NCBI GenBank assembly: GCA_028281385.1
Contig: JANQJY010000098.1
Span: 11,180-75,179 of the forward strand
Direction of reading: 5' to 3'
From: Rickettsiales bacterium
GTDB lineage: Bacteria > Pseudomonadota > Alphaproteobacteria > Rickettsiales > UBA3002
Length of the DNA stretch: 64,000 nt
Positions 1 to 64,000 of this stretch are shown one piece after another. The translations under genes and the position numbers were made by a program. Numbering within the stretch: position 1 is the stretch's first letter; every line of letters begins with the position of its first letter. Below the pieces are notes generated by a model. That model was not told where the DNA came from, ran no database searches, and worked only from the letters and a program-made list of their open reading frames with translations.

Positions 1-40
1 TATTTCACGCGTCAAAGGACTAGATCGCATCAGCGAAATC

Positions 41-1078
41 ATGTCTGACCCGGTAGGTATTTATTTTGCTCTAAGAGAAGCAAAACATAAAGAATATGAA
101 TTGCAAGCTAATGACAAACACGCAGCTGTAAACCCAGATTTCCACCTTGTAGAAGTCAACCTTGATCAACGTGAAAAAATACCCCAGCTCGGCCGCAAAC
201 ATATCGACCCAGAAGAGCGTTTATGGTCCGGAGGAAAACAACCCGCAGGCTCCAGACGCCCCGCACGACTTGCAGCAGTTGACTTCAATCCACTCCACCC
301 GCAACATCCGGAATCAGCGAGAAATATTAGATTTGAACGTCCCGATTTATGTTATACCTCTGAGCATACTCTTGATGATGAAGAAAGAGCGATCATCCAA
401 GATGGAGAGGTTGAAGAAACTGAGAGCCGGGCCATGCGTCACGCAATGCATAAAGCGCTCGCAGACAGGTTTGGAAAAATTGACGATAAAGAATTACCAA
501 AACAGCGGCGCAATATTATTATCCGTCACAATTTTGGTGATGAAATATCAGGTTTTGAGATTTACACACTCCCGCGTGAGCCAAAACAACATATGTTAAA
601 CTATAATAAAGCACCAGAAATATATCGCAATAAGAGCATGTCCCGCATTTATATTGATTTCGATCAGGATCACCCGGATGGAGGTCATATTCGCGGTTAT
701 TATTATCTCGTCGAATCAGGACAGTCAGAAGAACATAATAGAAAAACCTATCCAAAATATGATGTTATTCCCGATCATGTGATGTGTGATATAAATCATA
801 AAAAATATATGGGCGCTAATCTCCGACAAATCGGCGAATCGCTTATTAAAGAGCATATTCCTGAAACGGTACGCGCCTGGAATAAAGGACGTAAAAAAGG
901 CATGCTTAAATCACCCTATGATAAGAAAACACAACAGCAGGAAACTCTCCCTGGTGATGCCCTTGGTGAAACAGGCGCCGCCGGCAGAAGGCGCCGGAAA
1001 CCTATAGATCGGTGGACTGAACATGTACTCGACAACCCACGAACAGGCCAATCTCCCACGCCTGGTAAAAACTCCTAA
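41..1078 (+). CDS. hypothetical protein (345 aa)
   Basis: Longest ORF in the region with no competing ORF; no domain recognised. Confidence 0.45.
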   Translation: MSDPVGIYFALREAKHKEYELQANDKHAAVNPDFHLVEVNLDQREKIPQLGRKHIDPEERLWSGGKQPAGSRRPARLAAVDFNPLHPQHPESARNIRFERPDLCYTSEHTLDDEERAIIQDGEVEETESRAMRHAMHKALADRFGKIDDKELPKQRRNIIIRHNFGDEISGFEIYTLPREPKQHMLNYNKAPEIYRNKSMSRIYIDFDQDHPDGGHIRGYYYLVESGQSEEHNRKTYPKYDVIPDHVMCDINHKKYMGANLRQIGESLIKEHIPETVRAWNKGRKKGMLKSPYDKKTQQQETLPGDALGETGAAGRRRRKPIDRWTEHVLDNPRTGQSPTPGKNS

Positions 1079-1147
1079 AGCACCCCATTGCACTTCCCGT
1101 TAAAATCCGTAGAATGAACACAAGCAGTAACGGAGCGTATACAAGCG

Positions 1148-1837
1148 ATGCCAACCTTGAAAGACATCAAAGAGCAGATCAAAAACCTGCCGCACAAATA
1201 TATTTTCTATACCAAGCGCGAAATCAATTATCTGCCCAAGATTCTGGCCGAGGATGAAAAAATTCTCGCCCTCACTTCCGGCTATCATGGCAATACCACC
1301 ATGCTGCTGGTCTGCACCAACCGCCGGCTGCTGTTTGTCGATAAAGGCATGTTTTTCGGCCTGAAAGTCAAGCAACTCAATCTGGACCGGATTCAGTCGA
1401 TTGACTCTTCCTACATCATCGTCTTCGGCAATATCAAAATCTGGGATGCCGCCGCCGCCTATGATATTTCACTGGTGCTGAAAGATTCGATTGAACCCTT
1501 TGTTAAAACCGTTCGTCAGGCCATCGATGACTATAAGAAACTTGTCTTTAACGAGATTACCGGACAGCGCGTGGCACAACCGCAGCATACCCAGGCTATT
1601 GCGGAAGCGTATCCTCAATCCCAGCAATATCCATCACCGCAACCACAGCATATGGCGCCACCACTGCCTCCACCACAGGCACAGACCTACTCTACGGCTC
1701 CGTCATCAGCACCGGCTGCACCAACGAAAGAAGATATGGTCAGCAAGCTGGAACGTCTGGCGAAATTGCGCGAACAAGGCCATCTGACGGAAGAAGAATT
1801 TCAACATCAAAAAGCGAAGTTATTATCGTCGATTTAA
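1148..1837 (+). CDS. bacterial PH-domain (YokE-like) protein with Pro/Gln-rich linker and C-terminal SHOCT motif
   Basis: N-terminal pattern ..LLVCTNRRLLFVDKG..LNLDRIQSID.. is typical of bPH domains; the C-terminus KLERLAKLREQGHLTEEEFQHQKAKLL is SHOCT-like. Confidence 0.7.
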   Translation: MPTLKDIKEQIKNLPHKYIFYTKREINYLPKILAEDEKILALTSGYHGNTTMLLVCTNRRLLFVDKGMFFGLKVKQLNLDRIQSIDSSYIIVFGNIKIWDAAAAYDISLVLKDSIEPFVKTVRQAIDDYKKLVFNEITGQRVAQPQHTQAIAEAYPQSQQYPSPQPQHMAPPLPPPQAQTYSTAPSSAPAAPTKEDMVSKLERLAKLREQGHLTEEEFQHQKAKLLSSI

Positions 1838-1872
1838 ATGGCAGTAAAGATTCTGTGACATGACAGAACAAA

Positions 1873-1896
1873 CCTAATGCCTAACGCCTAATGTCT
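1873..1896. repeat. heptad stop-codon repeat (CCTAAnG x3) between convergent genes
   Basis: cctaatg cctaacg cctaatg; CTA and TAA every 7 nt; supplies the stop of 1874..2320. Confidence 0.65.
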
Positions 1897-2320
1897 CATC
1901 TTCTACCCGCCCATCACCTTGGACTGCTTGCGTCATGACGGCAGGCATACCATGTGCAGACACATGCCCTTCAATGTGATCCTGCACCGCCTTTTCAATG
2001 GTGTTAAGCGTGTCATAACGTTTATAGATTTTCTGATCGCGGCTGAAGCCAAAATACGCAAAGGCACCACCAATCGCTGCCCAGATCGGGATTTCATATT
2101 TAAGCTTCTGCATAAGTGATACATGCGCGTTAAACCCAAGCCCATGCAATGCCGCATTAAGTGCACCACCCACTATAGCGCTTTGGCCGGCAATCCTGCC
2201 GATATATCCCCATTTCTCTCCGGCAGATGGATTTGCTTTCCGATGCAGTTCATCCATCAACTGATGGCGCATGACTAGCAGCCCCTGCACTCCGGCATTG
2301 TTTAACGTCTTATCATCCAT
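1874..2320 (-). CDS. hypothetical protein, probable membrane protein (148 aa)
   Basis: ORF with hydrophobic Gly/Ala-rich segments; direct-repeat box promoter lies immediately upstream; stop codon lies in a heptad repeat. Confidence 0.5.
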   Translation of the reverse strand: MDDKTLNNAGVQGLLVMRHQLMDELHRKANPSAGEKWGYIGRIAGQSAIVGGALNAALHGLGFNAHVSLMQKLKYEIPIWAAIGGAFAYFGFSRDQKIYKRYDTLNTIEKAVQDHIEGHVSAHGMPAVMTQAVQGDGRVEDETLGVRH

Positions 2321-2326
2321 TCTGCT

Positions 2327-2370
2327 AAAATAGCATGACGGAAGAGCCGGAAAGATGACAGTTTGGTGAA
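2327..2370 (-). promoter_or_regulatory. box promoter a (ttcaccaaactgtcatct, 20-nt spacer, tatttt)
   Basis: Box at 2353..2370, -10 at 2327..2332, 6 nt to ATG 2320 (leaderless geometry). Confidence 0.6.
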
Positions 2371-2382
2371 ATTTAGCAGTTA

Positions 2383-2799
2383 TTAATTATTGAGTTTTCC
2401 AGCAATCTGGTCACGCAATTCATGCGGCAATGCCTGCATGCGGTTAGGGAACATGTTGGTCATTTTGGTAATGAAACGCTCAAAGGTAATTTCACCGTCC
2501 TGATACAGGCGTTTGGTAAACAGTGCATGCTGCATGCGTATATTCGACAATGACGGCAAACCGATCACAATGGCTGTCGTGATGCTGGAGACGAGTTGCA
2601 TGTCTTCCTTGCCAGCCATTGTAGAGAGATTTTCAATCGCAGCATCGTAGGTTTTCAGGGATTCCTCGATCAGCGTTTCCATTTCTTCTGGACTCACCGA
2701 TACACACTGCATCCCCTGATCTTCCAGATACAGATCTCCATTGGCGTAATAGGTACTACGCTTCAGCTTATCCATTGCCTTTGGCAACTGCAGGAACAT
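2383..2799 (-). CDS. hypothetical protein (138 aa)
   Basis: ORF only; a TTAA-N7-TTAA box lies about 50 nt upstream. Confidence 0.4.
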   Translation of the reverse strand: MFLQLPKAMDKLKRSTYYANGDLYLEDQGMQCVSVSPEEMETLIEESLKTYDAAIENLSTMAGKEDMQLVSSITTAIVIGLPSLSNIRMQHALFTKRLYQDGEITFERFITKMTNMFPNRMQALPHELRDQIAGKLNN

Positions 2800-2847
2800 C
2801 GTCGTCTCTATCTATTTTTCAGCTTGCTCTATTATAAGTAGAGCGAG

Positions 2848-2862
2848 TTAACATTTTATTAA
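2848..2862. promoter_or_regulatory. TTAA-N7-TTAA (CtrA-type box candidate)
   Basis: ttaacattttattaa; between the g15 stop and the start of 2383..2799. Confidence 0.3.
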
Positions 2863-2946
2863 TTTCAACCGTTAATTCTTTATACCTGCAGGGTTATATT
2901 TGTATAAAAGTTTAGGAAAATTAATAAGATAAAGGGGAATAATATT

Positions 2947-5900
2947 TTAAACGGTTGCGCTGGTGCCATATCCTCGCCCAACCCTGCCAGATAGCTGATA
3001 TACAGTGATATTTATACTCGATTGCGCTGCACCAAAATCATTCACCTGGTCCGCCGCACTATAGGTGGCACCAGAATTATTGGCTGCAATCGTGCGCATC
3101 ACATCACTGCCATCCAGGATATCGATTTCATACGCTTCCGACTCTTCCGAAAGCGGCACATCGGTCAAATCCCGCCACTGGCCACCGATCCGTGTCCGCC
3201 GTACCCATGAGATGCTCAGATTGTCCGATCCGTCGCGTTCACCCGTCACATGCACAGGGCTGTAAGGTTTGAGCGCTCTGGCCTGATAGGTAAAAGACTG
3301 TGCACTGACCGAGCCGAGTGTCTTGCCGACGCTGACACCTTTGTAAAGGCGTGACAGGCCGATTAGTCCGTCCGCCATCGCCTCTTTCTGCAGATGGTTG
3401 TCAAGCAGGGTAAAAGCTTCACCGGCGCTATGTCCGCCCGTGGCCCATTCGGTGCCCTGCCGCCCGCGCAACAAACCAGACAGGCGATATTTATTGGGAT
3501 TGAGTTCAACGGCGCTTTTAAACTGAATAACTTCATCGCCAACAAGTGCTGCATTCGCACCGTTCAGTACCGCCAGTTCGGTAGCGCTGGCAAGCGTGCC
3601 TTCGCCCATCAATACCACATCCAGCGTATTTTGATCATCAAACACGCTGGTCGGACCGTCCGCCAGCGCGGTGGTCACCGTACCGAGCGTCGCGGGCTGG
3701 ACAAAAGAGGCAAGCGACTCATAACTGCCACCCTCATCATCGGACCGGTAAATTACCGCTCCTTTCCAGCCATCCGTGGTCTCGCCGATCGCTGCCATGC
3801 GCAGCAGCGCTTCATCGGCACTGTCCGTGCTGAGTGCCGGCATATCGAGCAGGCGATACAGCGTGCTCGGCACCGGCGCTTTGGGCGTTCTTACCACCGT
3901 CGATTCGCCAGGCGGCGCATAAAAATCATAGGTACTGACATCTTCGGCCACCGCCTGTATGCGCAGCATTCCCGGTCGTCCAAACTGCACATGCGTAACG
4001 CGCATGACATGCGACGCATTATTGGCACTGACCGTGATCACATCTGCCGGTTCCAGACCGGCATACTGTGTCGGTATATGAAACTGATAGCGAAGGCGGG
4101 ACATCCAACTGTTATACAGCGCGACATCGGCAATAATTTTGGCCTTCTGATCGCTCATCACAATCGGCAGACTCAGACTCTGCACATCGACTGCACTGGC
4201 GGTCAGACGCTGTGCATGCTGCGTGCCGGTTTGATAATTTTTGAGGCGGTTGATATACAGAATCTCCACCCGCTGCGGCAATTCCAGCTCCTGCGTACGG
4301 GTGATCTCAATCGCTTCGCCTGTCTGTGCACTCGTCAGCGGAATCAGTTGATCCTCAGCAATATTGAGCACACTCGCATTGCCACGCGGAATGAATTTCA
4401 GCAATCCATCCGACTCGGCGGCATCGAAGAAATAGGCCGCCATCAACTGTTCAATCAATCGGCGTGCACTATTTTGGCTACTGACGACAAAGCCCTCAAC
4501 CTGATCGTCCAAGCGCGTCACATCGATAAAGGATTGCGGCAGTCCGGCACGTTCGCTGAGGTCCGCGACAATCGCCGCCAGCGATGACAGGCCGAATTTC
4601 CCCTGCACCCAATGGCCGGTTTTCCACACGCCGCCATCGGCCCAGACCGAGAGCATATCCGGCCAGTAGGGATAGGGTCGTGCATCCCAGGTCCACAGGA
4701 ACAAATGCTCGATCATATCCGAGCCATCCCACTCGGACAATGTCGCGGCAATGCCGGCACGTTGCGCGCGAAAATCGATTCTGCCTTTTGAATGATAGGG
4801 AAAGAAACTCTCTGACGAGGTCGGATCATAAAATACATTCGGCTGATTCGTCGCACCATCGACACTGGGAAAACCGAATTCGGTAAACCAGATTTTCTTG
4901 GATTGCGGTGTCCATGCCGTGCTGTTGGTATCGGGATTGACATGGCTGTTTTTCCAGAACCAGTCGAGATTTTTCCAGGCGTATTTCGCTTCGAGATTCA
5001 CCTTGGTGGTGCGCTCTGGATCGCTGTAATACCAGTCATAGCCCTCGCCGGAGGTCCAACCCTGTTTGATCGTCGGAATGTCATAGCCGAGTTCGTTCTG
5101 CGGCACATCGGTCAGTGGAAAATAGGCATCGATTCCGATAAAGTCGATATTGGAGGAAGCCCAAAGCGGATCGAGATTATACCACCCCTCATCGGTATGA
5201 TGATATTCCGACCAGTCCGCCGCATAGGTCACTTTCACGCCGGAGCCCATCGTCGTTTTCACCGTCGTCGCCAGAGACACCAGCGCATCCACCGCCGGAA
5301 AGTTCCGGTTGGTACTGGCACCGTCATTCACCTTGGTCAGCCCGATCAGTTCCGAGCCGATGGCAAAGGCGTCAACCTTGTCTTTGACCAGACTGGCATA
5401 ATGATTGATGAAGGCGTTATAGCCGTCGGTTTTGGTGAAGAAGTTTGCAACGTCGGTGGTCGATCCGGTGACCCGTCCACGCCAGGGCTTATCCGTGACA
5501 TCCATCAGAAACATCGGATAGAAAAAGATATTATAGCCGCGTGCCTTCAGCTCATCCAGATAACGCAGCAGCGACTGATCATCCGGCGTGCCGCCATAGC
5601 GCGGTAAACCACTGTCATAGGTAATCTGCCATGCCGTTGAACGGTCAAAACTGCCGACACTCCATACCTCCGGGCTGGTGGTGGCCTGGCTTGCGGTAAA
5701 TTCGACACCCGGTTTGATGGTGCACAATCCCGCATCCATATTATCGCCGAACCAGTTGACGACCACCCCGATCCATTCGACATTCGGACAGCTATCCTCC
5801 AGCTGATCGAGCGCGACCAGTGCATTGGCTGTCTCTTCCGGCGTATGGCGATTGATGATGCTTTTGTCGCCCGACTGTACGAAATTGCCGCCGACATCCT

Positions 5901-6630
5901 CACCTTCGATTTTCTCCTGAATCGTGGTGTCATAGACAAATTCGCCGGAGCCGGGAATCATGATCATATCCTTGACCATATTTTCTACCGACTGACCATC
6001 AACATCCGGCCACAGAATCTTACGCTTGACCTCGGCGGTGAAATTGGGAATGCGATTGCCATACGCGCCAAGCGGGAAATCTTCCACCACAATATAGGCC
6101 ATGCCGCGATAGGCCGGCGTACTCCCTACCCCTTCATAGGATTCGATCAGCGGATCGGGCAATTGATCTTCGCCGCCTTTATAAATACGGTAGGTGCCTT
6201 CGCTCAGATCGAGCAGGTCGGCATCGGCCCAGATGCGCAGCACTTCGTCAATCTCGCCTTCACAAACGGCAATCGCCAGGCTGATAAAATAGCTGAATTC
6301 CGTGCTCGAACTGCTCGGCCCGCCACCACCCTTTCCGCCTTGCGTGCTGGTAGTGGTCGTGGCGATCTCCTTGATCGGGCGCGACCAGATGATATTTCCC
6401 GCCAGCCGTGCCGACCCATAGACAATCGGAATCATTTCCCCATAGGTCGAGGTTTGTACCGCCAGATCCTTCAGGCGCGCACCTTCGCGATGCGTATCTT
6501 TGGGTCCACCGAAAATCGCATTATCAACGGCATTGCCAAGCGTGCTCGCCGCCAGTTGCAACCCGATGGCAGCCAATGGATTTGCCGCCGCTACCGATGA
6601 TGCCGCTGTGCTTAATAACATAGAAGCCAT
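2947..6630 (-). CDS. RcGTA g15-like baseplate/host-specificity multidomain protein (TIM-barrel-like glycoside-hydrolase region plus phage-tail region)
   Basis: 1227-aa ORF; Gly/Ala-rich N-terminus, ..IWSRPIKE.., ..NRIPNFTAEV.., and overall layout typical of GTA g15 homologues; last gene in the g12-g13-g14-g15 order. Confidence 0.88.
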   Translation of the reverse strand: MASMLLSTAASSVAAANPLAAIGLQLAASTLGNAVDNAIFGGPKDTHREGARLKDLAVQTSTYGEMIPIVYGSARLAGNIIWSRPIKEIATTTTSTQGGKGGGGPSSSSTEFSYFISLAIAVCEGEIDEVLRIWADADLLDLSEGTYRIYKGGEDQLPDPLIESYEGVGSTPAYRGMAYIVVEDFPLGAYGNRIPNFTAEVKRKILWPDVDGQSVENMVKDMIMIPGSGEFVYDTTIQEKIEGEDVGGNFVQSGDKSIINRHTPEETANALVALDQLEDSCPNVEWIGVVVNWFGDNMDAGLCTIKPGVEFTASQATTSPEVWSVGSFDRSTAWQITYDSGLPRYGGTPDDQSLLRYLDELKARGYNIFFYPMFLMDVTDKPWRGRVTGSTTDVANFFTKTDGYNAFINHYASLVKDKVDAFAIGSELIGLTKVNDGASTNRNFPAVDALVSLATTVKTTMGSGVKVTYAADWSEYHHTDEGWYNLDPLWASSNIDFIGIDAYFPLTDVPQNELGYDIPTIKQGWTSGEGYDWYYSDPERTTKVNLEAKYAWKNLDWFWKNSHVNPDTNSTAWTPQSKKIWFTEFGFPSVDGATNQPNVFYDPTSSESFFPYHSKGRIDFRAQRAGIAATLSEWDGSDMIEHLFLWTWDARPYPYWPDMLSVWADGGVWKTGHWVQGKFGLSSLAAIVADLSERAGLPQSFIDVTRLDDQVEGFVVSSQNSARRLIEQLMAAYFFDAAESDGLLKFIPRGNASVLNIAEDQLIPLTSAQTGEAIEITRTQELELPQRVEILYINRLKNYQTGTQHAQRLTASAVDVQSLSLPIVMSDQKAKIIADVALYNSWMSRLRYQFHIPTQYAGLEPADVITVSANNASHVMRVTHVQFGRPGMLRIQAVAEDVSTYDFYAPPGESTVVRTPKAPVPSTLYRLLDMPALSTDSADEALLRMAAIGETTDGWKGAVIYRSDDEGGSYESLASFVQPATLGTVTTALADGPTSVFDDQNTLDVVLMGEGTLASATELAVLNGANAALVGDEVIQFKSAVELNPNKYRLSGLLRGRQGTEWATGGHSAGEAFTLLDNHLQKEAMADGLIGLSRLYKGVSVGKTLGSVSAQSFTYQARALKPYSPVHVTGERDGSDNLSISWVRRTRIGGQWRDLTDVPLSEESEAYEIDILDGSDVMRTIAANNSGATYSAADQVNDFGAAQSSINITVYQLSGRVGRGYGTSATV

Positions 6631-6715
6631 AAAGAAATCCTTTTTTATTTGATCGGAGGAAGAGGTTGTGTGTATTTGTCGTCAGGATGAAACCCCATTA
6701 TCAAAGGAGCATACA

Positions 6716-7081
6716 ATGCTGGTCATACGCTTACTCTCTTTCTGCCTACTGATAGTGACTGCCGCCTGTGCAACACCATCAACGCAGTTCATGCCTTCCA
6801 GTGCAGCGTTGGCTCATTATGCCCCGACAGACCCGCAGCAGATTGACATCCTGCACAGTAATCCCAAGAAGCCGTTTATTGAGCTGGGAGGTATCCGCGC
6901 CGATGCCTATCTGGTCAATCCCGATGCGCAAATGCTGTATTACATGAAACGCGAAGCCGCCCGGCACGGAGCACATGCCATCATTCTGTATAAGAATGTG
7001 GAACAACATGATTTTGTTGAGTCCGCCATCAACATGACCCCACCCAAATATGCCTCAGCTATTGCGATACGGTATGAATAA
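6716..7081 (+). CDS. small lipoprotein
   Basis: AAGGAG RBS before ATG 6716; lipobox LIVTAAC; C-terminal half resembles the product of 7156..7524. Confidence 0.6.
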   Translation: MLVIRLLSFCLLIVTAACATPSTQFMPSSAALAHYAPTDPQQIDILHSNPKKPFIELGGIRADAYLVNPDAQMLYYMKREAARHGAHAIILYKNVEQHDFVESAINMTPPKYASAIAIRYE

Positions 7082-7155
7082 CGTCTAAAAATGCATTGAA
7101 TCATTGAGAAAAATCGTTAATAACATCTGTAATTAATCTGAACAGAGGACTGAGA

Positions 7156-7524
7156 ATGAAAACCTTTATTGCAACGCTTGCCGCTACGGCACTGCTTTCA
7201 ACCGCTACCATCGCCGCCGATGCGGAGTTCCATCCATCCACCTATACCACCTATAAGAAGCACGGTCCTTACAGCGGGTCTGTCAAAATTCTCGAGAAAC
7301 TGCCAGCTCCCGGCCAATACACCGAAATCGGCATTGTACGCGTGCCAACCAGCAAAGTTGCCAGCAGTTCGCAGGCTATTCGTCTACTGAAAGCAAAAGC
7401 TGCACAACATGGCGGCAATGCACTGAAGCTGGAAGATGATGCGGTGATCTTTGCCAATGGCGGCACGACGGATCGCGGCACCCGCCCGCAACATGCCACC
7501 GCCATTGCAGTGATTTCGAACTAA
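7156..7524 (+). CDS. small secreted protein, paralogue-like to 6716..7081
   Basis: Signal peptide MKTFIATLAATALLSTATIAADA; shared ..A..HG.NA..L.. C-terminal pattern. Confidence 0.6.
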   Translation: MKTFIATLAATALLSTATIAADAEFHPSTYTTYKKHGPYSGSVKILEKLPAPGQYTEIGIVRVPTSKVASSSQAIRLLKAKAAQHGGNALKLEDDAVIFANGGTTDRGTRPQHATAIAVISN

Positions 7525-7534
7525 ACAACGTGTC

Positions 7535-7557
7535 ATTACCCGCTTTATGCGGGTAAT
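7535..7557 (+). terminator. stem-loop after 7156..7524
   Basis: attacccgc-tttat-gcgggtaat perfect 9-bp stem; weak T tract. Confidence 0.4.
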
Positions 7558-7643
7558 TCCTTGAGTATTACAAATCTGCAGACTACCCGAACCATTCGGG
7601 CAGGAGGGTGTTTCTGCATTTTTTTCGCCGAATCACAATAACC

Positions 7644-7658
7644 TTAATATTTCGTTAA
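7644..7658. promoter_or_regulatory. TTAA-N7-TTAA (CtrA-type box candidate)
   Basis: ttaatatttcgttaa; about 95 nt upstream of 7753. Confidence 0.3.
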
Positions 7659-7752
7659 CTTTTCTATGTTATTCTATGAATAATAACACAATCCGATGTG
7701 ACGGATGCCATTATGTAACCCGCTATGAAACAGGAACAAAGGGTGTGGACTT

Positions 7753-8070
7753 ATGAGCAAGCAACCACTAACCATCATACTATCATTTCTCTGCCTTATG
7801 GCAGTCACCGCCTGTGGCAATAAGCAGCTACAGGTCGTTCCTCACACAGATCGTTTGGAACAGGACGGTGAACGTATTTACGGAACAATTGCATTGACCA
7901 ATGCTCAGACTGGCGAAACGGCAAACAAACTACATGTAAAAAAAATCGATAAAGGCTACGGGCTTCAAGGGCGCATGCACGAAAAAGATAATATAAAGGT
8001 TGATTTTGTCGCAGCCAAACACAAAGAATTCAAATATTTCTCCGGCCTGAAATTCAGCTGGTCGTTCTAG
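7753..8070 (+). CDS. small lipoprotein
   Basis: Lipobox LMAVTAC at the N-terminus; 105-aa ORF. Confidence 0.55.
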   Translation: MSKQPLTIILSFLCLMAVTACGNKQLQVVPHTDRLEQDGERIYGTIALTNAQTGETANKLHVKKIDKGYGLQGRMHEKDNIKVDFVAAKHKEFKYFSGLKFSWSF

Positions 8071-8075
8071 CTATT

Positions 8076-8531
8076 CTAAAAGCGGAATCCTGTAACAATC
8101 CGCCTTTGCCACATGTCATCCAACCGATGTTCTACCACTTTGCGTGCCGGCGCATAGGCATGGATCAGAGAAAGCGATGTAGGTTCGCCACCCGTAACAG
8201 GTAACGCGTAACTACTGACAATTCCTACATGCCTGGCATTGCCATCAATCCTCATCAGCGCGACATCACCTGGTTGCAATACATCCTTATCAATAAGGTG
8301 AAGTACCCGGCACAAGCCATTCCATAAACGTGCTTCGTCCGGAATATGACCATAATCGGTTTCATCGAAATCTGCCAATCGTTGCCCGGCTTTCTCAAGT
8401 TTTAACTCGCCGGCCACGCAGGCCAACAGACCCAGACAATCCACCCCATGCCGGCTGCGCCCCTGATGTCTGAACGGCACGCCGAGCCATCCGCGTGCAC
8501 AGGCAACAATCTGCTGGCAGCGCTCAGACAT
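8076..8531 (-). CDS. RcGTA g14-like NlpC/P60 cell-wall peptidase
   Basis: CARGWLGVPFRHQGRSRHGVDCLGL (catalytic Cys context), ..HVGIV.. and ..IHAY.. motifs; size and position as in GTA clusters. Confidence 0.85.
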   Translation of the reverse strand: MSERCQQIVACARGWLGVPFRHQGRSRHGVDCLGLLACVAGELKLEKAGQRLADFDETDYGHIPDEARLWNGLCRVLHLIDKDVLQPGDVALMRIDGNARHVGIVSSYALPVTGGEPTSLSLIHAYAPARKVVEHRLDDMWQRRIVTGFRF

Positions 8532-8586
8532 AAAAACACTCCGTCACTCATAGGATCAATGTGAAATACAGTGAAGGCTAAGAAAC

Positions 8587-9051
8587 CTATGCCTGTTTTT
8601 TTTCTTTCTCAGGGCGATAAGACGCACGTAGCGACGGGCGTGCAAACAACGGGCGTTGGCCCAGGCTTTTCGCATACCACCATACCAGGGCGGACATAGT
8701 GACAATCGCCATACCGAAGACCCAGATAAAGGCGCCGATCGCCGCATCGCCATACAGCCCGATAATGGTAGCAGATGCAAAAATGGCAATGGCAATAATA
8801 AAGCCGAGAATCTGTCCCAGGATCGTACTGAACAAATGTACTTTCAATGACCGATTTTCCCACTGATGGCGTTGCTGTTGCTCTTTGGCAAACATATCCA
8901 GAATCTGCTGAGCGGACCCTTCAACGACATAATCATAGGCCTCCAGCATTTCCGGATCCGGCAATATTTCAATATTTTTACGCGGCGCATTGGGCTTGCG
9001 TTTATTATTTTGCTTGCGCGGAGAATGAGACGATTTGGGCGGCTGATTCAT
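8587..9051 (-). CDS. DUF2335-like membrane protein
   Basis: LPDPEMLEAYD..GSAQQILDMFAKEQQQRHQWE followed by two TM helices matches the DUF2335 pattern. Confidence 0.5.
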   Translation of the reverse strand: MNQPPKSSHSPRKQNNKRKPNAPRKNIEILPDPEMLEAYDYVVEGSAQQILDMFAKEQQQRHQWENRSLKVHLFSTILGQILGFIIAIAIFASATIIGLYGDAAIGAFIWVFGMAIVTMSALVWWYAKSLGQRPLFARPSLRASYRPEKEKKQA

Positions 9052-9295
9052 GGACCTAGTGTGTAACCGGATTCACGCTGAGATGCAACCGGTAACTGGT
9101 CACTCTTTTTCCATCACTTCATGCACATCCTTGCCCAGACGTAGCATATCACCGCGTAACCCTTCGGCGCTATTGCGATAAGGATAGCGGTAAAGCGGCG
9201 GTGTTGTCACCGACAGAACCGATGCCAACGAACCAAAAAATGCACGAATCAGTATCATGGCGACAATAGTAATATAACCTTTGCCACTGTCAAAT

Positions 9296-9408
9296 CCTTC
9301 CTATCTCTTGCGAAAATACGTGGTCGTGAGAACCGGCGCGCAGTGTATGTAGTAATACATGAGCACCGGAAGCGGAGCGAACACGTCTTTGCAACAGGGA
9401 TAGGAAGG
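9296..9408 (+). repeat. family-A-related element flanked by 10-bp inverted repeats
   Basis: ccttcctatc ... gataggaagg termini; the interior ..ggtcgtgag..gcggagcgaac.. resembles family-A ends. Confidence 0.5.
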
Positions 9409-9409
9409 A

Positions 9410-10258
9410 TTAACTGCTTCTGGTTGTTGAAGTTTCAAAGATCTTATCGGTTCCTGGCACATGTGGTTCGCCGCGAAAATTCACGGCATTGTTAAAGCGC
9501 GATATGCAGGTTTCGAATGTCTTGTCACACCCGGCTTCGGCACTATACCCATCCCCCACATTGACATCATACGGCATCGGCAAGACAGTGATAAACTGCC
9601 CGTTTGCGAATTCCTTGATTTCCATCGACAGTCCGGCATTGGCACCGCTGGTAAAGGTCATCAGACCAAAAGCGAAATAGCCATCCTCTTCCGTGCGTGT
9701 GCTATCGGTAAAGATGTTGCGATCGCTCACAGACGTCAATGTACCGATATGGGTAAATCCGGTCATATTCATCTTGCATCGGCTGCCGCCCAACCTGGCT
9801 CTGCAGCCCGGTGCGTACAGTTCCCCGATCGTCTGACTGAGCTGCTGCGTCAATCCGCGCACTTCGGCAACAAACTGCCCGTCCTTGACGGTCACTTCTC
9901 CCAGCCAACCCGTGCGCAGCATCATCCGTCCCTGCGTCAGATCAGCATAATTGACCATAAACACTTCGATTTCAGCAAAATCATATAGTCCGGCGAGCAG
10001 GTCTTCTTCCGTAATGGCTGCGGCATCGAGTAATCCTTCGATATCGAGATTATCGACATTCAATGCTGCCGAACCGACGATAGAGGTCGGCGTAAAACCG
10101 GTGGCAGCCTGATAGGTGACGCTATCAAACAGGATGTCACGGTCATGATCGGTGAATCCGAGTACGGTATTATCGCGCCGCGTCACTTTCCAGCAGGTTG
10201 CAAGCGTCGTTACTTCTTCTGCCAGATGGGCTTTCAATTCACTAGAAATGGATTTCAT
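9410..10258 (-). CDS. RcGTA g13-like hub protein (DUF2163 / BR0599 family)
   Basis: ..TTLATCWKVTRRDNTVLGFTDHDRDILFD..TYQAATGFT..VDNLDIEG..ITEEDLLAGLYD.AEIEVFMVNY is the characteristic N-terminal pattern. Confidence 0.9.
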   Translation of the reverse strand: MKSISSELKAHLAEEVTTLATCWKVTRRDNTVLGFTDHDRDILFDSVTYQAATGFTPTSIVGSAALNVDNLDIEGLLDAAAITEEDLLAGLYDFAEIEVFMVNYADLTQGRMMLRTGWLGEVTVKDGQFVAEVRGLTQQLSQTIGELYAPGCRARLGGSRCKMNMTGFTHIGTLTSVSDRNIFTDSTRTEEDGYFAFGLMTFTSGANAGLSMEIKEFANGQFITVLPMPYDVNVGDGYSAEAGCDKTFETCISRFNNAVNFRGEPHVPGTDKIFETSTTRSS

Positions 10259-10282
10259 AGATATTTTCCTTCGTCATGGAAT

Positions 10283-10888
10283 CTAAATTCTAATCTCTAT
10301 AATCGGGATATCACTCCAGCTTCTAACACCATAATTCTCCAACGTTGCCGAAAGTTGGTCGGTATCGAACCGCACCGGCACATCAAATTTAAAATCAGCG
10401 GTAATCACCGCACTATTCGCCGGCGGTGTAGTGAAACTCACCGCACCGGTAGTGGTATCTATTGTCACGCCGCTGGTTTGTTCAATATCATCAACATAGA
10501 TAGTGACACTTCCACTGACCGGTTTGGTAATGGTTCGCGATTCATTGCCGCTACCGCTGCTGTAATTTTTCACCAGTTGAAAATCGGTGGTGCTGCCATC
10601 GCCCGTGCCGATCGTTTCTCCGGCAGTTTCGAAATCCGTCCAGTCTTTGAAACGAAACCCGTGCGCCCGTCCTTTGCGTGCACGGAAAAACGCAATCAAT
10701 AGATCGAGCTGTGCTTGCATTTTGACTCCATGCGCAACATTATAACGCGCACGTGCCTGCATCCAGTTACTGTTACGTTGTTCATGCCCGCCCTGGGTAA
10801 CAACAATATCGGTCGAATAACCGGGTCCACCAGATGAGCCATAGCTGATATCCGTTGGGAACTGCACCTCGTGAAAGGCCATAATCAA
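10283..10888 (-). CDS. RcGTA g12-like distal tail protein (DUF2460 / TIGR02217 type)
   Basis: MAFHEVQFPTDISYGSSGGPGYSTDIVVTQGGHEQRNSNW..RARYNVAHG..LIAFFRARKGRAHGFRFKDWTDF is the signature of the family; start is 10888 or 10882. Confidence 0.9.
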   Translation of the reverse strand: MIMAFHEVQFPTDISYGSSGGPGYSTDIVVTQGGHEQRNSNWMQARARYNVAHGVKMQAQLDLLIAFFRARKGRAHGFRFKDWTDFETAGETIGTGDGSTTDFQLVKNYSSGSGNESRTITKPVSGSVTIYVDDIEQTSGVTIDTTTGAVSFTTPPANSAVITADFKFDVPVRFDTDQLSATLENYGVRSWSDIPIIEIRI

Positions 10889-10918
10889 TCTCCGTAAATA
10901 ATGGTTAGTGAGTAGCGT

Positions 10919-12250
10919 TTAAGACGTTTTTTGCGCCGCTTGTCTGGCGGCCAGTTCCTGCTGTGCCTTGACCATCTCGACAAAGCTGTCACCCTTGCGC
11001 ATGTTGGCACCACGTTGCACGGCTTCTGTCCATTTACCGACAGGTTTTCGCTCCTGCGCATGAGCGGTCGGCTGCCTGTCCACCGTAACCTTGGCGGAGG
11101 CGGAAGGCCGGAGCGAATGCGAATGACCTTCATCCTCTTCCAGATACCGGTCCACCCGCTCTACTGCATCTGCAATAAAAGACCGTCCTTCGTGATCCTG
11201 TACGCGATTCGCCGTTGTAATCGGTGCCTGCATTGCATGATCCGTCGGGCCAAGCCTGTCGATCAACCGGCCGATCATCAAACGCCCGGCATCCACACCT
11301 TGATTCGCGGCAAACGCATCTTCCGCACAGAGCCGCGTCAACGCGTCATATTTGCGCATCAGCATCAACTGCCCGCGTTCGCTCAGTGCATGAAACGGTT
11401 CGCCATATTGATTTTTAATCGCTTCATACAGATAGGGGTTTTGCGCTATGCGTACTTTGAAAATATCCAGCGCAGTAACCTTTTCACCTTCCATTTGTTT
11501 GGCAATCACATTATCGATATGCATCGCCGGGTTTTGCTGGTCATCGACATCCATAACATTTTTACCGATATAAGTACCAAGTGGATAACCGATACTGAAG
11601 CCAATAAAGCTACCAACCAGTCCACCTATTACCGCTAACGGCCCGAGAGCCGTAATCGCAACCCCAACAGAACCAAGCACAAACGCGCCTATGCCAGCTC
11701 CCACAAGCCCAGCCATATTCAGCCATGGATGTTTCTCTTTGTCTTCTTCCAATGCGTCAAGGGTACGATGCAGACTCTTATTGGTACGTGCCGCATATTC
11801 CATGGCATTTTCATCCACACGATTTGAGTCGATATCCAACTGCTCGGCAATTTCTTCGCGGTATTCATCCAGCACCATCTGGCGCTGTTTGTTATATTTA
11901 TACTGCGCATTAATAAACCCAAACGGTGCGCCGATAACCGCACCTGCAGGCCCAATCGGTAATCCGGTTTCCGCTATTTCCAGCAGGTAATCCGTGGTCA
12001 GGGTATCGCCGATTTTCTGCGGCACTCCTTTCATCTGACCGCCAACGATGGGAATCTCCATATTCCTTACCATCTGCGGCACCGGCACATGATCGCCCCA
12101 AGTATGGACCAAAGATTTCTTTTCCATTTCCCCCTTCGGATCGATTGAAACTCCTGCCGGATGACTTGCCGTCACCTGCGCACGCCTTGCCTGGCCATAA
12201 TCATACTGGAACGGATTAGGCTCAACCATTGGCACTCTCCTCTCCGGCAA
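10919..12250 (-). CDS. hypothetical protein with Gly-zipper TM hairpin (443 aa), in the position where a tape measure gene would be
   Basis: ORF ends 30 nt before g12 and overlaps the upstream ORF by 29 nt; segment GLVGAGIGAFVLGSVGVAITALGPLAVIGGLVGSFIGFSIGYPLG. Confidence 0.6.
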   Translation of the reverse strand: MPERRVPMVEPNPFQYDYGQARRAQVTASHPAGVSIDPKGEMEKKSLVHTWGDHVPVPQMVRNMEIPIVGGQMKGVPQKIGDTLTTDYLLEIAETGLPIGPAGAVIGAPFGFINAQYKYNKQRQMVLDEYREEIAEQLDIDSNRVDENAMEYAARTNKSLHRTLDALEEDKEKHPWLNMAGLVGAGIGAFVLGSVGVAITALGPLAVIGGLVGSFIGFSIGYPLGTYIGKNVMDVDDQQNPAMHIDNVIAKQMEGEKVTALDIFKVRIAQNPYLYEAIKNQYGEPFHALSERGQLMLMRKYDALTRLCAEDAFAANQGVDAGRLMIGRLIDRLGPTDHAMQAPITTANRVQDHEGRSFIADAVERVDRYLEEDEGHSHSLRPSASAKVTVDRQPTAHAQERKPVGKWTEAVQRGANMRKGDSFVEMVKAQQELAARQAAQKTS

Positions 12251-14072
12251 TGCTCATTTGCGGCGCTACGGCCACGGCCCCTTCATGCACAGCTGAATCG
12301 GTCATCAGGGTAGTCGGTGGAATATTCAGTTTCGCCGCACGTTCACGCAGGCTCTGGCGTCTTTCTTCCGCTTTGACCGGCGCCTCTTTTCGTTCTTTCA
12401 CCTTCTGTTCCAGCTCCTTGGCTTTGTCTTCCCTGAAGGCTTTGGCATTGGCTTCCGCCTGTTCTTTCTGTTTCATACCAAGCTCTTCGGCGATACGCTC
12501 TGTCCGCTCATTAAACTTCTCTTCACCGTCAATCTCAGCCAGCAATTCGGCAACGGGTATCTGTTCTTCCGCATATTCCTTTGCCAGCTGTTGCAAAAGC
12601 GGGTTCTCGATTCCACCAGTCGCTCCTGCTGCTTTGGGAGATGCCGCCATGATGATTTGTGCATAATAGTCCAGCGGCACGAAGGTTCCGTCTTTTTGCG
12701 CATCCTTAACCTGCACATAGCTGTTGAGGAAATTACCTTCACTTCCCAGCTTACTGCTTTCCCAATGTGCCATTTGCATCATGATGGCACCGCCCATCAA
12801 CAGCGGATTATGATGGCGCATGGTAAATAAAATATTCAGTGCCGAGTTACCTGCCGCTCCTATGGCTTCCGGTCCCAGATTCGCCCACATATTGCTGCGT
12901 GCCTGTTCGACCATTTTCGGCAGTTTGCCAAACAGGATCGTATAGGTAGACGCGTCTTTGCCGGTCAAGTCCTTATGCAATTCTTTCAGATAGGAAATCG
13001 ATTCAGTGAACCGCAGCGTCGTACGTCCGGTCTGATACGCAGCACCTGCTAACATACCACCTTTAAACCCGGCGTCAAAGACAGTCGTATTGGCTGCTGC
13101 TGATTTCAGCGCACTCATCATCGTACGTCTTCCGGCAGCCGCGTCCATACGCCCGGCGAGACCATGCGTACCTTCTTCGACATGCCGGAAATGCTCCGCC
13201 AACTTCGCCGCATGTGATGTTACCTCGGCACCCTTAGGCAGAACCTTAAGCGCCGCCTGTGCATCTGCCAAATGTGCTTTTGCTGTGGTCATGTCTGCAA
13301 CACCGTGCGTACTACCCAACGCCGCTCTAAATTTCCCGAGATGTCCTTCAATCTCGTGCATATACGCTGGCGTCTTAACAACCTCTGTACCAGCCTTTCC
13401 GAACAATCTTCCCGCGCGTCGTGTAATCTTGTTTAGGAAACCATTATGTGGGTCCTTCACATTCTGCATCAATGTATCCACATCGCTCAGTAGATTTTTG
13501 TGATGTTTTGCTAATCCCGATCTCTGCCATCTTTGCCACAGGGGGGAGGCTTCTCCAGTATGCAGCGTTTTCTCCGCAACGGCCTTTTCCACCGGACGTA
13601 TGTTGTCAGCAACATTATACAACGAACTGGATCCCAGATGCTTCGTATTCACATCCGCTACCGCACCGACCAGATTCGCCGGCAATGCACCTACCTGCCC
13701 AAGTTTTGTCGCCTTCATGGCTTCCGTCGGTGCACGCAGCAGGCTATCGGTTCCAACCCGGAAATATTTCCCGACCCATGGCAATTTACCAACCGTTGCC
13801 CCTAACAATCCGGCCAGCAATGGTCCGAAGAACTCAAGATTGAAGAACCCCCACCCGATGCTATCCCCTTCATTCAATACTTGGAATTCGACATCATCAT
13901 AAAGATGATGGCGTTCTTTGAGAGGCGGTACATTATTCTGTAGTTCATTCGGCAGATGTGCCGCTGTTTTTCCGGTAGAATGTGTGGTGGTGCGCGCAAC
14001 ATTCCCTACCCCGGCCAACTGGCTGGTGACGTTGCTGGCGGCTTGCGCTGTCTGAACGGGGGTACTCACCAC
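12222..14072 (-). CDS. hypothetical large helical protein (616 aa)
   Basis: GTG start with AGGAAAAG RBS; box promoter at 14110..14153; Lys/Glu-rich coiled C-terminus. Confidence 0.6.
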   Translation of the reverse strand: MVSTPVQTAQAASNVTSQLAGVGNVARTTTHSTGKTAAHLPNELQNNVPPLKERHHLYDDVEFQVLNEGDSIGWGFFNLEFFGPLLAGLLGATVGKLPWVGKYFRVGTDSLLRAPTEAMKATKLGQVGALPANLVGAVADVNTKHLGSSSLYNVADNIRPVEKAVAEKTLHTGEASPLWQRWQRSGLAKHHKNLLSDVDTLMQNVKDPHNGFLNKITRRAGRLFGKAGTEVVKTPAYMHEIEGHLGKFRAALGSTHGVADMTTAKAHLADAQAALKVLPKGAEVTSHAAKLAEHFRHVEEGTHGLAGRMDAAAGRRTMMSALKSAAANTTVFDAGFKGGMLAGAAYQTGRTTLRFTESISYLKELHKDLTGKDASTYTILFGKLPKMVEQARSNMWANLGPEAIGAAGNSALNILFTMRHHNPLLMGGAIMMQMAHWESSKLGSEGNFLNSYVQVKDAQKDGTFVPLDYYAQIIMAASPKAAGATGGIENPLLQQLAKEYAEEQIPVAELLAEIDGEEKFNERTERIAEELGMKQKEQAEANAKAFREDKAKELEQKVKERKEAPVKAEERRQSLRERAAKLNIPPTTLMTDSAVHEGAVAVAPQMSIAGEESANG

Positions 14073-14109
14073 ACACTTTTCCTATCTAAAAACTTTTCCA
14101 CTATTTCTC

Positions 14110-14153
14110 AGTATAATGGTAAATGGCGTGTGATTTTATGAAGCTTTTGTGAA
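14110..14153 (-). promoter_or_regulatory. box promoter b (ttcacaaaagcttcataa, 20-nt spacer, tatact)
   Basis: Box at 14136..14153, -10 at 14110..14115; upstream of 12222..14072, 10919..12250, g12 and g13. Confidence 0.55.
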
Positions 14154-14160
14154 GACTGGA

Positions 14161-14224
14161 GGGATTGGGCATTAGGGATTAGAAAATCTAATGCTCAATG
14201 CCTACTCCCTAATGCCTAGCTCTA
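14161..14224. repeat. heptad-type palindromic element (ggcattaggga / tccctaatgcc)
   Basis: 11-bp perfect inverted repeat at 14168..14178 and 14206..14216; supplies the stop of 14202..16466. Confidence 0.65.
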
Positions 14225-16466
14225 AAATATCCGAAACTGTACCATAATGCAACACATGATCCACGGTGGCATTGGTTATCTGGCGTTCAATGCCTTCCGG
14301 CTGCGTTGGTTTGCTTTTCATTTCTTTCACTCCGTCTATGCCTTGTTCTTTGATTTTCTGAGCGGCGTCTGACAATTTTTCTATTTCCGCTTTCGTCATG
14401 CCCATCTGCTTCAGTCGGTCGTCACCAAGACTGACAAGCCCCATGATAGCATCCAGTAAATACTGTTCATATTGCGCTTTGGTTTTCTCGCGAATCGCCG
14501 TAATTTCCTTTTTCTTCAGACCTGCCGATTCCAGAATACTGTTCGGAAAAAATGATGCGTATACCGCTTTTTCCTCTCCTTCCATTGCATTCAGAGCATC
14601 ACGCAACTGATCCTTGCTGAAGGCGGCATCACCGAAATAACGCGACTCATCGACATGTATCTTTTCTTTTACTTTTTCTGCCAGACGTGCAAGCTGACGT
14701 CTAACCACTTCCTCGCTGGCAATCGATTTTCCATCCATCCTGATGATATGACGGGTCCCTACCAAATGAATCAGTTGCAATGTACCTATCTCCCCATCGC
14801 GTAGTGCTTTGGCAATCAACTCAGACACTTTATAAAGTTTTTCATGCAACCGTTTGCCGATCTTATTATTGGGGTTGCAGTCTTGTTCATGCTGCTGGAA
14901 TATCTGTGCAATATAGGTTTCAAGTGTCACTTCATTTTTATTGTCTTTGCGGTCGACATTCATCTGTGGCGGTAGTTTGTAGCGTTCCAGTGATGGATCA
15001 TCTTCTATTTGTCCTTTCAGATACAAAATCATATCCAGCGCAGTGACGGGCTGTGTCACTTTTGTGCGGTTACTATTGAACTGATTGGCAAACATACTCA
15101 CGACAAAAGACGCAGCTGGTACAGCAAAATTCATCTTATTTTCCGATGGCAGATACTCCGGCACATCGGATGTTTGCTTCCCGACTTCTTCTGCCAGTCC
15201 GGTGAGTTCTTTTTGCGCCTGCTCGTAGGATTTTTCTCTGCTTAAGAAGCCTTCCGCCTTGCTGTGCAATTCTTTTGCCCGCGCGAGGATTTTCTCCTGC
15301 TGCATTTTAATCGCATCCATGCTGTTGCCTGTTTTGGCCGTAATCTCTTCGAGTTTTTCACGCTGGAATGCATCAGCGCCAAGCGCGCCTGCGCGATGGT
15401 TCATTCTAAGTGCGTTATAGACAAATATCGGCAGTCTCTGGAATAGATTGATGAAATTATGACCACGTTGCGTGTTCAGATCATAATGGATTTTGCGCCG
15501 CGCATTATAAATCACTTCATTATCATCTTTGCGTACACGCATCAGCGACAGATAGCCATGCTGTTTTTCGCCTTTAATATCATCGAGAATCGGCGAAACA
15601 TTCTTTGCCAGCCTTTGCATATTCTGCTGATATCTTTTTTCTGTTTGCCACATCGCATTGATATCGACCCAGTTGGTCACTCCGAACAAGGCCGTATACG
15701 CCGTTGCCAGTGCGGTTATGTGACGGTGGGTGGCGTGCATACCGGTGGTTTTGAGCACCTCCTCAGTCATACCATAGGTTTTCTTGCCTATCCAGTTACC
15801 GACGCCCAGCGCTGCCAGGCTATACATCATCGACAGGCCCGCCGCATATTCACGCTTTATACCGACCAATCCGAAAAGCGAGACTTCCTTGCTTTCTTCA
15901 TCGACGACCATGCCCGGCAGTTCTTTGAGTTTATCATCGGTCATATGTTCGCCGAAACTCTGTGCCTGACTGCCAAACTGCTGGAACAGATTTTTCATCG
16001 TATCGTTTACCGGAAGCGTGTCCGCCGCACTGCCCGCCAACTTCGCCATGGCCGCACCGGCGGCATTCATATCGCCGCCCTGGAAAGCACCCTGTAGTTG
16101 CTGCGCCTGCGCCATGGCCTGCTGTCCTTGTGCCATCATATTCGCGGCATCGCCCATACCGTTCGCTTTCATCTGTGCCTGGGTAAATGCCGCCATCTGC
16201 TCCGGCGAGGCATTATGCATGCTGTTCATCATCGCGTTGATCTTCTCAGGCGATTGCGCAAGCGTATCCGCCACCGTACCGACACTTTCGGCATTCACCA
16301 CGCTTGACACAGTATCTTTCGTATCCCTGGCGGCGGCTTCCAGTGACTCACTCATTTCCTTCACGGCTTCATCATCTGTTTCTTTTTTTGCCATAGTCTC
16401 TTTCTTTTTCGCCTTCACTTTGCTCCTGTGCCTGAGCGGTCGCGTTTGCGACATGACATCCGACAA
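14202..16466 (-). CDS. hypothetical large protein (754 aa; alternative start at 16394)
   Basis: Long ORF; the first 24 codons are encoded by a family-A repeat, so ATG 16394 (MAKKETDD..) may be the real start; box promoter at 16519..16562. Confidence 0.6.
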   Translation of the reverse strand: MSDVMSQTRPLRHRSKVKAKKKETMAKKETDDEAVKEMSESLEAAARDTKDTVSSVVNAESVGTVADTLAQSPEKINAMMNSMHNASPEQMAAFTQAQMKANGMGDAANMMAQGQQAMAQAQQLQGAFQGGDMNAAGAAMAKLAGSAADTLPVNDTMKNLFQQFGSQAQSFGEHMTDDKLKELPGMVVDEESKEVSLFGLVGIKREYAAGLSMMYSLAALGVGNWIGKKTYGMTEEVLKTTGMHATHRHITALATAYTALFGVTNWVDINAMWQTEKRYQQNMQRLAKNVSPILDDIKGEKQHGYLSLMRVRKDDNEVIYNARRKIHYDLNTQRGHNFINLFQRLPIFVYNALRMNHRAGALGADAFQREKLEEITAKTGNSMDAIKMQQEKILARAKELHSKAEGFLSREKSYEQAQKELTGLAEEVGKQTSDVPEYLPSENKMNFAVPAASFVVSMFANQFNSNRTKVTQPVTALDMILYLKGQIEDDPSLERYKLPPQMNVDRKDNKNEVTLETYIAQIFQQHEQDCNPNNKIGKRLHEKLYKVSELIAKALRDGEIGTLQLIHLVGTRHIIRMDGKSIASEEVVRRQLARLAEKVKEKIHVDESRYFGDAAFSKDQLRDALNAMEGEEKAVYASFFPNSILESAGLKKKEITAIREKTKAQYEQYLLDAIMGLVSLGDDRLKQMGMTKAEIEKLSDAAQKIKEQGIDGVKEMKSKPTQPEGIERQITNATVDHVLHYGTVSDILELGIRE

Positions 16467-16497
16467 TGGATCAAGTGGCAGAGCGAAAAGCGATAAA
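16434..16497 (+). repeat. family-A element (long-loop variant)
   Basis: gagcggtcgcgtttgcg..atccgacaatggat..aagtggcagagcgaaaagcg. Confidence 0.75.
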
Positions 16498-16518
16498 TAT
16501 TACTCCAGTTCACCTTAT

Positions 16519-16562
16519 ACTATAGCAATCAAACGATTAGACGCGTGTGACAATTGTGTGAA
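16519..16562 (-). promoter_or_regulatory. box promoter n (ttcacacaattgtcacac, 20-nt spacer, tatagt)
   Basis: Box at 16545..16562, -10 at 16519..16524; drives 14202..16466 through a family-A element. Confidence 0.6.
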
Positions 16563-16610
16563 ATGCTGCAGGGGTGAAATGGTGATGCCGTCACAACCAT
16601 TGCATGACTT

Positions 16611-16654
16611 TTCATGAAACTGTCACACTGTAGATCACCTCACAGCGGTATACT
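16611..16654 (+). promoter_or_regulatory. box promoter c (ttcatgaaactgtcacac, 20-nt spacer, tatact)
   Basis: Box at 16611..16628, -10 at 16649..16654; upstream of 16708..17373. Confidence 0.65.
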
Positions 16655-16707
16655 TAACATTGGCAAACTTTGTGTGAGGATAAGCGAAAAACGAATAACC
16701 GTATATT

Positions 16708-17373
16708 GTGGAAGATCAGAATACAGCAAGCCATGCAGACCGTGTAACGCATAATCTGCATCGTTCCCGGGCACGTGAATATCTCACATCGCAAATCGCA
16801 GCAGCAGCTGTGGCGATGGGTGCCGTGTGGCTTGGCCGTAACATAGCGCCCAAGGCCATGCAAAAAGCCGATAAAGCTATTGCCGACTATCTGGCACCTC
16901 ACATGCACGGAGAATCTGCTGCCTACATACAGAATTATGCGCGCCGCACTTTGAATTACACGACCATGCTAACCGGCGGTCTTATGACTACTGTTACCGG
17001 ACAAACGATTCAGGCCCGTCGTCGGCGTAGCGGCAAGGAACATGCCGATGACATCACCATATCACGCGATATTACACGCGTATTAACCGGTTGGAGCATC
17101 GGTGCATTTGGCGCCGTCGCGGCGCTGAATATTGCCGAACGTTATGGCCGCAAAGGCAGTGCCAAGGCCGTTACCGACATCCTTGACCGTGCGGAAAAAA
17201 TGCTCGATACACATCTCCTGCATGGTGCGGAATATGTGAAAGGCAATAAAATCTCCGAAGGGCTGGTTGCCAATGCCGTGATGGTTGCCGGCGCTACACC
17301 TGTCAGCATCGCAGCACAACAATTATATGATTCGCTCCGCTCCCATCCGGCCTATGAAAAGATTGAGCGGTAA
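16708..17373 (+). CDS. hypothetical membrane protein (221 aa)
   Basis: GTG-start ORF with several hydrophobic segments; box promoter at 16611..16654. Confidence 0.5.
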   Translation: MEDQNTASHADRVTHNLHRSRAREYLTSQIAAAAVAMGAVWLGRNIAPKAMQKADKAIADYLAPHMHGESAAYIQNYARRTLNYTTMLTGGLMTTVTGQTIQARRRRSGKEHADDITISRDITRVLTGWSIGAFGAVAALNIAERYGRKGSAKAVTDILDRAEKMLDTHLLHGAEYVKGNKISEGLVANAVMVAGATPVSIAAQQLYDSLRSHPAYEKIER

Positions 17374-17386
17374 TGTTTTTGTGTTT

Positions 17387-17446
17387 GAGCGGTCGCGTTT
17401 GCGGAATGCCGACTAGGCGTTACGCAAGTGGCGGAGCGAAAACGAA
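17387..17446 (+). repeat. family-A element (long-loop variant)
   Basis: gagcggtcgcgtttgcgg aatgccgactaggcgtt acgcaagtggcggagcgaaaacg. Confidence 0.8.
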
Positions 17447-17456
17447 TCATATGTTT

Positions 17457-17517
17457 GAGCGGTCGCATTTGTGAAATAACGACCAGCTATTGAGCAAGTG
17501 GCGGAGTGAAAACGAAT
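17457..17517 (+). repeat. family-A element (long-loop variant)
   Basis: gagcggtcgcatttgtga aataacgaccagctatt gagcaagtggcggagtgaaaacg. Confidence 0.8.
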
Positions 17518-17533
17518 GAATTGTAACAAAACC

Positions 17534-17578
17534 TTCACACAACTGGCAGCCATAAATAGCTAAAATGCTAGGTATATA
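17534..17578 (+). promoter_or_regulatory. box promoter d (ttcacacaactggcagcc, 21-nt spacer, tatata)
   Basis: Box at 17534..17551; upstream of 17688..18857, with a family-A element in the leader. Confidence 0.5.
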
Positions 17579-17609
17579 AATAAAAGTAGAAATAGTTAAA
17601 ACCGCGCTG

Positions 17610-17673
17610 GAGCGGTCGCGTTTACAAAACATCGACCAGATGTCGAGCAAATGGCGGAGCAACAGCGAAAAAA
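17610..17673 (+). repeat. family-A element (long-loop variant) in a 5' leader
   Basis: gagcggtcgcgtttacaaa acatcgaccagatgt cgagcaaatggcggagcaacagcg. Confidence 0.8.
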
Positions 17674-17687
17674 GTGAGTGGTGTGTT

Positions 17688-18857
17688 ATGGCCATACTTG
17701 ACAGAGCGCAAGAACAAATTGGTGCGGTAGCAAAAAAGGCAGAGAATGCTATCTATGATGGTTTATTCGGAGGCATTTTTAACAAACTGGGTATCGACCT
17801 GGATGCTGAATCTAAAAAATGGACCCAGATTTTCGATATTTTTGGCAAGCGGATAAGCGGTGATACCTCCAAAAGTACAGGCTGGACATGGATGGACAAA
17901 ATCACTGACTTTTTCAAAGGGATCAGCGACTGGATCGGTAAACAGATTTACAACCTCATCGGCAACGAACAGTTCGAAGAGGCCAATCAACTAGGATTTT
18001 CCAGAGTGGATGATCTGCTGAAAAAACCAGCAGCACAGCAGGAAATTGTTAAGGTAACCGGACAAAATAAAGAATTACACTCTGCCGTTACAGAGGCGAC
18101 GCACAAAGCCATCGCTCAAAGCCGAAAAGATCTCACCCATACCATGAGATCACTGGAGAATGTCGGGGCACATGTCAAAGATACAAGCTTTGCCAAAGTA
18201 AAAGAAGCGGTAATGAAACATTATTATAAGGAAGCCACCGGAGGGGAATACCGAGGCGATAATATAGAGGAACATATGCCGCCGGAAATTAAAACTCTGG
18301 CACACAATATTGCGACCTACACCTCTGAAGCCGTAGGTGATGCGTTTCTTACCGCACGCAAAAAAGAAAACCCCGTTAAGCTCGCCGTCATGGATGATCC
18401 AAACCTCACTGCCATGTTTCAAACGGCTAATGCATCGCTTACAAAGCTGCAAGGTACTTTACAGAAATATAACGTTGCCCAGGCTACCATAGATCAGTTT
18501 GGAGCATTAACAGATGAAACACAAGGCTTCACCAAAGCGCAGATGGAAAAGATGCGGAAAATGATCATCGAGGGCAACGTAACACAAGAGGCTATTCTTT
18601 TTCTTAGATCATCGAAAGGGCGAGACAAGCTGATTTCGGAATTTAAAGGCCCAAAAGAAACGGCGTTTGATGCAAAGTTTGAACAGGCAACAAGCATACG
18701 CACTGCCACAATAGGAGGCAACACAACAATGCTGGTGTTATCCGACGGAGACAAAGTGATTGATACCAGCATCAGCATACTAGGAGAGCTGACTGCTACA
18801 GCTGCACTACCGACCGACACAACACATGACGAAACAGCCCACAGAACACCATCATAA
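17688..18857 (+). CDS. hypothetical protein (about 390 aa)
   Basis: ATG 17688 (MAILDRAQEQ..) chosen because upstream codons are repeat-derived; box promoter at 17534..17578. Confidence 0.55.
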   Translation: MAILDRAQEQIGAVAKKAENAIYDGLFGGIFNKLGIDLDAESKKWTQIFDIFGKRISGDTSKSTGWTWMDKITDFFKGISDWIGKQIYNLIGNEQFEEANQLGFSRVDDLLKKPAAQQEIVKVTGQNKELHSAVTEATHKAIAQSRKDLTHTMRSLENVGAHVKDTSFAKVKEAVMKHYYKEATGGEYRGDNIEEHMPPEIKTLAHNIATYTSEAVGDAFLTARKKENPVKLAVMDDPNLTAMFQTANASLTKLQGTLQKYNVAQATIDQFGALTDETQGFTKAQMEKMRKMIIEGNVTQEAILFLRSSKGRDKLISEFKGPKETAFDAKFEQATSIRTATIGGNTTMLVLSDGDKVIDTSISILGELTATAALPTDTTHDETAHRTPS

Positions 18858-18889
18858 CAACCAGACACGGAGGTATCGCATAGCACCCC

Positions 18890-20533
18890 ATGGCCGATGA
18901 TGAAAACAAGATCAAACTTCCACCGAAAGAGGTACAGGCACTGCTACGTCCTATCATGCTTGAGCCGGCAAGTACGGTTGGACAGGGCATCATAGACGCT
19001 ATCAAGCACCGGCAGGCGGTTAGGACACTTGAATCCGAAAAAGACCGCATCGCTCCTGAAAAACGTGATGAATATATGGCAGGATTTCGCCGTCGCGAAA
19101 AAGAAGCCGTCACTGCCCTTGCCGAAGCGATTCTGCTCAATGATAAAAATATACAGCAACAATTAAGCGATGCAGGCATTACTCCGACGGATATTTATCA
19201 TTACCCAAAACTCGAACAAGACTCAGCGAGATATCAGGAAATTCTGGATGATGTCTGGGAAAAAGCGGAAAGAATATACGAGCTTACCGGACGGGGTGAC
19301 AATGTCGAACAGATTTATACCAGCATCAAAGCTGCAATTGATACCGCACAACCAAACACAACATTTGATGGTCTGAGTCCTCTTGATGAATGGGATGAAG
19401 AATTCAAAAAACAGGAAGACAAGCGTGCCGAATTTTTACGGCATATGATCTGGCAGAATCGGGCGCTGTATACCATCGGCCAGACACTGGAAATGCTCGC
19501 TCCACAATCAGAGCCGGAACCGATCGACAAATCTTCCGATCAGATCATCAGTGAAATTACCGGCATCCCGCTTGATGAAGCCGGTAAATTACTGGCTGAA
19601 CCGACGAAGGAAAATATCGAGAAATACGCCAAAGACGGTTCGGCCTATCAATTTTTAGACACGCAGGAGAAAGCAGGAAACATCTCTTTCCCGAGCGAAG
19701 AAGCAAAGCTGGCCTATGCTTCTGCCCTTGGCCGTATCGTCGAGGTTAAAGTCCGTGAAGTTGCAGGTGGCCGGTCGATTCGCGGTGCTGCCGGCTATCT
19801 CTTGATGGGAGGCGGACAGGCCTTCGGTCATCTCAAAGGGCTGTTGGGTGATGCCATCACCGGCGAGGAAAATGCCCTCACACTGGATCAACGCACTAAA
19901 CAGGGCATGGACACATTGACCAGGCAAGTCATGATCAATGTCGAAAAAGAGGTGTGGTGGTCCTTTACTTATGGTCCGAACGACCCAAGCCTGCCGGATG
20001 ATTTGCGGCAGGATTTACGCGCCATCAGCAAAATCTATGGCAGAGGTGTACGTGAAGAATTCCAGAGCCTGGCCTCTGCCTATACCGGCGTGCGAACCGG
20101 GCATATCAAAATGAACGACATGGTCGCTCCGGATAGACAAACCCATGAGGCAGGCATTACACTGCACGCCACATGGGGTGGCCGCATCCACAAGGATGTA
20201 GACTGGATCGCCGATAAAACAGGAGAATTACCACCTGCTGGTGAAAAATGGTGGCAAACTGCCAGCCGCAAATCCGCCATTCGAAAAGCGTCATTGCCGG
20301 GTGGCGTGGATACGTCTATGCGTTTTCGCAATGGTCATAATGCAGCGACTGCTGCAAAACTCCGTCAAGAAAGATATGATGACGTATTCGCACGCTCACT
20401 TGCCCAGCAACATATCGGGAAAGGCCATTATTACTCTGAAGATCCAGATTTTACAGGCACGGTCGACGACATTACCGCACAATTACAAAACGGAGTGTCC
20501 AAACCGGAACTGATTGCTCGTTACATAGGCTAA
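18890..20533 (+). CDS. hypothetical protein (547 aa)
   Basis: Long ORF 32 nt after the previous gene, probably in the same operon. Confidence 0.6.
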   Translation: MADDENKIKLPPKEVQALLRPIMLEPASTVGQGIIDAIKHRQAVRTLESEKDRIAPEKRDEYMAGFRRREKEAVTALAEAILLNDKNIQQQLSDAGITPTDIYHYPKLEQDSARYQEILDDVWEKAERIYELTGRGDNVEQIYTSIKAAIDTAQPNTTFDGLSPLDEWDEEFKKQEDKRAEFLRHMIWQNRALYTIGQTLEMLAPQSEPEPIDKSSDQIISEITGIPLDEAGKLLAEPTKENIEKYAKDGSAYQFLDTQEKAGNISFPSEEAKLAYASALGRIVEVKVREVAGGRSIRGAAGYLLMGGGQAFGHLKGLLGDAITGEENALTLDQRTKQGMDTLTRQVMINVEKEVWWSFTYGPNDPSLPDDLRQDLRAISKIYGRGVREEFQSLASAYTGVRTGHIKMNDMVAPDRQTHEAGITLHATWGGRIHKDVDWIADKTGELPPAGEKWWQTASRKSAIRKASLPGGVDTSMRFRNGHNAATAAKLRQERYDDVFARSLAQQHIGKGHYYSEDPDFTGTVDDITAQLQNGVSKPELIARYIG

Positions 20534-20693
20534 TTCCACCACAATTTCCGCTCCTTTTCTGAAAAAATCGGTAATCTCCCCCACAGATGGTGCAATTTTC
20601 TTTGCAGATGGGGTGTCCTGTCGCCTATAGTAATGGGTGTAAACTATCCTATATTATACGTATATACATAATGTGTGGGGAGTCCGAATCACC

Positions 20694-21146
20694 ATGGGTG
20701 GCAAGATAAAATTTCATCTGATTGCAATTTCCAGTATCGTGCTGGTGATCATGGGAGTGTATTTCCTACAGCAATCGATGAATGCGCCGGAAGAAGTACC
20801 CGATGGCACGCCTGCTGAGGAGCGGCTTATTATCATTGCCCATGCGAACTGGGGGCTTAACTGCAACCGCTATATCGAATATCGCAACAAGCAGAATGCC
20901 CGGAAAGAGGAATTTAAACCCCGTGCACTGATCCAGGAAAACAACATGCTCTCGAAGGTTGCTCAATTCTGCAATGGTAAGAAGGTCTGTGAATTCGTTG
21001 CCGATGACAAAACCTTTGGGACAGAGCGTGTGCAATCCTGTGCCAAGCGGTTTCAGGTGGTGTATCGCTGTTTCGAATATGACCGTCCGTGGGAGATAAA
21101 TGCCAACCCGCGCGAAAAAATTACCATCAACTGTAAAGACAAATAA
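20694..21146 (+). CDS. membrane-anchored protein with SUEL/rhamnose-binding-lectin-like Cys pattern
   Basis: N-terminal TM; ..IIAHANWG..CNGKKVCEFVADDKTFGTERVQSCAKRFQVVYRC resembles the Gal_Lectin consensus (A.YG .. CnGk..C..FG.DPC...K.L.V.Y.C). Confidence 0.45.
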   Translation: MGGKIKFHLIAISSIVLVIMGVYFLQQSMNAPEEVPDGTPAEERLIIIAHANWGLNCNRYIEYRNKQNARKEEFKPRALIQENNMLSKVAQFCNGKKVCEFVADDKTFGTERVQSCAKRFQVVYRCFEYDRPWEINANPREKITINCKDK

Positions 21147-21151
21147 ATGAC

Positions 21152-21964
21152 ATGGAATTTATCGCGCCGTTCCCCTCGCTTTATCTTGCTAAATGGGGGT
21201 TTCTGGCACTGCTATTTGTCGGGATGCTGGTCTATGGCTGGTGGTATAAGCGCTGGCTGCATCGTATTGCGCTAACACACTCCTATGTCGAGCAGAGCCG
21301 ACTGCTGCATCAACAGCTACGCATCCGCCATATGCAATGGGTTGGCACATTGTTTCTAGCATTATCGCTTACCATCTGGGTGGATTATCACCACATGTCG
21401 CTGCCGGAAAGCAAAGAGCGTCATCCTGAGTCCACCGCTGCAACTATAGCAGAAACGGCTGTCAAAGAACCTGTTACCACTGATAGGAATGATGTAACCA
21501 CTTCGGCTTCTCAGAATGGCACTATCCCAAACGTTGAGCTCCAAACACCGGACTCCGAACTCACACCTCCCAGGCTGGACGATCTCAGCGATGATGACAT
21601 CCTCAGCCTGTTTCAACCAACATCCTTGTCGCTGGAAGCATCCGATGGGCTCGACCAGTTAAAAAGCGATGTCGAACAGCTGCTGGTCGCCACCTATATC
21701 TTACGCCATTGCCACATGATCAGCGTCGGCGAGGACACAACGATACATCAGCGGCTATATGCCTATCTCACGTCGCAAAAGCAGGCGATTGAGGCTTTTG
21801 GCACGAATGTGGACGTGTTGGCCGATAATATTGCCGTCGCGGCGCTGGGTACATTTCAGCTGCGTTACCAGGGCCGCCCGTGTGATACACAGCAATTGCC
21901 CTCTCTGACGAGGCAGATGGAAAACTGGCTGAAAAAAACGGAAATTATCGTAAAAAATCCCTGA
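21152..21964 (+). CDS. hypothetical membrane-anchored protein (270 aa)
   Basis: Two N-terminal hydrophobic helices; starts 5 nt after the previous stop. Confidence 0.5.
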   Translation: MEFIAPFPSLYLAKWGFLALLFVGMLVYGWWYKRWLHRIALTHSYVEQSRLLHQQLRIRHMQWVGTLFLALSLTIWVDYHHMSLPESKERHPESTAATIAETAVKEPVTTDRNDVTTSASQNGTIPNVELQTPDSELTPPRLDDLSDDDILSLFQPTSLSLEASDGLDQLKSDVEQLLVATYILRHCHMISVGEDTTIHQRLYAYLTSQKQAIEAFGTNVDVLADNIAVAALGTFQLRYQGRPCDTQQLPSLTRQMENWLKKTEIIVKNP

Positions 21965-22006
21965 ACCGGCGATTTTACACATTTTTTCGTCAAATTCTTC
22001 CGAAAA

Positions 22007-22021
22007 TTAACTGCTTTTTAA
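22007..22021. promoter_or_regulatory. TTAA-N7-TTAA (CtrA-type box candidate)
   Basis: ttaactgctttttaa; about 100 nt upstream of 22122. Confidence 0.3.
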
Positions 22022-22121
22022 GCCGATCTTTGCAATTTGTTAACCTTTTTACGCTATGCTTAAAAATAGAGCACGGATTAACTGTGCCGGTTGAATTATT
22101 AGTAAAAGGCAGGCAAGACAC

Positions 22122-22616
22122 ATGCGCACATTGATGCCCTCATTGCTGTTCGGTTCGCTGACGTTTATGGCCATTATCTGGATAAACGCGAATCACCCCG
22201 AGATGATCGACGGTGTCATGTCATCTCTGCGCAATGAGGCTATTTCCTCACAGTTGCCATCCAACAAGGAAGAGCGGGCCCGCATGGATCGTATCAATGG
22301 TCTGCTGATTTCCGAACGTAACAAAGAAGACTTACGTAACGGCCGTCCATTCTGGGATGCTGCGCCACATATGGTGGAACTGGCGTTCGGCGTCTATGCT
22401 GACGATTCGGTTGTTCGGGTAAAAAACAACACATCATATGAGTTCCAGACCTATAGTTTCGGTGCCGGGGCAGATCCGATAGTAGCGGAATTTCAGAACA
22501 GCAAGCTCGCCTGCATGCATTATCCCAACCAGCAGCAGTCCTTATGCAATGATTCACGTGTCAGCTACTACAAATCGATTCGCGATTTGAGAAAAGGTTA
22601 TCCGTTTAATTTGTAA
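22122..22616 (+). CDS. hypothetical exported protein (164 aa)
   Basis: N-terminal hydrophobic signal or anchor; TTAA-N7-TTAA box about 100 nt upstream. Confidence 0.5.
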   Translation: MRTLMPSLLFGSLTFMAIIWINANHPEMIDGVMSSLRNEAISSQLPSNKEERARMDRINGLLISERNKEDLRNGRPFWDAAPHMVELAFGVYADDSVVRVKNNTSYEFQTYSFGAGADPIVAEFQNSKLACMHYPNQQQSLCNDSRVSYYKSIRDLRKGYPFNL

Positions 22617-22622
22617 GCGTGC

Positions 22623-22643
22623 GAGCGGTCGTGTTTACAGCGG
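22623..22643 (+). repeat. family-A 5' fragment
   Basis: gagcggtcgtgtttacagcgg in the 40-nt gap before the g8 stop. Confidence 0.45.
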
Positions 22644-22656
22644 ATTATAATAGGTT

Positions 22657-23058
22657 TCAGTCATGTGCGAGCATGATCAGCGTAAGCGTTCCATGATAGG
22701 TCCGCCCGTCGCGCAGCAATTCAATGTCACTGCCGAGCGCATTCATCACAATGAGCGACTGACCCGCCAGACTCAATGATCCATCATCGAGCACGTCATA
22801 GATACGTTCCATGATATCGAGCGTTTCCTTACGTCCGCCAGTCCGGCTGTAGACATGGACTATGCCGGTGATTTCCGCCCCGTTCGTCGTGGCGGTCGAC
22901 CAGTCACGCTGTGTTGCATCGCCAATGACGACATAGGGATAGGCGGTGTTATCCGCCACGCGGTCATAAACACCGCTGATCATTCCCATCAACGCCGCAT
23001 CTGCTATCAGCGCATCATACATACCCTGTTGAATGTGGTTCAAACTGAATCCGCTCAT
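22657..23058 (-). CDS. RcGTA g8-like DUF3168 tail-completion protein
   Basis: ..MYDALIADAALMGMISGVYDRV..AYPYVVIGD..VHVYSR.GGRKE..IMERIYDVLDD pattern; 4-nt overlap with g7. Confidence 0.8.
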   Translation of the reverse strand: MSGFSLNHIQQGMYDALIADAALMGMISGVYDRVADNTAYPYVVIGDATQRDWSTATTNGAEITGIVHVYSRTGGRKETLDIMERIYDVLDDGSLSLAGQSLIVMNALGSDIELLRDGRTYHGTLTLIMLAHD

Positions 23059-23423
23059 GTGGCTACTCCTTCTTCGGCGAGAATTTCGAGAATAATACCC
23101 TGTTCTTCAACATTGCGTACGGCGCGGATATTGAATACCCGACCGGCATAGCTGATACGGTGTTTTGCTGTCACATCATTGCGATAACGCATGACAATAC
23201 GATGGGTAATGCGTTCGCTCAGCTGGAACTCATTCAGCCGTTCCACAGCCCCCGTGCGCAGCGGTAATAGTTCCGCCCATACCGTCGCAACATTGACCCA
23301 GCTTACCGTACTGCCGCCCATACCGTCCGCTGCTTCGCTTTCGGCCTGAATGGTAATACGCTGGCGCAAGCGTGACGCCAGCTCACGCGCATCACCCCAG
23401 CTTAATTTGCGGCGGAGACTCAT
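23055..23423 (-). CDS. RcGTA g7-like head-tail joining (head closure) protein
   Basis: LRQRITIQ..GG..W..VWAE..P..G.E..H.I.MRYR..VT..HRI.Y.GR.FNI..V.N pattern of the SPP1 gp16 / HK97 gp7-like family. Confidence 0.85.
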   Translation of the reverse strand: MSLRRKLSWGDARELASRLRQRITIQAESEAADGMGGSTVSWVNVATVWAELLPLRTGAVERLNEFQLSERITHRIVMRYRNDVTAKHRISYAGRVFNIRAVRNVEEQGIILEILAEEGVAT

Positions 23424-23956
23424 AACCGCACCTCTTTGCCAAAGTCATAGGCCGTATCGACAAATTCCGGTGGCAAGCTGGTCATGCGGTGTTCATACAG
23501 ATGGGCAATATGACGCAGGATACCCTGGCGAATGCCGGCAGGCACATCGCTCGCATTATTGCCATAGCCGGTGACATAGACAATCTCCACCTGATGTCCG
23601 ATCGACACTTCGTCAAATACCAGCGTGTCTTTCGCCGCATTCAGACCATATAAACTCGTATCAATGATGGTTTCGCTGTCGTCTTCTGCGATCAACTTCA
23701 CACTGGTAACCGACTGCACCGGTCCCATCGGCAATCGCGTACAGGCAGGTGCCGTCTCATCAAATGCCAGTTTCCAGCTCTGGGTGATCAGTGATTTCGC
23801 CAGATACTCCTCGGCGAATTCACGTGCTGCCACGATCATATCGGTGATCAGACTGTCATCGTCACTGCCGTCCACGCGCAGATAGTCTTTTGCCTCTGTC
23901 AGGCTGACCGATTCTGTCACCGGATCGGCGGTGCGTTCCAATAAATAATGGGTCAT
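23420..23956 (-). CDS. RcGTA g6-like head-tail connector (gp6-like adaptor)
   Basis: SLTEAKDYLRVDGSDDDSLITDMIVAAREFAEEYL; AAGGAG RBS before ATG 23956; the longer ORF to 23998 runs into a hairpin repeat. Confidence 0.85.
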   Translation of the reverse strand: MTHYLLERTADPVTESVSLTEAKDYLRVDGSDDDSLITDMIVAAREFAEEYLAKSLITQSWKLAFDETAPACTRLPMGPVQSVTSVKLIAEDDSETIIDTSLYGLNAAKDTLVFDEVSIGHQVEIVYVTGYGNNASDVPAGIRQGILRHIAHLYEHRMTSLPPEFVDTAYDFGKEVRL

Positions 23957-23993
23957 GGGGGTCTCCTTTTTGTTTTTCGGTGTTTTTTTATTC

Positions 23994-24016
23994 GTCATCC
24001 CGGCGAAAGCCGGGAT
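23994..24016 (+). repeat. GTCATCCCG-type REP-like hairpin
   Basis: gtcatcccggc-gaaa-gccgggat. Confidence 0.55.
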
Positions 24017-24044
24017 CTCGTCCCGCTTGCCGTATACCCAAACA

Positions 24045-24140
24045 ACACAGGGGTTAGCTTTTTACGTTAACCCTCCCGCTCCGGCCTCCTGGCCTCCGCG
24101 ATGCTTGAAGCACGAAAAATTGATGCATTGACCATCAATT
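24045..24140 (-). repeat. family-B element
   Basis: Reverse complement contains gccaggaggccggagcgggagggttaac (24066..24093). Confidence 0.6.
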
Positions 24141-24143
24141 TTT

Positions 24144-24344
24144 CTAGTTCAAGGGCTCAGGGCTGAGCCGGACATTCTGTCCTCCCATGCCCTCACCGAA
24201 TCCCGAACTTTTCTTTGCCGCTCCCTGGCGAAGAAAATACCGCGCCAACTCGTCACGCAGGTCATAACTCAGGCCTTTTTCAAACTGACGAATGGTATGA
24301 CCGTCCGGCGTTCCCCGGCGGGTTTCGAACATGGTGATACGCAT
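24144..24344 (-). CDS. small hypothetical protein (66 aa)
   Basis: ORF only; its C-terminal third is encoded by repeat DNA. Confidence 0.3.
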   Translation of the reverse strand: MRITMFETRRGTPDGHTIRQFEKGLSYDLRDELARYFLRQGAAKKSSGFGEGMGGQNVRLSPEPLN

Positions 24345-24455
24345 GGTGAAGTGGTAAGATGGTAGAGTAGTGAAACAGTGAAATGGTTATTCGTTATCCT
24401 GCGGAATGATGTTATCACCACATCACCAAGCGAAGCGATTCACCGTTTTACTATA

Positions 24456-25127
24456 CTACCGCCTCGCGAAGTGATAGAGCACGCCAATCGATGCCGCCGC
24501 ACCGGCCAGATTCGGTACCTGCCAGTTCACCGCATAGGATGCCCAGCGTTCCGCACTTTGTTCATCCATTCCGGCATTCTGCAAGACATTCTGCAACCCG
24601 CTCTGCCAAGCTATAGCCTGTTTTGGAATCACGCGGTTCAGCGCGATGATCCCGCCGAACTGGACACCGCGATCCGCTGCCACCGATACTGCCAGTTCCT
24701 TACCGGTAATATTGGGTACCTTGAACAGACGGTTGAATGCATATTGCCCGGCGAATTGTCCGGCAATGCTCATGGAGATATTCAACCCGAACAGATCGAC
24801 CAGCTTGTTTGCAATATCGACGGCCTGTTCTTCCTCTGTCTGCTTATGACGCTCCTCCTTCTCCTGAGGAGGATCAATACTCGGGAGATAGCCCAGTATT
24901 TTTTCGTAATGATCCAGATGCGGTTGAATATAACGTTTGGCGAAACCGCGTTTAAAACTCTTATATTCCTTGTCGAACAATACGTCGGCGATGAGCATGC
25001 TGCCAAGACCGGTCGCGGCAATACTGGCAAATTCGGCACCGCCACGCGCAATGGAAATCCGCGTGGGAACCGACGGTTTACGTAACCTTTCTATCAGACT
25101 TGTCTCGCTACTCATCTCATCATCCAA
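24456..25127 (-). CDS. hypothetical membrane protein (223 aa)
   Basis: ORF with hydrophobic segments; architecture loosely similar to 16708..17373. Confidence 0.5.
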   Translation of the reverse strand: MDDEMSSETSLIERLRKPSVPTRISIARGGAEFASIAATGLGSMLIADVLFDKEYKSFKRGFAKRYIQPHLDHYEKILGYLPSIDPPQEKEERHKQTEEEQAVDIANKLVDLFGLNISMSIAGQFAGQYAFNRLFKVPNITGKELAVSVAADRGVQFGGIIALNRVIPKQAIAWQSGLQNVLQNAGMDEQSAERWASYAVNWQVPNLAGAAASIGVLYHFARR

Positions 25128-25149
25128 TCATCTCGCACAAGCGAATGGG

Positions 25150-25228
25150 ACGCCAGCAGGCCGCCCCTTTAGTGCCCGAAGGGCTTAGGCTCATTGCGGA
25201 GGCCAGCAGACCGGAGCAGGAGCTTAAC
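25150..25228 (+). repeat. family-B element
   Basis: gccagcaggccg..ctttagtgcccgaagggcttaggctcattgc..gccagcagaccggagcaggagcttaac. Confidence 0.65.
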
Positions 25229-25485
25229 ACCATAATACAGACACACTTTTACACCTTACTTTCAGTGTACTATGAGTTGTGCACCTCTAGTATGAAGATT
25301 AAATGACGATTGAGCTTGACTAACTGATTGAACGATCAAAACCTTTCACGCAGCATATTTGTAAAAAATCGGATTAGAACGCTAGCGAAAATGTAAAGTA
25401 TTAAGTTGAGCAACGCAGTGTAGAAAACCTACATAAGTAGCGCAAACGCAAATACTTTACATTTGCAGCAAGTTATAAACCGATT

Positions 25486-25836
25486 TTATTGGTTGTCTGG
25501 ATGTTTGGGGTCGTTCTTAGCCAGATCCGTCGTCAGTTTTTCAGCGCTTTCCGTATCGGGGATATCGACCATCAACTCATGATTAAAGCCGTAATCCTTT
25601 TCCATACGCTCTTTCACATCTTCCGGCGGCTCTCCTTCGCCAGATTCGACAATCACGCCATAATCTTCCGGATAAAACATGCCAGATTTCTGGGCTTCCA
25701 TAAACTCTTCCAGCTTATCGGCGCGTACCGCCACATAAGCATAAATCGGATTGCCGTCAGGATTTTCACCGCGCACCAGTAAAATACAGACCGTTTTTTC
25801 GGCGATAATCTTTTCAGATCGACTTAAATCAGCCAC
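25486..25836 (-). CDS. small conserved hypothetical protein, paralogue of 45844..46116
   Basis: ..YAYVAVRADKLEEFMEAQKSG.F.PEDYGVIVESGEGEPPEDVKERMEKDYGF aligns with ..WAYYFVLVEPPKEQSFLKAIQGEGMIDLEDYGKVIASCYGEEPSQDIKDMMKERYGF. Confidence 0.55.
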   Translation of the reverse strand: MADLSRSEKIIAEKTVCILLVRGENPDGNPIYAYVAVRADKLEEFMEAQKSGMFYPEDYGVIVESGEGEPPEDVKERMEKDYGFNHELMVDIPDTESAEKLTTDLAKNDPKHPDNQ

Positions 25837-26024
25837 AGCGTAGACCTTTTTCTAGTTACACACGCCCTAAGCTTAACGAATTTCTGACATTTTAGCAAGT
25901 GACGGGCTTTTAGCCTGCCAATTTATTAAGCAATCCGGTAGTTTATTCACTAATTGCGGCAGATGTGCCACAGGCCCCTGTTCAGGTGTTAGTTAAAGTC
26001 TTTCCTGACAACCAAACCCGTATC

Positions 26025-26069
26025 TTCATAAAACTGTCACATATTTCTGTATGCATTTTAAGGTAAACT
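26025..26069 (+). promoter_or_regulatory. box promoter e (ttcataaaactgtcacat, 21-nt spacer, taaact)
   Basis: Box at 26025..26042; upstream of 26105..26278. Confidence 0.5.
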
Positions 26070-26104
26070 GGAATAAACAAGTAAAAAGACTCGGAGAAAG
26101 CACC

Positions 26105-26278
26105 ATGTCGGACGATATTATTTTACTCCCCGATGAATCGCATCAGGCAATGTTACGGGATGCGTTTGATTTCGAACGTGAAACAAAGAAAACATCCGGC
26201 CATATCAAAAAAGAAGACAAAAACACTCTTTCGGCCACCTTTGAAGCCGACGGCAGGAAATATTATACGGCCGGGTAA
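26105..26278 (+). CDS. small hypothetical protein (57 aa)
   Basis: GGAGAA RBS before ATG 26105; box promoter at 26025..26069. Confidence 0.35.
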   Translation: MSDDIILLPDESHQAMLRDAFDFERETKKTSGHIKKEDKNTLSATFEADGRKYYTAG

Positions 26279-26596
26279 TTACGCTGCTTGCGATAAACGG
26301 GCTTTTTTAACGCGTTTAAATACACGAACAGATTTTACTTCATTCTTAATTTGTTTGTGCTTGGTAGCGATATTGTAATTCCTTTGTAAGTTAAGCCAGA
26401 ATTCCGGAGTGGTATCAAATGCTTTCGCCAGTTTATGTGCCATCATCATAGATACTCCGGAACGACCGCTGGTAATATTACTTATAGTAGCAGGCGACAC
26501 ACCTAGCCTGTGCGCCAATTCCGCTGACGTGATCTCAAGGGGTTTCAAATAAAGGTTATTAAGAATTGTCCCCGGATGCTTTGGCTTTTTCATCAT
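26279..26596 (-). CDS. higA: HigA-type antitoxin (XRE HTH)
   Basis: HPGTILNNLYLKPLEITSAELAHRLGVSPATISNITSGRSGVS..MAHKLAKAF.TTPEFWLNLQRNY is the HigA/VapI pattern. Confidence 0.85.
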   Translation of the reverse strand: MMKKPKHPGTILNNLYLKPLEITSAELAHRLGVSPATISNITSGRSGVSMMMAHKLAKAFDTTPEFWLNLQRNYNIATKHKQIKNEVKSVRVFKRVKKARLSQAA

Positions 26597-26662
26597 GGCT
26601 ACATTTTTTTCAGCAATATTTCATATAATTCATTATAGAGAAAAAATCATCTCCTATAAAGT

Positions 26663-26941
26663 TTAATGGTAATCTTCATAGTTTAAATCTGTTGCTTCGC
26701 CATCAACAAATATAAATGTCACCCTCCAATTTGCCCTTACAGTGATAGCCCACTCTCCTTCACGATTTCCTTTCAACGGATGCAGATCGAACCCAGGAGC
26801 TGCGCAATCTTTAATTTTTGTCGCCGCATCCAAGACCGTCAAAATCTCTTGCAACTTATATGCATGCTTAGGATTAACACCTTTACTACTGTTGCTGGTA
26901 TAAAGGGCCTTTAAACCTTTATGTTTAATTTTACCTATCAC
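26663..26941 (-). CDS. higB: HigB-type toxin (RelE/ParE superfamily, killer protein)
   Basis: From GTG 26941: VIGKIKHKGLKALY..GVNPKHAYKLQEILTVLDAA..LHPLKGNREGEWAITVRANWRVTF.F.DGEATDLNYEDYH; toxin-first order. Confidence 0.8.
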   Translation of the reverse strand: MIGKIKHKGLKALYTSNSSKGVNPKHAYKLQEILTVLDAATKIKDCAAPGFDLHPLKGNREGEWAITVRANWRVTFIFVDGEATDLNYEDYH

Positions 26942-27030
26942 ATGCCTGTCATGACAAGCATATATGAAAAGAGCAACAAAAAACCAGGGACGCATTGCGT
27001 GATGCAACACGCCCCTGTAGGCAATGGAAG

Positions 27031-27178
27031 GGAGAGAGTTATATGTGAGAAGAGAGAAGAGGCTAGAAAATAGAGGCTAGGGATTTTACGCGCTAAAGGC
27101 GCGCAGGATATTTCGTTTGCAAAACAAACACATTCTTCATTCCCTAGCCTTTAACCTTTTATCTCTATTCTCTAACCT
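27031..27178. repeat. about 150-bp heptad-type palindromic element
   Basis: Arms gagaaga gagaaga ggctaga aaataga ggctagg and the reverse complement of ggttaga gaataga gataaaa ggttaaa ggctagg; two inner hairpins; abuts the capsid stop. Confidence 0.65.
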
Positions 27179-28376
27179 AAGCTGCTAGTTTCAGCAGTTT
27201 GATCGCTTCAGAGTTGACGACTTCACCGCCGACGCGTTTAACCGTATAGAATTTCACATACGGCTTATCGGTAAACGGATCGCGCAACACCTGAATGCCA
27301 ACACGGTCAACGATCAGATAGGCACGTTTGAAATCACCGATGGCGACCGATAGGCTATCCGCCGCTGCCACCGGCATATCCGCTGCGGCCTTGACCGGAA
27401 CACCCAGCAGCGTATCCGGCGTACCGGCAGCGAGGCCGGGTTGCCACAGATACTGATCGGTGGTGGATTCCTTCAACAACCGCACCACCTGAATGCTTGC
27501 ACGATTCATCAGGAAGGTCGCGTTTTTGGCATATTCATCCTTCAGACCGTAATAGAGATTAATCAGGCCATCGGCGGTGATGACCGCTGACGTACCGGAA
27601 TTAATCTGCTCGATCTGGCCAAAGCTCGTACCGGCGGTATAACTCAGGATGCCGGTCGGTTTGCCTGATCCGTCACCGGCGATGAAAGCGGTGGCTTCGA
27701 GCGTTGCGAATTTCTCGGCCACTTTTTCGGCCAGCCACGCTTCGACATCGATGCTAGCATCATCGATCAGCTTTTGCGTTGCTTTCGGAATCGCATACAT
27801 TTCATGCGTCGGAATGGTGTTTTTACCGATCTGATGCGTGGTCGTATCAGTCCGCGCCGCGGTTTCCGCCACCCAGTCCGCACCGGGCTGTTCGGTGTCT
27901 TCGATCACATCGAGGGAGTCGGTGGAGATGGTCTGTACCGATGCCAGCTCGCGCATGGGAGAGCTTTCATTGACGAGGCGCACAATGGTTTCCGACATTT
28001 CCGGCGTGACCAGATAACCGCCATCAGCCGGTGTACCGACGCTCAGCGCCTTGGTGTGTACTTGCTCGAGTCCGGCATCCATGCCTTTGCGCAGATAATT
28101 CCGGAAAGCCGCTTTATATTCATCGGCAATCTCACCGTTGACCGGCGTACCGGCCAGTTCGGTACCAGGGCGCGCATTGGCGGTTTCCATCTTATCCAGA
28201 CGCGATTTCTGATTATCAATCGCCTCATTGATCTTGGCCAGATGCTCCAAATAGAGCGGGTCGGCCGAACCCTTTTTCTCAAGCTCGGCAAGCCGGGCAT
28301 CATTGACCTGCTTCATGGTTTCCCATGCATTGCCGATCTGGTTCACCTTGTCAGTGATATCGCGTAACGAAGTCAT
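27177..28376 (-). CDS. HK97-family major capsid protein (RcGTA g5-like)
   Basis: N-terminal coiled delta-domain-like region, then ..GGYLVP.E.S..I..L..SPMR.LA.V..I.. and a C-terminus typical of TIGR01554-type capsids; start at ATG 28376. Confidence 0.92.
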   Translation of the reverse strand: MTSLRDITDKVNQIGNAWETMKQVNDARLAELEKKGSADPLYLEHLAKINEAIDNQKSRLDKMETANARPGTELAGTPVNGEIADEYKAAFRNYLRKGMDAGLEQVHTKALSVGTPADGGYLVTPEMSETIVRLVNESSPMRELASVQTISTDSLDVIEDTEQPGADWVAETAARTDTTTHQIGKNTIPTHEMYAIPKATQKLIDDASIDVEAWLAEKVAEKFATLEATAFIAGDGSGKPTGILSYTAGTSFGQIEQINSGTSAVITADGLINLYYGLKDEYAKNATFLMNRASIQVVRLLKESTTDQYLWQPGLAAGTPDTLLGVPVKAAADMPVAAADSLSVAIGDFKRAYLIVDRVGIQVLRDPFTDKPYVKFYTVKRVGGEVVNSEAIKLLKLAA

Positions 28377-28508
28377 AAAAAGTTCCTTCTTTTGGTTGGT
28401 TAATAGAGAAAATAAATTCGTGGGTTTCGATGCGCATGACAATCCTGTGACATTTCATACCCACCCTTAGCCTTACGGTTGCATTTTGCAGCGCAGCATG
28501 TTAAAAGA

Positions 28509-28534
28509 TTAACTAAATTTTAACTCTTTTTTAA
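28509..28534. promoter_or_regulatory. three phased TTAA half-sites (TTAA-N7-TTAA-N7-TTAA)
   Basis: ttaactaaattttaactcttttttaa in the divergent region between the capsid gene and the RTX gene. Confidence 0.4.
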
Positions 28535-28573
28535 CCTTTTGCCCAATGGGATTCAGATAATGCAGGCAGTATC

Positions 28574-29938
28574 ATGACTAATATTATCCATGACTCTCTA
28601 CGCTTTGATTATGGCCTGTCGCGCAATGCGCCGGAGGAGGTGATACGTTATTCGCTGAACACCGGGCTGTTCGAAGACGCATTTAACTTTGTTGACGGCA
28701 CGGATGACAATGATCAACTCACCATTGAAACCGTAGATGAATGGATGTTCGGCTTTGACGGTGATGATACGCTTCACGGTACCAGCAGTTCCGGCGACTA
28801 CATTGTATCACCACGCATGGTCGGGGGTGAAGGCCGCGATACATTTGTTATCTATGACCGTCCAAATGCTCACTATCGATACACCGACGCAGATATCGCC
28901 GATTTTCAGGTCGGGCTGGACAAGATCAATCTGGCGAATTTCTCAACACTTGCCTCCATGCACCAGCTCAGTATCAACACATATACCCAGCGTGCGTTGT
29001 ACGATACAGATCTGGTTACCTTCCGCATTACCGAAATGTTCAGTATCAATAGCGGACTAACATTGCGCGTTATCAATCTGGCCAGCGAGCGTGCACTGAA
29101 TGACAGTGATTTTATCTTCGCCTGGCAGAATGCGAATGTACCTCCTCTGCCAGTCATCGAAACGCCGGAACCTCTTCCCGAACCGGCTCCTGAACCAGAG
29201 CCGGGACCAACCTTAGAACCGGCACCTCAACCCTCTGCTCCTGATGTGATAAATTTCGTCCCTGATGAAACCATATATGGCTCCGAGGGTGCCGATGTCA
29301 TTCGTGGCAACAATCACCGCGATCTGATTTACGGTGGTCGCTCGCAATCCGATCCGGACGATGTGGGAGACACGATCATCGGCGGTACGGATGATGATTT
29401 GATCTATGCCAATGGCGGTGATGACCTTGTCTATGGTGGTGTGAATGCATCCAATACTGCTTCCGATGGAAATGACATTGCCTATGGCGGACTTGGCAAT
29501 GATACTCTTTACGGTGGTGGTCAGAATGACACTCTTTACGGTGGCGGAAACCGCTATGCACCGGATGATCAGGACGATAAAATATATGGTGGTAATGATA
29601 ATGATGAACTTTATGGCAATGGCGGCAATGACACGCTCTACGCCGGCTTAGGCAATGACTGGCTGCATGGCGGCTATGGAGATGACACCTATTATTTCAA
29701 TGCCACCGACAACAGCAATGTGATTGCTCATTTCGAAGGCGCAGGTGAATTCGGCGGTGATGTAATCGCGTTTAACATTAGCAATATCGCCTATGACAAC
29801 ATTATCAGCGTCATGACACAGCAAGGGGGAGATACCGTCATCACCCTTTCAAACCTCAGCAGTAGTTTCAATACAGCGGTTCGCATTGAAGATGTCACGC
29901 CGACACAATTCACTGCCGATGATATTTTGATCGTATAA
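28574..29938 (+). CDS. RTX (hemolysin-type Ca-binding repeat) protein
   Basis: Runs of GGxGxD nonamers (GGTDDDLIYANGGDDLVYGG..GGLGNDTLYGGGQNDTLYGG..); PEP-rich linker; C-terminus ..DDILIV. Confidence 0.85.
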   Translation: MTNIIHDSLRFDYGLSRNAPEEVIRYSLNTGLFEDAFNFVDGTDDNDQLTIETVDEWMFGFDGDDTLHGTSSSGDYIVSPRMVGGEGRDTFVIYDRPNAHYRYTDADIADFQVGLDKINLANFSTLASMHQLSINTYTQRALYDTDLVTFRITEMFSINSGLTLRVINLASERALNDSDFIFAWQNANVPPLPVIETPEPLPEPAPEPEPGPTLEPAPQPSAPDVINFVPDETIYGSEGADVIRGNNHRDLIYGGRSQSDPDDVGDTIIGGTDDDLIYANGGDDLVYGGVNASNTASDGNDIAYGGLGNDTLYGGGQNDTLYGGGNRYAPDDQDDKIYGGNDNDELYGNGGNDTLYAGLGNDWLHGGYGDDTYYFNATDNSNVIAHFEGAGEFGGDVIAFNISNIAYDNIISVMTQQGGDTVITLSNLSSSFNTAVRIEDVTPTQFTADDILIV

Positions 29939-29941
29939 CCA

Positions 29942-30565
29942 CTATAAACCAATCACCAACTGCTCCAGTCGCTCCAGCGCATGACATAGTGCAGCTATTT
30001 CCCGCGCATCCATCATGTCATCCTGAACTCGTTTCAGGACCTTTTCATTCTCTCCCTTCACCACCGTCACCTGCGCAGCATGATTCGCCGGAAAGGTCAC
30101 CAGGCTTACTTCGACCAGCTCCAGTTTTGACAGTTTGCGCACGCCCGAATCCGGATCCATATGATACCGCGTCGGCGAGTAGCCGATGCTGAGTCCCTGC
30201 ACGACGCCCTTTTTAAGCAGCGCGTAGGCTTCCCGCGCACGGGCCACTTCAAGCATGAGTTTACCTTCGACATACAACCCGTTTTCATCTTCGAACATCA
30301 CGGTGAAATAGCCAATCGGCTGGGTCATGTCATGCTGCCACAGCAGCTTGATCTGATCGACCCGCCGGCGGATCGATTCACGGAATGCGCCACGCAGCAC
30401 GATATCACGTTGGTTATCGACGACGTCAAACACGCTCGCATAACCGGCAAAATAACCGTCCTCATCGAGCGATTTAACCTCGAAATCAGCCGATAGCTGT
30501 TTTTGCGGCAGCATGCTTGGCGTCACCTTTTTTTCATAGATAGGTTGAATCATTTTATCCCTCAA
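29942..30565 (-). CDS. HK97-family prohead protease (RcGTA g4-like)
   Basis: GYFAGYASVFDVVDNQRDIVLRGAF..LWQHD..PIG..EDENGLYVEGKL..GLSIGY pattern of the S78/U35 peptidases. Confidence 0.9.
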   Translation of the reverse strand: MRDKMIQPIYEKKVTPSMLPQKQLSADFEVKSLDEDGYFAGYASVFDVVDNQRDIVLRGAFRESIRRRVDQIKLLWQHDMTQPIGYFTVMFEDENGLYVEGKLMLEVARAREAYALLKKGVVQGLSIGYSPTRYHMDPDSGVRKLSKLELVEVSLVTFPANHAAQVTVVKGENEKVLKRVQDDMMDAREIAALCHALERLEQLVIGL

Positions 30566-30590
30566 AATAAAATAGTGTGATACATATCGG

Positions 30591-30710
30591 CGCCAGGAGG
30601 CGCCGCTCTTTAGTGTGCGAAGCGCTCAGGCCCATTGCACGCGCTCGAGTTGCTGGCTGAGGCTACAACGAGAGCGGATAACAGCCAGCAGGCCGTAGCA
30701 GGGGCTTAAC
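30591..30710 (+). repeat. family-B element with a nested family-A hairpin fragment
   Basis: gccaggaggcgccg..ctttagtgtgcgaagcgctcaggcccattgc..[gttgctggctgaggctacaacgagagcggataac]..gccagcaggccgtagcaggggcttaac. Confidence 0.65.
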
Positions 30711-30723
30711 GCATACACAAACT

Positions 30724-30766
30724 GTCATCCAACTGTCATCAAGCTGACATCTTTATAGATTAAAAT
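30724..30766 (+). promoter_or_regulatory. box promoter f (gtcatccaactgtcatca, 19-nt spacer, taaaat)
   Basis: -10 at 30761..30766, 6 nt to ATG 30773 (leaderless geometry); extra TGTCA/TGACA copies nearby. Confidence 0.6.
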
Positions 30767-30772
30767 GACATC

Positions 30773-33052
30773 ATGAGTAATTCTGACGATACGATTGTTC
30801 TTCTTGGTGCACCCGTTAACTACCTCAGGACATTCTATGGTCTTTCAGAAGAACTGAGAGAAAACATCCTCGTACGAAACGCCTGCAGAGAAGCGTATGA
30901 CGGCAAGCTGAAAACCATTAAAGAAATTGAGAACTACCGGGAACACCCTACTGATCAACGCTCCAGGCTCCATACCCTGGTAAAGGAATTTGGCGAACTG
31001 GATAGTGATAATCCGCCAAAACTCGATTTCATCGGTATTCCTTTCTTTGCAGGTGGAGTGCTGGAATCCGTAAAACTCAAAGCCAATTTTACCGGAGGGA
31101 TGATCAGTAGCTCTCATCAATGGAACAATGTTACCGCCAGTGAATCCACCTTTGTGTACACGGGAATACACCCTTCTAAGATTTTCGGCGGTACCTTTGC
31201 CGGTGCCGATATGAGAGGTAGCAAGTGGATAAATAATGAGATTACAGGCACCGATTTTACCAACGCCAAGCTTGATGGTGCGGAGTTCAATGGTGTCAAA
31301 TTTGAAGGTAAAAAAGACGGTACGTTCGTATCATTCAGGAATGTTAATTTAGCCAACACAAAATTTACAGGCAAGTGCTCATTCAAGAATGTCGATTTTA
31401 TCGGTGCCACGTTTGGGGAAGAAACCTTTTCCTCCGCAAATATCGAGGTTGATAATTCATGTATATTTGGTGAGACTCCCGAAGCGGACCGTGCCGTGCG
31501 TGAAAGGCTTGGTTTCCCTAAATCTTCCGAAACAAAAGCCGCAAACACGGAAACAAAAACAGCAACAACGGTAGCGGTCCCGACTCCACCTGAACAGCCG
31601 CAAGGAAAGATAGTGACATTTCCCAACAACGGCGCCGAAGGAAACGGTACCAAATTTCCAAAACAGAATGAACCAGCTCGGGGCAGCGTTAGCATGCTCC
31701 CTATTCCCGGGAACGTGCTTGCGAACACACTTGATCTGCCCCAAGGCGTTATGGAGGATGAGTTTGTCAGGGAAGCGGCAGCAGAGCTACTTGAGCGGCA
31801 TCGGGATGGTACACCAAAACTGCTCAGCATTCCTGGTGTCAGCCATATCGTAAAGAACAAAGAACCTACCGCTGATGATATTGTAGCAGATTCCATCCAT
31901 CACCGAACGCCTCAGGCGTTGTACGATATATTAACGAGTGATGACTATACCCGCCCGGCAAAGGATGTGGAAGATGAATCCCCGGCAGAGGAAACGCCTC
32001 TCAAGCTTGACCTTATCAACCTTCATTTTAAGGGCAAAAACCCCATGCTGAATCAGGAGGATGAGGCAAATCGCAATAATATCCGGAACCGTCACATTCG
32101 CATCAATGCGACCAAATCTGTTTTTGACAACAAAGAGTTCGACCACTGTGAGTTCGACGGATCCACTCTTGTTGCCGCTACCATAAACAAGGGCTGCATA
32201 CGGGATAGTCGTCTTACCTCCATCGATGCCCGCGCTGCACAGTTTAACGATGTCATGCTCGCGCGTAATCTGTTCTCGCAATCGTTACTGGATGGCAGCA
32301 CATTCAAAGACTGTGAATTGTATAATACCCATTTCCAAAAAGGTACATCACTGAGCAAGAGTAAATTTACCGAAGATACCAAACTGATCCAATGCCAGTT
32401 TGATCAAACCCCGCTGACCAATGCCTGGTTTCATGGCACGCTCATTAATCGCTGTTCTTTCACTGATATCCATCCCAACTATAACAAAGACTGGGGAATG
32501 AAGAGCGCCACATTTACACGTGCTATCATTCAGGACAGCACATTCAAAAAATGCTACATGACGGATAATCGATTCAACTCCTCCACACTGGAGAATGTCG
32601 TTTTTGAAGACTGTCCGATGGGAGGTACCGAATTCATCAACACCACATTCAAAAATGTCGATTTCCGCGGTGCGACAGGTTTGGCTGCGGAGAGTTTTAG
32701 CTGCTATTGTACCCTTAACGAAGACTGCCAGTTTCCGCCGGAGCTGGAAGAAGCGCTGATCAAGACGGGCAAGCTAAAACGGCCAGAGCAGCAGCAGGAA
32801 GATCAGGCGAAACCGGAAGATCCACCGTCTGCTGAACCCTCCGGACCCAGACCGAAGGCAAAACGTTACGGTCACATGCAGAACGAGGACAAGAAAATAC
32901 CTCTCATTGGCCCTGACTGCGAAAAAACTCTGCGTAAGATACAGGATGACAAGGGCTCTCCTCAGTCAGAAGTGTCTGACGTCGAAGAGGGTGACAAGGT
33001 AGTCAAACTGCATTCTAACAAAGACAAGGGTGAGCCGCCAACACACAAATAA
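30773..33052 (+). CDS. pentapeptide-repeat protein (759 aa, two repeat blocks)
   Basis: A(D/N)LxG-type pentads, e.g. FAGADMRGSKWINNEITGTDFTNAKLDGAEFNGVKFEG and a second block around aa 450-650; the promoter implies a leaderless mRNA. Confidence 0.8.
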   Translation: MSNSDDTIVLLGAPVNYLRTFYGLSEELRENILVRNACREAYDGKLKTIKEIENYREHPTDQRSRLHTLVKEFGELDSDNPPKLDFIGIPFFAGGVLESVKLKANFTGGMISSSHQWNNVTASESTFVYTGIHPSKIFGGTFAGADMRGSKWINNEITGTDFTNAKLDGAEFNGVKFEGKKDGTFVSFRNVNLANTKFTGKCSFKNVDFIGATFGEETFSSANIEVDNSCIFGETPEADRAVRERLGFPKSSETKAANTETKTATTVAVPTPPEQPQGKIVTFPNNGAEGNGTKFPKQNEPARGSVSMLPIPGNVLANTLDLPQGVMEDEFVREAAAELLERHRDGTPKLLSIPGVSHIVKNKEPTADDIVADSIHHRTPQALYDILTSDDYTRPAKDVEDESPAEETPLKLDLINLHFKGKNPMLNQEDEANRNNIRNRHIRINATKSVFDNKEFDHCEFDGSTLVAATINKGCIRDSRLTSIDARAAQFNDVMLARNLFSQSLLDGSTFKDCELYNTHFQKGTSLSKSKFTEDTKLIQCQFDQTPLTNAWFHGTLINRCSFTDIHPNYNKDWGMKSATFTRAIIQDSTFKKCYMTDNRFNSSTLENVVFEDCPMGGTEFINTTFKNVDFRGATGLAAESFSCYCTLNEDCQFPPELEEALIKTGKLKRPEQQQEDQAKPEDPPSAEPSGPRPKAKRYGHMQNEDKKIPLIGPDCEKTLRKIQDDKGSPQSEVSDVEEGDKVVKLHSNKDKGEPPTHK

Positions 33053-33142
33053 TATGATGACAGGACAACCGGGACACGCAGCCTGAGGCTCTTGATTAGC
33101 GTTCCGATCCCCCCTGATTTCGGCGAAGGTACGATGGCCGAT

Positions 33143-33571
33143 TTAAATCGACGGGCCACCTTTCTTTTCTGCTGATTTTTTGCAGACCTCGTTTGCTTTA
33201 TGGGCCATTTCACTTCCTACACTAAATACAGTAACTTCCTTTTCATCCTTCTTACGAACCTTCGAGCTTTTTCCTTTGACACTATCACCACTGACACATA
33301 TGCCTTCAGCCCTACCTATTGTAATGTTAAATTCATCATACTCAGAGTTATTTATTACAGCCCTCAGAGAGGAAATATTGGGAAACGGATCATTCCACTC
33401 TTGTGTACTTTTCTGACAAGCTTCATTTACTTTATTGAGAAATTCAGATATTCCTTCAGTTCCCTTAGGCAGATTAAATTTAGGGGTTACACCTCCATTC
33501 GTACAGATGCTTTGCCCCATCTTTAAATCATCTTTACCTTGTTCGTATATATGAATTTTCGCATCTGTCAT
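33143..33571 (-). CDS. hypothetical protein (142 aa), A+T-rich
   Basis: ORF with GGGAGA RBS; box promoter at 33618..33660 overlaps the portal stop. Confidence 0.45.
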   Translation of the reverse strand: MTDAKIHIYEQGKDDLKMGQSICTNGGVTPKFNLPKGTEGISEFLNKVNEACQKSTQEWNDPFPNISSLRAVINNSEYDEFNITIGRAEGICVSGDSVKGKSSKVRKKDEKEVTVFSVGSEMAHKANEVCKKSAEKKGGPSI

Positions 33572-33617
33572 GATGTTATCTCCCTTGTTTGTTTATATAT
33601 TATCTATTATTAGCAGG

Positions 33618-33660
33618 ACAATATGACCGTTTGATGACCATTGTATGACAGCTTTATGAA
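33618..33660 (-). promoter_or_regulatory. box promoter g (ttcataaagctgtcatac, 19-nt spacer, tattgt)
   Basis: Box at 33643..33660 overlaps the portal stop codon region; upstream of 33143..33571. Confidence 0.5.
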
Positions 33661-34955
33661 TCATGCACTTCCCGTTTCATCCCGACCATGGCGCGTTTTT
33701 CGTCATCGCTCAGGAAATCGGCGTCTTTGGCACGTTCCCACAGATGATCGCGACGCAGGCTCAGTGCCGGTATGTTATCCAGATCGGCCGTCAGCCGAAG
33801 TTCATTACCGAACATCGGCGCCAGCCAGCCATTGAGCGCATCGGTCACCTGGCCGAGCAGCGGAATCACCGTCTGCTCCCACAGCGCCAGCCGTGCTTCG
33901 GCGAGGTTTGCATAGGTATTATCGCCCGGAATACCGAGCAATTGCGGCGGCACGCCGAAGGCCAGCGCAATATCTCTGGCGCTCGAATGTTTAGCGTCAA
34001 TAAAATCCATATCCTTAGGGCTCAGGCTCATTTCCTTCCAGTCGAGTCCACCTTCGAGCAATAACGGCCGTCCGGCATTTTCCGGACCGGAAAACTGCGC
34101 ATCAACCTGGTCTTTCACGCGCGCATATTGTTCTTCACTCAGACGTCCGCCCTGCTCTTTCATATTCACCACCAGCGCACCGGACGGCCGCGCTCCGTTT
34201 TGCAGCAATGCCTGATTCCAGGCGCCTGCCTGATTATGCTGATCGATCGAATAGGCCGCCGCTTCTACGGCGGATAATCCATACCAGTCATCCAGCGGGT
34301 GGAACTGTTTCAGATGCAGAATGCGTGACTGGCCTGTCAAGCGATCGACCGGGAAATCGGTGACCTGATCACCTACCGCGTAACGATAGCCTTTGGGCAT
34401 GCCCGCCTTGCCGGCGATCACCTGCACGCGGTCCGGGCGTAGCGCATACAGCTCCAGCGGCGCATCGCCTTTCGGTCCGACGGCCTGAATAAAGGCATTG
34501 CCGGAGATCAGTTGATAGGCATACAGCGCGTTGAAAAACTCTGCGCGTCCCTGCAGCGGATTCGGCCTGCGGATCAACCGCATCAACGGGTGAGGCGCTT
34601 CTGCAGTATTAAGTTTGAACGACACACTGGCCGCTGCGGTGGCAATCATATCAATCGCACGATGGGCCACCACATTTTTGCGGTAGGCTTCATCGGCGAA
34701 TTTCACGTAATCACGCCGCATCCATACCGGTTTGCCCGGCTGTTGCAGCATGCTTTGCGCGCCCAGCAGAAAGGAGGGGAAAATGGAGGATTTCGTGCTC
34801 GAGCGGTCGGCTGAGGCCGGAGCGAGAGCGGAAGATCCCGTGCTCGAGCGGTCGGCGGAGGGCGAAGCGACGGCGGAAGATGATTTTTCGCTTGTCAATC
34901 CCTCTTGATTATTCGCGCCGAACAAACGCGCCAACATGCCATGTCTGCGTACCAT
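33654..34955 (-). CDS. HK97-family phage portal protein (RcGTA g3-like) carrying an in-frame repeat insertion near the N-terminus
   Basis: ..YRKNVVAHRAIDMIA..GNAF...V....G.P.ELY.LRPDRV.V...G....Y.Y.. and the C-terminal ..PGDNTYANLAEARLALWEQT.. portal pattern; aa about 25-55 are encoded by two family-A units. Confidence 0.9.
   Translation of the reverse strand: MVRRHGMLARLFGANNQEGLTSEKSSSAVASPSADRSSTGSSALAPASADRSSTKSSIFPSFLLGAQSMLQQPGKPVWMRRDYVKFADEAYRKNVVAHRAIDMIATAAASVSFKLNTAEAPHPLMRLIRRPNPLQGRAEFFNALYAYQLISGNAFIQAVGPKGDAPLELYALRPDRVQVIAGKAGMPKGYRYAVGDQVTDFPVDRLTGQSRILHLKQFHPLDDWYGLSAVEAAAYSIDQHNQAGAWNQALLQNGARPSGALVVNMKEQGGRLSEEQYARVKDQVDAQFSGPENAGRPLLLEGGLDWKEMSLSPKDMDFIDAKHSSARDIALAFGVPPQLLGIPGDNTYANLAEARLALWEQTVIPLLGQVTDALNGWLAPMFGNELRLTADLDNIPALSLRRDHLWERAKDADFLSDDEKRAMVGMKREVHDS
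34796..34880 (+). repeat. two short family-A units inside the portal CDS
   Basis: gtgctcgagcggtcggctgaggccggagcgagagcggaag.. occurs twice; read antisense as ..SADRSST.. Confidence 0.85.
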
Positions 34956-35004
34956 AGAAATACCTCATTGATTAGTGAGTGTTAGTGGGTGGGTGTTAAT
35001 GGTT

Positions 35005-35046
35005 GTCATCCCGTGGAGCCGGTGAGTAAACCGGTGAGCACGGGAT
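35005..35046 (+). repeat. GTCATCCCG-type REP-like hairpin (nested)
   Basis: gtcatcccgtg gagccggtgagtaaaccggtgag cacgggat. Confidence 0.55.
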
Positions 35047-35108
35047 CCATCTATCCACGGGAGCATATGTTTCTGAGGCGATTCAGGAGAATCGCCGGAT
35101 GGTGCCTA

Positions 35109-35256
35109 TGCTCGAGCGGTCGGCTGAGGCCGGAGCGAGAGCGGAAGGTCCTGTGCTCGAGCGCTCGGCTGTGCATGAGTCGTTGGCTGAGGCCACGACG
35201 AATGCGGATGACTTGTCCGGCGCGAGAGCGAAAGAAGCGATCAGAGCGACGGTGAA
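35109..35256 (+). repeat. intergenic array of family-A units (short plus hairpin variants)
   Basis: ctcgagcggtcggctgaggccggagcgagagcgg.. then ..gagtcgttggctgaggccacgacgaatgcggat.. Confidence 0.85.
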
Positions 35257-35457
35257 ATCTCACCCAATTTCTTGACCCTACATTTATGTTTATACGCCCC
35301 TGTTCCACCCTCCGGAAGTCATAAAATGTAAAAAAATGACACACGGATGCAGAAAAATATTGAACTTCTTGTTTTTTAATAATAAATTGTATAAACGTAA
35401 TGGGCTACTTCGTCGCGGGATGACAGCTTCACATTTTCTTAAGAAAAATGCGCTATC

Positions 35458-35475
35458 GTCATAAAACCGTCACAT
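35458..35475 (+). promoter_or_regulatory. box h (gtcataaaaccgtcacat), no convincing -10
   Basis: Box only; upstream of the weak ORF 35553..35867. Confidence 0.3.
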
Positions 35476-35552
35476 TTTTTTAGTAAGATGAGGATGGGAG
35501 AAATATAAATGCGGACCATCCGCACATAACAAGAAATTAGGGAAGTAAATTA

Positions 35553-35867
35553 GTGTCAACGAGAAGCAGTATAAATTTAGTGCTTGAGGCTGCAAAAGGC
35601 AAAAGTGTGTCTCTAGGCTTACCGGATGATGCCAATGTCTTGGATGCTGCCAGCCGGTTAGGGGAACAGCTCGCAAGAATTAACCCACGCCATCCATCGC
35701 ATCGTGCTGGCGACCCTAATATTAGACCGGGAAAACTTTCTAAAGAGGCTTATACCGAAGCCAGAGAGATTGGTGGTCAAATAGCACGTGCTAATGAACA
35801 GATAACTGAAACACAAGCCGGTGAAAATATGCCTGCCAACAAAGGCGGAGAGCGTACTATTAGCTGA
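35553..35867 (+). CDS. hypothetical protein (104 aa)
   Basis: GTG-start ORF only. Confidence 0.3.
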   Translation: MSTRSSINLVLEAAKGKSVSLGLPDDANVLDAASRLGEQLARINPRHPSHRAGDPNIRPGKLSKEAYTEAREIGGQIARANEQITETQAGENMPANKGGERTIS

Positions 35868-35894
35868 TTCCTGTCCTCTTATAACCCTACACTT

Positions 35895-35936
35895 CTAACA
35901 ACTATCAACTAAAGACTAAAAACTAACCACTAAACT
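35895..35936. repeat. six tandem heptads CTAAnnA between convergent genes
   Basis: ctaacaa ctatcaa ctaaaga ctaaaaa ctaacca ctaaact; supplies the stop of 35923..36519. Confidence 0.7.
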
Positions 35937-36519
35937 CCGGACTTCGGGTTTCAGACGCCAGCTCTTGCATGTCCGCCTCTTTCACATCCACCTGCGCCGT
36001 GGGCTTCTCAGCCATGCGCCCGGGCGAAACGTTACCCAGTTCCCACTCTTCGTCATAATGGTCCAGCACGCCTTGGCCACGTAGCTGGCGTTTAAGTTCA
36101 TCCTTCAATTCCTGATTTTTCTCCTGTAAATCCGTCACTTCCTGTTGAAGCCGCTTGACCTGCCGTTTGCCGTCTTTGACTTCCTGCGTCACGCGGCGTG
36201 CAGCCATGAAAAAGGCAGCCACTGCAGCCATGGCACCCAACACTTTGCCTTTCATACCGGTATGGCGCTGATGTTCCGCATGATACTTCTCCTTGCGGAA
36301 ATCGCCCAATTCACCGATCAAATGGCCGATATAATAAGCGGGGACGCCAAACAGCAACCCGCGTGCCAGCGCGCTCAGCGACTCCGACGACCCGCGATAA
36401 GGCTCTTTCGCCAGCAGGGTGGCATCTTTTCCCTTATCATGCAGAATGGCGTTCAGTTCATCCTGACGCGCCTGATCGCCGGCTGAAATAGGCTCATACT
36501 GTGTTTTCCGTGTTGCCAC
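35923..36519 (-). CDS. hypothetical TM/coiled-coil protein (198 aa)
   Basis: ORF with two hydrophobic stretches and a heptad-like Lys/Glu/Gln region; its stop lies in a heptad repeat. Confidence 0.5.
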   Translation of the reverse strand: MATRKTQYEPISAGDQARQDELNAILHDKGKDATLLAKEPYRGSSESLSALARGLLFGVPAYYIGHLIGELGDFRKEKYHAEHQRHTGMKGKVLGAMAAVAAFFMAARRVTQEVKDGKRQVKRLQQEVTDLQEKNQELKDELKRQLRGQGVLDHYDEEWELGNVSPGRMAEKPTAQVDVKEADMQELASETRSPEFSG

Positions 36520-36692
36520 ACCTGCACTCCGGTTACATTTTTACTCATTATCAGTGTAACAGGATTAGAATCATTTTAAGTGAAGATTTGATGACGACTT
36601 TCGCGCCGGTTTTCGACTGCTGACAATTGGTGACTAACCTGCTAAACTCACCTGCAATATAATAAAAAATTCTAAAGGGAGTAGCGGTCACC

Positions 36693-39686
36693 GTGCCGAG
36701 TATCGTAATAAACCAGATGGTCGAGGAGGAAGTGCCTCAGGGCGGCACTATCTGTTTTGCCTATCCAAAGGATATGAATTACGGGCATTTCTGGGGATCC
36801 AGCCGCCATATTATTTCATTCGGAGCAATTGTCTGCCGTTCTCCGCGCGACTTCATGGTGTTGTTCCACCCCAATCAGATTGAAGTTCACTGGCATAAGC
36901 AAGAGCCAATTCCGGAAAACACCCTGCTCAATATCCAGCTGGAGGAAGTCGGCGGCAATATCCATGTCAATCCCGAACTTGGGTATCCCATTCACAATGT
37001 ATTGCGTTCCGAGATGTATCTGGTCGATCTGGGCAGCCCCAAGGCTGCCAGTCCGGTCTTTTATATCGAGCCACGCATTATTGGTGGGCCGGAAAAGCTG
37101 ATACCGCTACATTCGGGCGACGCCACATCTCGCAATGTCACGGTTTTGTGTGAAGGTGATGCCAGCAAATGTGAGTTCCGTATTTACGGAAAAGGCCCTT
37201 ACGACCGCCCGATGATGGAATATATCCCGGGCGTCCAATATGGGATGGCCGAAGGCCAAAAAGCCTTCAACTCAGTAGAAGCGATCATCACCACCGCGGC
37301 CTGCGGCGGCAGGATCAGCATTGGGACCGGCAATCGTCTGGGCTTTCCGGTCTTCATTCCCGGCAGCGGGTTTATTTTCCGTTACATGGTCGATGGCAAA
37401 GGTGTCATCGGAGCCGAACTGGTACCGGGATATATGAATAAACCTAATCCCTATTGCGGTGATCTGCGCGGGACGTTCAAACCACCGGAAGATATCGAAC
37501 TGAACGGCAAACGCAATTTGCAGGTGCTGGTGTCGCTGTTCAATATTGATCATATCGGCCATCAGGATGTGTATCAGGATCCGGAAGAAGCCTTTACAGA
37601 GTTGGCCGGCTCACTCGAGCAGGAACTAGAGCCGCCGGACTATGTCCGCATTCCGGATGAAGCAGATACGGTAGCCGGCGCTGCGCCTGCAATGCCTGCT
37701 GATGCGGTGCCTCCCACGGCACCCGTGCCACCCCCGCCGGTATCGCAAGAACACGCTGTATCACCAGAATCGCCAGCAATGCCGGATACTCCTGCACCGG
37801 CTCCGGTGCCGCCAGTACCGGCAGCGCCACCCGCCGAAACAGCGCCTCCTCTCCCTCTGATGGAGACACCGATGGCAAGCGATATCGACACGGCCAACTC
37901 CCCATCACCTCACACACAGAGTGCAATGAATTCTGCGCGCGATAACCTTGATGCGCTAAGCGGCAAAGCCAAAGAAAATCTGGATGCCATCGGTGACAAA
38001 GCAAAAGAAAAAATGAAGGGACTATTCTCCAAAATAGGCAAAGGGAAAAAGTCGGAAGATGATCTGCCACCGCCACCACCTGCGATGGCGGATCATGCCT
38101 TCTCTCCCTTTTCCATTCCGGAAAATCAGCCTCAGCCGGCTCCACCGGTGGCGGAACCGCCTGTACCACCAGCACCGCCACCACAAGAACAACCTGCGCC
38201 ACCACCTCTATCACCACCGAAAGACACATTGCAGACACAGATAGACCCGCATGCCCCCATTCCGCCATCGGCCATTCCGCCCGATTATGCGCCGGAAGCA
38301 ACGTCTCCACCGCCTCCGCCATCCTTTCCACCATCTGAGCCGGAACGTCCTGAACCACAGCCAACCTATTTCGTGCCGGAGCGGTCGGCTGAGGCCGGAG
38401 CGACGGCGGATAACCCCGTACCGGAGCGGTCGGATGTGCAGGAGTCGTTGGCTGAGGCCTCGATGGATGCGGATAACCAGGCCGGAGCTACTAACTCCGT
38501 GCCGGAGGCACAAACACCAGAGACACCGCCTGCGTCTGCTGAACCACCACCTGCCGAGCCGCCAGCCGCACCACCGTCGGTGCCGGAAACAGTGCCGCCG
38601 GAACCGATACAAGAAACGGTGCCGCTACCTCCTGTGTACGAGCAATCAAACGCGCAAGAGTCGTTGGCTAAGGCCACGACGGATGCCAATAATCCAGCAC
38701 CGGAGGAACCTGCTCCTCCAGCAACGGAACCTGTTTCACCACCGACGGAGCTGGCCCCACCTCCTGCCGCCCTTCCCGCGCCACCGGAACCGACGCCTGA
38801 ATTCAATCCGGAACCGCAGCCGGAAGAAATGGAGAATGAAGAAGAGGATGAAGAAGACACCGTTTTTGCCGAATCGCATGATGACAACGTATGGAATCAG
38901 CCGCCAGAGGCGCCCGTAACGGGCACGAATGCCCCGAAAGAACAGCTCAAAACACCTGCACCACCTTCCCCGCCAGTACCACCACCAGCAGTCGACAAGA
39001 TGGGTAATCTACCTATCACCGAATCGCATGATGATGATGTATGGAACCAGCCTGTGCCGGAGCGGTCGGCTGAGGCCGGAGCGACGGCGGATAGTTCTGT
39101 ACCGGAGCGGTCGGCTGAGGCCGGAGCAACGGCGAAAAATTCTGTGCCGGAGCGGTCGGCCGTGCAGGAGTCGTTGGCCGGGGCCACGACGAATGCGGAT
39201 CACCAGGCCGGAGCGACGGCGGATACTCAACCACCGACACCACCGGCACCGGCAGAGCAACCATCGCCGGTACCGCAGCCAGTAGAGCAGACACCACCTC
39301 CACCACCCGCGCCGGAGCCCGTGCCTGAACCGTCTTTTCCACCTCCGCCTCAGCCACCAGCACCGCAATCGGCCGCACCGCCTCCTACACAGGAGGCCGC
39401 ACCAATACCTGCACCACCTGTTGAACCACCACCAGCACCACAGCCCGTACAGGAAGCACCACCACCTCCTCCACCCGCGCCGGAGTCACAGACGAGTGAA
39501 CTACCGCCATCGACCCTGCCGCAAGGTATTATGGATACGGAAGACCAGCCGAATTATTTTGAATATATTGATGAACGCGCTGGGCAGGAGGCAGGAAATG
39601 CGGAGGAAACCAAACCAAAAGGGTTTAGCGCCGCGCCGCCCAACCGTCCGGCCTTCGGCTCCATCCCGCCTAAAGACGAGGAGTAA
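36693..39686 (+). CDS. 997-aa protein: about 300-aa globular N-domain plus about 700-aa proline-rich low-complexity tail containing several in-frame repeat elements
   Basis: GTG start with GGGAG RBS; long uninterrupted frame; PPPP/APxP runs; duplicated ESHDD(N/D)VWNQP motif. Confidence 0.7.
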   Translation: MPSIVINQMVEEEVPQGGTICFAYPKDMNYGHFWGSSRHIISFGAIVCRSPRDFMVLFHPNQIEVHWHKQEPIPENTLLNIQLEEVGGNIHVNPELGYPIHNVLRSEMYLVDLGSPKAASPVFYIEPRIIGGPEKLIPLHSGDATSRNVTVLCEGDASKCEFRIYGKGPYDRPMMEYIPGVQYGMAEGQKAFNSVEAIITTAACGGRISIGTGNRLGFPVFIPGSGFIFRYMVDGKGVIGAELVPGYMNKPNPYCGDLRGTFKPPEDIELNGKRNLQVLVSLFNIDHIGHQDVYQDPEEAFTELAGSLEQELEPPDYVRIPDEADTVAGAAPAMPADAVPPTAPVPPPPVSQEHAVSPESPAMPDTPAPAPVPPVPAAPPAETAPPLPLMETPMASDIDTANSPSPHTQSAMNSARDNLDALSGKAKENLDAIGDKAKEKMKGLFSKIGKGKKSEDDLPPPPPAMADHAFSPFSIPENQPQPAPPVAEPPVPPAPPPQEQPAPPPLSPPKDTLQTQIDPHAPIPPSAIPPDYAPEATSPPPPPSFPPSEPERPEPQPTYFVPERSAEAGATADNPVPERSDVQESLAEASMDADNQAGATNSVPEAQTPETPPASAEPPPAEPPAAPPSVPETVPPEPIQETVPLPPVYEQSNAQESLAKATTDANNPAPEEPAPPATEPVSPPTELAPPPAALPAPPEPTPEFNPEPQPEEMENEEEDEEDTVFAESHDDNVWNQPPEAPVTGTNAPKEQLKTPAPPSPPVPPPAVDKMGNLPITESHDDDVWNQPVPERSAEAGATADSSVPERSAEAGATAKNSVPERSAVQESLAGATTNADHQAGATADTQPPTPPAPAEQPSPVPQPVEQTPPPPPAPEPVPEPSFPPPPQPPAPQSAAPPPTQEAAPIPAPPVEPPPAPQPVQEAPPPPPPAPESQTSELPPSTLPQGIMDTEDQPNYFEYIDERAGQEAGNAEETKPKGFSAAPPNRPAFGSIPPKDEE
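38372..38492 (+). repeat. family-A units (short plus hairpin variant) in frame in 36693..39686
   Basis: Translated VPERSAEAGATADNPVPERSDVQESLAEASMDADNQAGA. Confidence 0.85.
38639..38705 (+). repeat. degenerate family-A hairpin-variant unit in frame
   Basis: ..caagagtcgttggctaaggccacgacggatgccaat.. translated QESLAKATTDANN. Confidence 0.6.
39053..39232 (+). repeat. three family-A units in frame in 36693..39686
   Basis: Translated VPERSAEAGATADSSVPERSAEAGATAKNSVPERSAVQESLAGATTNADHQAGATA. Confidence 0.85.
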
Positions 39687-39689
39687 TGG

Positions 39690-40958
39690 TTACCTGTTAA
39701 AAAAAGAGCCTTGATTTCTCATGATTTGTTCAATGCCTTGTATTCTGCTGCGATATGCCTCCATACAGTCATTGGCCACACGATCTGCGGCACCCATATC
39801 GCCATGCTTATGCAATTCGTTCAGATCCAACGTCAGATTCACATTAATTTCAGAGAGATGTAACATGCCCTGCTTGTCCTGCAACCAGTCTACACCGGCA
39901 ATTCCAACCCCTGTAAGATCGTAAAAATGTTTCGCCATACGCTCCACACGCGCTTTATTTTCCGGCGTTAAATCGTTATCGAGATCGACAGGCGCGATAC
40001 TGCCGCCCTGCGCATAATTCGCCAGCCATGATCCCTCTTTTGGATAACGCAAATAGGCCCCAACGCATTTTCCATGCGAGATCACAACACGCATGTCACC
40101 CTTGTTCGGTTCCAGCCATTTCATGGCCAGCATCGACCGGTCAGGAAAAGAAAAGTCATCAAACGGTTCAATCTTTGACGACTGCTCATGCGAAGATTTC
40201 TCATCATATTCAATAAGAAACGCTCCGTTTTCCTTTTCTTTGAAGATGCGGTAAACCGCCTTGCCGGCAATACTTCTTGGATCCTTAAGCACGACTTGGT
40301 CGAATCCGTGCTGCTGCATAAACTGTTTCACGTCCTCGACAGATTCTACCCTGGCACTCGTTGTACACAATCTTTCTCCACCAGAACGTTGTGCCATTTT
40401 TTTGTCAATCTCAGGAAGGTTGGCTTTGTTTTTGGCACGCAAAGCTCTGGAAGGCGGGCTGACAAAATAAAGTTCCGGATGTCTTCTTGCGATATACCGG
40501 TCAATCATTGACAGATTAGTACCTGAAACGCACATATCCACCTGATCGGTAGATAATGTCTCTGGCGGACACGATTTCATGTGCTCTTTAAGCTTTACTC
40601 CAAGTGCTTCACCATCACGTGACGGGCCATGCTCTCTTTTCAGCATATCTGTCAGATCATACGCATCGAATAAAAAAGAAACGCCTTGTACATTATACCC
40701 ATACCCATGATTCCGGGCAGCATCATAGTCTTTCTCATCCTCTAGCAACATTTCATAATTCTTTGATGCCGATTCAGGTTGAAAAGAAGCAAAATACAAA
40801 CGCTCACAATCCGGATGATTGGCCAGGGCTTCCAACAACAGCGGTTCATGGACCCGGTCCATGCACCCTGTCACCATAATCGTGGCTTTCTTCGGTGCCT
40901 CTTCAGGCGTCTGCCGTACCCGTGCCTGCCACGAGGTATCTCCTGGTTCATTCAGCAT
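39690..40958 (-). CDS. ATP-grasp-fold enzyme (RimK / glutathione-synthetase-like C-terminal half)
   Basis: ..VVLKDPRSIAGKAVYRI.. / ..MRVVISHGKCVGAYLRYPKEGSWLANYAQGGSI.. / ..GIAGVDWL.D..G.LHLSEINV.. match the ATP-grasp core pattern. Confidence 0.6.
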   Translation of the reverse strand: MLNEPGDTSWQARVRQTPEEAPKKATIMVTGCMDRVHEPLLLEALANHPDCERLYFASFQPESASKNYEMLLEDEKDYDAARNHGYGYNVQGVSFLFDAYDLTDMLKREHGPSRDGEALGVKLKEHMKSCPPETLSTDQVDMCVSGTNLSMIDRYIARRHPELYFVSPPSRALRAKNKANLPEIDKKMAQRSGGERLCTTSARVESVEDVKQFMQQHGFDQVVLKDPRSIAGKAVYRIFKEKENGAFLIEYDEKSSHEQSSKIEPFDDFSFPDRSMLAMKWLEPNKGDMRVVISHGKCVGAYLRYPKEGSWLANYAQGGSIAPVDLDNDLTPENKARVERMAKHFYDLTGVGIAGVDWLQDKQGMLHLSEINVNLTLDLNELHKHGDMGAADRVANDCMEAYRSRIQGIEQIMRNQGSFFNR

Positions 40959-40968
40959 AATACTGTCT

Positions 40969-41011
40969 ATTATAATCCCATAAAAACAATGAGATATGAC
41001 AGTTTCATGAA
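40969..41011 (-). promoter_or_regulatory. box promoter i (ttcatgaaactgtcatat, 19-nt spacer, tataat)
   Basis: -10 at 40969..40974, 10 nt to ATG 40958 of the ATP-grasp gene. Confidence 0.65.
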
Positions 41012-41023
41012 GTTATGTCGCTG

Positions 41024-41569
41024 CTACAGCCGCCGTATTTGAAGCCCGTCATACTCGCGTTCGCGCGCCCAGTTCAGATATTGTGACAATGCATCGACCT
41101 GATCGTCATGCGCACCGTTTGGAAAAGCGAGGATTTCCTGTTCAAATTCTGCCAACCAGCCGGCAAATGTCGGCAGTGCCACCTGTCCGGCTTCGATCAT
41201 CGGGGTCACAGCGGCAAAACGGGTCACCTTATCGCCACGCGGCATCACCGGAATAATCGGCAATGTCGTCTCACGTCTTACATCCTGAATGAGCGACTGA
41301 CCCGATGCCTTATCTTCGATCAGAATGCCTTCCGGGCGAAATTGTTCGGCCAGTGCAATCACCTGGCGTTTTAATTCCGGATATTCCACCCGCCCGCGCC
41401 AGACGTGAATGATCTGATGCACCCTCCCCCGGCGCTGTGAGTTTTTCCCCTCCTCAGAGAGAAGAGAAGAGAGAGAGGCTGAATTCCGGATTCTAACCAC
41501 CACACACGCACTGTAATCCCGTCCCGCGCCAGCCTTAATTGCAGTATCCCAGCTTTGAATGATGGTCAT
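41024..41569 (-). CDS. large terminase, C-terminal nuclease half (split RcGTA g2-like gene)
   Basis: IIQSWDTAIKAGAGRDYSACVV..IEDKASGQSLIQD..DK..R...V.P.IEAGQV.LP..A.WL..FE.E...FPNGAHDDQVDALSQYLNW. Confidence 0.85.
   Translation of the reverse strand: MTIIQSWDTAIKAGAGRDYSACVVVRIRNSASLSSLLSEEGKNSQRRGRVHQIIHVWRGRVEYPELKRQVIALAEQFRPEGILIEDKASGQSLIQDVRRETTLPIIPVMPRGDKVTRFAAVTPMIEAGQVALPTFAGWLAEFEQEILAFPNGAHDDQVDALSQYLNWAREREYDGLQIRRL
41441..41497. repeat. purine-rich heptad-element arm inside the terminase C-half, in frame
   Basis: ..gagagaagagaagagagagaggctgaa.. resembles 27045..27066 (gtgagaagagagaagaggctag); read as ..NSASLSSLLSEEGKNS.. Confidence 0.45.
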
Positions 41570-41654
41570 AAAACGTTAACCTTTTATTAGAGTTTATATG
41601 TCATGGTGACAAAGGAGAAATAGGTAAAATTGTACCTGATGTTCGGAGGATAAG

Positions 41655-42374
41655 GTGGCTGACGAAATCCCTGTGCCAAGACGCAGACCTCAAAAAGATA
41701 GAGACGGACTGAACGAGCTCTTTAAAAATCTGCCTACACCAGAAGAGCTTGCAACACTAAGAAAAATAGGAGAATGGCAAGGCATTATGCGGGAAGCCGG
41801 GCAATCAGGCTGGGAAAGTGTCATGCCTATCTACAAGGACAATTTAAAAGCATTTCGCAAGATGGTGAATGATCCGGAAACATTAAGAAATAACGCATTA
41901 ATCGACCGCTTTGGGACAGATGAGAAAGCCAAAGAAGTGTTGGGCAACACGCTGAAAAAATTTGAAAGTGCAATGGCACTTGGCGAAGCGTTTTCAAAAG
42001 CCAAAAAAGAAGCACTCAACGCCAACGATATTAAATCATTCAAAGGGGCCTTTAATCAGATGTATTCGACCAGGGACGCATTTACAGAAGCAATCGGAGA
42101 AGTGAATAGCGACCTGGACACTCTCCCTAGCTCGCTACATAAACTTTTACCTCATTCTCCCGGCGATATTAATGATAGAGGTATAACACGAGATTATGGA
42201 CACCAAAAGACTATCGAAAAAGAACTGAAAACGCTATTGGACAAGGAAATAATTGAAGAACACATACGTACCGCACCTGCACAAAAAGCGGATATTGGAG
42301 AACCGGATCACGGCCTGCCGGACTCTGCGCGAAATGTCGCGGACAAGGGAAAAGGCAGCCCTCAGATAGGCTAA
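41655..42374 (+). CDS. hypothetical protein (239 aa) lying between the two terminase halves
   Basis: GTG start preceded by GGAGGA; opposite strand to the terminase. Confidence 0.5.
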   Translation: MADEIPVPRRRPQKDRDGLNELFKNLPTPEELATLRKIGEWQGIMREAGQSGWESVMPIYKDNLKAFRKMVNDPETLRNNALIDRFGTDEKAKEVLGNTLKKFESAMALGEAFSKAKKEALNANDIKSFKGAFNQMYSTRDAFTEAIGEVNSDLDTLPSSLHKLLPHSPGDINDRGITRDYGHQKTIEKELKTLLDKEIIEEHIRTAPAQKADIGEPDHGLPDSARNVADKGKGSPQIG

Positions 42375-42408
42375 TACTTCAACGCGCCACTGGTAACGCG
42401 TAACACAC

Positions 42409-43302
42409 TCAAAACCGCCCAAACCATTCCAACTTGATCATCCCGCCTTCCTGCGGCAGGGGCTGCTGCTGGTATTGCGCGGCGAAGGCGGCGCTGCCAA
42501 GATCGCATTTGGCGCGTTCGATCAATGCCGCGTCTTCGCGCGCGGGATGCAGCAACTCTCCGGCGTGGCGCCGATACGTGCCCCACGCTTCCTCTTCGCT
42601 CGCAATCGCCGGAAGTTTGAGCCATTCCCATCCGCCTTTTTTGAGCAGATGGCCGGCGACATCCTCCTCATGCAACCGCTGCATCACCACCACCATCACC
42701 CCGCGTTTTTTGTCATCCAGCCGTGTTGAGAAAGTATGGTCGAACCAGTCATTAACAAACCGGCGCGTGATCACGCTGGAGGCATGGAGCGGGTTCATCA
42801 CGTCATCGGCAATCAGCACATTGCCGCCCTCGCCCGTCGCCGTGCCGAAGATGGATGTCGCCATGCGCATGCCGCGCGTCGTGGTCACGAATTTATGTTT
42901 TTCATTCTGATCACGGCTCAGCTGCGTGTCGGGGAACAGCGTGCGATACCAGTGTGACTGCATGACCAGCCGGCAATCCATCGAATGTTTATTGGCCAGT
43001 GACTGTGCATAGCTTGCCGCCATGATCCGTTGCCCCGGGTCCTGGCCCAACAGCCAGGCCGGCCATGCGACGGACACAATAAGCGACTTCAGCGAGCGCG
43101 GTGGCAGATTGATCACCAGCCGTGTCATTTCTCCCCGCTCGCATGCTGAGAGATATTCTGCAATCAGTTCAATATGCCAGTTCGGCAGGTAGGTCTGTCC
43201 CGGGCAGGCGGTCGCAAAGACCTTCTCGATAAATGCTTTGAAATCGATACGCAGGTAGGCTTCATGAATAGGAGGCATAATAATATTCCAAACATTGAGC
43301 AA
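42409..43302 (-). CDS. large terminase, N-terminal ATPase half (split RcGTA g2-like gene)
   Basis: ..LVINLPPRSLKSLIVSVAWPAWLLGQDP..RIM.ASY...LA.KHS...R.. (PPRxxKS Walker-A-like) ..IADDVMNP..AAQYQQQPLPQEGGMIKLEWF then stop. Confidence 0.85.
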   Translation of the reverse strand: MLNVWNIIMPPIHEAYLRIDFKAFIEKVFATACPGQTYLPNWHIELIAEYLSACERGEMTRLVINLPPRSLKSLIVSVAWPAWLLGQDPGQRIMAASYAQSLANKHSMDCRLVMQSHWYRTLFPDTQLSRDQNEKHKFVTTTRGMRMATSIFGTATGEGGNVLIADDVMNPLHASSVITRRFVNDWFDHTFSTRLDDKKRGVMVVVMQRLHEEDVAGHLLKKGGWEWLKLPAIASEEEAWGTYRRHAGELLHPAREDAALIERAKCDLGSAAFAAQYQQQPLPQEGGMIKLEWFGRF

Positions 43303-43332
43303 ATGGCAGAGTGAAATGCGAAAAAACTAATC

Positions 43333-43376
43333 TTCACAGAACTGTCACACTATGTTTATGACGATTGTGTTACAGT
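43333..43376 (+). promoter_or_regulatory. box promoter j (ttcacagaactgtcacac, 20-nt spacer, tacagt)
   Basis: Upstream of 43451..44344. Confidence 0.6.
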
Positions 43377-43450
43377 AAAAAAATCAATAAGAGAGTCATT
43401 CGCGATCAGGGGCCTTTAAACGAATAAAAGCATACAACCCGCGGCATGGC

Positions 43451-44344
43451 ATGACTCAGAAGAAATCGTTACTACCCCATATCAACATTCACATCCATAT
43501 CGGTGACGGAAAGTCTTCATCTGCTCCGTCCACGGCGGTTCATGTCAACGAGCTAGTGCATAACGGCCATCCCTTACCGCATGTTGAGCTGAAAGAACCC
43601 GATGACGGCAAGCCGGTTGAGTCATTCGCTTCCGATGTTGCGATGATTACGGTGAAGTTACCCAAAGTCCGCGCACCCGATCTGTTGCATGCTTTCAAAA
43701 CCAATCACCTGTTTGAAACGCCGGATGAGCAGATGCAGGCCGCTTATATGCGTCATACCTTGCATCAGACCATGGATGACATGCTTAATCAGACCTTTGG
43801 AAGAGCGTTCGCACCGGATTATCCTGTGCCAGAGCGGTCGGCCGGGGCCGGAGCGATGGCGAAAAATTCCGTGCCGGAGCGGTCGCGTTTGCGAAATGCT
43901 GACCAGGCATTGAGCAAGTGGCGGAGCGACGGCGAAAAAAATGATTCCCATCATAACGACACCCTGCACGCCATTTACAAAACCGTGCATCAGGCGATGG
44001 TCGAGATTCTGCGCGGTATCTCCTTATTGCGCATTCCGCCGGATGACCTGTTTCATCTGCAGGATGCGCTACGTGATCATGCGGTGATGGCATCGGGCCA
44101 TACCGACGCCAGCGGCAAACTCTGTACCAATACGCTGAAGCGCCATATTCTGAAAGACCCGCGCGTGCAGAAATTCCGCGAGAAGCATGACCCGCGTCAT
44201 GCCCATTCATCCAACATGGACTATCATCCCGACACCGGCATGCCGTCACGCACCGTGCTCGCCGCCACTTGCCACAGCCACGGCCGTTCGCATGCGCATG
44301 GTACTTTCCTGGGCTTTGATCTGCCGTCTATTCACTGGCATTGA
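43451..44344 (+). CDS. hypothetical protein (297 aa), His-rich C-terminus, with in-frame repeat insertion
   Basis: ORF; box promoter at 43333..43376; aa about 125-165 are encoded by family-A units. Confidence 0.5.
   Translation: MTQKKSLLPHINIHIHIGDGKSSSAPSTAVHVNELVHNGHPLPHVELKEPDDGKPVESFASDVAMITVKLPKVRAPDLLHAFKTNHLFETPDEQMQAAYMRHTLHQTMDDMLNQTFGRAFAPDYPVPERSAGAGAMAKNSVPERSRLRNADQALSKWRSDGEKNDSHHNDTLHAIYKTVHQAMVEILRGISLLRIPPDDLFHLQDALRDHAVMASGHTDASGKLCTNTLKRHILKDPRVQKFREKHDPRHAHSSNMDYHPDTGMPSRTVLAATCHSHGRSHAHGTFLGFDLPSIHWH
43822..43941 (+). repeat. family-A short unit plus long-loop unit in frame in 43451..44344
   Basis: Translated PVPERSAGAGAMAKNSVPERSRLRNADQALSKWRSDGEK. Confidence 0.85.
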
Positions 44345-44360
44345 GGGGAAAAGCGAGCAT

Positions 44361-45653
44361 CTAATGTTTGGTCATTCCTTCTTCCTGTGACGGAAGTGAT
44401 TGAAGCGTAAACTTGATCAACCCGTGCACACGCTGTTTAAAACTTAACCGTTCATCTTTTTCCATATCCTGAGTAGCATCTTCTATTTTTTCATGTAACA
44501 GCTCTTTATATACGGCTATAACTTCTTGATTTAAACCAGCCCAATGCGTATTCTCCTGAGAGATGGAAGCAGTGTCGCCTGATCCGGATAAATGAGCCAC
44601 CCTTTGTATTTCTGAAACGATATCGACCACAGCATTAATAGAAGGCCCCAATAAATCTCTGTTATTCTCTTTCACATGATTAACAAATGTTTCTATTGCC
44701 TTGCCCAATTCGTTATATTGCTCAAGGATAACTTTTGTAACCCCGTATTCCCTTACTTTATCCGGACGGTCTGTAATCGCATTGATGCGTCTGGCAAAGG
44801 CAACTGCTTTTTCATGACTCTCCGCCTCCAGCTTCGCCAGCTCCCGGTCAAAAGCCTCGTCAAACAAAGTTTCGATTATTTCATACGGCCTATGCAATGC
44901 TTCTTCTAAAGTACAGCCTTCCGATCTGTGCCCTTCCAGAATATGCCAGGCCATGGATGGTATACATACTTCAACCTCATCTATGTATTTTTCGGCAGCC
45001 GCTTTATCGCCCTCTTTTGCTGCCCTGACTACCTTGCCAATAGCTGCGGCAACAACATCAGAAAGGCGCTGGATATGCTCACGATGTTCTGCAATTCTTA
45101 ACCTCGTATGCTTTATGACAATACCGGCAGCATCGTCTCCAATCTCTTCACCTGCTAAAAACGTAGAAATTCTACGTCCCAAAACCTGTTCTCGTTCATC
45201 CGGTGTCGGCACGGAAATCTCTGGCTTCTCCGGCATCTCAATCACATCTTTTGCCTGTACTACGTCTTCATCTGCTTTTTCTACAGATTGACGCAGCAAC
45301 TCAATAGCCTTGCTTTTTGCTTCTCCCTGTCTGCGAAGAAAGTCTATTCTATCTGCCTTGTTTAGCGAGCTGCCATCCATTGTTTGCGCTCTTATAGCGC
45401 TTGCAGCAGCCTCTGCATCGGTCCGTAATGCGCGCTCATCTATCCCTCCCTGACTCTTAGCTATAACTTTTTTCACATGACTTGTATGCACGCCAAGCGC
45501 TAATCCGAGTTCTGTCTTCGGAATATCTTCTTCCGTGATCCCTTTCTCCCTTTTAAAACGGGAAATCTCATCTGCCGTGGGAAGAAATACACCTCCCTTG
45601 CTGCGTTTAAATTGCGGCGTTCCATCTTTGCCTTCTTTATCTTCCTCGTCCAT
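44361..45653 (-). CDS. hypothetical protein (430 aa), helical, A+T-rich
   Basis: Long ORF; no domain recognised. Confidence 0.55.
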   Translation of the reverse strand: MDEEDKEGKDGTPQFKRSKGGVFLPTADEISRFKREKGITEEDIPKTELGLALGVHTSHVKKVIAKSQGGIDERALRTDAEAAASAIRAQTMDGSSLNKADRIDFLRRQGEAKSKAIELLRQSVEKADEDVVQAKDVIEMPEKPEISVPTPDEREQVLGRRISTFLAGEEIGDDAAGIVIKHTRLRIAEHREHIQRLSDVVAAAIGKVVRAAKEGDKAAAEKYIDEVEVCIPSMAWHILEGHRSEGCTLEEALHRPYEIIETLFDEAFDRELAKLEAESHEKAVAFARRINAITDRPDKVREYGVTKVILEQYNELGKAIETFVNHVKENNRDLLGPSINAVVDIVSEIQRVAHLSGSGDTASISQENTHWAGLNQEVIAVYKELLHEKIEDATQDMEKDERLSFKQRVHGLIKFTLQSLPSQEEGMTKH

Positions 45654-45843
45654 AAGACACCTCGTCTTTCATTATTTGTAACCAGTTCTAACATTATCAT
45701 TATAAGAAACTTCTACGTGCCGTGTGTTAAATCTTTATGAAAATATGCTAACGGCTAATGGTTAACGACCAACAAACCAAGATATTTGCCTTTCCTCGTA
45801 AAAATCGTTATCTTATGAATAATAAACAAGCGGATAACGGGGT

Positions 45844-46116
45844 ATGGTGGAACAGAAACGCTCATTTGCCGATCAGGTAATTGCCAAAAAAGGTCATTTG
45901 ATTCATAAGCTTAAGGCCAAGGACTCAACCGGCCGCTGGGCCTATTATTTCGTGCTGGTCGAGCCACCGAAGGAGCAGTCGTTCCTCAAGGCCATTCAGG
46001 GGGAAGGGATGATCGATCTGGAAGATTACGGCAAAGTCATCGCCTCATGCTATGGTGAGGAACCCTCGCAAGACATCAAGGACATGATGAAAGAGCGCTA
46101 CGGCTTTGATGTGTAG
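45844..46116 (+). CDS. small conserved hypothetical protein, paralogue of 25486..25836
   Basis: See alignment under 25486..25836. Confidence 0.55.
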   Translation: MVEQKRSFADQVIAKKGHLIHKLKAKDSTGRWAYYFVLVEPPKEQSFLKAIQGEGMIDLEDYGKVIASCYGEEPSQDIKDMMKERYGFDV

Positions 46117-46126
46117 TTATCCGTCG

Positions 46127-46642
46127 TTATATGCCTGGGCGTCCGACAGTTCCCGCCACCGGCGGCGATAAGGGAGAAAGGGCTGGGGAAAGCTGTCCAA
46201 GCCGTGTTGTCCCCTTTCCGATTGAGGAAATATTCACTGGACAGTTTTTATCATCTCCAATAAACATTGTTTTGTCACCTTGCTTACTAAAAAAGAACCC
46301 TCTGCGCATGATTTGCGGAACGATGCGGGTCTGCCCCGTGGCTGGGTTAAAAATCTGCAAATCTACAAAAGAACCACCCGGCCCACGAATGTGCTTAGCG
46401 GCTTCCGTAACGGATCCAAGCTCTGTGAAATCCGATTGCTTCTTTGGATCATATTCGCGAACGCCTAATATCACTTCACCCTTTTTGGCAAGGCCCCATA
46501 GATGGGAATCTGTTGATATGTCGTCAACACTCGCTTTACCCACATATCGAGCGGTATGACCCTCGGGATCGGAAAAATCGATATGAAGAGAAGGGGAGAG
46601 AACGACCCCAATACCACACCATCTTTCCTGTTCATCTGCCAT
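46127..46642 (-). CDS. hypothetical protein (171 aa)
   Basis: ORF; box promoter at 46736..46778. Confidence 0.45.
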   Translation of the reverse strand: MADEQERWCGIGVVLSPSLHIDFSDPEGHTARYVGKASVDDISTDSHLWGLAKKGEVILGVREYDPKKQSDFTELGSVTEAAKHIRGPGGSFVDLQIFNPATGQTRIVPQIMRRGFFFSKQGDKTMFIGDDKNCPVNISSIGKGTTRLGQLSPALSPLSPPVAGTVGRPGI

Positions 46643-46735
46643 ATTTTCTGGTCTCTTCCTCTCTATGGTCCAACGGTAACCTGATCGGCCATTAATCTAT
46701 TTCTCATTTTATTGCCTTTGTAACAGGATAACCAC

Positions 46736-46778
46736 ATCATATAAGTTTATGATGACATCTGGATGACAATTTCATGAC
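46736..46778 (-). promoter_or_regulatory. box promoter k (gtcatgaaattgtcatcc, 19-nt spacer, tatgat)
   Basis: Upstream of 46127..46642; additional ATGACA copies at about 11-nt phasing. Confidence 0.45.
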
Positions 46779-46900
46779 AAACGGGAATGAAGATTATGAA
46801 TAAGATATCATTCTTTTTCTTCACGCAAATGTCACACGCAGCCTCTTTTGATAGCTTATAATAAGACTCAATAGTGATCTAATATAACGGGAGGAAAGCT

Positions 46901-47662
46901 ATGACAAAAGATACAAAAGAACCTATTGATATCACAACATTTGAGGGTGTTGCCACACCAAAAGCCGGAGACGTACAATGGCTCAAATGGTCTGATTCTG
47001 AAGAACCACAGAAAGTAGACATACGAGCCTGGGTAAGTGATCTGGTGTCTAAAACGCGAACGACAACTCAAAGAGGGGGAAACGTAACCATCGGTGCCGC
47101 TGCTGTATGTGACAATGATGAAGTAGTGTACAAAGAGTTTGGGCTGCCAATACCAGGTTCTCATAGTCCTGAATTGAGAGCTCTTGTACAAAAGCTAATG
47201 ACTGGTCGCGCATTAGAAACAGTGATTGAACCAGTCATGAAAGCAGCATGTAATGTATCAGCTTCTCCGGAAGAACTTAAGAGCGGGAGCCGGTATGCAC
47301 ACCGCGTCAATAGTGCGCTTATAACAGAGACACCTCCCCCACAAAAAAACGAATCTGGTACAGGATCCAAAGAAGACACCCGATTTGGAACAAACAATCT
47401 TATTATTTGTGATAAGCAACGTATATATCCGCTATCTATGGAAGTGCCTCTCGATAATGCAACACTGGACGGAATGAAAAAAGCCACAAGAGAGGGAGAC
47501 AGTTCAAAATCATTCCCACAGTTAAAATTGGAATATCTGGCAAAAACGATTGCAGATGTTGGTGAGCACGTATGTAAAGATAAGGGTGCCTCAGCAGTAA
47601 CCTTTACCTCTGTTCCAAATGGGGAAAGCTCGGCATTGGAAAAATCGGGTCCAACTCGTTAA
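46901..47662 (+). CDS. hypothetical protein (253 aa)
   Basis: ORF with GGGAGGAAAG RBS. Confidence 0.5.
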   Translation: MTKDTKEPIDITTFEGVATPKAGDVQWLKWSDSEEPQKVDIRAWVSDLVSKTRTTTQRGGNVTIGAAAVCDNDEVVYKEFGLPIPGSHSPELRALVQKLMTGRALETVIEPVMKAACNVSASPEELKSGSRYAHRVNSALITETPPPQKNESGTGSKEDTRFGTNNLIICDKQRIYPLSMEVPLDNATLDGMKKATREGDSSKSFPQLKLEYLAKTIADVGEHVCKDKGASAVTFTSVPNGESSALEKSGPTR

Positions 47663-47722
47663 TAGCTCCCATCATACCACGGCTTGATCACAGCATTCAG
47701 CAATGATCGCCGCACGGCCCTA

Positions 47723-47752
47723 GACCCCGTAAGTCACGCCACGGGGTGATGA
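47723..47752 (-). repeat. TCATCACCCCG-type hairpin
   Basis: Reverse complement is tcatcaccccgtggcgtgacttacggggtc. Confidence 0.4.
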
Positions 47753-47770
47753 TATGAATGTCATCAAACC

Positions 47771-47814
47771 TTCATTAAGCTGTCATCATAAAGCTTAAAG
47801 TAATAGGTTAGACT
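47771..47814 (+). promoter_or_regulatory. box promoter l (ttcattaagctgtcatca, 20-nt spacer, tagact)
   Basis: Upstream of 47850..48455. Confidence 0.55.
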
Positions 47815-47849
47815 AAAAGCCGAATCAATACGAACAAGAGAAGAACGCT

Positions 47850-48455
47850 ATGACCGACTACCCACCACCATCTCCACCACCGGCAATTATTGCGCCTGCT
47901 CCTTTAGAATACCGCCACTCGAATTTGTCTGCAAATGCTTCTAATCCAACAGACTTGGCAAATCGCATCGCAAGAGCAGAACGATCGCTGTATAATGAAA
48001 TGTCTGATACATTCAGAGGTACAGCTCTTGAGGGGCAGTTTCCGGCTTCTCCCTACGGTCTCATCACCATGGCAAACGACGGTCCAGAAAATAGGAAGAT
48101 ATTCGTAAAAATACTTGAGATTTGGTATGGTTCGAAAGGCTCTGCATTCCCATTCCCCTCCCGTTTAATCGGCGCAAATCCAGATGGCACTTCCGTGTTA
48201 ACAAAGGATTTATTAGTACCCTATGTCAAAATGCTTGAGCAAGCGGCACAAGACAACGCACTGGGTAAGCTTGTAGAAGCCAAAGCCATGGAGGAATATG
48301 GTGATCTATCTACAGCCAATGTCAGTGATGAAAACCCCAAAACACAAAGAATGCTTAATGCTGCACTCGAAGAACTTTATGCTAATCTTCTCACTAAATT
48401 AAGAAAACAATCAGAAGCACAGGACCATGATGCTGGTGGTCAGCGTCAACTCTAA
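47850..48455 (+). CDS. hypothetical protein (201 aa)
   Basis: ORF; box promoter at 47771..47814. Confidence 0.5.
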   Translation: MTDYPPPSPPPAIIAPAPLEYRHSNLSANASNPTDLANRIARAERSLYNEMSDTFRGTALEGQFPASPYGLITMANDGPENRKIFVKILEIWYGSKGSAFPFPSRLIGANPDGTSVLTKDLLVPYVKMLEQAAQDNALGKLVEAKAMEEYGDLSTANVSDENPKTQRMLNAALEELYANLLTKLRKQSEAQDHDAGGQRQL

Positions 48456-49651
48456 ACAAACATTCCGTCCAGATGCAGTTCTATCGCCGCGAGTGTATCG
48501 CCGTCGCGCGCATCGACGGTAAAGCGCCAGTGGCTGACGGCAAAATCATACAAATAAAATTCACCCATCAACACCTCGCCCTGCGTGACTTTTACCGCGG
48601 TGGTCATGATCGAACTGCTGATGCTGGTCGCGCCGATTTGTGCGGGGTTGACCTGGCGCACATCGACGAACATCTCACCCAGATACTGATCATTAAACTG
48701 GATCAGAATCTCATCGCCGGCGCTATAGCCTTTGATCGCCGCGCGGTCTACACCGCCGGTCGAGCGTGCATTCGCCACATCGAAGATAAACTGATCGCTC
48801 TCGCTGCCATGGCCGGTATCTTCGATAATCACGTCAAATCCGGCGCCGATGATATAGCTGTCGCTGCCCACACCACCCTGCATCGTATCATCGCCATGGC
48901 CGCCGAACAGTGTGTCATCACCTACGGTACCCGTCAGCAGATTATCGCCCGAATCGCCGACAATTTGGTCCTGCACGACACTACCGGTCAGGTAATATTC
49001 CGCCATATCCTCGCCCAGCGTCATCAACCCTTCGGTGCTGAAATGCAGCGCATCCTGTTGCGGCAGGCCGGTAGTATCGACCAGATAGACATCCGTCTGC
49101 TGATCGCTCACATTCGATTGCGCCACGCGTACCTGTTGCCCGGCTTCACCGAGCATTTCAATCGGTGCCGTTTGCGCAACATAGACCGGCAGCGCCCCCA
49201 TCTCAGCGCGCACCGCCTCGATAAACCCGCTTAAGTTCGCCTGATATTTTGCTGCGGCAGCGGTATTGAATCCGTCGCTTTCGCCCTGAATCCAGAACAG
49301 TCCCTTCACATCCACTGTGATGCCCTGCGCCGCATAGTCTGTGACTAGTGCCGCATAATCCGCTATCATTTTATCGAATAATTCGCCTTGTGATTCAGGC
49401 GCCCAGTCCAGCCCGTCATTCGCTTCCAGTGCCGTATTGCTCCACGCGCTTTTCAGAATGACAAACGGACCATTGCTCTCAGCGGATAAGACCTCCGCAA
49501 ATCCATATTCCGGGCCGATGGTATCCAACCCGTTGGTATTGCTTTTAACAAGCCGCACCTGTTCCGGCAATGGCGCTACATGACCTGTCGGCGTCAACCC
49601 TACCGCATTGGACTGACCGGCAAATATATAGAGCGGTATCGTCTCTACCAT
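48452..49651 (-). CDS. SGNH/sialate-O-acetylesterase-like (GQSN motif) domain fused to RTX repeats
   Basis: N-terminus IPLYIFAGQSNAVGL.. (SASA/CE6-type motif); C-terminal half GDSGDNLLTGTVGDDTLFGGHGDDTMQGGVGSDSYI. Confidence 0.7.
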   Translation of the reverse strand: MVETIPLYIFAGQSNAVGLTPTGHVAPLPEQVRLVKSNTNGLDTIGPEYGFAEVLSAESNGPFVILKSAWSNTALEANDGLDWAPESQGELFDKMIADYAALVTDYAAQGITVDVKGLFWIQGESDGFNTAAAAKYQANLSGFIEAVRAEMGALPVYVAQTAPIEMLGEAGQQVRVAQSNVSDQQTDVYLVDTTGLPQQDALHFSTEGLMTLGEDMAEYYLTGSVVQDQIVGDSGDNLLTGTVGDDTLFGGHGDDTMQGGVGSDSYIIGAGFDVIIEDTGHGSESDQFIFDVANARSTGGVDRAAIKGYSAGDEILIQFNDQYLGEMFVDVRQVNPAQIGATSISSSIMTTAVKVTQGEVLMGEFYLYDFAVSHWRFTVDARDGDTLAAIELHLDGMFV

Positions 49652-49872
49652 CAGTATATCTTCTGTGCGTTATGTGTTATCCAAAGCATCTTTATGCCTC
49701 ATCCGCTTATCACAGAGAAAGATGAAAGAAGGGTTAATGCCAAAAACAGACGTTTTTTCCGTTATACTGTGGCAGTATATAATTACCCCGGTTGAGAAAA
49801 CGGCTCTTTCACAACCGCTTTATGTCATAAATAGTTCATCTAACTATTTGGGTATTCTGTTAAAATAGTATA

Positions 49873-50520
49873 ATGTCAAAACTACGTGACAGATACATAC
49901 CCTCTTCTGAATGGACCGACCTGCCGGATAGTTTCGGCGAGCTTCTCAAGCAGTTTCGCAAAGCTATACCTGCAGAAGATAATCCGAAATACTCCATACA
50001 GAAGCATTACTTTTTTGATGCGCTGGAGTTGCCGGTGTCGCGCTCATCGTCATCAAACACATCCAAAGAGAAGATAAGAAGTCATAAAGCTAACTATATT
50101 AACTGTCTTGAAGGTCGTCCCCCTTCACATGCCGTTTCCGTCAAGAACATATTTGACTTTGCTCGTTATTTTAAACAACAAGAGTTGTTTGACGTACCGA
50201 TAAAAACGCAAGACAAGCTCAATGTGCCCCAGCATTATTTCAGACTGGCCCTTAAACAACTGGCGTCTCAACGGTTACACCAAGTGCTTCCTGCTGATTA
50301 TGTAACCAGAGAACAGATCCTTTACCGTGCATTGAAGGAAAGATTTATTTCTGCTTCCGAACGTGACAAATTGAGTGAGCTATGCACCGAAGAAGCAGCT
50401 CAAAATGAGCATGATAAGACGCTTTCAAAATACCCTACCCCAGAAATCAAACAGGGGACCACCGATTTACTTGGTACGGCAACATCAGAGCCAACAGTGC
50501 ATAGGAACGCAGCGGAGTAA
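49873..50520 (+). CDS. hypothetical protein (215 aa)
   Basis: ORF only. Confidence 0.45.
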   Translation: MSKLRDRYIPSSEWTDLPDSFGELLKQFRKAIPAEDNPKYSIQKHYFFDALELPVSRSSSSNTSKEKIRSHKANYINCLEGRPPSHAVSVKNIFDFARYFKQQELFDVPIKTQDKLNVPQHYFRLALKQLASQRLHQVLPADYVTREQILYRALKERFISASERDKLSELCTEEAAQNEHDKTLSKYPTPEIKQGTTDLLGTATSEPTVHRNAAE

Positions 50521-50647
50521 CGGCTTATATCAATCGGATATCTATTTATCCCGAGAAAAATACTTTGCAGCGCAGTATATTAACGGAATTTTTACCTTTT
50601 ATCGCTATACTGAGGAATACAGCCAAAAATAAGAGAAAGACCTGCTC

Positions 50648-51418
50648 ATGCAACGCGACACTCAGGATTTTATTGATATTCTTCAGGGGTTTTTTGATCA
50701 ATATATGGGTTCGGGCGTTCTGTTTCCGGAATTTCAGGAAACCGTGACCGATGCCGCGCTTCAGGTGTTGGGCCATCCGGATGTCGAGCATGTACCCGGC
50801 TATAAGATCACTTCGCTGATGGCCGATATGGTCAATATCGCGGCGAGTATTTCCTCCGATGGCTGGCTGACGAATGACGAAGCACTGGCGCGGCTGGAGT
50901 CGCATCTCGACCTGAGCGGCCCGCTGATTCAGTATTTTCTTGCCGATGCCCGTATCGAGCGCGCACGCTATGAACCGGTCATGTTGACCGAGGACCATAC
51001 AAGCCCGGCCACAGAACGCAATGCGATTCTGAATGAGCGCTTTCACCGGATGATTGACGCACGTCAAACCTACAGTCCGCTGCCACATTCCTTTGTCGAT
51101 GAAATTGCCGAAGCCGCCGAGTTGGCGATCCAGGCAGATGAATTCCGCTATTATCGCTCAGGCCCGATGCTGCAGTTTTTTGCCGATATGATTCAGCAAG
51201 CCGATATGATCGCGGAAGATACCTTCGATGAGGACGAAGGAATACAGCGCCTGCGCCGGATACTCAGTGATAATGGCCGGCTGTGGAAGATTTACCGCGC
51301 CAAATCCGCACGTTTTTCCGCACCGGACGGTGACCCGCTTTATGAAGAGGAATTTGCCAGCAAGGCCAATATGCTCTTCATTCCCGATGCGGACCCCATG
51401 CATCCGACCTTTCATTGA
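50648..51418 (+). CDS. hypothetical protein (256 aa)
   Basis: ORF only. Confidence 0.5.
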   Translation: MQRDTQDFIDILQGFFDQYMGSGVLFPEFQETVTDAALQVLGHPDVEHVPGYKITSLMADMVNIAASISSDGWLTNDEALARLESHLDLSGPLIQYFLADARIERARYEPVMLTEDHTSPATERNAILNERFHRMIDARQTYSPLPHSFVDEIAEAAELAIQADEFRYYRSGPMLQFFADMIQQADMIAEDTFDEDEGIQRLRRILSDNGRLWKIYRAKSARFSAPDGDPLYEEEFASKANMLFIPDADPMHPTFH

Positions 51419-51514
51419 TGAGCCGCTAGTCTTTCGTAGAATCAGGAATCTGGAAAGTCAGGGTCTGGAAGTTCGCACTCTGCACTTACATAACCATTTC
51501 TGAATTTCAATTTT

Positions 51515-51859
51515 CTAGATTCCAGTTTCCCTACTCTTCCACCGCTTGACTGCCCGTTCCATGCGCCGCCAGTCTTCATCCGTCATCTCCGGCACGGTGC
51601 GTTCCGCCGTTGCCTCGACTATTCTGCGCTCTTTTTCCTCCAGCTCCAGCAGCGTTTTCTGCATGGACACCAGTTTGCCCAACACGCTTATCGCACTGTC
51701 CTTACCGAAATAGCGTCTATAGGCTTCCGGCAACTCTTGCGCGTCTGGCTGCGTCATGAACTCTCTTAATGCCTTAATACAGCAAGGAAGCATTCCTCTC
51801 ATACTGTCCACTGTGACACGCATATCATCCGGTGGATGTTTCTGGTCATTTTTGGGCAT
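51515..51859 (-). CDS. hypothetical protein (114 aa)
   Basis: ORF 21 nt downstream of 51881..53299 on the same strand. Confidence 0.4.
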   Translation of the reverse strand: MPKNDQKHPPDDMRVTVDSMRGMLPCCIKALREFMTQPDAQELPEAYRRYFGKDSAISVLGKLVSMQKTLLELEEKERRIVEATAERTVPEMTDEDWRRMERAVKRWKSRETGI

Positions 51860-51880
51860 CTTACTTTACCTTTCATTAGA

Positions 51881-53299
51881 CTAACGTTTCACTCCACCCG
51901 CCCATCGCAGCGGATCCACATATTTCAGCCACCGGGTCAGCAGCCCGTGCTCATCCATCCAGGCGGCATAGTCGCGATACTCCTCATAGCGCATCAAATG
52001 CCGTTCCTCGGTTTTGGCACGCGCATAATAAACCGCATTCACGCACAACAATCCGCCGGCATTCAACAGCATGTTTTCCGGACTGTCATGCATGATAAAC
52101 GGGAAGAACGCCCCCCACCAGAACAGATTCTTGGTCAGATAACCCGGATGTTTTGTTACCCGGAACACGCCACCTGTAATCAATCCACGATAGGTCAGGT
52201 TCGACCAGCGCAGTCCGAATGCCACCGAGGATGAGGCGTGTGCCAGCATCAGCAGCACCAGTGTACTGCCCCATACATAATAGGGCGTACTGCCGGCATC
52301 GATCCAGTGATACCAGGGATGGTTCGTTGCATAATAAATCAGATGACCGAACACCAGCACGTCCCAGAAAGGGGTATAGCACATCACGCACGACACCCAC
52401 CCGCCCCATGTATTATCTGTGGAACGGACATGCGTATCCAACAGCCGGAGGTTAAACAGATAGCCAACGACCACCGGCGTCAGATCGATCAGGAACATCA
52501 GGCTGATCAGATGCAGATACACCGTCAGGAACCGCGCCTCTTCATGCCAGTTATAATCGGCGAGATCGCCCATCATCTGCGCAATGTTAATCAGCATGAT
52601 CGGCAGGAAATAGCCCTTGATGATCCAGGTCCGCGCGTGATGTGCCAACATCGGCCAGTTCATCCTGTGCCGGAGCGGTCGGCTGGGGCCGGAGCGACGG
52701 CGGAAAATATCACGCCGGAGCGGTCGGTCGTGCAGGAGTCGTTGGCTGAGGCTACGACGAATGCGGATAATCAGACCGGAGCGACGGCAGAAAATTCCGT
52801 GCCTAAGCAATAACGCTGTTTCGCGGTAGGCATCCTCCGGCTCACGCATGTTCCCGTCAAGCCAAGCGATATAAAGCAGCGAGACCGGTATCAGATACAG
52901 CGCTCCCGCATATAGCGTCTGGAATGCAAAATCGTAGCGCCAATGGCCATAGAAGGGGATCAGATAATAACAGAATGCCAGTGCCGACAGCGTTGCCAGA
53001 AATCCGATCCATTTCAGGCCGATCCGTCGCCAGTGCCACGGTAGTTTACGCGTGAAGTCCAGCCCTGTTTCTTCGCGTCGGTATACTTTGACCACAGCCA
53101 GATCATATGCGGCCAGCAGTAGGAAATAGATGGCAGGGAACAGCATCCAATAATCCATCGCCACATGTTGATGATAGCGGCAGGTCCAGCCGAACAGCGC
53201 CAGCATTACCACCAGCGTCAGATGGTTCATCCAGATATTCGTGCAGCTTTTCGGGCAATGTTCGGGGGGTGTCATGGTGATGGTTATAACAGCTTGCAT
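51881..53299 (-). CDS. polytopic membrane protein with C-terminal ICMT/PEMT-like methyltransferase motif; in-frame repeat insertion in a loop
   Basis: Many TM helices; ..GGVFRVTKHPGYLTKNLFWWGAFFPF.. resembles the RHPxY-type motif of isoprenylcysteine carboxyl/phospholipid methyltransferases; aa about 165-212 come from family-A units. Confidence 0.6.
   Translation of the reverse strand: MQAVITITMTPPEHCPKSCTNIWMNHLTLVVMLALFGWTCRYHQHVAMDYWMLFPAIYFLLLAAYDLAVVKVYRREETGLDFTRKLPWHWRRIGLKWIGFLATLSALAFCYYLIPFYGHWRYDFAFQTLYAGALYLIPVSLLYIAWLDGNMREPEDAYRETALLLRHGIFCRRSGLIIRIRRSLSQRLLHDRPLRRDIFRRRSGPSRPLRHRMNWPMLAHHARTWIIKGYFLPIMLINIAQMMGDLADYNWHEEARFLTVYLHLISLMFLIDLTPVVVGYLFNLRLLDTHVRSTDNTWGGWVSCVMCYTPFWDVLVFGHLIYYATNHPWYHWIDAGSTPYYVWGSTLVLLMLAHASSSVAFGLRWSNLTYRGLITGGVFRVTKHPGYLTKNLFWWGAFFPFIMHDSPENMLLNAGGLLCVNAVYYARAKTEERHLMRYEEYRDYAAWMDEHGLLTRWLKYVDPLRWAGGVKR
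52664..52805 (+). repeat. family-A short unit plus hairpin unit, read antisense in frame in 51881..53299
   Basis: Translated on the minus strand as ..RRSGLIIRIRRSLSQRLLHDRPLRRDIFRRRSGPSRPLRHR.. Confidence 0.85.
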
Positions 53300-53738
53300 A
53301 GGAAATGCGAACGACTAGCTGAATCTGGAATCTAGAACTCACATCTGTTACCCGTAACTGGTAACTGGCAACTCGTAACTACCATAAATCTGTGGATAAC
53401 TTTCAGGAGCAGGTGGAAGGAATGTCGGTTAGATAATTCATTGAAAACCAGATATATCCAACACCTGCAACGATTCAGGCAAGCTACCATTAGCACTTTA
53501 ACAGATATGATGATATCTCCGGAAGTCCAAAAATAAACTTGAAAAAAACGCTTCCACTCTTGGGGTAAATCTGCATTTAATCAACCTATGGTTTTAGATT
53601 TATCTCAAAAACTACTAAAAATGGAACCGCACTGCTGTTATCCCTTTATAATAATATGGGATATATCTACCAACCGCCACACCATCCTATCTCTTTCCCA
53701 TTTCTGTTCGTTCAACCCTCACCATAGGAGTCTTTGTC

Positions 53739-54344
53739 ATGACGGCACGTAGCACCTCTCACATCACGCCTCGCACTACCTCCCCCCAAACCCAGGACGC
53801 CAACCCTCGTAAGCGCACCAAAGGCTCTTACTATGAACAGGGCGATGATTGGGAAAATGATGAAGATGCCGCCACACTTCATTGCCCAGAGCAAGCGTTA
53901 TGGCGCGCCGTCATCACCCAAGCGTTGATGGATGCCTCCAGCCAGTGCAAAAAATCATCAAGCCAGCGTGCTAGAGAAGAAGCCATTATCTGGCTGCAAG
54001 GTAACACGGCGGATTTCAGAGAGGTCTGTGAAAATGCGGGATTTGAGCCGGATTATATCCGGAAACAGGCCGCCGAAGCATTAAAACGCGGCTGTGTCTG
54101 GCGTAAAGATAGCAAAGAATCATATTCCGATCCTAAAAAAGCCAGGAAAATAACAAAAAACCAAAAAAACCTGCAGAAAAAAGAGCAGAATCCAGCCCCT
54201 ACCCCTCTCCAACAGGATCGTTTCCATCGATCGCGCTATAGTTTTATTCCTCAAAATCCTATACAATCGTCAAAAAAGGCAATAATGTCAACTAGCCTTC
54301 TCCCTACAGAGTTGAAATTTGACCGTTATATCCACCATCGCTAA
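53739..54344 (+). CDS. hypothetical protein (201 aa), prophage-like context
   Basis: ORF directly upstream of and overlapping the DUF1376 gene. Confidence 0.4.
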   Translation: MTARSTSHITPRTTSPQTQDANPRKRTKGSYYEQGDDWENDEDAATLHCPEQALWRAVITQALMDASSQCKKSSSQRAREEAIIWLQGNTADFREVCENAGFEPDYIRKQAAEALKRGCVWRKDSKESYSDPKKARKITKNQKNLQKKEQNPAPTPLQQDRFHRSRYSFIPQNPIQSSKKAIMSTSLLPTELKFDRYIHHR

Positions 54345-54366
54345 TGGATGTATCTTACAGTTTCTT

Positions 54367-55305
54367 ATGAGCCAGGCCCCGATCATGCCTTTTTACACCG
54401 ATGCCTATCTTGCCGACACGCAGCATCTGACGACCGAAGAGCACGGCGCCTACCTGCTGTTGCTGCTGTATAGTTGGCGTAATAACGGCGCGCTACCGCC
54501 CGATGATGACCGTAGATTATCGCGGATTACCCGTCTTAGTCTGAGACGCTGGAAACAGGTCGTCCGCCCGAATCTCGAGATGTTTTTTACTATTTCCGAG
54601 GAGGGGTGGCATCAGAAAAGGTTGCAAAAAACCTGGGCGGACACGCAAGCGAAAATTACCATCAGAAGTACCCGTTATATGCGCGAAAAATCACGCAACT
54701 CACGGAAAAATAATACATCGCCCTCTCCTATCCATAAACCAGACCCATTATCCGATGATGTTTTCCTTCATCATTCTCGAGTGGGCGTTAGTTCGTCTCG
54801 GGAATCTTGTAACCAAATAGCACATGAAATAAGACCTCCGCAAGCGGTTGATGCCACCGCGAGGGTGACAAATACTTCCTCTGCTACCCCCGCGCTTGAT
54901 GCACTCAAACCCGTCCTGTCCGATATCCGTTATTTCACTCCGCGCGGTCGGAAGATTTCGCCCGAGTTGGCACCACAGTTGTGTCAGGCACAAAAGGAGA
55001 TCACCGCCTTGCTAACGCCGATTTCACCCGAAGATAATGACGCACTGGTTGCCAAATTGATGCGCGTCTTTCCGATCTATGGCGCGCCGCAGGAAAAAAT
55101 CGCCCGCGTGCAGGATTACATCGACGCCTTTGCCCTTTACCCGGCCGATCTGCTGCAGCATGCCATGGACGACACCATCGCCACTCATGCATTCAACACA
55201 TTGCCGCGCATTGCCGACATTATTCAGAAAATCACCCCGGCGCTGGAACAACGCCGAAAACAGAAAGACAAAATTGAACGGTTGTTAAAGCAGGTCGATT
55301 CATGA
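54367..55305 (+). CDS. DUF1376 (YdaU-like) domain protein
   Basis: MPFYTDAYLADTQHLTTEEHGAYLLLLLYSWRNNGALPPDD.RL.RI is the DUF1376 N-terminal signature. Confidence 0.7.
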   Translation: MSQAPIMPFYTDAYLADTQHLTTEEHGAYLLLLLYSWRNNGALPPDDDRRLSRITRLSLRRWKQVVRPNLEMFFTISEEGWHQKRLQKTWADTQAKITIRSTRYMREKSRNSRKNNTSPSPIHKPDPLSDDVFLHHSRVGVSSSRESCNQIAHEIRPPQAVDATARVTNTSSATPALDALKPVLSDIRYFTPRGRKISPELAPQLCQAQKEITALLTPISPEDNDALVAKLMRVFPIYGAPQEKIARVQDYIDAFALYPADLLQHAMDDTIATHAFNTLPRIADIIQKITPALEQRRKQKDKIERLLKQVDS

Positions 55306-55423
55306 AAAGGAGCTACTGGGACGATGCGCACCACATCGCCTTTTTTCCATGCTCCTTACTCTTCGTTCTTCCGCATCGCAAAAACACAACCGATCGTAGT
55401 AACGTCATTCAACCAAAGAAGGA

Positions 55424-55972
55424 GTGTTTTACATGCGCAGTTTCCCCACCCGCCGCGGCCGTCCCAAACAAGCAACGTCATCCACCGATCCCGGCACGCC
55501 CGAACTGATCATGAAACGCGCGCATGGTGTTACTGCCGAGCCGATCGATTTGTGTCTGGAGCGTAATATCATTACCGAAGAGCAGCATTGGTGCGGGCTG
55601 CATTTACGCTGGCTATACACTATCCGCTATGGCACACCTAACATATCGGCGCTTAATCTCATGCGCGGTGCGGGCGAGGATATTGCCGAAGACGATCCGG
55701 ACTGGCGCGCCGCTCGCGAAGAAGAGTTGCAGGACGCAGTCGATCTGCTCGCCAGCAAACGTCGCTATGAACCGGTGGCCGGCCTGTGTATCTACAACGA
55801 GCCTGCGCGTTTTCTAAACCGTGAACTGCTGTGCCGTGCCTATAACAGTCAGAGCATCGCTCATACCATCGAGCGTGAAATCGATATTCTCCGCGACGGG
55901 CTCGACCTGCTGGTACATCATTGGGGACGCCTGTGCTCAAGCGATCGGCCAAGGCCGGAGCGAGAGCGATAA
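55424..55972 (+). CDS. hypothetical protein (182 aa); C-terminus and stop supplied by repeat DNA
   Basis: ORF; the last 13 codons lie in a family-A unit. Confidence 0.4.
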   Translation: MFYMRSFPTRRGRPKQATSSTDPGTPELIMKRAHGVTAEPIDLCLERNIITEEQHWCGLHLRWLYTIRYGTPNISALNLMRGAGEDIAEDDPDWRAAREEELQDAVDLLASKRRYEPVAGLCIYNEPARFLNRELLCRAYNSQSIAHTIEREIDILRDGLDLLVHHWGRLCSSDRPRPERER

Positions 55973-56152
55973 AACTAATCGGTAGCGGTTGGGGTGCGCC
56001 TGTGCTTGAGCGGTCGTGTTAGCGCGGAGCAAAAGCAAAAAAATATATCAGAGCGACGGCGAATAAAGTCTGTTCGAGCGGTCGGTTCTGTGCTCAAGTT
56101 ATTGGCTGAGGCCACAACGAGAGCGAATAAAGGTCGAAGCAAGGGCGATAAA
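55930..56152 (+). repeat. array of 3-4 diverged family-A units
   Basis: cctgtgctcaagcgatcggccaaggccggagcgagagcg.. / ..cttgagcggtcgtgttagcgcggagc.. / ..gttcgagcggtcgg..attggctgaggccacaacgagagcg.. Confidence 0.75.
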
Positions 56153-56203
56153 AAGCCGGTAAAAAAAACAATGAATCGGCATATCATCCCCCATCACACA
56201 TCA

Positions 56204-57037
56204 TTATCCCCGTTCATTTTGTCTGTCAGCCCCTGCCGCCTGTGCTTCCTGATGCTTCGTGGCAGCAATTTGGGTATCTCTTGCCAGTTCGGCACCTTGA
56301 CTTGTATTCGGCTGTTCTGCCGTGCTTTCTGCTCTATTATCTCTCATCGCCCTGCCTGCTTCCCGCACAGCAGCCAAAGCATCCGGAGACAATTCATTTC
56401 GCCCTGCCTGTGTTGTGGTTACCGCTTCCATGTTTCTGCCCGCCGTAGCAATCGCTTCTACTGCAGACTGTTCCTCATTCGACTTTGCAACCAGATTTTC
56501 AGGCAAAGCAGCGCCTTTCTCATCCCCGCCAAGCGGCTTGAATTCCACCCCTCGTTCCTGCAGCCGGCGAATGGAGTGCTCAAGCGGGTTAATCGCATCC
56601 CCATAGGGGCTGCGATATCCCTCCACCGCCGTTCTGACTTCATAACTCATCGTTTCATAACTCCACTTCCTACCGTGACGTAGTCCTCTCCCCTCAAATA
56701 TGGAATATTCATTGCCTTGTAGCTGTTCACCTTTCTTTAGTTTCCGTGAGACTTTGGGATTATACAATGTCTCCATTATCTCATTTGTTTGCGTAGCGGT
56801 AAGCCAGGCCTGTTCACCTGCTGGATTATCCATATAGGAAGTCAGAACGCCTCCTGTCACTTCCCCTCTGTTGCCACCTCTTACAATCTCAAGCATATTA
56901 TTTTTGCCTTTACCGGGGCTGTCCGCATAAGGGATGTCTTCAACAAATGTAATGTGCCTGGAATCAGACGGCATCAATGCTATCCGAGATCCGGTATAAT
57001 CCTCTATTTCTTTGGCTGTTGGTGGATTGGCTACCAT
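56204..57037 (-). CDS. hypothetical protein (277 aa)
   Basis: ORF only. Confidence 0.45.
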   Translation of the reverse strand: MVANPPTAKEIEDYTGSRIALMPSDSRHITFVEDIPYADSPGKGKNNMLEIVRGGNRGEVTGGVLTSYMDNPAGEQAWLTATQTNEIMETLYNPKVSRKLKKGEQLQGNEYSIFEGRGLRHGRKWSYETMSYEVRTAVEGYRSPYGDAINPLEHSIRRLQERGVEFKPLGGDEKGAALPENLVAKSNEEQSAVEAIATAGRNMEAVTTTQAGRNELSPDALAAVREAGRAMRDNRAESTAEQPNTSQGAELARDTQIAATKHQEAQAAGADRQNERG

Positions 57038-57116
57038 AGCTTCCTCGAACTGTTATTATGATAAACGCCGGGAGCGAACAGACTCCTCCCTATATTATAT
57101 CTTAATCTGATGCTGG

Positions 57117-57131
57117 TTAAATTTTTATTAA
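57117..57131. promoter_or_regulatory. TTAA-N7-TTAA (CtrA-type box candidate)
   Basis: ttaaatttttattaa; between 56204..57037 and flp. Confidence 0.3.
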
Positions 57132-57376
57132 AATTCCTAAAAAATCCCTGCATAAAGTTACATGTTTATTAACAAACTTATCCTGTTTCTTTTGCCCTCA
57201 AATTATGCTATTTTAAAAATAGCTGGGAATTTCCAGCGTGGGAGGAACCGAGAGGCTCTGCACGCCATATGAGCTATAAACAGCAGTGCCCAGCAAGTAA
57301 TCGGTTCCATATTTTCAAAGGAAAATACCTGCCGATAGCGGCGGGCATTTTCGCATTTTTATGAGGAGATTCTCTC

Positions 57377-57553
57377 ATGAAGACGTTCAAACATTTCTTA
57401 ATGGATGAATCAGGCGCGACCGCGATCGAATACGGTCTGATTGCCGCGATCATTTCAGTCGCGGCGATCGTTCTGATGTCATCTCTGGGTGACGAGTTGC
57501 AGTCTACCTTCTCTAACGTGGCCAGTGGTCTGTCGGAGGGGAATGCACGTTAG
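57377..57553 (+). CDS. flp: Flp/Fap family type IVb pilin
   Basis: MKTFKHFLMDESGATAIEYGLIAAIISVAAIV.. is the Flp motif (G/ATAIEYGLI); GAGGAG RBS; strong terminator follows. Confidence 0.88.
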   Translation: MKTFKHFLMDESGATAIEYGLIAAIISVAAIVLMSSLGDELQSTFSNVASGLSEGNAR

Positions 57554-57577
57554 TCATTCGCTTGACATAATTCCATG

Positions 57578-57612
57578 AAAAACCCGTCAGCCATCCACTG
57601 ACGGGTTTTTTG
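57578..57612 (+). terminator. rho-independent terminator of flp
   Basis: aaaaacccgtcag-ccatcca-ctgacgggttttttg: GC-rich stem plus T tract. Confidence 0.75.
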
Positions 57613-57741
57613 TATCTGCTCAGCTTCTGACTATACATGGAAAATGGGCCGATGAACCTTATAAGGGACGAGAGTCGAGAGACAAACCGTTTTATACTCG
57701 TCTCTTGCCCCGCGTCCCTCGTCTTGTTCCCATCTCTCCCG

Positions 57742-58287
57742 CTACCATGGCAGCATGCGGCGTAAGATCATGTCTTTATCAATGAAATGGTGCTTCAACG
57801 CAGCACCGGCATGCACGGTAATCAATGCAATCAAGCCGTAAGCCAGCCATTCATGCACTTCTTTCATCACCTCAGCCATCTCCTTATCTGCTGCAACCAG
57901 ATCGGGCATGGTGAACAGGCCGAAGACACTAACCGGAAAGCCGGCATAGGATGACATCAGCCAGCCGGTCATCGGCATCGCCAGCATCAGTGTATAAAGC
58001 AAAAAATGCGAGGCATGCGCTGCCCATCGTTCCCATGCTGGTATCGCATCCGGCAGTGACGGAATCACATTCACAAGACGCCATAGCACGCGCAATATAA
58101 AAGCACTCAGCAAGGTGATCCCTATGGCCTTATGCAGACCATACAGCTTCAGCTTGTCGGGGCTGAGCTCCAGCCCGGTCATATACAGCCCAACCGCCAG
58201 CATACCGATGATCGCCAGCCCCATCAGCCAGTGCAGCAGGGTAGCGACAAGACCATAACGTTCGGAGGTGTTTTTGAGTGGAGGCAT
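57742..58287 (-). CDS. cytochrome b561 family protein
   Basis: ..YGLVATLLHWLMGLAIIGMLAVGLYM..HKAIG.. and four TM helices with conserved His residues; paired with yceI as usual. Confidence 0.85.
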   Translation of the reverse strand: MPPLKNTSERYGLVATLLHWLMGLAIIGMLAVGLYMTGLELSPDKLKLYGLHKAIGITLLSAFILRVLWRLVNVIPSLPDAIPAWERWAAHASHFLLYTLMLAMPMTGWLMSSYAGFPVSVFGLFTMPDLVAADKEMAEVMKEVHEWLAYGLIALITVHAGAALKHHFIDKDMILRRMLPW

Positions 58288-58316
58288 TGTTCACCTTTTC
58301 CTCGTCATCCTCGGAC

Positions 58317-58449
58317 AAAACGCAAGGAGGCGTTTTGACGGGGGAACCCATGACTTGCGAGTCAGAAGACTCGCAATGTCAAAAATGCCTACTGGCATTT
58401 TTAACCTGGATTCCACTACGATTTTGTCTACTGACAAAATCCGTGGAAT
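58317..58449. repeat. four consecutive stem-loops between yceI and the cytochrome b561 gene
   Basis: aaaacgc/gcgtttt; ttgcgagtc-agaa-gactcgcaa; aaaaatgcc-tact-ggcattttt; attccac..gattttgtc-tact-gacaaaatc..gtggaat. Confidence 0.6.
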
Positions 58450-58460
58450 GACAAAAAACA

Positions 58461-59135
58461 TTAAAGTTCACCATAATAATTTTTGGCGTCACCCGCTTCA
58501 TCGAGCTGGAACTCAACAGCAATGATCAGATTCACCTCATTGCCGATATTGGGCAGATAGACATTCATCCCCCAATCGGATCGTTTGATGGTGCCGGTCG
58601 CGTGAAAGCCGAGCGTATATCGCTGACTGAACGGGTTTTTACCGCCGCCTTGCCACTCGACATCGAGCGTAACCGGCTTTTTAACACCGAGAAAATCCAG
58701 TTCACCAGTGATTTTCCCCGTGGTATCTCCTGTTTTTTTCACTTCGGTACTGTAAAAGACAATCTTCGGAAATGCCTCGCTGTTGAACCAGTCCTCACCC
58801 TGCATTTTCTTCTCCAGCTTGTCGCTGTTGGTGTTCACACTGGCGGGGTCAATCACAATTTTCACTTCCGATTGTTCAACATTCCTGGTGTCAAACACCA
58901 TCCATCCCTCGAAATCGTCAAACCGGCCGTAATAATCGGCAAAACCGAGATGCGAGGCGGAAAAAATCAGCGATGCATGGGTTTTATCCATAACATAGCG
59001 TCCTTCCGGCACCTGACTGACATCGGTGCTCTGCGTCGGCTCCGGATGCGTTGCTGCGGATTTTTCCTCAGCCATGACGGGTATGGCAAACAATACTAAC
59101 GCGGCAAAAGGAGTGAAAAGACGGTGATAGAACAT
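58461..59135 (-). CDS. YceI-family periplasmic polyisoprenoid-binding protein
   Basis: Signal peptide; ..Y.MDKTHASLIFSASHLGF..YYGRFDDFEG...FD..VKIVIDPASVNTN..LEKKMQGEDWFN...FP.I.F.S..V.. Confidence 0.85.
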   Translation of the reverse strand: MFYHRLFTPFAALVLFAIPVMAEEKSAATHPEPTQSTDVSQVPEGRYVMDKTHASLIFSASHLGFADYYGRFDDFEGWMVFDTRNVEQSEVKIVIDPASVNTNSDKLEKKMQGEDWFNSEAFPKIVFYSTEVKKTGDTTGKITGELDFLGVKKPVTLDVEWQGGGKNPFSQRYTLGFHATGTIKRSDWGMNVYLPNIGNEVNLIIAVEFQLDEAGDAKNYYGEL

Positions 59136-59279
59136 GGGACCTCCAACATAATTAGATGCAGAATAGATAGGGCAGACAGGCAGGAATTACAAGGGAGATC
59201 GGTTGCCGGTATCAGAGTTTCGGGATTCAGTAATCATATATCCTGAGCACCGAACTCTGACATCCCATCCATCCTGTAA

Positions 59280-60656
59280 TTAATACGTAATGCGCAGACG
59301 GTTGAAGGAATCGGTAATGGTCTGATAGGCGAGGATCAATGACTGCTCATCCTTGGCGTCAAAGAAGAACTGTTCGTTGCTGGCGCAGTCTCTGAAGATA
59401 GTCTTAATCTCTTCGCCGCCGGGATGGGTCTCATCGACATCGAACAGGACCGTATAAATCGTAATGCCAGCTTCTTTCATGCGATCGCATATTCCCGGAT
59501 TGGCGGCCAGACCATAATAGCCCGCATATTTTCTTGCGCGCTCCGCCGCCTGCTCCTCGCCGGACAGATGGCCGTTATCGATATCGTAAAGATATAAATA
59601 CTGGTTGTCGTAATTGCCTTCCGGATAGGCGGCAAAGCAGCAGCCAACATTAGAACCGTCAGTCATCAACACCACGACTTTATCGACGGCCATCGGGTCA
59701 AATGCCGCAGCCTGCTTCCCTCCAAAATATTCGTGCTGGGTCGGATCCAGCATCAATGCCGAAGCCAGCGCCGCCAGGTTGGAACGGTTCCATCCTCCGC
59801 CTTCCGGAATCTGGCGCATTTCCATCACCGTCTCAAGCAGCATCTGGCGATCCGCTTCGGTTTCAATCGGCGTCAGCGGTATGAGCGGATAAAGCGGCTC
59901 CGCATCCAGAACATTCGCAAAATATTCCGCATCACCCAGCTCATGCGTATCCTCCACGGCAGTTAAAGCTGGCGGTACGTTGTTTCCGTCCGGGAATTTG
60001 ATCTTGTGGTTATAGGGAATAATGCCGATGTTAAAGACCGGACCGTCCACCCCCTGGATCGGTTCAAACGCATTGCTGATCACATATTCCATCGCCGTTT
60101 TCATCGCATTGAACTTCTTGCATTCATGATCGGGCTCATGGCGCAGCAGGAAGCTGCCATCCGCCTGCGGCATATCGAGTGTCGTCGTACACATGCTGCC
60201 GGAAGTATTCAATGTGAACACCGCATCCACTCGTTTGGACACATCCCATGTCACTGTCACATCATGGTTAACCGCAAGCCCGTCAAGTCCGACAATACTG
60301 CCAAAGGCGGTCGGCATCTCGGCATTTGCCTCAGCAGTCCACGAGAAATTGACCGGATCGACACGCACGCTGATATCCGTGGAAAGATTCACTCCCATGT
60401 AATTTTCCGGGAAGTTGGCATAGAAAAACTCGATCACCGTTTCCTCGATATCCGCCGCAGAATCCTGGCTGGACACTCCGGCAAGCAACGCCGTATCCAA
60501 CGCTTTTTGAAACTGGCTTTTAATAATGAGGTAACGCGATGTATCAATGGCAAGCCCGGTGCTGATGGTCACCAGGAAAATCCCGGCAGCCGCAATCGCC
60601 AGCACACTACCCTTCTCGCTGCCAAACAATGATCTAAGATAGTTCATCATAATCAT
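59280..60656 (-). CDS. TadG-like pilus-associated protein with vWA domain
   Basis: N-terminal TadE/G-like anchor (GSVLAIAAAGIFLVTISTGLAIDTSRY); MIDAS-like ..VFTLNTSGSM.. Confidence 0.7.
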   Translation of the reverse strand: MIMMNYLRSLFGSEKGSVLAIAAAGIFLVTISTGLAIDTSRYLIIKSQFQKALDTALLAGVSSQDSAADIEETVIEFFYANFPENYMGVNLSTDISVRVDPVNFSWTAEANAEMPTAFGSIVGLDGLAVNHDVTVTWDVSKRVDAVFTLNTSGSMCTTTLDMPQADGSFLLRHEPDHECKKFNAMKTAMEYVISNAFEPIQGVDGPVFNIGIIPYNHKIKFPDGNNVPPALTAVEDTHELGDAEYFANVLDAEPLYPLIPLTPIETEADRQMLLETVMEMRQIPEGGGWNRSNLAALASALMLDPTQHEYFGGKQAAAFDPMAVDKVVVLMTDGSNVGCCFAAYPEGNYDNQYLYLYDIDNGHLSGEEQAAERARKYAGYYGLAANPGICDRMKEAGITIYTVLFDVDETHPGGEEIKTIFRDCASNEQFFFDAKDEQSLILAYQTITDSFNRLRITY

Positions 60657-60672
60657 TACCTCTCATTGACTC

Positions 60673-61914
60673 CTAATACTGTATTTCCACACGATCAAAG
60701 CCCTTCATGATATAGCCGTTAGCGATAAACTCATTCCGCCCCTTCGTCCTGAGATTATGCGCCGATTTACCCCCACGAATCACTTTCTTCTCAATGCTTT
60801 CTACCGTCACATGATTGCCCTGCCAATCAACCAACACATCACCGACTTCCAGCTTGCCCGCTATCTCGACATCGCTTCTGGTTACGGTCGCTGACGGGTC
60901 AACGGCCTTCCACCCCTCCGTCGTCATAATCGGATGCTCGCTGGTAAAGAAGGCACCATCACCGTTGATCGCATACATGACATCCGTCTCCTGTGCGGAG
61001 GCATTGCGCGCTGTTACTGTCGATGCGCCGTAAGGTGTCATCACACTGTCACCCGGTGCCACCTGCTCAATCGGTTTTTGCGTACCGTCTGCCATGGCAA
61101 CCGGTGTGCCTTCCAATACACAGCCAGTGGCATCATGCCCTTTATTTGCAGCTTCTCTTTCCTTTGCTTTTTCTTCTTCACATTCCTGCTGTAGTTTTTC
61201 CAGTTCTTTGATGATGTCATCTTGCGTGCGTTTCTTGCCTTTTTCCTTAGGATCCTGCTTTAACCTTCTCTCGATTTCTTCTTTTTTCTGTTTTTCCGTA
61301 CCGCCACCCGCATTAACATCCGCTTCGCACGGAGTGAGACAAACAATACGCCCCACCGCTGTTACCTTGCTCCGGCATTCGATAATCCCATCGATACTCG
61401 TATCGCTACATATCTTCTCTATCTCAGGGTTCTGCATCAATTCTTCATTCTTCAAATCCAGATATCCTTTTATTTTTTCGCCTCTATCCAGATAATCGTT
61501 CACTGCGGAACCATACAAATCCTCCTTGAAGATTTCCAGATAGGTAATGACTTGAATTTCCTCCTCCGGACATACTTGCTCACAGCAGCGCTCAATCATC
61601 CAAGCGGGCATTCTCTGATTCTCCAGATTATTATATTCCTCCGGTGTTTGCGGGCAGTAACTCTTGGGCGGGCAATAGCAGGATTTCTGATCGCTCTCAT
61701 TCTCCCACGGTTCCGCACGCGACGGCAGGCAGGCCAACGGCAGATGTCCCCAATCCGGTGTAATGACTTCTGCATGCGCGTCCTTCACAGGGTGACATGA
61801 CGCAATCGCCAACATCATAAAAAGTGCTACAAATGTAAAAGACCTCATGACACCTAATCTCCCTAACATTGCGCCACATGCATAACGCCGAATAGATTGA
61901 GTTAATATCATCAT
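60673..61914 (-). CDS. secreted Cys-rich / Lys-Glu-rich protein ending in a Hint (bacterial intein-like) domain
   Basis: Signal peptide; C-terminal about 150 aa: GCVLEGTPVAMADGTQKPIEQVAPGDSV..FFTSEHPIMT.EGW..LEVGDVLVD..AHNL..GRNEFIANGYIMKG match the Hint/BIL block pattern. Confidence 0.6.
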   Translation of the reverse strand: MMILTQSIRRYACGAMLGRLGVMRSFTFVALFMMLAIASCHPVKDAHAEVITPDWGHLPLACLPSRAEPWENESDQKSCYCPPKSYCPQTPEEYNNLENQRMPAWMIERCCEQVCPEEEIQVITYLEIFKEDLYGSAVNDYLDRGEKIKGYLDLKNEELMQNPEIEKICSDTSIDGIIECRSKVTAVGRIVCLTPCEADVNAGGGTEKQKKEEIERRLKQDPKEKGKKRTQDDIIKELEKLQQECEEEKAKEREAANKGHDATGCVLEGTPVAMADGTQKPIEQVAPGDSVMTPYGASTVTARNASAQETDVMYAINGDGAFFTSEHPIMTTEGWKAVDPSATVTRSDVEIAGKLEVGDVLVDWQGNHVTVESIEKKVIRGGKSAHNLRTKGRNEFIANGYIMKGFDRVEIQY

Positions 61915-61925
61915 CTCACAAAATG

Positions 61926-61940
61926 GTTAATTATTTGTTA
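61926..61940. promoter_or_regulatory. TTAA-N7-TTAA (CtrA-type box candidate)
   Basis: ttaattatttgttaa; divergent region between the Hint-protein and metalloprotease genes. Confidence 0.3.
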
Positions 61941-62011
61941 ATTTTTCTCAAAGAAATGATTAATTTTAGTTAAATACCTTAATGATGCTCCCCCCGGATG
62001 AATGATAAAAC

Positions 62012-62055
62012 TTCATCGAACTGTCACACTGATTAACACAGCACTTTGCTATACT
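62012..62055 (+). promoter_or_regulatory. box promoter m (ttcatcgaactgtcacac, 20-nt spacer, tatact)
   Basis: Upstream of the metalloprotease gene 62126..63892. Confidence 0.65.
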
Positions 62056-62125
62056 GAACATAGATAAAATTTTAGCGGCTATCCCCTACCGAATGGGGCA
62101 ACAAAAACAGAGGAGTGAAGCAATC

Positions 62126-63892
62126 ATGTGTCAGTTATGCGCGATCAATCAGGCGGCTGGTGAGGTCAATCAGCAGGGCCATGCGCACAACCCGCTCAGC
62201 CAGGCATTGACCCAGGCGAAATTCAGCAATCTGGGGCTGGAGCATCTGAACAAGCTGGCAGCGATACCAAGCCCCAACAGCGATGTCGTCGGCCTGACCG
62301 GCGATGCGCGCAAGGATGTGTTGATTCAGGGTGCCAAATGGCAGGATACCAACCTCACCTATTCGCTGTGGGACAATATCTTCGATCTGTATGGCGGGGA
62401 TATCGCACCGCTGGGTGAATTTCTGGTCAATAAATGGACCGACGTGACGGCCAATATCATTCATCAGGCGCTCGACACCTATGAGACTTTCACCAATCTG
62501 ACCTTCACCTATGAAGATACCGGCGGCGCGATCAGTAAAACCTCGGATCTGGAATTCATGTCGACTGGCAGCATTCAGAGCTGGACGATCGGCTCAGTCG
62601 GGCTGGGCGTATTCCCAAGCGCTGAGTTTGGCGATTTATGGTTGCAGCTTCTGGGGCTCGACCGCAACAGCTTCCCCAATGTCGAAGGCTCGATTTATCT
62701 TGATGACTGGCACGAAGCCTTCACCTACAGCGATCCGGGCGAGCGTGGCTACTGGGTGATTCTGCATGAGATCGGCCATGCGCTGGGCCTGAAGCATTCG
62801 CATGACGATGGCGGCAATGGGCGCCCGACCTTCGAAGCGGTGGGCTTAAGCGATTATGATAACAACCTTTACAGCATCATGAGTTATCACAACACCCCAA
62901 CCGGCACCAATGACTTCAACGCCGCTGCTACGCCGATGCTCTATGATGTCCTTGCGCTGCAGGAACTCTATGGCGAAAACTGGGGCTACAATAGCGGTGA
63001 TACCACCTATAGCTTAAGCAATAACGGCGTGGTCAAAACCTATTGGGACGGCGGCGGCACTGACACCTTCGATGCCTCTGCTAGCAACAAGGCGGTCGAG
63101 CTTAATCTCGGTGAAGGCCAGATCAGTACCATTGGCGACACTTATGCCGCGATTGCCTATAAAGTGACGATTGAAAATGCCAAAGGTTCCCGTTTTGCCG
63201 ACACTATCAATGGTGACAGCGCCAACAATGTGCTGTACGGGATGGACGGTGCCGATACCATCAAAGGCGGCGATGGCATGGATATTATCTTCGGCGGGGT
63301 TGCCAAGGCTGATCCGCTCGATGAGGCCGATCTGATTTATGGCGGGCTTGACAGCGATAAGATCTTCGGTAATTCCGGCGACGATATTCTGTTCGGTGAC
63401 CGCAGTACCGAAGATGCCAGCGGCGGCAACGATACCATCTATGCCGGCTATGGCGGCGACCAACTCTATGGCGCCGGTGGTGATGATGAACTCTATGGCG
63501 GTGGCAATCGCTATGCCCCGAATGACCTCGGCGATGTCATCTCCGGCGGCAGCGGTAATGACGATCTGTACGGCAATGGCGGCAATGACACCCTTGCCGG
63601 AAATGAAGGTAATGACTCGATGCATGGCGGGATTGATGATGACGATTACTTCATCTTCTCCGACGGCGGCAATGATTATATCTGGCATTTTGAAGGCACC
63701 GGTCGTACCGGCGGCGACCGTCTGGTGATCGAGACCGATATCAACGGCACCGGTATTCAGACCGCAAACGACGTGCTCAGCCGCATGACGTCGGAAGGCT
63801 CCGGCATACGCATCGATCTCGGCGGCGGCAACGATGTCTTCATCGACTTCGTCGACACCCTCACTGTCGAAGATATCTTTGTGACGGTGTAG
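62126..63892 (+). CDS. serralysin-like (M10B) zinc metalloprotease with RTX repeats
   Basis: HEIGHALGLKHSHDD zinc motif, SIMSY Met-turn, then GGxGxD nonamers; GAGGAG RBS before ATG 62126. Confidence 0.87.
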   Translation: MCQLCAINQAAGEVNQQGHAHNPLSQALTQAKFSNLGLEHLNKLAAIPSPNSDVVGLTGDARKDVLIQGAKWQDTNLTYSLWDNIFDLYGGDIAPLGEFLVNKWTDVTANIIHQALDTYETFTNLTFTYEDTGGAISKTSDLEFMSTGSIQSWTIGSVGLGVFPSAEFGDLWLQLLGLDRNSFPNVEGSIYLDDWHEAFTYSDPGERGYWVILHEIGHALGLKHSHDDGGNGRPTFEAVGLSDYDNNLYSIMSYHNTPTGTNDFNAAATPMLYDVLALQELYGENWGYNSGDTTYSLSNNGVVKTYWDGGGTDTFDASASNKAVELNLGEGQISTIGDTYAAIAYKVTIENAKGSRFADTINGDSANNVLYGMDGADTIKGGDGMDIIFGGVAKADPLDEADLIYGGLDSDKIFGNSGDDILFGDRSTEDASGGNDTIYAGYGGDQLYGAGGDDELYGGGNRYAPNDLGDVISGGSGNDDLYGNGGNDTLAGNEGNDSMHGGIDDDDYFIFSDGGNDYIWHFEGTGRTGGDRLVIETDINGTGIQTANDVLSRMTSEGSGIRIDLGGGNDVFIDFVDTLTVEDIFVTV

Positions 63893-64000
63893 GTCAGAGT
63901 TCGGTATTCAATAGCGCTCTTCTCTGCTCAACCCTGAGAGTTACGTACGACCAGCACCCCGACCATAGCCTCTGTCGGCAGCGCGGATAATCGCTTCAGC

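Follow-up and report, generated by a model that had tools for sequence, protein, structure and literature searches.

The window, i.e., the whole stretch of 64,000 nucleotides analysed here, from an uncultured alphaproteobacterium, contains a GTA cluster interrupted by inserted genes and carries about 24 units or remnants of a structured repeat family between positions 11054 and 56151. They make up 2.4% of the window, at a density of approximately one locus per 4 kb across 11-56 kb, and all of them lie on the plus strand. The preliminary description had reported more than 20 such units in a single orientation, and this observation was confirmed within the window. The motif GAGCGGTCG occurs 20 times, always on the plus strand, versus 0.54 expected occurrences (0 of 100 shuffles reached 20), and GGAGCGACGGCG, allowing at most one mismatch, occurs 10 times, again always on the plus strand, versus 0.25 expected. 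When the covariance models R1 and R2 were scored at every window position on both strands, they yielded 20 (E<0.2) and 22 (E<0.05) significant matches, respectively, all of them on the plus strand, and the top minus-strand scores were at noise level (E>=0.57). Counted as independent loci, 13 of 13 are on the plus strand (two-sided binomial p = 2.4e-4), or 9 of 9 when neighbours within 1 kb are merged (p = 0.004). At 51557-51654, a doubtful degenerate remnant may have the minus-strand orientation (E=0.6).

Everything described previously about the common ends (5' and 3'), the existence of three core types and the tandem copies was found. The basic unit of 45 nt comprises a CTGTGC leader, a 4-bp outer stem, a GA/GA mismatch, GC/GC, an inner stem, a TGAG loop, and a GGCGGAAAAT tail. 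The putative transmissible unit, some 39-45 nt long, brings along a leader, a stem and a GAAAA tail of its own, and its subtypes number at least two (A and B). The 87-nt "hairpin core" is a unit of the second subtype nested in the apical loop of a unit of the first, and the 70-nt "long-loop core" carries a different apical module. The nesting is documented by the covariance model of the short unit, which matches the inner modules at full length, and by a gap-free alignment (A9) with a mean column identity of 80%; the type B unit is also found alone, at 30639. A composite of 127-132 nt (family D3) recurs in four unrelated contexts. The tandem arrays are head-to-tail, with TRF periods of 45 and 70 nt, and inverted pairs do not occur.

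One fold is common to all three unit types, and covariation supports this predicted fold. In the closing stem, 90.9% of the cells are paired versus 25-41% in slid controls, and none of 500 shuffles reached the observed covariation score. The pair 8-37 appears as GC (9), CG (5), UA (4), and AU (1), and the pair 7-38 as CG (8), UA (7), UG (3), and AU (1). Among the long-loop units, 89% of the cells are paired and 7 pairs are altered on both sides. In total, at least seven outer-stem variants were observed, each of them still complementary. The pairing of the arms GCGGTCGC and GCGACGGC proposed earlier is not backed by covariation, the backed fold being GCCG-GA-GC-GG-TCGGC...GCCGG-A-GC-GA-CGGC. 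Beside these freely covarying stems, the unpaired GA/GA dinucleotides are invariant and the TGAG and GACCAG loops are conserved. The units have a G+C content of about 60-70%, and their fold is strand-specific: in the G-rich strand, a T.G wobble is conserved and G.A mismatches occur in tandem. The predicted folding energies are better for the plus than for the minus strand (-10.1/-8.5, -14.3/-11.1, and -19.3/-16.6 kcal/mol).

The first member, a 72-nt variant unit with a 31-nt apex and the outer stem GCAT/ATGC (11054-11125), lies inside the minus-strand ORF 10919-12250 and was recognized by R2 (33.4 bits, E=2.6e-8), R1 (24.8 bits), its fold, and an exact GAGCGGTCG. This unit was absent from the preliminary list, as were those at 30639-30683 and 43288-43311, and the listed 9296 locus turned out to be a different 121-nt palindrome, undetected by R1 or R2. 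A 70-nt long-loop unit (16426-16495; R2 73.5 bits; alignment A4) overlaps the predicted 5' end of the minus-strand ORF 14202-16466. Two intergenic long-loop units with GTTT/AAAC stems form a head-to-tail pair with a TRF period of 70 (17379-17448, R2 89.8 bits; 17449-17518, R2 88.2 bits). At 17602-17671, another long-loop unit, with GCTG/CAGC (R2 86.3 bits), extends across the start predicted for ORF 17640-18857; covariation supports all three. Between convergent genes, at 22615-22690, there is a degenerate long-loop-like remnant, a doubtful member; of the unit formerly placed at 22623, the exact GAGCGGTCG stands, whereas the covariance match is weak and degenerate (R2 10.4 bits, E=0.93). The stand-alone type B unit of 45 nt (30639-30683; core GAGTTGCTGGCTGAGGCTACAACGA, outer stem GCTC/GAGC) is located between a protease gene and a pentapeptide gene, and matches R1 at full length (25.7 bits, E=2e-4; alignment A9).

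Two tandem type A units of 45 nt (34793-34882; R1 69.5 and 56.5 bits; alignment A1) lie inside the minus-strand portal gene (33654-34955), with the antisense peptide SSAVASPSADRSSTGSSALAPASADRSSTKSS. In the intergenic DNA upstream of this gene, a composite with a degenerate 3' part (35106-35262; R1 68.1 and 29.4 bits; 127-nt family D3; A9) combines a type A unit (35106-35150) with a nested unit, in which a type A encloses a type B (35169-35213). The plus-strand ORF 36693-39686, which encodes a Pro-rich protein of 997 aa, harbours in frame a composite of a type A and a nested unit with a degenerate 3' arm (38371-38505; R1 66.3 bits; D3; translation) and an array of type A, type A, and nested units (45+45+87 nt; 39052-39228; R1 67.9, 64.9, and 27.7 bits; TRF period 45), as well as a degenerate nested-type unit with the peptide AQESLAKATTDANN (38632-38700; family D4, 79% identity; inner module with 2 mismatches). 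The lone 3' half of a long-loop unit is found at the start of a terminase N-terminal ORF (43288-43311; family D13, 79% identity), and an array of a type A (GCCA/TGGC) and a long-loop unit inside the plus-strand ORF 43451-44344 (43824-43938; R1 67.6, R2 96.6 bits). At 52665-52808 (R1 69.1 and 17.7 bits; alignment A8), a type A unit and a nested one form a composite, behind which another unit starts but is truncated; this stretch is antisense in the minus-strand PEMT/DUF1295-like gene (51881-53299). Finally, a type A unit with GCTC/GAGC (55931-55975; R1 57.2 bits) contributes the 13 final codons plus the stop codon to the plus-strand ORF 55424-55972, and the probably intergenic stretch 56000-56151 holds a degenerate unit (56000-56064) and a nested one (56068-56151, with a type B at 56088-56132), with R1 41.5 and 30.6 bits, R2 38.2 and 19.5 bits, and alignment A9.

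In agreement with the preliminary description, the orientation of the units is independent of the host gene (four loci are in or abut minus-strand genes, four are in plus-strand genes, and five are intergenic), and the four reading frames that it gave (PERSAEAGATA, SSDRPRPERER, SADRSST, and RPLRHR) are present. The comparison with homologues revealed that the GTA portal has about 30 extra residues after the conserved ARLFG motif, absent in 10 homologues (A1), and that about 45 residues are inserted in the PEMT/DUF1295-like membrane protein which 9 homologues do not have (A8). In addition, a 39-nt in-frame insert including the outer stem and the tail was found in the valyl-tRNA synthetase (ValRS) of a Rickettsiales MAG. 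At the level of sequence comparison, the homologue alignments prove the in-frame insertions in these three proteins. The RPE-like behaviour noticed before thus holds, with complete units in frame in conserved proteins and also in intergenic DNA and gene ends. The unit lengths of 39, 45, 87, and 132 nt are multiples of three, and the unit reading is open in five or six frames; the in-gene copies would survive because of these lengths and open frames and of their placement in linkers or loops of the host proteins.

The strand bias is real within the window, where the GC skew is uniform. The plus-strand skew is negative (-0.034 in plus-strand genes and -0.124 in minus-strand genes) and the units are G-rich (+0.21), their G-rich strand being always on the C-rich background strand, which we infer to be the leading-strand template. 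This would place the better-folding strand on that template. Co-orientation and GC skew within 47 kb of one replichore point to a link with replication, and a replication-linked or single-strand insertion mechanism, as suggested earlier, may lie behind the bias. A survival bias would account for the placement on the leading-strand template no less well than an insertion bias.

The core of the family was also detected in single copies on plasmid-like contigs whose relatives lack it, and in Acuticoccus plasmids the site upstream of ardC is empty; the insertion boundary at L019/L021 is ambiguous. The copies from other genomes add the complementary outer stems CCCT/AGGG, GCCT/AGGC, and CAC/GTG, and all three copies are likewise G-rich on the C-rich background strand. 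No units were found in the closest related locus (L001), which has a similarly interrupted GTA cluster; at the protein level, identity to the nearest relatives is no more than about 70%. No Rfam family matched the units and no sequence relative was found in annotated collections. This repeat family is probably new. The mobilising gene envisaged before (RAYT, IS200/IS605 TnpA or other) was not found in the window, where none of the approximately 60 ORFs scanned encodes a transposase, an integrase, an HUH/Y1 enzyme or a reverse transcriptase. The unit flanks showed no visible target-site duplication or conserved target motif, nor a conserved tetranucleotide 5' of the units.

The explanation that we favour, with moderate confidence, is a lineage-restricted, non-autonomous family of REP/RPE-like hairpin repeats that spreads in trans and owes its co-orientation to a link with replication. 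An enzyme encoded outside the window would copy the unit into intergenic DNA, gene ends, genes, the loops of other units, or head-to-tail beside existing ones, and the larger derivatives arise either where the apical loop of one unit holds a second unit (87 nt) or with a different apical module (70 nt). Co-orientation could result from insertion via a single-stranded intermediate at the replication fork, or from preferential loss when the lagging-strand template carries the strong hairpin. This uniform chromosomal direction suggests that the element is selfish and that it spreads or survives in connection with DNA replication.

The same uniform direction, over a uniform GC skew, would also be expected of polar DNA sites recruited by the host, KOPS/Chi-like, where a protein reads the direction of replication for segregation, organisation or repair and co-orientation is selected. 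The invariant GA/GA, the conserved loops and the covarying stems have the pattern of a protein-recognised hairpin, and the density of loci is high. However, known polar motifs have about 8 nt and do not need structured units of 45-87 nt, tandem and nested arrays would be redundant, and conserved proteins are interrupted although cheaper placement was possible. The closest related locus lacks units, and single copies on plasmid-like contigs and in one MAG gene are as expected for a mobile sequence, so we regard such sites as unlikely. Local duplication, slippage or gene conversion of one segment, with neither transposition nor a replication-linked bias, would explain the periodic head-to-tail arrays and the confinement of every copy to 47 kb. 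Neighbouring loci often have a common stem variant (GTTT/AAAC at 17.4 kb; GCTC/GAGC at 34.8-35.2 and 55.9 kb), so that some of the spread is due to local duplication, a process that keeps orientation trivially. However, over 25 kb the GCTC variant alternates with the GCCG variant in an interleaved order, indicating dispersal rather than purely local duplication. The family is structured and interspersed and is not one duplicated gene fragment; its copies lie in at least 13 unrelated contexts with dissimilar flanks, intergenic, in both gene orientations and in four reading frames. Together with the precise in-frame insertions in conserved genes, the core in other organisms and the empty site in relatives, this makes local duplication an improbable account of the whole family.

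A role in RNA, as REP-like stabilisers, attenuators or processing sites whose fold is selected in the transcript, would agree with the stable, covarying stem-loop with G.U-compatible pairs, with the copies at gene ends or leaders (17379-17671, 55931, 16426), and with the fact that REPs are often transcribed and often downstream of genes (PMC3733652). Nevertheless, orientation is set by the chromosome and not by the gene, four loci are antisense to the host gene and would give the weaker complement in the transcript, many copies lie midway through coding sequences, no T-run follows the stem on either strand, and no Rfam family matches, which makes this role very unlikely. Still harder to credit are attC-like recombination sites of an integron/cassette system importing foreign genes into the GTA cluster, since, in spite of structure conserved above sequence, co-oriented copies, a folded strand on the putative leading-strand template as in sedentary integrons (PMC5371416), units at 16426 and 22615 that flank the plus-strand block 16708-22616 at GTA/inserted-gene borders, and the unit at 30639 that adjoins the pentapeptide gene, the window has no integrase, the consensus has no R'/R'' boxes (GTTRRRY/RYYYAAC), the GTA/foreign borders 28442-28574, 29938-29942, 41569-41655, and 42374-42409 have no unit, L001 is interrupted alike without units, and units lie inside conserved genes.

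Considering the new family as a mobile hairpin repeat, its closest analogues are RPE-1 to RPE-10 and the Wolbachia palindromic elements, which share with it the Rickettsiales-type alphaproteobacterial hosts, the palindromic nature and the predicted stem-loops. RPEs are intergenic or fused in frame to genes of conserved proteins, where they occupy exposed or variable regions and do not destroy the gene (PMC2229807, PMC3767692), a behaviour matched here by the portal, the PEMT-like membrane protein and ValRS. However, RPEs are AT-rich and have 105-146 bp, versus a G+C-rich unit of 39-45 nt (70 and 87 nt in its derivatives), and the present family differs in being modular: its G.A mismatches occur in tandem, its units nest in one another, and its arrays run head-to-tail. 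Its copies are also strictly co-oriented, whereas an orientation bias of RPEs is unmentioned in PMC2229807 and PMC3767692.

The GTAG/CGTC REPs are short hairpin repeats as well, and the CGTC group, mostly from Alphaproteobacteria, includes RPE-4 and RPE-6, may occur inside genes and lacks a dedicated transposase (PMC3733652). An identity with these REPs was rejected: there is no conserved terminal GTAG/CGTC tag by the stem, the stem does not start with A/T pairs, and the CCA tail is absent. Moreover, REPs form mainly head-to-head dimers, with negligible head-to-tail ones (PMC3733652), whereas every array here is head-to-tail. IS200/IS605 elements, in which a folded hairpin is recognised on one strand and orientation is tied to replication direction (PMC5027513), their non-autonomous derivatives and REP-RAYT systems probably act similarly, and the present units also lack DDE-type terminal inverted repeats and target duplications. 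They differ in that the window has no Y1/HUH gene and the units no 5' target tetranucleotide, and the active strand of IS608 is the lagging-strand template, the opposite of what the better-folding strand would be here.

In sedentary integrons, the folding strand of attC sites is mostly the leading-strand template, an arrangement that restrains excision and keeps the arrays stable (PMC5371416). The likeness to attC lies in structure conserved above sequence, one folding strand and co-oriented arrays; in attC, the strand that folds is the active one. The difference lies in the missing integrase and R/L boxes, in the units within conserved genes, and in tandems without intervening cassettes. The BOX elements of Streptococcus pneumoniae and the Correia elements of Neisseria (see also PMC2229807) are modular small repeats too, with repeatable modules, strong predicted stem-loops and some ORF-fused copies; in Correia elements, the terminal inverted repeats have 24 bp and there are TA duplications. 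Their hosts and sequences differ from those described here, and, to our knowledge, strict co-orientation has not been described for BOX or Correia elements, whereas it holds for the present family in the window.

The 9-mer GAGCGGTCG occurs 20 times on the two strands of the 64-kb window, against 0.54 occurrences expected, and all 20 lie on the plus strand. Similarly, the 3' motif GGAGCGACGGCG, with at most one mismatch, was found 10 times in the window against 0.25 expected, always on the plus strand. Reading of the copies and the use of repeat finders defined a common 5' end of the family, CTGTGCC-GAGCGGTCG, and a common 3' end, GGAGCGA-CGGCGGAAAAT. About 24 units or remnants have been delimited between 11054 and 56151, adding up to 1,565 bases (2.4% of the window), some standing alone and others forming head-to-tail arrays, whose periods are 45 and 70 nt. 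Covariance models of the 45-nt unit (R1) and of the 70-nt unit (R2) were scored at all positions on both strands, yielding 20 matches for R1 at E<0.2 and 22 for R2 at E<0.05. All these matches are on the plus strand, and no significant minus-strand copy was found by either model across the whole window, the best minus-strand scores being noise (E of at least 0.57). This result confirms the preliminary description, which had placed every copy in plus orientation. Counted as independent loci, 13 of 13 are on the plus strand (p = 2.4e-4), and 9 of 9 when neighbours less than 1 kb apart are merged (p = 0.004). A minus-strand region at 51557-51654, which resembles a tail-leader junction (ACGGCGGAA...CCGTGCCGGAG) and encodes the peptide ATAERTVPEM in ORF 51515-51859, gave weak R1 matches (E = 0.6 and 2.6); it is doubtful and highly degenerate and, if real, would be the sole oppositely oriented copy.

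The list of loci previously proposed stands as far as the existence of the family is concerned, but needs correction at several positions: the locus at 22623 amounts to no more than a weak remnant, two units (11054 and 30639) and one half-unit (43288) had been overlooked, and 9296 does not belong to the family, since it is a 121-nt palindrome of another kind (z = -6.8) that is matched by neither R1 nor R2. This near-perfect palindrome (9290-9410) has a 15-bp terminal inverted repeat (ATCCTTCCTATC...) and contains GGAGCGA; its DNA fold reaches -29.6 kcal/mol, with both strands alike, and it is flanked by the hub gene on one side and a DUF2335 gene on the other. It could be a bidirectional terminator, or else an element of another kind. 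REP-RAYT and IS200/IS605-derived elements insert 3' of a specific tetra- or pentanucleotide target and make no target duplication; around the units of the window, where independent sites are few, neither a target-site duplication nor a conserved flank was seen, and many of the left flanks end in TC or GC.

All unit types share one closing fold, 5'-GCCG-GA-GC-GG-TCGGC-(apex)-GCCGG-A-GC-GA-CGGC-3', which begins with an outer stem of 4 bp, continues with a symmetric internal loop (GA/GA) that could potentially form tandem G.A pairs and with two G-C pairs, and leads through a small asymmetric loop and an inner stem to a variable apex. The computed fold is not the pairing of GCGGTCGC with GCGACGGC that had been suggested before. 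When both arms of 21 units were joined via a dummy linker, standard pairs occupied 90.9% of the cells, compared with 25-41% when the partner was slid by 1-3 columns. In these units, pair 8-37 is GC in 9 cases, CG in 5, UA in 4, and AU in 1, and pair 7-38 is CG in 8, UA in 7, UG in 3, and AU in 1. At least seven outer-stem variants are present in the window, i.e., GCCG/CGGC, GCTC/GAGC, GTTT/AAAC, GCTG/CAGC, GCCA/TGGC, GCAT/ATGC, and GTTC/GGGC, all of them complementary. The observed covariation score of the 21 units was reached by none of 500 shuffles, a control that overstates the significance because the copies share descent; more weight attaches to the slid control and to how many distinct compensated variants there are. 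The five good 70-nt units behave in the same way, with 89% paired cells against 32-50% after sliding, and with 7 of 20 pairs altered on both sides, including the apical stem, which lies under a conserved GACCAG loop and is again flanked by GA/GA. A T.G wobble at pair 15-31 is kept in 19 of the 21 units, and thus the plus strand folds better than its complement in each type (-10.1/-8.5, -14.3/-11.1, and -19.3/-16.6 kcal/mol). A kink-turn or ribozyme reading of the fold was judged unsupported: Rfam 15 gave no match at gathering score, permissive scans of it returned only snoRNA hits at chance level, and we take the loop geometry of the units to be a poor fit to a simple k-turn.

The hairpin core of the preliminary description, which corresponds to the 87-nt form, is not a separate core, since R1 fits the inner parts of those units over its full length (35169-35213, 52728-52772, and 56088-56132). 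In the unit at 39142, the R1 match (39142-39198) runs from the outer leader through the inner core. The inner 45 nt align without gaps to the ordinary short units, with 80% mean column identity, and share with them the CTGTGC leader, the GA...GGCTGAGGCC...CGA core, and the GCGGATAA tail. The full-length inner matches and the gap-free alignment indicate that the 87-nt unit is a type B unit (core GAGTCGTTGGCTGAGGCCACGACGA) nested in the apical loop of a type A unit, these being two subtypes of the 45-nt unit; type B also stands alone at 30639-30683. A composite of 127-132 nt, consisting of type A followed by a nested unit, recurs at 35106, 38371, 39097, and 52665, that is, in four unrelated contexts, which means that it spreads as a block. 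A single nesting event with later spread is suggested by the common insertion point. The 70-nt unit carries another apical module and retains the same stem-GA-stem logic. The lengths of 45, 87, and 132 nt are divisible by three, the 70-nt form being the exception, and the unit is open in five or six of the six reading frames.

The window is an RcGTA-type head-tail cluster encoded on the minus strand, which contains a split terminase (42409-43302 and 41024-41569), portal (33654-34955), protease (29942-30565), capsid (27177-28442), connector and completion genes (22657-23998), DUF2460 (10283-10888), hub (9410-10258), NlpC/P60 (8076-8531), and the GTA_TIM protein (2947-6630). Many unrelated genes break up this cluster, among them genes for RTX proteins, a pentapeptide protein, a lectin, a 997-aa proline-rich protein, an ATP-grasp enzyme, and a toxin-antitoxin pair. 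The latter, a HigB-like toxin with an HTH antitoxin (26279-27010), has the capsid gene on one side and the connector genes on the other. In the terminase, the N-terminal ATPase part (42409-43302, minus) is separated from the C-terminal nuclease part (41024-41569, minus) by an unrelated plus-strand gene (41655-42374). The cluster may be decaying, or it may have been rearranged via gene insertions. Searches with Pfam, NCBIfam, and PHROGs detected no transposase, integrase, HUH/Y1 enzyme, or reverse transcriptase among the approximately 60 window ORFs scanned; genomes with REP-RAYT or IS200/IS605-derived elements have a Y1 (HUH) transposase gene, which the repeats typically flank. The closest portal homologues are 69-73% identical and come from MAGs; a more distant one (P0111, 64% identical) carries the source label Rickettsiales. 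The host can be placed as an alphaproteobacterium whose GTA portal is like those of MAGs with this label. The locus of the closest portal homologue (L001, from GCA_002422205.1) has an equally interrupted GTA cluster with zero units. Its terminase is likewise represented by just a 163-aa Terminase_6C ORF, and at 1582-2830 it has three tandem copies of about 445 bp, each with a 59-aa ORF and a terminator-like hairpin (AAAAACAAACGCCCGCATG...CATGCGGGCGTT), which are not related to the hairpin repeats of the window.

Three other features of the window can be mentioned. Two pairs of conserved non-coding stretches, 72% identical, were found at 16611-16671/62012-62072 (61 nt) and 28485-28527/50564-50606 (43 nt). 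Three of the four copies are directly upstream of plus-strand genes, including those of an RTX protein and a serralysin-like RTX metalloprotease, and the fourth (50564-50606) overlaps the 3' end of ORF 50546-51088 on the minus strand, with an alternative ORF on the plus strand (50648-51418) starting about 40 nt downstream of it; these stretches may be shared promoter or operator sequences. Adjoining the serralysin-like protease, 60673-61914 encodes a protein of 413 aa whose residues 264-337 form a Hint (intein/hedgehog-type) domain. The 997-aa protein (36693-39686), whose C-terminal two thirds are extremely proline-rich (PPPP and APxP runs), has no Pfam match, is host to three separate repeat arrays, and may be secreted or effector-like.

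As proposed earlier, several units lie in frame inside genes, and sequence comparison has shown that these insertions are absent from the homologues of the portal, of a PEMT/DUF1295-like membrane protein, and of a valyl-tRNA synthetase (ValRS) from another genome. The portal has about 30 extra residues (SSAVASPSADRSSTGSSALAPASADRSSTKSS) after the conserved N-terminal ARLFG motif, present in none of 10 homologues, which are two type-A units read antisense. The PEMT/DUF1295-like protein (51881-53299, minus) is matched by more than 1,000 homologues in two stretches, and an alignment with nine of them places an arginine-rich insertion of about 45 residues, the antisense reading of an A+nested composite, between two conserved blocks. 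Copies on the sense strand occur within the 997-aa ORF and within ORF 43451-44344, and ORF 55424-55972 takes its last 13 codons and its stop codon from a unit. Four reading frames are in use, as originally stated, and the orientation of the units is indeed unrelated to that of the host gene, with 4 loci in or abutting minus-strand genes, 4 in plus-strand genes, and 5 intergenic.

A search of genome and metagenome contigs with a 23-nt pattern returned mostly chance matches in high-GC genomes, together with three genuine copies, each on one contig of another genome (L011, L018, and L019), that have 25 of 25 core bases and R1 scores of 56-58 bits. The pattern scan found no copy in viral contigs, BLAST found no match to the core, the 177-nt array, or the long-loop region in annotated plasmids, and a 10-kb segment of the window had no match in phages. 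The genuine copies show that the family is horizontally distributed, yet it is rare in public data.

The copy in L011, a Rickettsiales MAG, lies in frame in the ValRS gene, in a loop of 45 residues that has 5 in the Thermus enzyme. The closest orthologues (72-74% identical) read AIGAPV directly followed by GAHGAQ, and L011 reads PIGAPV[LHERSAEAGASGK]GAHGAQ. The insert is 39 nt long, TTACAC-GAGCGGTCGGCTGAGGCCGGAGCGA-GTG-GAAAA, with ends placed by protein alignment at 72-74% identity, and its sequence shows that its own outer stem (CAC/GTG) and the GAAAA tail are within the insert. Among related MAGs, several ValRS homologues (P0287, P0293, P0312, P0335, P0341, and others) are 1,020-1,240 aa long and contain PF04480/PF18741 endonuclease-like domains, an indication that the same essential gene has received insertions of other kinds in this bacterial group. 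L018 and L019, two plasmid-like contigs (relaxase, RepA, DUF2958, and ArdC) with 62-64% G+C, stem from a single metagenome. Upstream of ardC, L019 and two Acuticoccus plasmids are collinear, save for some 26-31 extra bases in L019 that correspond to the core, the boundary being ambiguous; the search for an empty-site relative of the L018 copy gave only distant DUF2958 genes. The outer stems of L018 and L019 (CCCT/AGGG and GCCT/AGGC) differ again and are still complementary. The idea that the variable outer stem derives from a palindromic target, which arose from comparing L019 with L021, was rejected, since the ValRS insert brings its own stem and tail; in addition, the leader and the tail outside the variable pairs are conserved among the copies of the window.

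The GC skew of the plus strand is negative in 29 of 32 2-kb bins, and the cumulative skew falls across the window, reversing only slightly in three bins. Plus-strand genes (-0.034) and minus-strand genes (-0.124) alike show this negative plus-strand skew, which excludes a coding-strand effect and makes the plus strand the probable leading-strand template. On this strand the units are G-rich (skew +0.21), opposite to the background, and the three copies elsewhere are also G-rich on a C-rich background strand, although their contigs are small and this evidence is weak. IS200/IS605 elements transpose as single strands in a strand-specific manner, with excision and insertion on the lagging-strand template, leading to a genome-wide orientation bias (PMC5027513). 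In sedentary integrons, the folding strand of attC sites is mainly on the leading-strand template, which reduces excision and stabilises large arrays (PMC5371416). Examined for a bias of the IS200/IS605 type, all the copies of the window are co-oriented under negative skew in one replichore segment, and their better-folding strand is on the inferred leading-strand template. This arrangement resembles the attC precedent, and it would resemble the IS200/IS605 one if the C-rich complement were the active strand. Either insertion bias or survival bias would fit this one 47-kb segment.

Taken together, these data fit a family of non-autonomous repeats, small and hairpin-forming, which are copied in trans and which genes can tolerate. 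Purely local duplication accounts for the arrays and for some neighbouring copies, but explains only this part, leaving the interleaved variants, the unrelated flanks, and the copies in other organisms unexplained. A host-selected polar site is less probable: the invariant GA dinucleotides and loops do have the look of a hairpin recognised by a protein, but interrupting conserved proteins is costly, tandem and nested copies are redundant, and the closest related locus (L001) lacks units. A role at the RNA level is also disfavoured, given that orientation is independent of gene direction. The integron-like idea that the units are cassette borders was rejected, since no integrase was found among the window ORFs scanned, the units lack R/L boxes, and L001 has the same gene interruptions with zero units.

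A further and rather unlikely reading, offered as a speculation, would be a strand-specific ssDNA element of an undescribed kind, whose folded hairpin would be recognised by way of the conserved loop and the GA/GA mismatches. Such an element would prefer to insert where DNA is single-stranded, also into the apical loop of a copy already present or on its 3' side, and its polarity with respect to the replication fork would always be the same; its mobiliser would be neither a recognisable RAYT/IS200 TnpA nor an integron integrase. If this reading is true, a complete genome should hold hundreds of copies, with a switch of orientation both at the origin and at the terminus.

To our knowledge, in-frame "selfish" palindromes have hitherto been almost confined to Rickettsia and Wolbachia, and we know of no established mode of spread for them or for the transposase-less CGTC REPs of Alphaproteobacteria. 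RPE-like behaviour is now found in a different, uncultured lineage and on plasmid-like DNA. Three features make a mechanism testable: the very small unit (39-45 nt), whose ends are set by the ValRS empty site through protein alignment; a fold backed by many compensatory changes, with conserved unpaired GA dinucleotides; and the strict head-to-tail co-orientation with nesting in the apical loop. If, across the whole genome, orientation follows the replichores, we would have here a clean natural case of replication-coupled spread or survival of hairpin DNA. There is also a warning for annotation, because the units lengthen conserved proteins by 13-45 residues and give rise to spurious gene starts and ends.

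Among known elements, classical DDE-derived MITEs differ in that the leader CTGTGC and the tail GGCGGAAAAT of our units are not mutual inverted repeats and the units have no flanking direct duplication. Integron attC sites, which go with an IntI integrase and an attI site and have R''/R' boxes (RYYYAAC ... GTTRRRY) with extrahelical bases, differ as well: neither box occurs in the consensus CTGTGCCGGAGCGGTCGGCTGAGGCCGGAGCGACGGCGGAAAAT, and no integrase domain was found in any window ORF scanned. In GTAG/CGTC REPs, one end of the hairpin bears a conserved tetranucleotide (GTAG or CGTC), the stem has 8-9 bp and starts with A/T pairs, the loop has 4-5 nt, and there is a short CCA tail; their dimers are mostly head-to-head (or tail-to-tail) and rarely head-to-tail (PMC3733652). 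In contrast, our units have no GTAG and show CGTC only on the minus strand, across the outer stem and the GA loop, where it varies with the covarying outer stem (alignments A2 and A7); their stem is G/C-rich, with interruptions at GA/GA and GG/A loops, TGAG forms the loop and GGCGGAAAAT the tail, and the arrays are all head to tail, with no inverted copy found in the window. The units are like RPEs in that they are interspersed palindromic repeats with a long stem-loop fold supported by covariation and occur in frame in variable or exposed regions of conserved genes (the portal, the PEMT/DUF1295-like protein, and the L011 ValRS) as well as in intergenic DNA. However, RPEs are 105-146 bp long (PMC2229807), whereas the basic unit here is 45 nt (39 in ValRS), with derivatives of 70 and 87 nt and a largest recurring composite of 132 nt. 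The units have 60-70% G+C, in contrast to the AT-rich Rickettsia, and this base composition would make sequence similarity to RPEs unlikely. We regard the family as the same kind of element as REPs and RPEs but as a member of neither, because it lacks the defining REP features and its unit is far shorter than that of RPEs.

Follow-up and report, generated by a model that had tools for sequence, protein, structure and literature searches.

A large terminase gene in two halves within a Rickettsiales gene-transfer-agent cluster: a probable two-polypeptide packaging enzyme

Results

The window analysed here is a stretch of 64,000 nucleotides from an uncultured Rickettsiales bacterium (assembly GCA_028281385.1, contig JANQJY010000098.1, forward-strand positions 11,180 to 75,179). 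The large terminase gene (terL) described below is g2 of a complete RcGTA-type gene-transfer-agent (GTA) cluster, which runs from g2 to g15 over about 2947..43302. All of the GTA genes lie on the minus strand, collinear from g2 to g15 in the order of RcGTA, as judged by Pfam and PHROG matches. Beyond terL they comprise a conserved 198-aa gene (35923-36519), the portal (g3, 33654-34955), the protease (g4, 29942-30565), the capsid (g5, 27177-28442), the adaptor (g6, 23420-23998), a head completion protein (23055-23423), a tail completion protein (22657-23058), g12 with DUF2460 (10283-10888), the g13 hub (9410-10258), the g14 NlpC/P60 peptidase (8076-8531) and g15 with GTA_TIM and Rcc01698_C (2947-6630). 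The genes specific to GTAs (g12, g13, g14 and g15) are thus present, as are g6-g8, and the genes from g3 to g15 are intact within the window. Neither integrase nor replication nor lysis genes were found among the ORFs scanned, and the window has no other TerL nuclease.

The RcGTA cluster is about 15 kb long. The cluster in the window is not a compact, co-transcribed unit of that size; it extends over about 40 kb and is stretched by interleaved genes, the confidently assigned ones mostly on the opposite strand. The foreign genes are an ATP-grasp gene (39690-40958, minus strand), a 997-aa gene (36693-39686, plus strand), a pentapeptide-repeat gene (30773-33052, plus strand) and an RTX gene (28574-29938, plus strand). 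A further plus-strand block of mechanically called ORFs (16708-22616) has no family matches; five of its six ORFs were scanned, against PHROGs only, and gave no match.

The sequence-only reading of this DNA had described terL as split in the ATPase-nuclease linker, and recomputation of the ORFs reproduced its coordinates to the base. The N-terminal half (N-half; 42409..43302, minus strand) is 297 aa long when read from a TTG, contains a complete ATPase (translocase) domain and ends in LEWFGRF-TGA, with the tail AAQYQQQPLPQEGGMIKLEWFGRF and the stop at 42409. The public gene call for this half (P0002) is 289 aa long and begins at an internal ATG at 43278, which is likely to be the real start. 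The C-terminal half (C-half; 41024..41569, minus strand) opens with its own ATG at 41569 (MTIIQSWDTAIKAG) and encodes 181 aa with a complete RNase H-like nuclease domain. Between the halves lie 839 bp (41570..42408), which carry a plus-strand ORF of 239 aa (41655..42374) with a GTG start and a GGAGGA ribosome-binding site at 41645-41650, 4 nt upstream. This inserted gene is separated from the start of the C-half by an AT-rich divergent intergenic region of 85 bp (41570..41654) and from the stop of the N-half by a convergent junction of 34 bp (42375..42408). The convergent junction is too tight for an obvious terminator; in relatives, the stops of the N-half and the insert overlap by as much as 4 nt or lie up to 13 bp apart.

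Alignment to intact relatives placed the break in the inter-domain linker, with no part missing from either domain. The intact form reads WFxRY, a linker of about 9-12 aa and then xVQSWDTAIK, in agreement with the earlier statement that intact homologues have only a short linker here, and about 8-10 linker residues are absent from the window. The two domains do not share one linker-joined polypeptide: a stop follows GRF, and the nuclease has a separate ATG. Every motif named by the sequence-only reading was found (INLPPRSLKS, LIADD, SWDTA, IEDKASG and HDDQVDA). Across split and fused relatives, PPRSLKS (Walker-A-like) and LIADD are invariant, and the catalytic motifs of the C-half are retained. 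The C-half also has a low-complexity loop at about residues 26-50 (window 41420-41494), which is lineage-specific and unusual.

The identity of the two halves was assessed by family, sequence and fold searches. The N-half matched PHROG phrog_38, 'terminase large subunit' (E = 1.8e-62), and had no match in Pfam; the C-half matched Pfam Terminase_6C (PF17289, E = 2e-17). When concatenated, the halves gave a single tblastn alignment that covered 92-97% of intact phage TerLs. A search of the PDB by sequence with the joined halves found no match, and a fold search was therefore needed. The AF2 model of the N-half (pLDDT 83.6) matched the TerL ATPase domains of 8dgc_E (TMq 0.72), T4 gp17 (2o0j) and HK97 (6z6d), and that of the C-half (pLDDT 86.9) matched the TerL nucleases of 8dgc_E, G20c (5m1q, TMq 0.64), RB49 gp17 and Sf6 gp2, as well as the PhiV-1 nuclease. 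Both halves are predicted with confidence to fold as complete TerL domains, and between them they supply an ATPase domain and an RNase H-like nuclease with conserved acidic residues.

The inserted 239-aa ORF bears a coding signature. Its stop-free run of 244 codons was matched in 0 of 5000 shuffles, and its GC by codon position is 0.55/0.38/0.41, with a foreign GC3. GC drops sharply in the insert, to 42-44% vs 55-61% in the terL halves. The encoded protein is rich in K, E, L, A and D. A search of 5.8 billion proteins returned only the protein itself, which makes it an ORFan; it belongs to no Pfam family, and its sole PHROG match is marginal (phrog_28599, E = 0.0089). It also lies outside a weak GH108-like family seen in the inserts of four related loci (L003, L005, L021 and L087). 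In an all-against-all comparison of inserts, one marginal pair was found besides that family, and the insert of the window was unrelated to those of other genomes. The check for target-site duplications that the sequence-only reading had proposed came out negative: a repeat search of 41300-42700 found none flanking the insert, nor any terminal repeats. An IS element or an excision element was considered and rejected, since the same search found neither terminal inverted repeats nor direct repeats that would rebuild the gene.

In the 85-bp divergent region, an SD-like AAGG (41581-41584) stands 11 nt before the ATG of the C-half, within a box (AAAGGTTAAC) that recurs in relatives; an SD-like AAGG/AGG box 8-12 nt ahead of this ATG recurs across loci. 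A consensus promoter scan gave nothing in the 85 bp and no recognisable promoter for the C-half, and consensus promoter and terminator matches were as many as in shuffles, so that the scan is uninformative. The region may have a promoter role. It contains a CtrA-type box with one mismatch (41576-41590), but as a C-half promoter this candidate was set aside, the enrichment being weak and the boxes oddly near the ATG, and it is retained as a remark only.

The orthologous loci were then compared, and the same split was found in related genomes, many of them divergent. Among the 120 nearest homologues of the N-half, 55 are ATPase-only proteins of 280-337 aa, most of which terminate at an identical WFxR[F/Y]-stop; among the 120 nearest homologues of the C-half, 108 are stand-alone nucleases of 161-191 aa and none is full length. 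Many of the split homologues come from independent assemblies of several sources (NCBI, ENA, JGI and Logan), with stops and starts at homologous positions. Identity between the N-half and its fused relatives is 59-65%. The TerLs most closely related to that of the window come from metagenome-assembled genomes (MAGs) that bear the labels Rickettsiales, Alphaproteobacteria or Azospirillaceae.

In thirteen related loci, from genomes or metagenomes, the halves are separated by an insert of 259-4208 bp that is opposite-strand or non-coding. All of the credible genes within these inserts lie on the opposite strand, and their content varies from genome to genome. Four further loci are split without an insert and show coupled junctions (ATGA, TAATG, TAAcATG, and GGAGGcatATG inside the upstream ORF). 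Related MAG loci span fused, overlapping two-ORF, insert-bearing and 15-kb-separated forms. The last is seen in GCA_020054645.1, where the gene order is TerL-N, portal, protease, capsid and TerL-C; the halves are about 15 kb apart and are therefore separate genes. At every locus examined the C-half lies inside or beside the GTA head-gene cluster. Decay was seen in a few split relatives, the C-half being truncated in L049 and the nuclease motifs altered in L073. A neighbour-joining tree (200 bootstraps) had a weak backbone and did not distinguish a single split from several, with or without re-fusion. Since split relatives without an insert exist and insert content differs between genomes, the split most likely predates the insertion in the window, and the earlier view that an inserted gene had split the terminase is probably incorrect.

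Selection on the two halves was estimated with Nei-Gojobori counts. For 45 split-split pairs, pN and pS were 0.268 and 0.666 in the N-half and 0.252 and 0.677 in the C-half, indistinguishable from the values of 105 fused-fused pairs (N, 0.251/0.679; C, 0.285/0.703). Codon-position identity was 0.69/0.77/0.47. The ratio of the C-half rate to the N-half rate was 0.96 in split vs 1.08 in fused genes, so the C-half is not faster. Because dS is saturated, the dN/dS of about 0.1-0.28 is a rough value. By these counts, purifying selection acts on both halves as it does on fused TerLs.

Discussion

The sequence-only reading had left two interpretations side by side, an inactivated packaging motor and a two-polypeptide terminase, and the comparative evidence favours the second. 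In our judgement g2 of this cluster is probably a working two-polypeptide terminase, the gap of which has turned into a landing site for fast-evolving genes. Its history may have begun with a fused terL that gained a stop or a frameshift in the linker, giving two translationally coupled ORFs. The two-subunit enzyme would have remained functional, because the domains are proposed to fold independently and to be able to associate non-covalently on the portal or procapsid. The new intergenic gap would then have offered a permissive landing site in which genes were fixed only in the opposite orientation, the occupant in the window being the 239-aa ORFan. The C-half would have gained its own translation start, with transcription that either starts in the 85-bp divergent region or depends on read-through. 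Today the halves would be translated separately, the N-half forming the packaging ATPase ring and the C-half being recruited non-covalently to make the headful cuts. Non-covalent function is not a given, since the ATPase and nuclease domains of T4 gp17, when expressed separately, reportedly failed to reconstitute packaging.

Both halves might be kept and functional and yet have ceased to work together as a single packaging enzyme. The ATPase alone could, for example, package in the manner of phi29 while the nuclease is exapted to act as a free endonuclease, or vice versa. The halves can be up to 15 kb apart and in different parts of the cluster, those of the window type have no evident docking tails, and the selection data reveal constraint without telling which function it acts on. 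However, the C-half has stayed in or next to the head genes at every locus examined, the relative rates of the halves equal those in fused enzymes, and headful packaging requires a nuclease, of which the window has no second one of the TerL kind. We regard this explanation as unlikely.

The inactivated packaging motor proposed earlier would make the locus a plain pseudogene in a decaying GTA cluster, with particles, if any, unable to package DNA. An interrupted gene, a cluster swollen with foreign genes, the low-complexity insertion in the C-half and the decay in L049 and L073 are all what such a history would leave. Against it, neither ORF is truncated or lacks a motif, and the same break is found in over 50 protein clusters of the N-half and over 100 of the C-half, many of them from divergent genomes. 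The pN/pS values of both halves, which are those of fused TerLs, strongly disfavour it; the coupled junctions of relatives, the conserved SD-like box ahead of the C-half and the intactness of the remaining GTA genes also speak against it. Inactivation is unsupported by these data, and we give it a low probability.

In principle, a fused TerL could be restored by splicing of a group I or II intron or a split intein, by ribosomal bypass or frameshifting, or by developmentally regulated removal of the insert from the DNA. There are precedents for splicing, as phage terL genes with group I introns are repaired at the RNA level (PMC12880540) and in herpesviruses UL15 is spliced over genes that lie on the opposite strand (PMC3079670), and a frameshift product is possible in the relatives without an insert. 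In the window, however, the N-half closes with a stop and the C-half opens with an ATG and an SD-like box. No Rfam intron was matched: nothing reached the gathering threshold in the whole window, and 41300-42700 gave two chance snoRNA matches at E <= 10. Neither half has extra sequence like that of an intein half, and neither matched a Pfam Hint domain. There are no flanking direct repeats that would give an in-frame junction and no recombinase, and the halves of some relatives are as far as 4.2 kb or 15 kb apart, with several genes of the opposite strand between them. Restoration of one chain is highly improbable. A chimeric join or a misassembled insert at 41570..42408 would fit the fall of GC in the insert and the fact that the contig is a database singleton, but the repetition of the architecture in the independent NCBI, ENA, JGI and Logan assemblies, the homologous placement of stops and starts and the clean insert ORF with its ribosome-binding site leave such an artefact with next to no probability.

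Among the closest known systems is g2 of RcGTA, together with the fused HK97-like TerLs of Alphaproteobacteria, including those of Rickettsiales GTA clusters, with which the halves share family, context, motifs and folds. The window form differs in being two polypeptides, with the linker removed and a foreign opposite-strand gene in between. To our knowledge, the characterised TerLs of tailed phages, herpesviruses and GTAs all carry motor and nuclease on one chain, and the searchable literature agrees; full-text literature searches found no published description of a two-gene TerL in GTAs.

In the herpesvirus terminase gene, the exons meet within the ATPase region rather than in the linker between ATPase and nuclease. 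The TerL-family gene UL15 of HSV-1 and its homologues is interrupted by two to five lineage-variable genes, mostly in the opposite orientation (PMC3079670, PMC6466031), and in this it resembles the window. There, however, the interruption is a spliceosomal intron and yields one fused protein, whereas the window has neither splicing machinery nor a splicing signal, and two proteins are predicted. We regard the resemblance as an architectural analogy rather than homology of the interruption.

An essential enzyme gene in two pieces around an inserted gene is also found in Aeromonas phage Aeh1, where nrdA is split by the mobE homing endonuclease and the two polypeptides assemble non-covalently with function kept (PMC3045599). 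In Aeh1 the insert is recognisable as a homing endonuclease, and the fragments assemble through newly acquired tails; in contrast, the window halves have no added tails, and no Pfam domain of an HNH, GIY-YIG, LAGLIDADG or similar endonuclease was found in the inserts of the window and nine relatives. The terL gene is often targeted by insertions, and group I introns split it in, for example, Jug phages (PMC12880540). In phage terLs with introns or inteins, splicing of the RNA or the protein gives back a single polypeptide, whereas the window has no such features. The TerL of E. coli phage BUCT618 gave a two-piece tblastn match and was rejected as a two-piece terL; it proved to be a single 789-aa CDS with an in-frame internal insertion.

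We lean, by a narrow measure, towards a broader statement, namely that a whole clade of uncultured Alphaproteobacteria may run its GTA packaging motor from two separately encoded and sometimes unlinked polypeptides, with the break and other junctions of the cluster serving as landing pads for fast-evolving, mostly opposite-strand and possibly effector-like genes, as a bacterial parallel to UL15. If this is true, the terminase can dispense with a covalent link between its ATPase and its nuclease. In competing models of how force is generated and how the motor docks on the portal, a mechanical role is assigned to the inter-domain linker and to relative domain motion. A naturally split, selectively maintained TerL would be a ready test of the need for a covalent link, and natural variants are available in dozens, as fused, coupled, separated and unlinked forms. 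The largest survey of GTA TerLs dropped 'partial' TerLs that lacked either domain, so that split forms would have been filtered from it (PMC7947584). Surveys of that kind, and those that require a full-length TerL for GTA or prophage calls, would miss or mis-score this lineage. The architecture is also unusual in itself, a domesticated viral operon dismantled into single-gene units among foreign genes.

Interruption of terL at the inter-domain linker

The large terminase gene (terL) lies in two pieces on the minus strand: an N-half (42409..43302), which ends ...GGMIKLEWFGRF-TGA, and a C-half (41024..41569), which starts ATG-MTIIQSWDTAIKAG. The 839-bp gap between them (41570..42408) carries a plus-strand gene of 239 aa (41655..42374), with a GTG start and GGAGGA 4 nt upstream. 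The sequence-only reading had reported these coordinates, the GRF-type stop of the N-half, the C-half's own ATG, the gap and the 239-aa ORF with its GGAGGA, and all were reproduced. The N-half was assigned to the large-terminase ATPases (phrog_38, E = 1.8e-62; no family matched in Pfam) and the C-half to Pfam Terminase_6C (E = 2e-17). When concatenated, the halves gave a single unbroken tblastn segment across 92-97% of intact phage TerLs. Close fused relatives read ...WFxRY-(9-12 residues)-xVQSWDTAIK at the inter-domain linker, and a protein alignment with them placed the break there: RF ends the N-half, and in the C-half 4 residues precede QSWDTA. Both domains are kept, and the loss is limited to about 8-10 linker residues.

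The GC content of the insert is 42-44%, versus 55-61% in the TerL halves. An AT-rich spacer of 85 bp lies between the divergent starts of the insert gene and the C-half. At its other end the insert gene converges on the N-half, the two stops being 34 bp apart; in relatives the equivalent convergent junction ranges from an overlap of 4 nt to a gap of 13 bp. The C-half ATG is a start of its own, preceded by an SD-like AAGG within the box AAAGGTTAAC, which was found again in several relatives. A low-complexity loop insertion private to this C-half, RIRNSASLSSLLSEEGKNSQRRGRV, occupies residues ~26-50 (41420-41494) and has low pLDDT; the C-half of L003, a related terL locus, has a different insertion in the same loop.

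Recurrence of the split in related genomes

The protein search with the N-half returned 4190 matches, the best 120 of which were classified. Fifty-five of these are ATPase-only (280-337 aa), the majority ending at the same residue (...WFxR[F/Y]-stop), and the 26 closest matches (63-72% identity) are all of this form. Among the top 120 C-half matches, 108 are stand-alone nucleases of 161-191 aa and none is a full-length TerL. We then assigned forms by script to the contigs retrieved and to 80 genome loci; all come from MAGs whose label is Rickettsiales, Alphaproteobacteria or Azospirillaceae. About 60 of the classified loci have a fused terL, thirteen are split with an insert (259 bp to 4.2 kb) and four are split without one. 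The junctions of the latter (ATGA in L017, TAATG in L029, TAAcATG in L009 and GGAGGcatATG within the upstream ORF in L046) are classic signatures of what would be translational coupling. In GCA_020054645.1 (contig JAHXBR010000010.1), the portal, protease and capsid genes come, in that order, between TerL-N and TerL-C. The two halves (L090 1907-2749 and L086 10001-10495) are ~15 kb apart, and the C-half is directly upstream of connector genes. The proposed check of orthologous loci showed that the split architecture recurs, and an assembly artefact was ruled out because independent assemblies carry it.

A subgroup of N-halves, namely that of L046 (10800-10900) and the homologous proteins P0034, P0042, P0049, P0060, P0075, P0107 and P0119, shares a conserved tail ...FDLEPYVRTILGHGD. 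This tail is an out-of-frame reading of the SWDTA-coding region of the overlapping C-half ORF, whose start, GGAGGcatATG, lies within the N-half gene.

In an NJ tree with a weak backbone, most split forms group together. Split and fused forms share one clade with 96% support, and L047 and L073 fall in other places, so terL was probably split independently several times, or re-fused.

Constraint on both halves

Nei-Gojobori counts were compared between 45 pairs from ten split loci and 105 fused pairs of similar divergence. The pN and pS values of split pairs were 0.268 and 0.666 for the N-half and 0.252 and 0.677 for the C-half; those of fused pairs were 0.251 and 0.679 for the N-half part and 0.285 and 0.703 for the C-half part. 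Identity at codon positions 1/2/3 was 0.69/0.77/0.47, and the ratios were ~0.1-0.28, which are rough since dS is saturated. The rate of the C-half relative to the N-half was 0.96 in split versus 1.08 in fused forms, with no acceleration of the C-half. The pattern is one expected of protein-level constraint on both halves, not weakened after the split. The motifs described as retained in the sequence-only reading, PPRSLKS (Walker-A-like), LIADD, SWDTA, IEDKASG and HDDQVDA, indeed vary little or not at all among split and fused forms. AlphaFold models of the N-half (pLDDT 83.6) and the C-half (pLDDT 86.9) were confident and matched solved TerL ATPase and nuclease domains, respectively.

Of the two readings first offered, these comparisons favour a two-polypeptide terminase, and we consider it likely that the locus encodes a working one. 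It is possible that the halves are retained for partly separate roles. An inactivated packaging motor is disfavoured by the conservation of the split and by selection on both halves, and the same evidence led us to reject a plain pseudogene.

Interruption of terL by group I introns or inteins, repaired to a single chain, is known (PMC12880540). Phage BUCT618 is an example, whereas the terL studied here shows no repair signal: intron families gave no match even at E <= 10, alignment revealed no extra residues of intein halves on either fragment, no repeats positioned to rebuild terL were found, and no recombinase or homing endonuclease was found in the insert. The closest architectural parallel to a split terL with an opposite-strand insert is herpesvirus UL15, whose two terminase exons flank 2-5 genes, mostly in opposite orientation (PMC3079670, PMC6466031); however, that interruption is removed by splicing. 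For a two-polypeptide terminase, Aeh1 nrdA/mobE offers a likeness, an enzyme gene in two pieces with a gene inserted between, and there the fragmented enzyme can function as two polypeptides (PMC3045599). The literature searched held no published description of a two-gene TerL in GTAs, and none is in George et al. 2022. A large GTA TerL phylogeny removed sequences in which one or the other domain was absent (PMC7947584), which would have hidden a split-TerL clade.

Genes in the gap and history of the locus

The insert ORF has a good predicted coding signature: its 244-codon open run was matched by 0 of 5000 shuffles, first codon positions are G-rich, and GC3 is 0.41 versus 0.57-0.68 in terL. 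A search of 5.8 billion proteins found no homologue besides the protein itself, and the gene is a lineage-specific ORFan. All credibly coding insert genes (15 genes at 9 loci, including this one) are opposite in strand to terL; their content varies between loci, and most are unrelated to one another. Four related genomes have an opposite-strand insert with a weak GH108-like (lysozyme-like) N-terminal signature, from a fast-evolving family (L087 6785-7813, L003 9273-11072, L005 6905-7855, L021 11847-12473), in which the 239-aa protein has no detectable membership.

The opposite-strand gene was initially taken to have split terL. It does sit between the halves, but the insertion is probably secondary, as relatives are split without an insert. 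The most economical history would run from a fused terL to a translationally coupled two-ORF gene, then to halves with foreign genes settled in the gap between them, the stage seen here, and finally to fully unlinked halves.

The surrounding GTA cluster

Both the cluster and the protein family belong to the already known RcGTA (gene transfer agent) type. The cluster is complete from g2 to g15 (2947-43302, ~40 kb), its length being due to unrelated genes interleaved with the GTA genes. All on the minus strand, it includes portal (33654-34955), prohead protease (29942-30565), capsid (27177-28442), head-tail adaptor (23420-23998), head completion (23055-23423) and tail completion (22657-23058) proteins, DUF2460, the g12 equivalent (10283-10888), the hub protein g13 (9410-10258), the NlpC/P60 protein g14 (8076-8531) and the g15 equivalent (2947-6630; 1227 aa, GTA_TIM + Phage-tail_3 + Rcc01698_C). 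This is the RcGTA gene order, which identifies the split gene as g2 of a GTA-like cluster and rules out a stray prophage fragment.

Non-GTA genes with a firm assignment are three on the plus strand (997-aa, pentapeptide-repeat and RTX) and one on the minus strand (ATP-grasp); a plus-strand ORF block (16708-22616) has no family matches. Relatives are likewise interleaved; L005 and L090, for example, have a pentapeptide-repeat gene between their portal and protease genes. The ATP-grasp gene (RimK/GSH-synthetase-like, 39690-40958) directly follows TerL-C in the same orientation, and L001 has a RimK-like ATP-grasp gene (980-2362) near its split terL. Between TerL-C and portal, a 198-aa protein (phrog_7569, function unknown; 35923-36519) retains both its position and its sequence across relatives (L088 9242-9850, L005 8782-9282) and may be an unrecognised GTA component.

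A consensus promoter scan gave as many matches as shuffled sequence; the C-half could be transcribed from its own promoter in the 85-bp spacer or by read-through antisense to the insert. Perfect CtrA-type boxes (TTAA-N7-TTAA) number 7 in the window versus 0.89 expected: two overlapping at 28509-28534, in the spacer from which the capsid and RTX genes diverge, and others at 2848, 7644, 22007, 57117 and 61927. A one-mismatch box precedes the C-half (41576-41590). At 5 of 16 loci, versus 1.24 expected, the 100 nt preceding the C-half ATG contain a box with no more than one mismatch, at a distance of 16-30 nt from the ATG.
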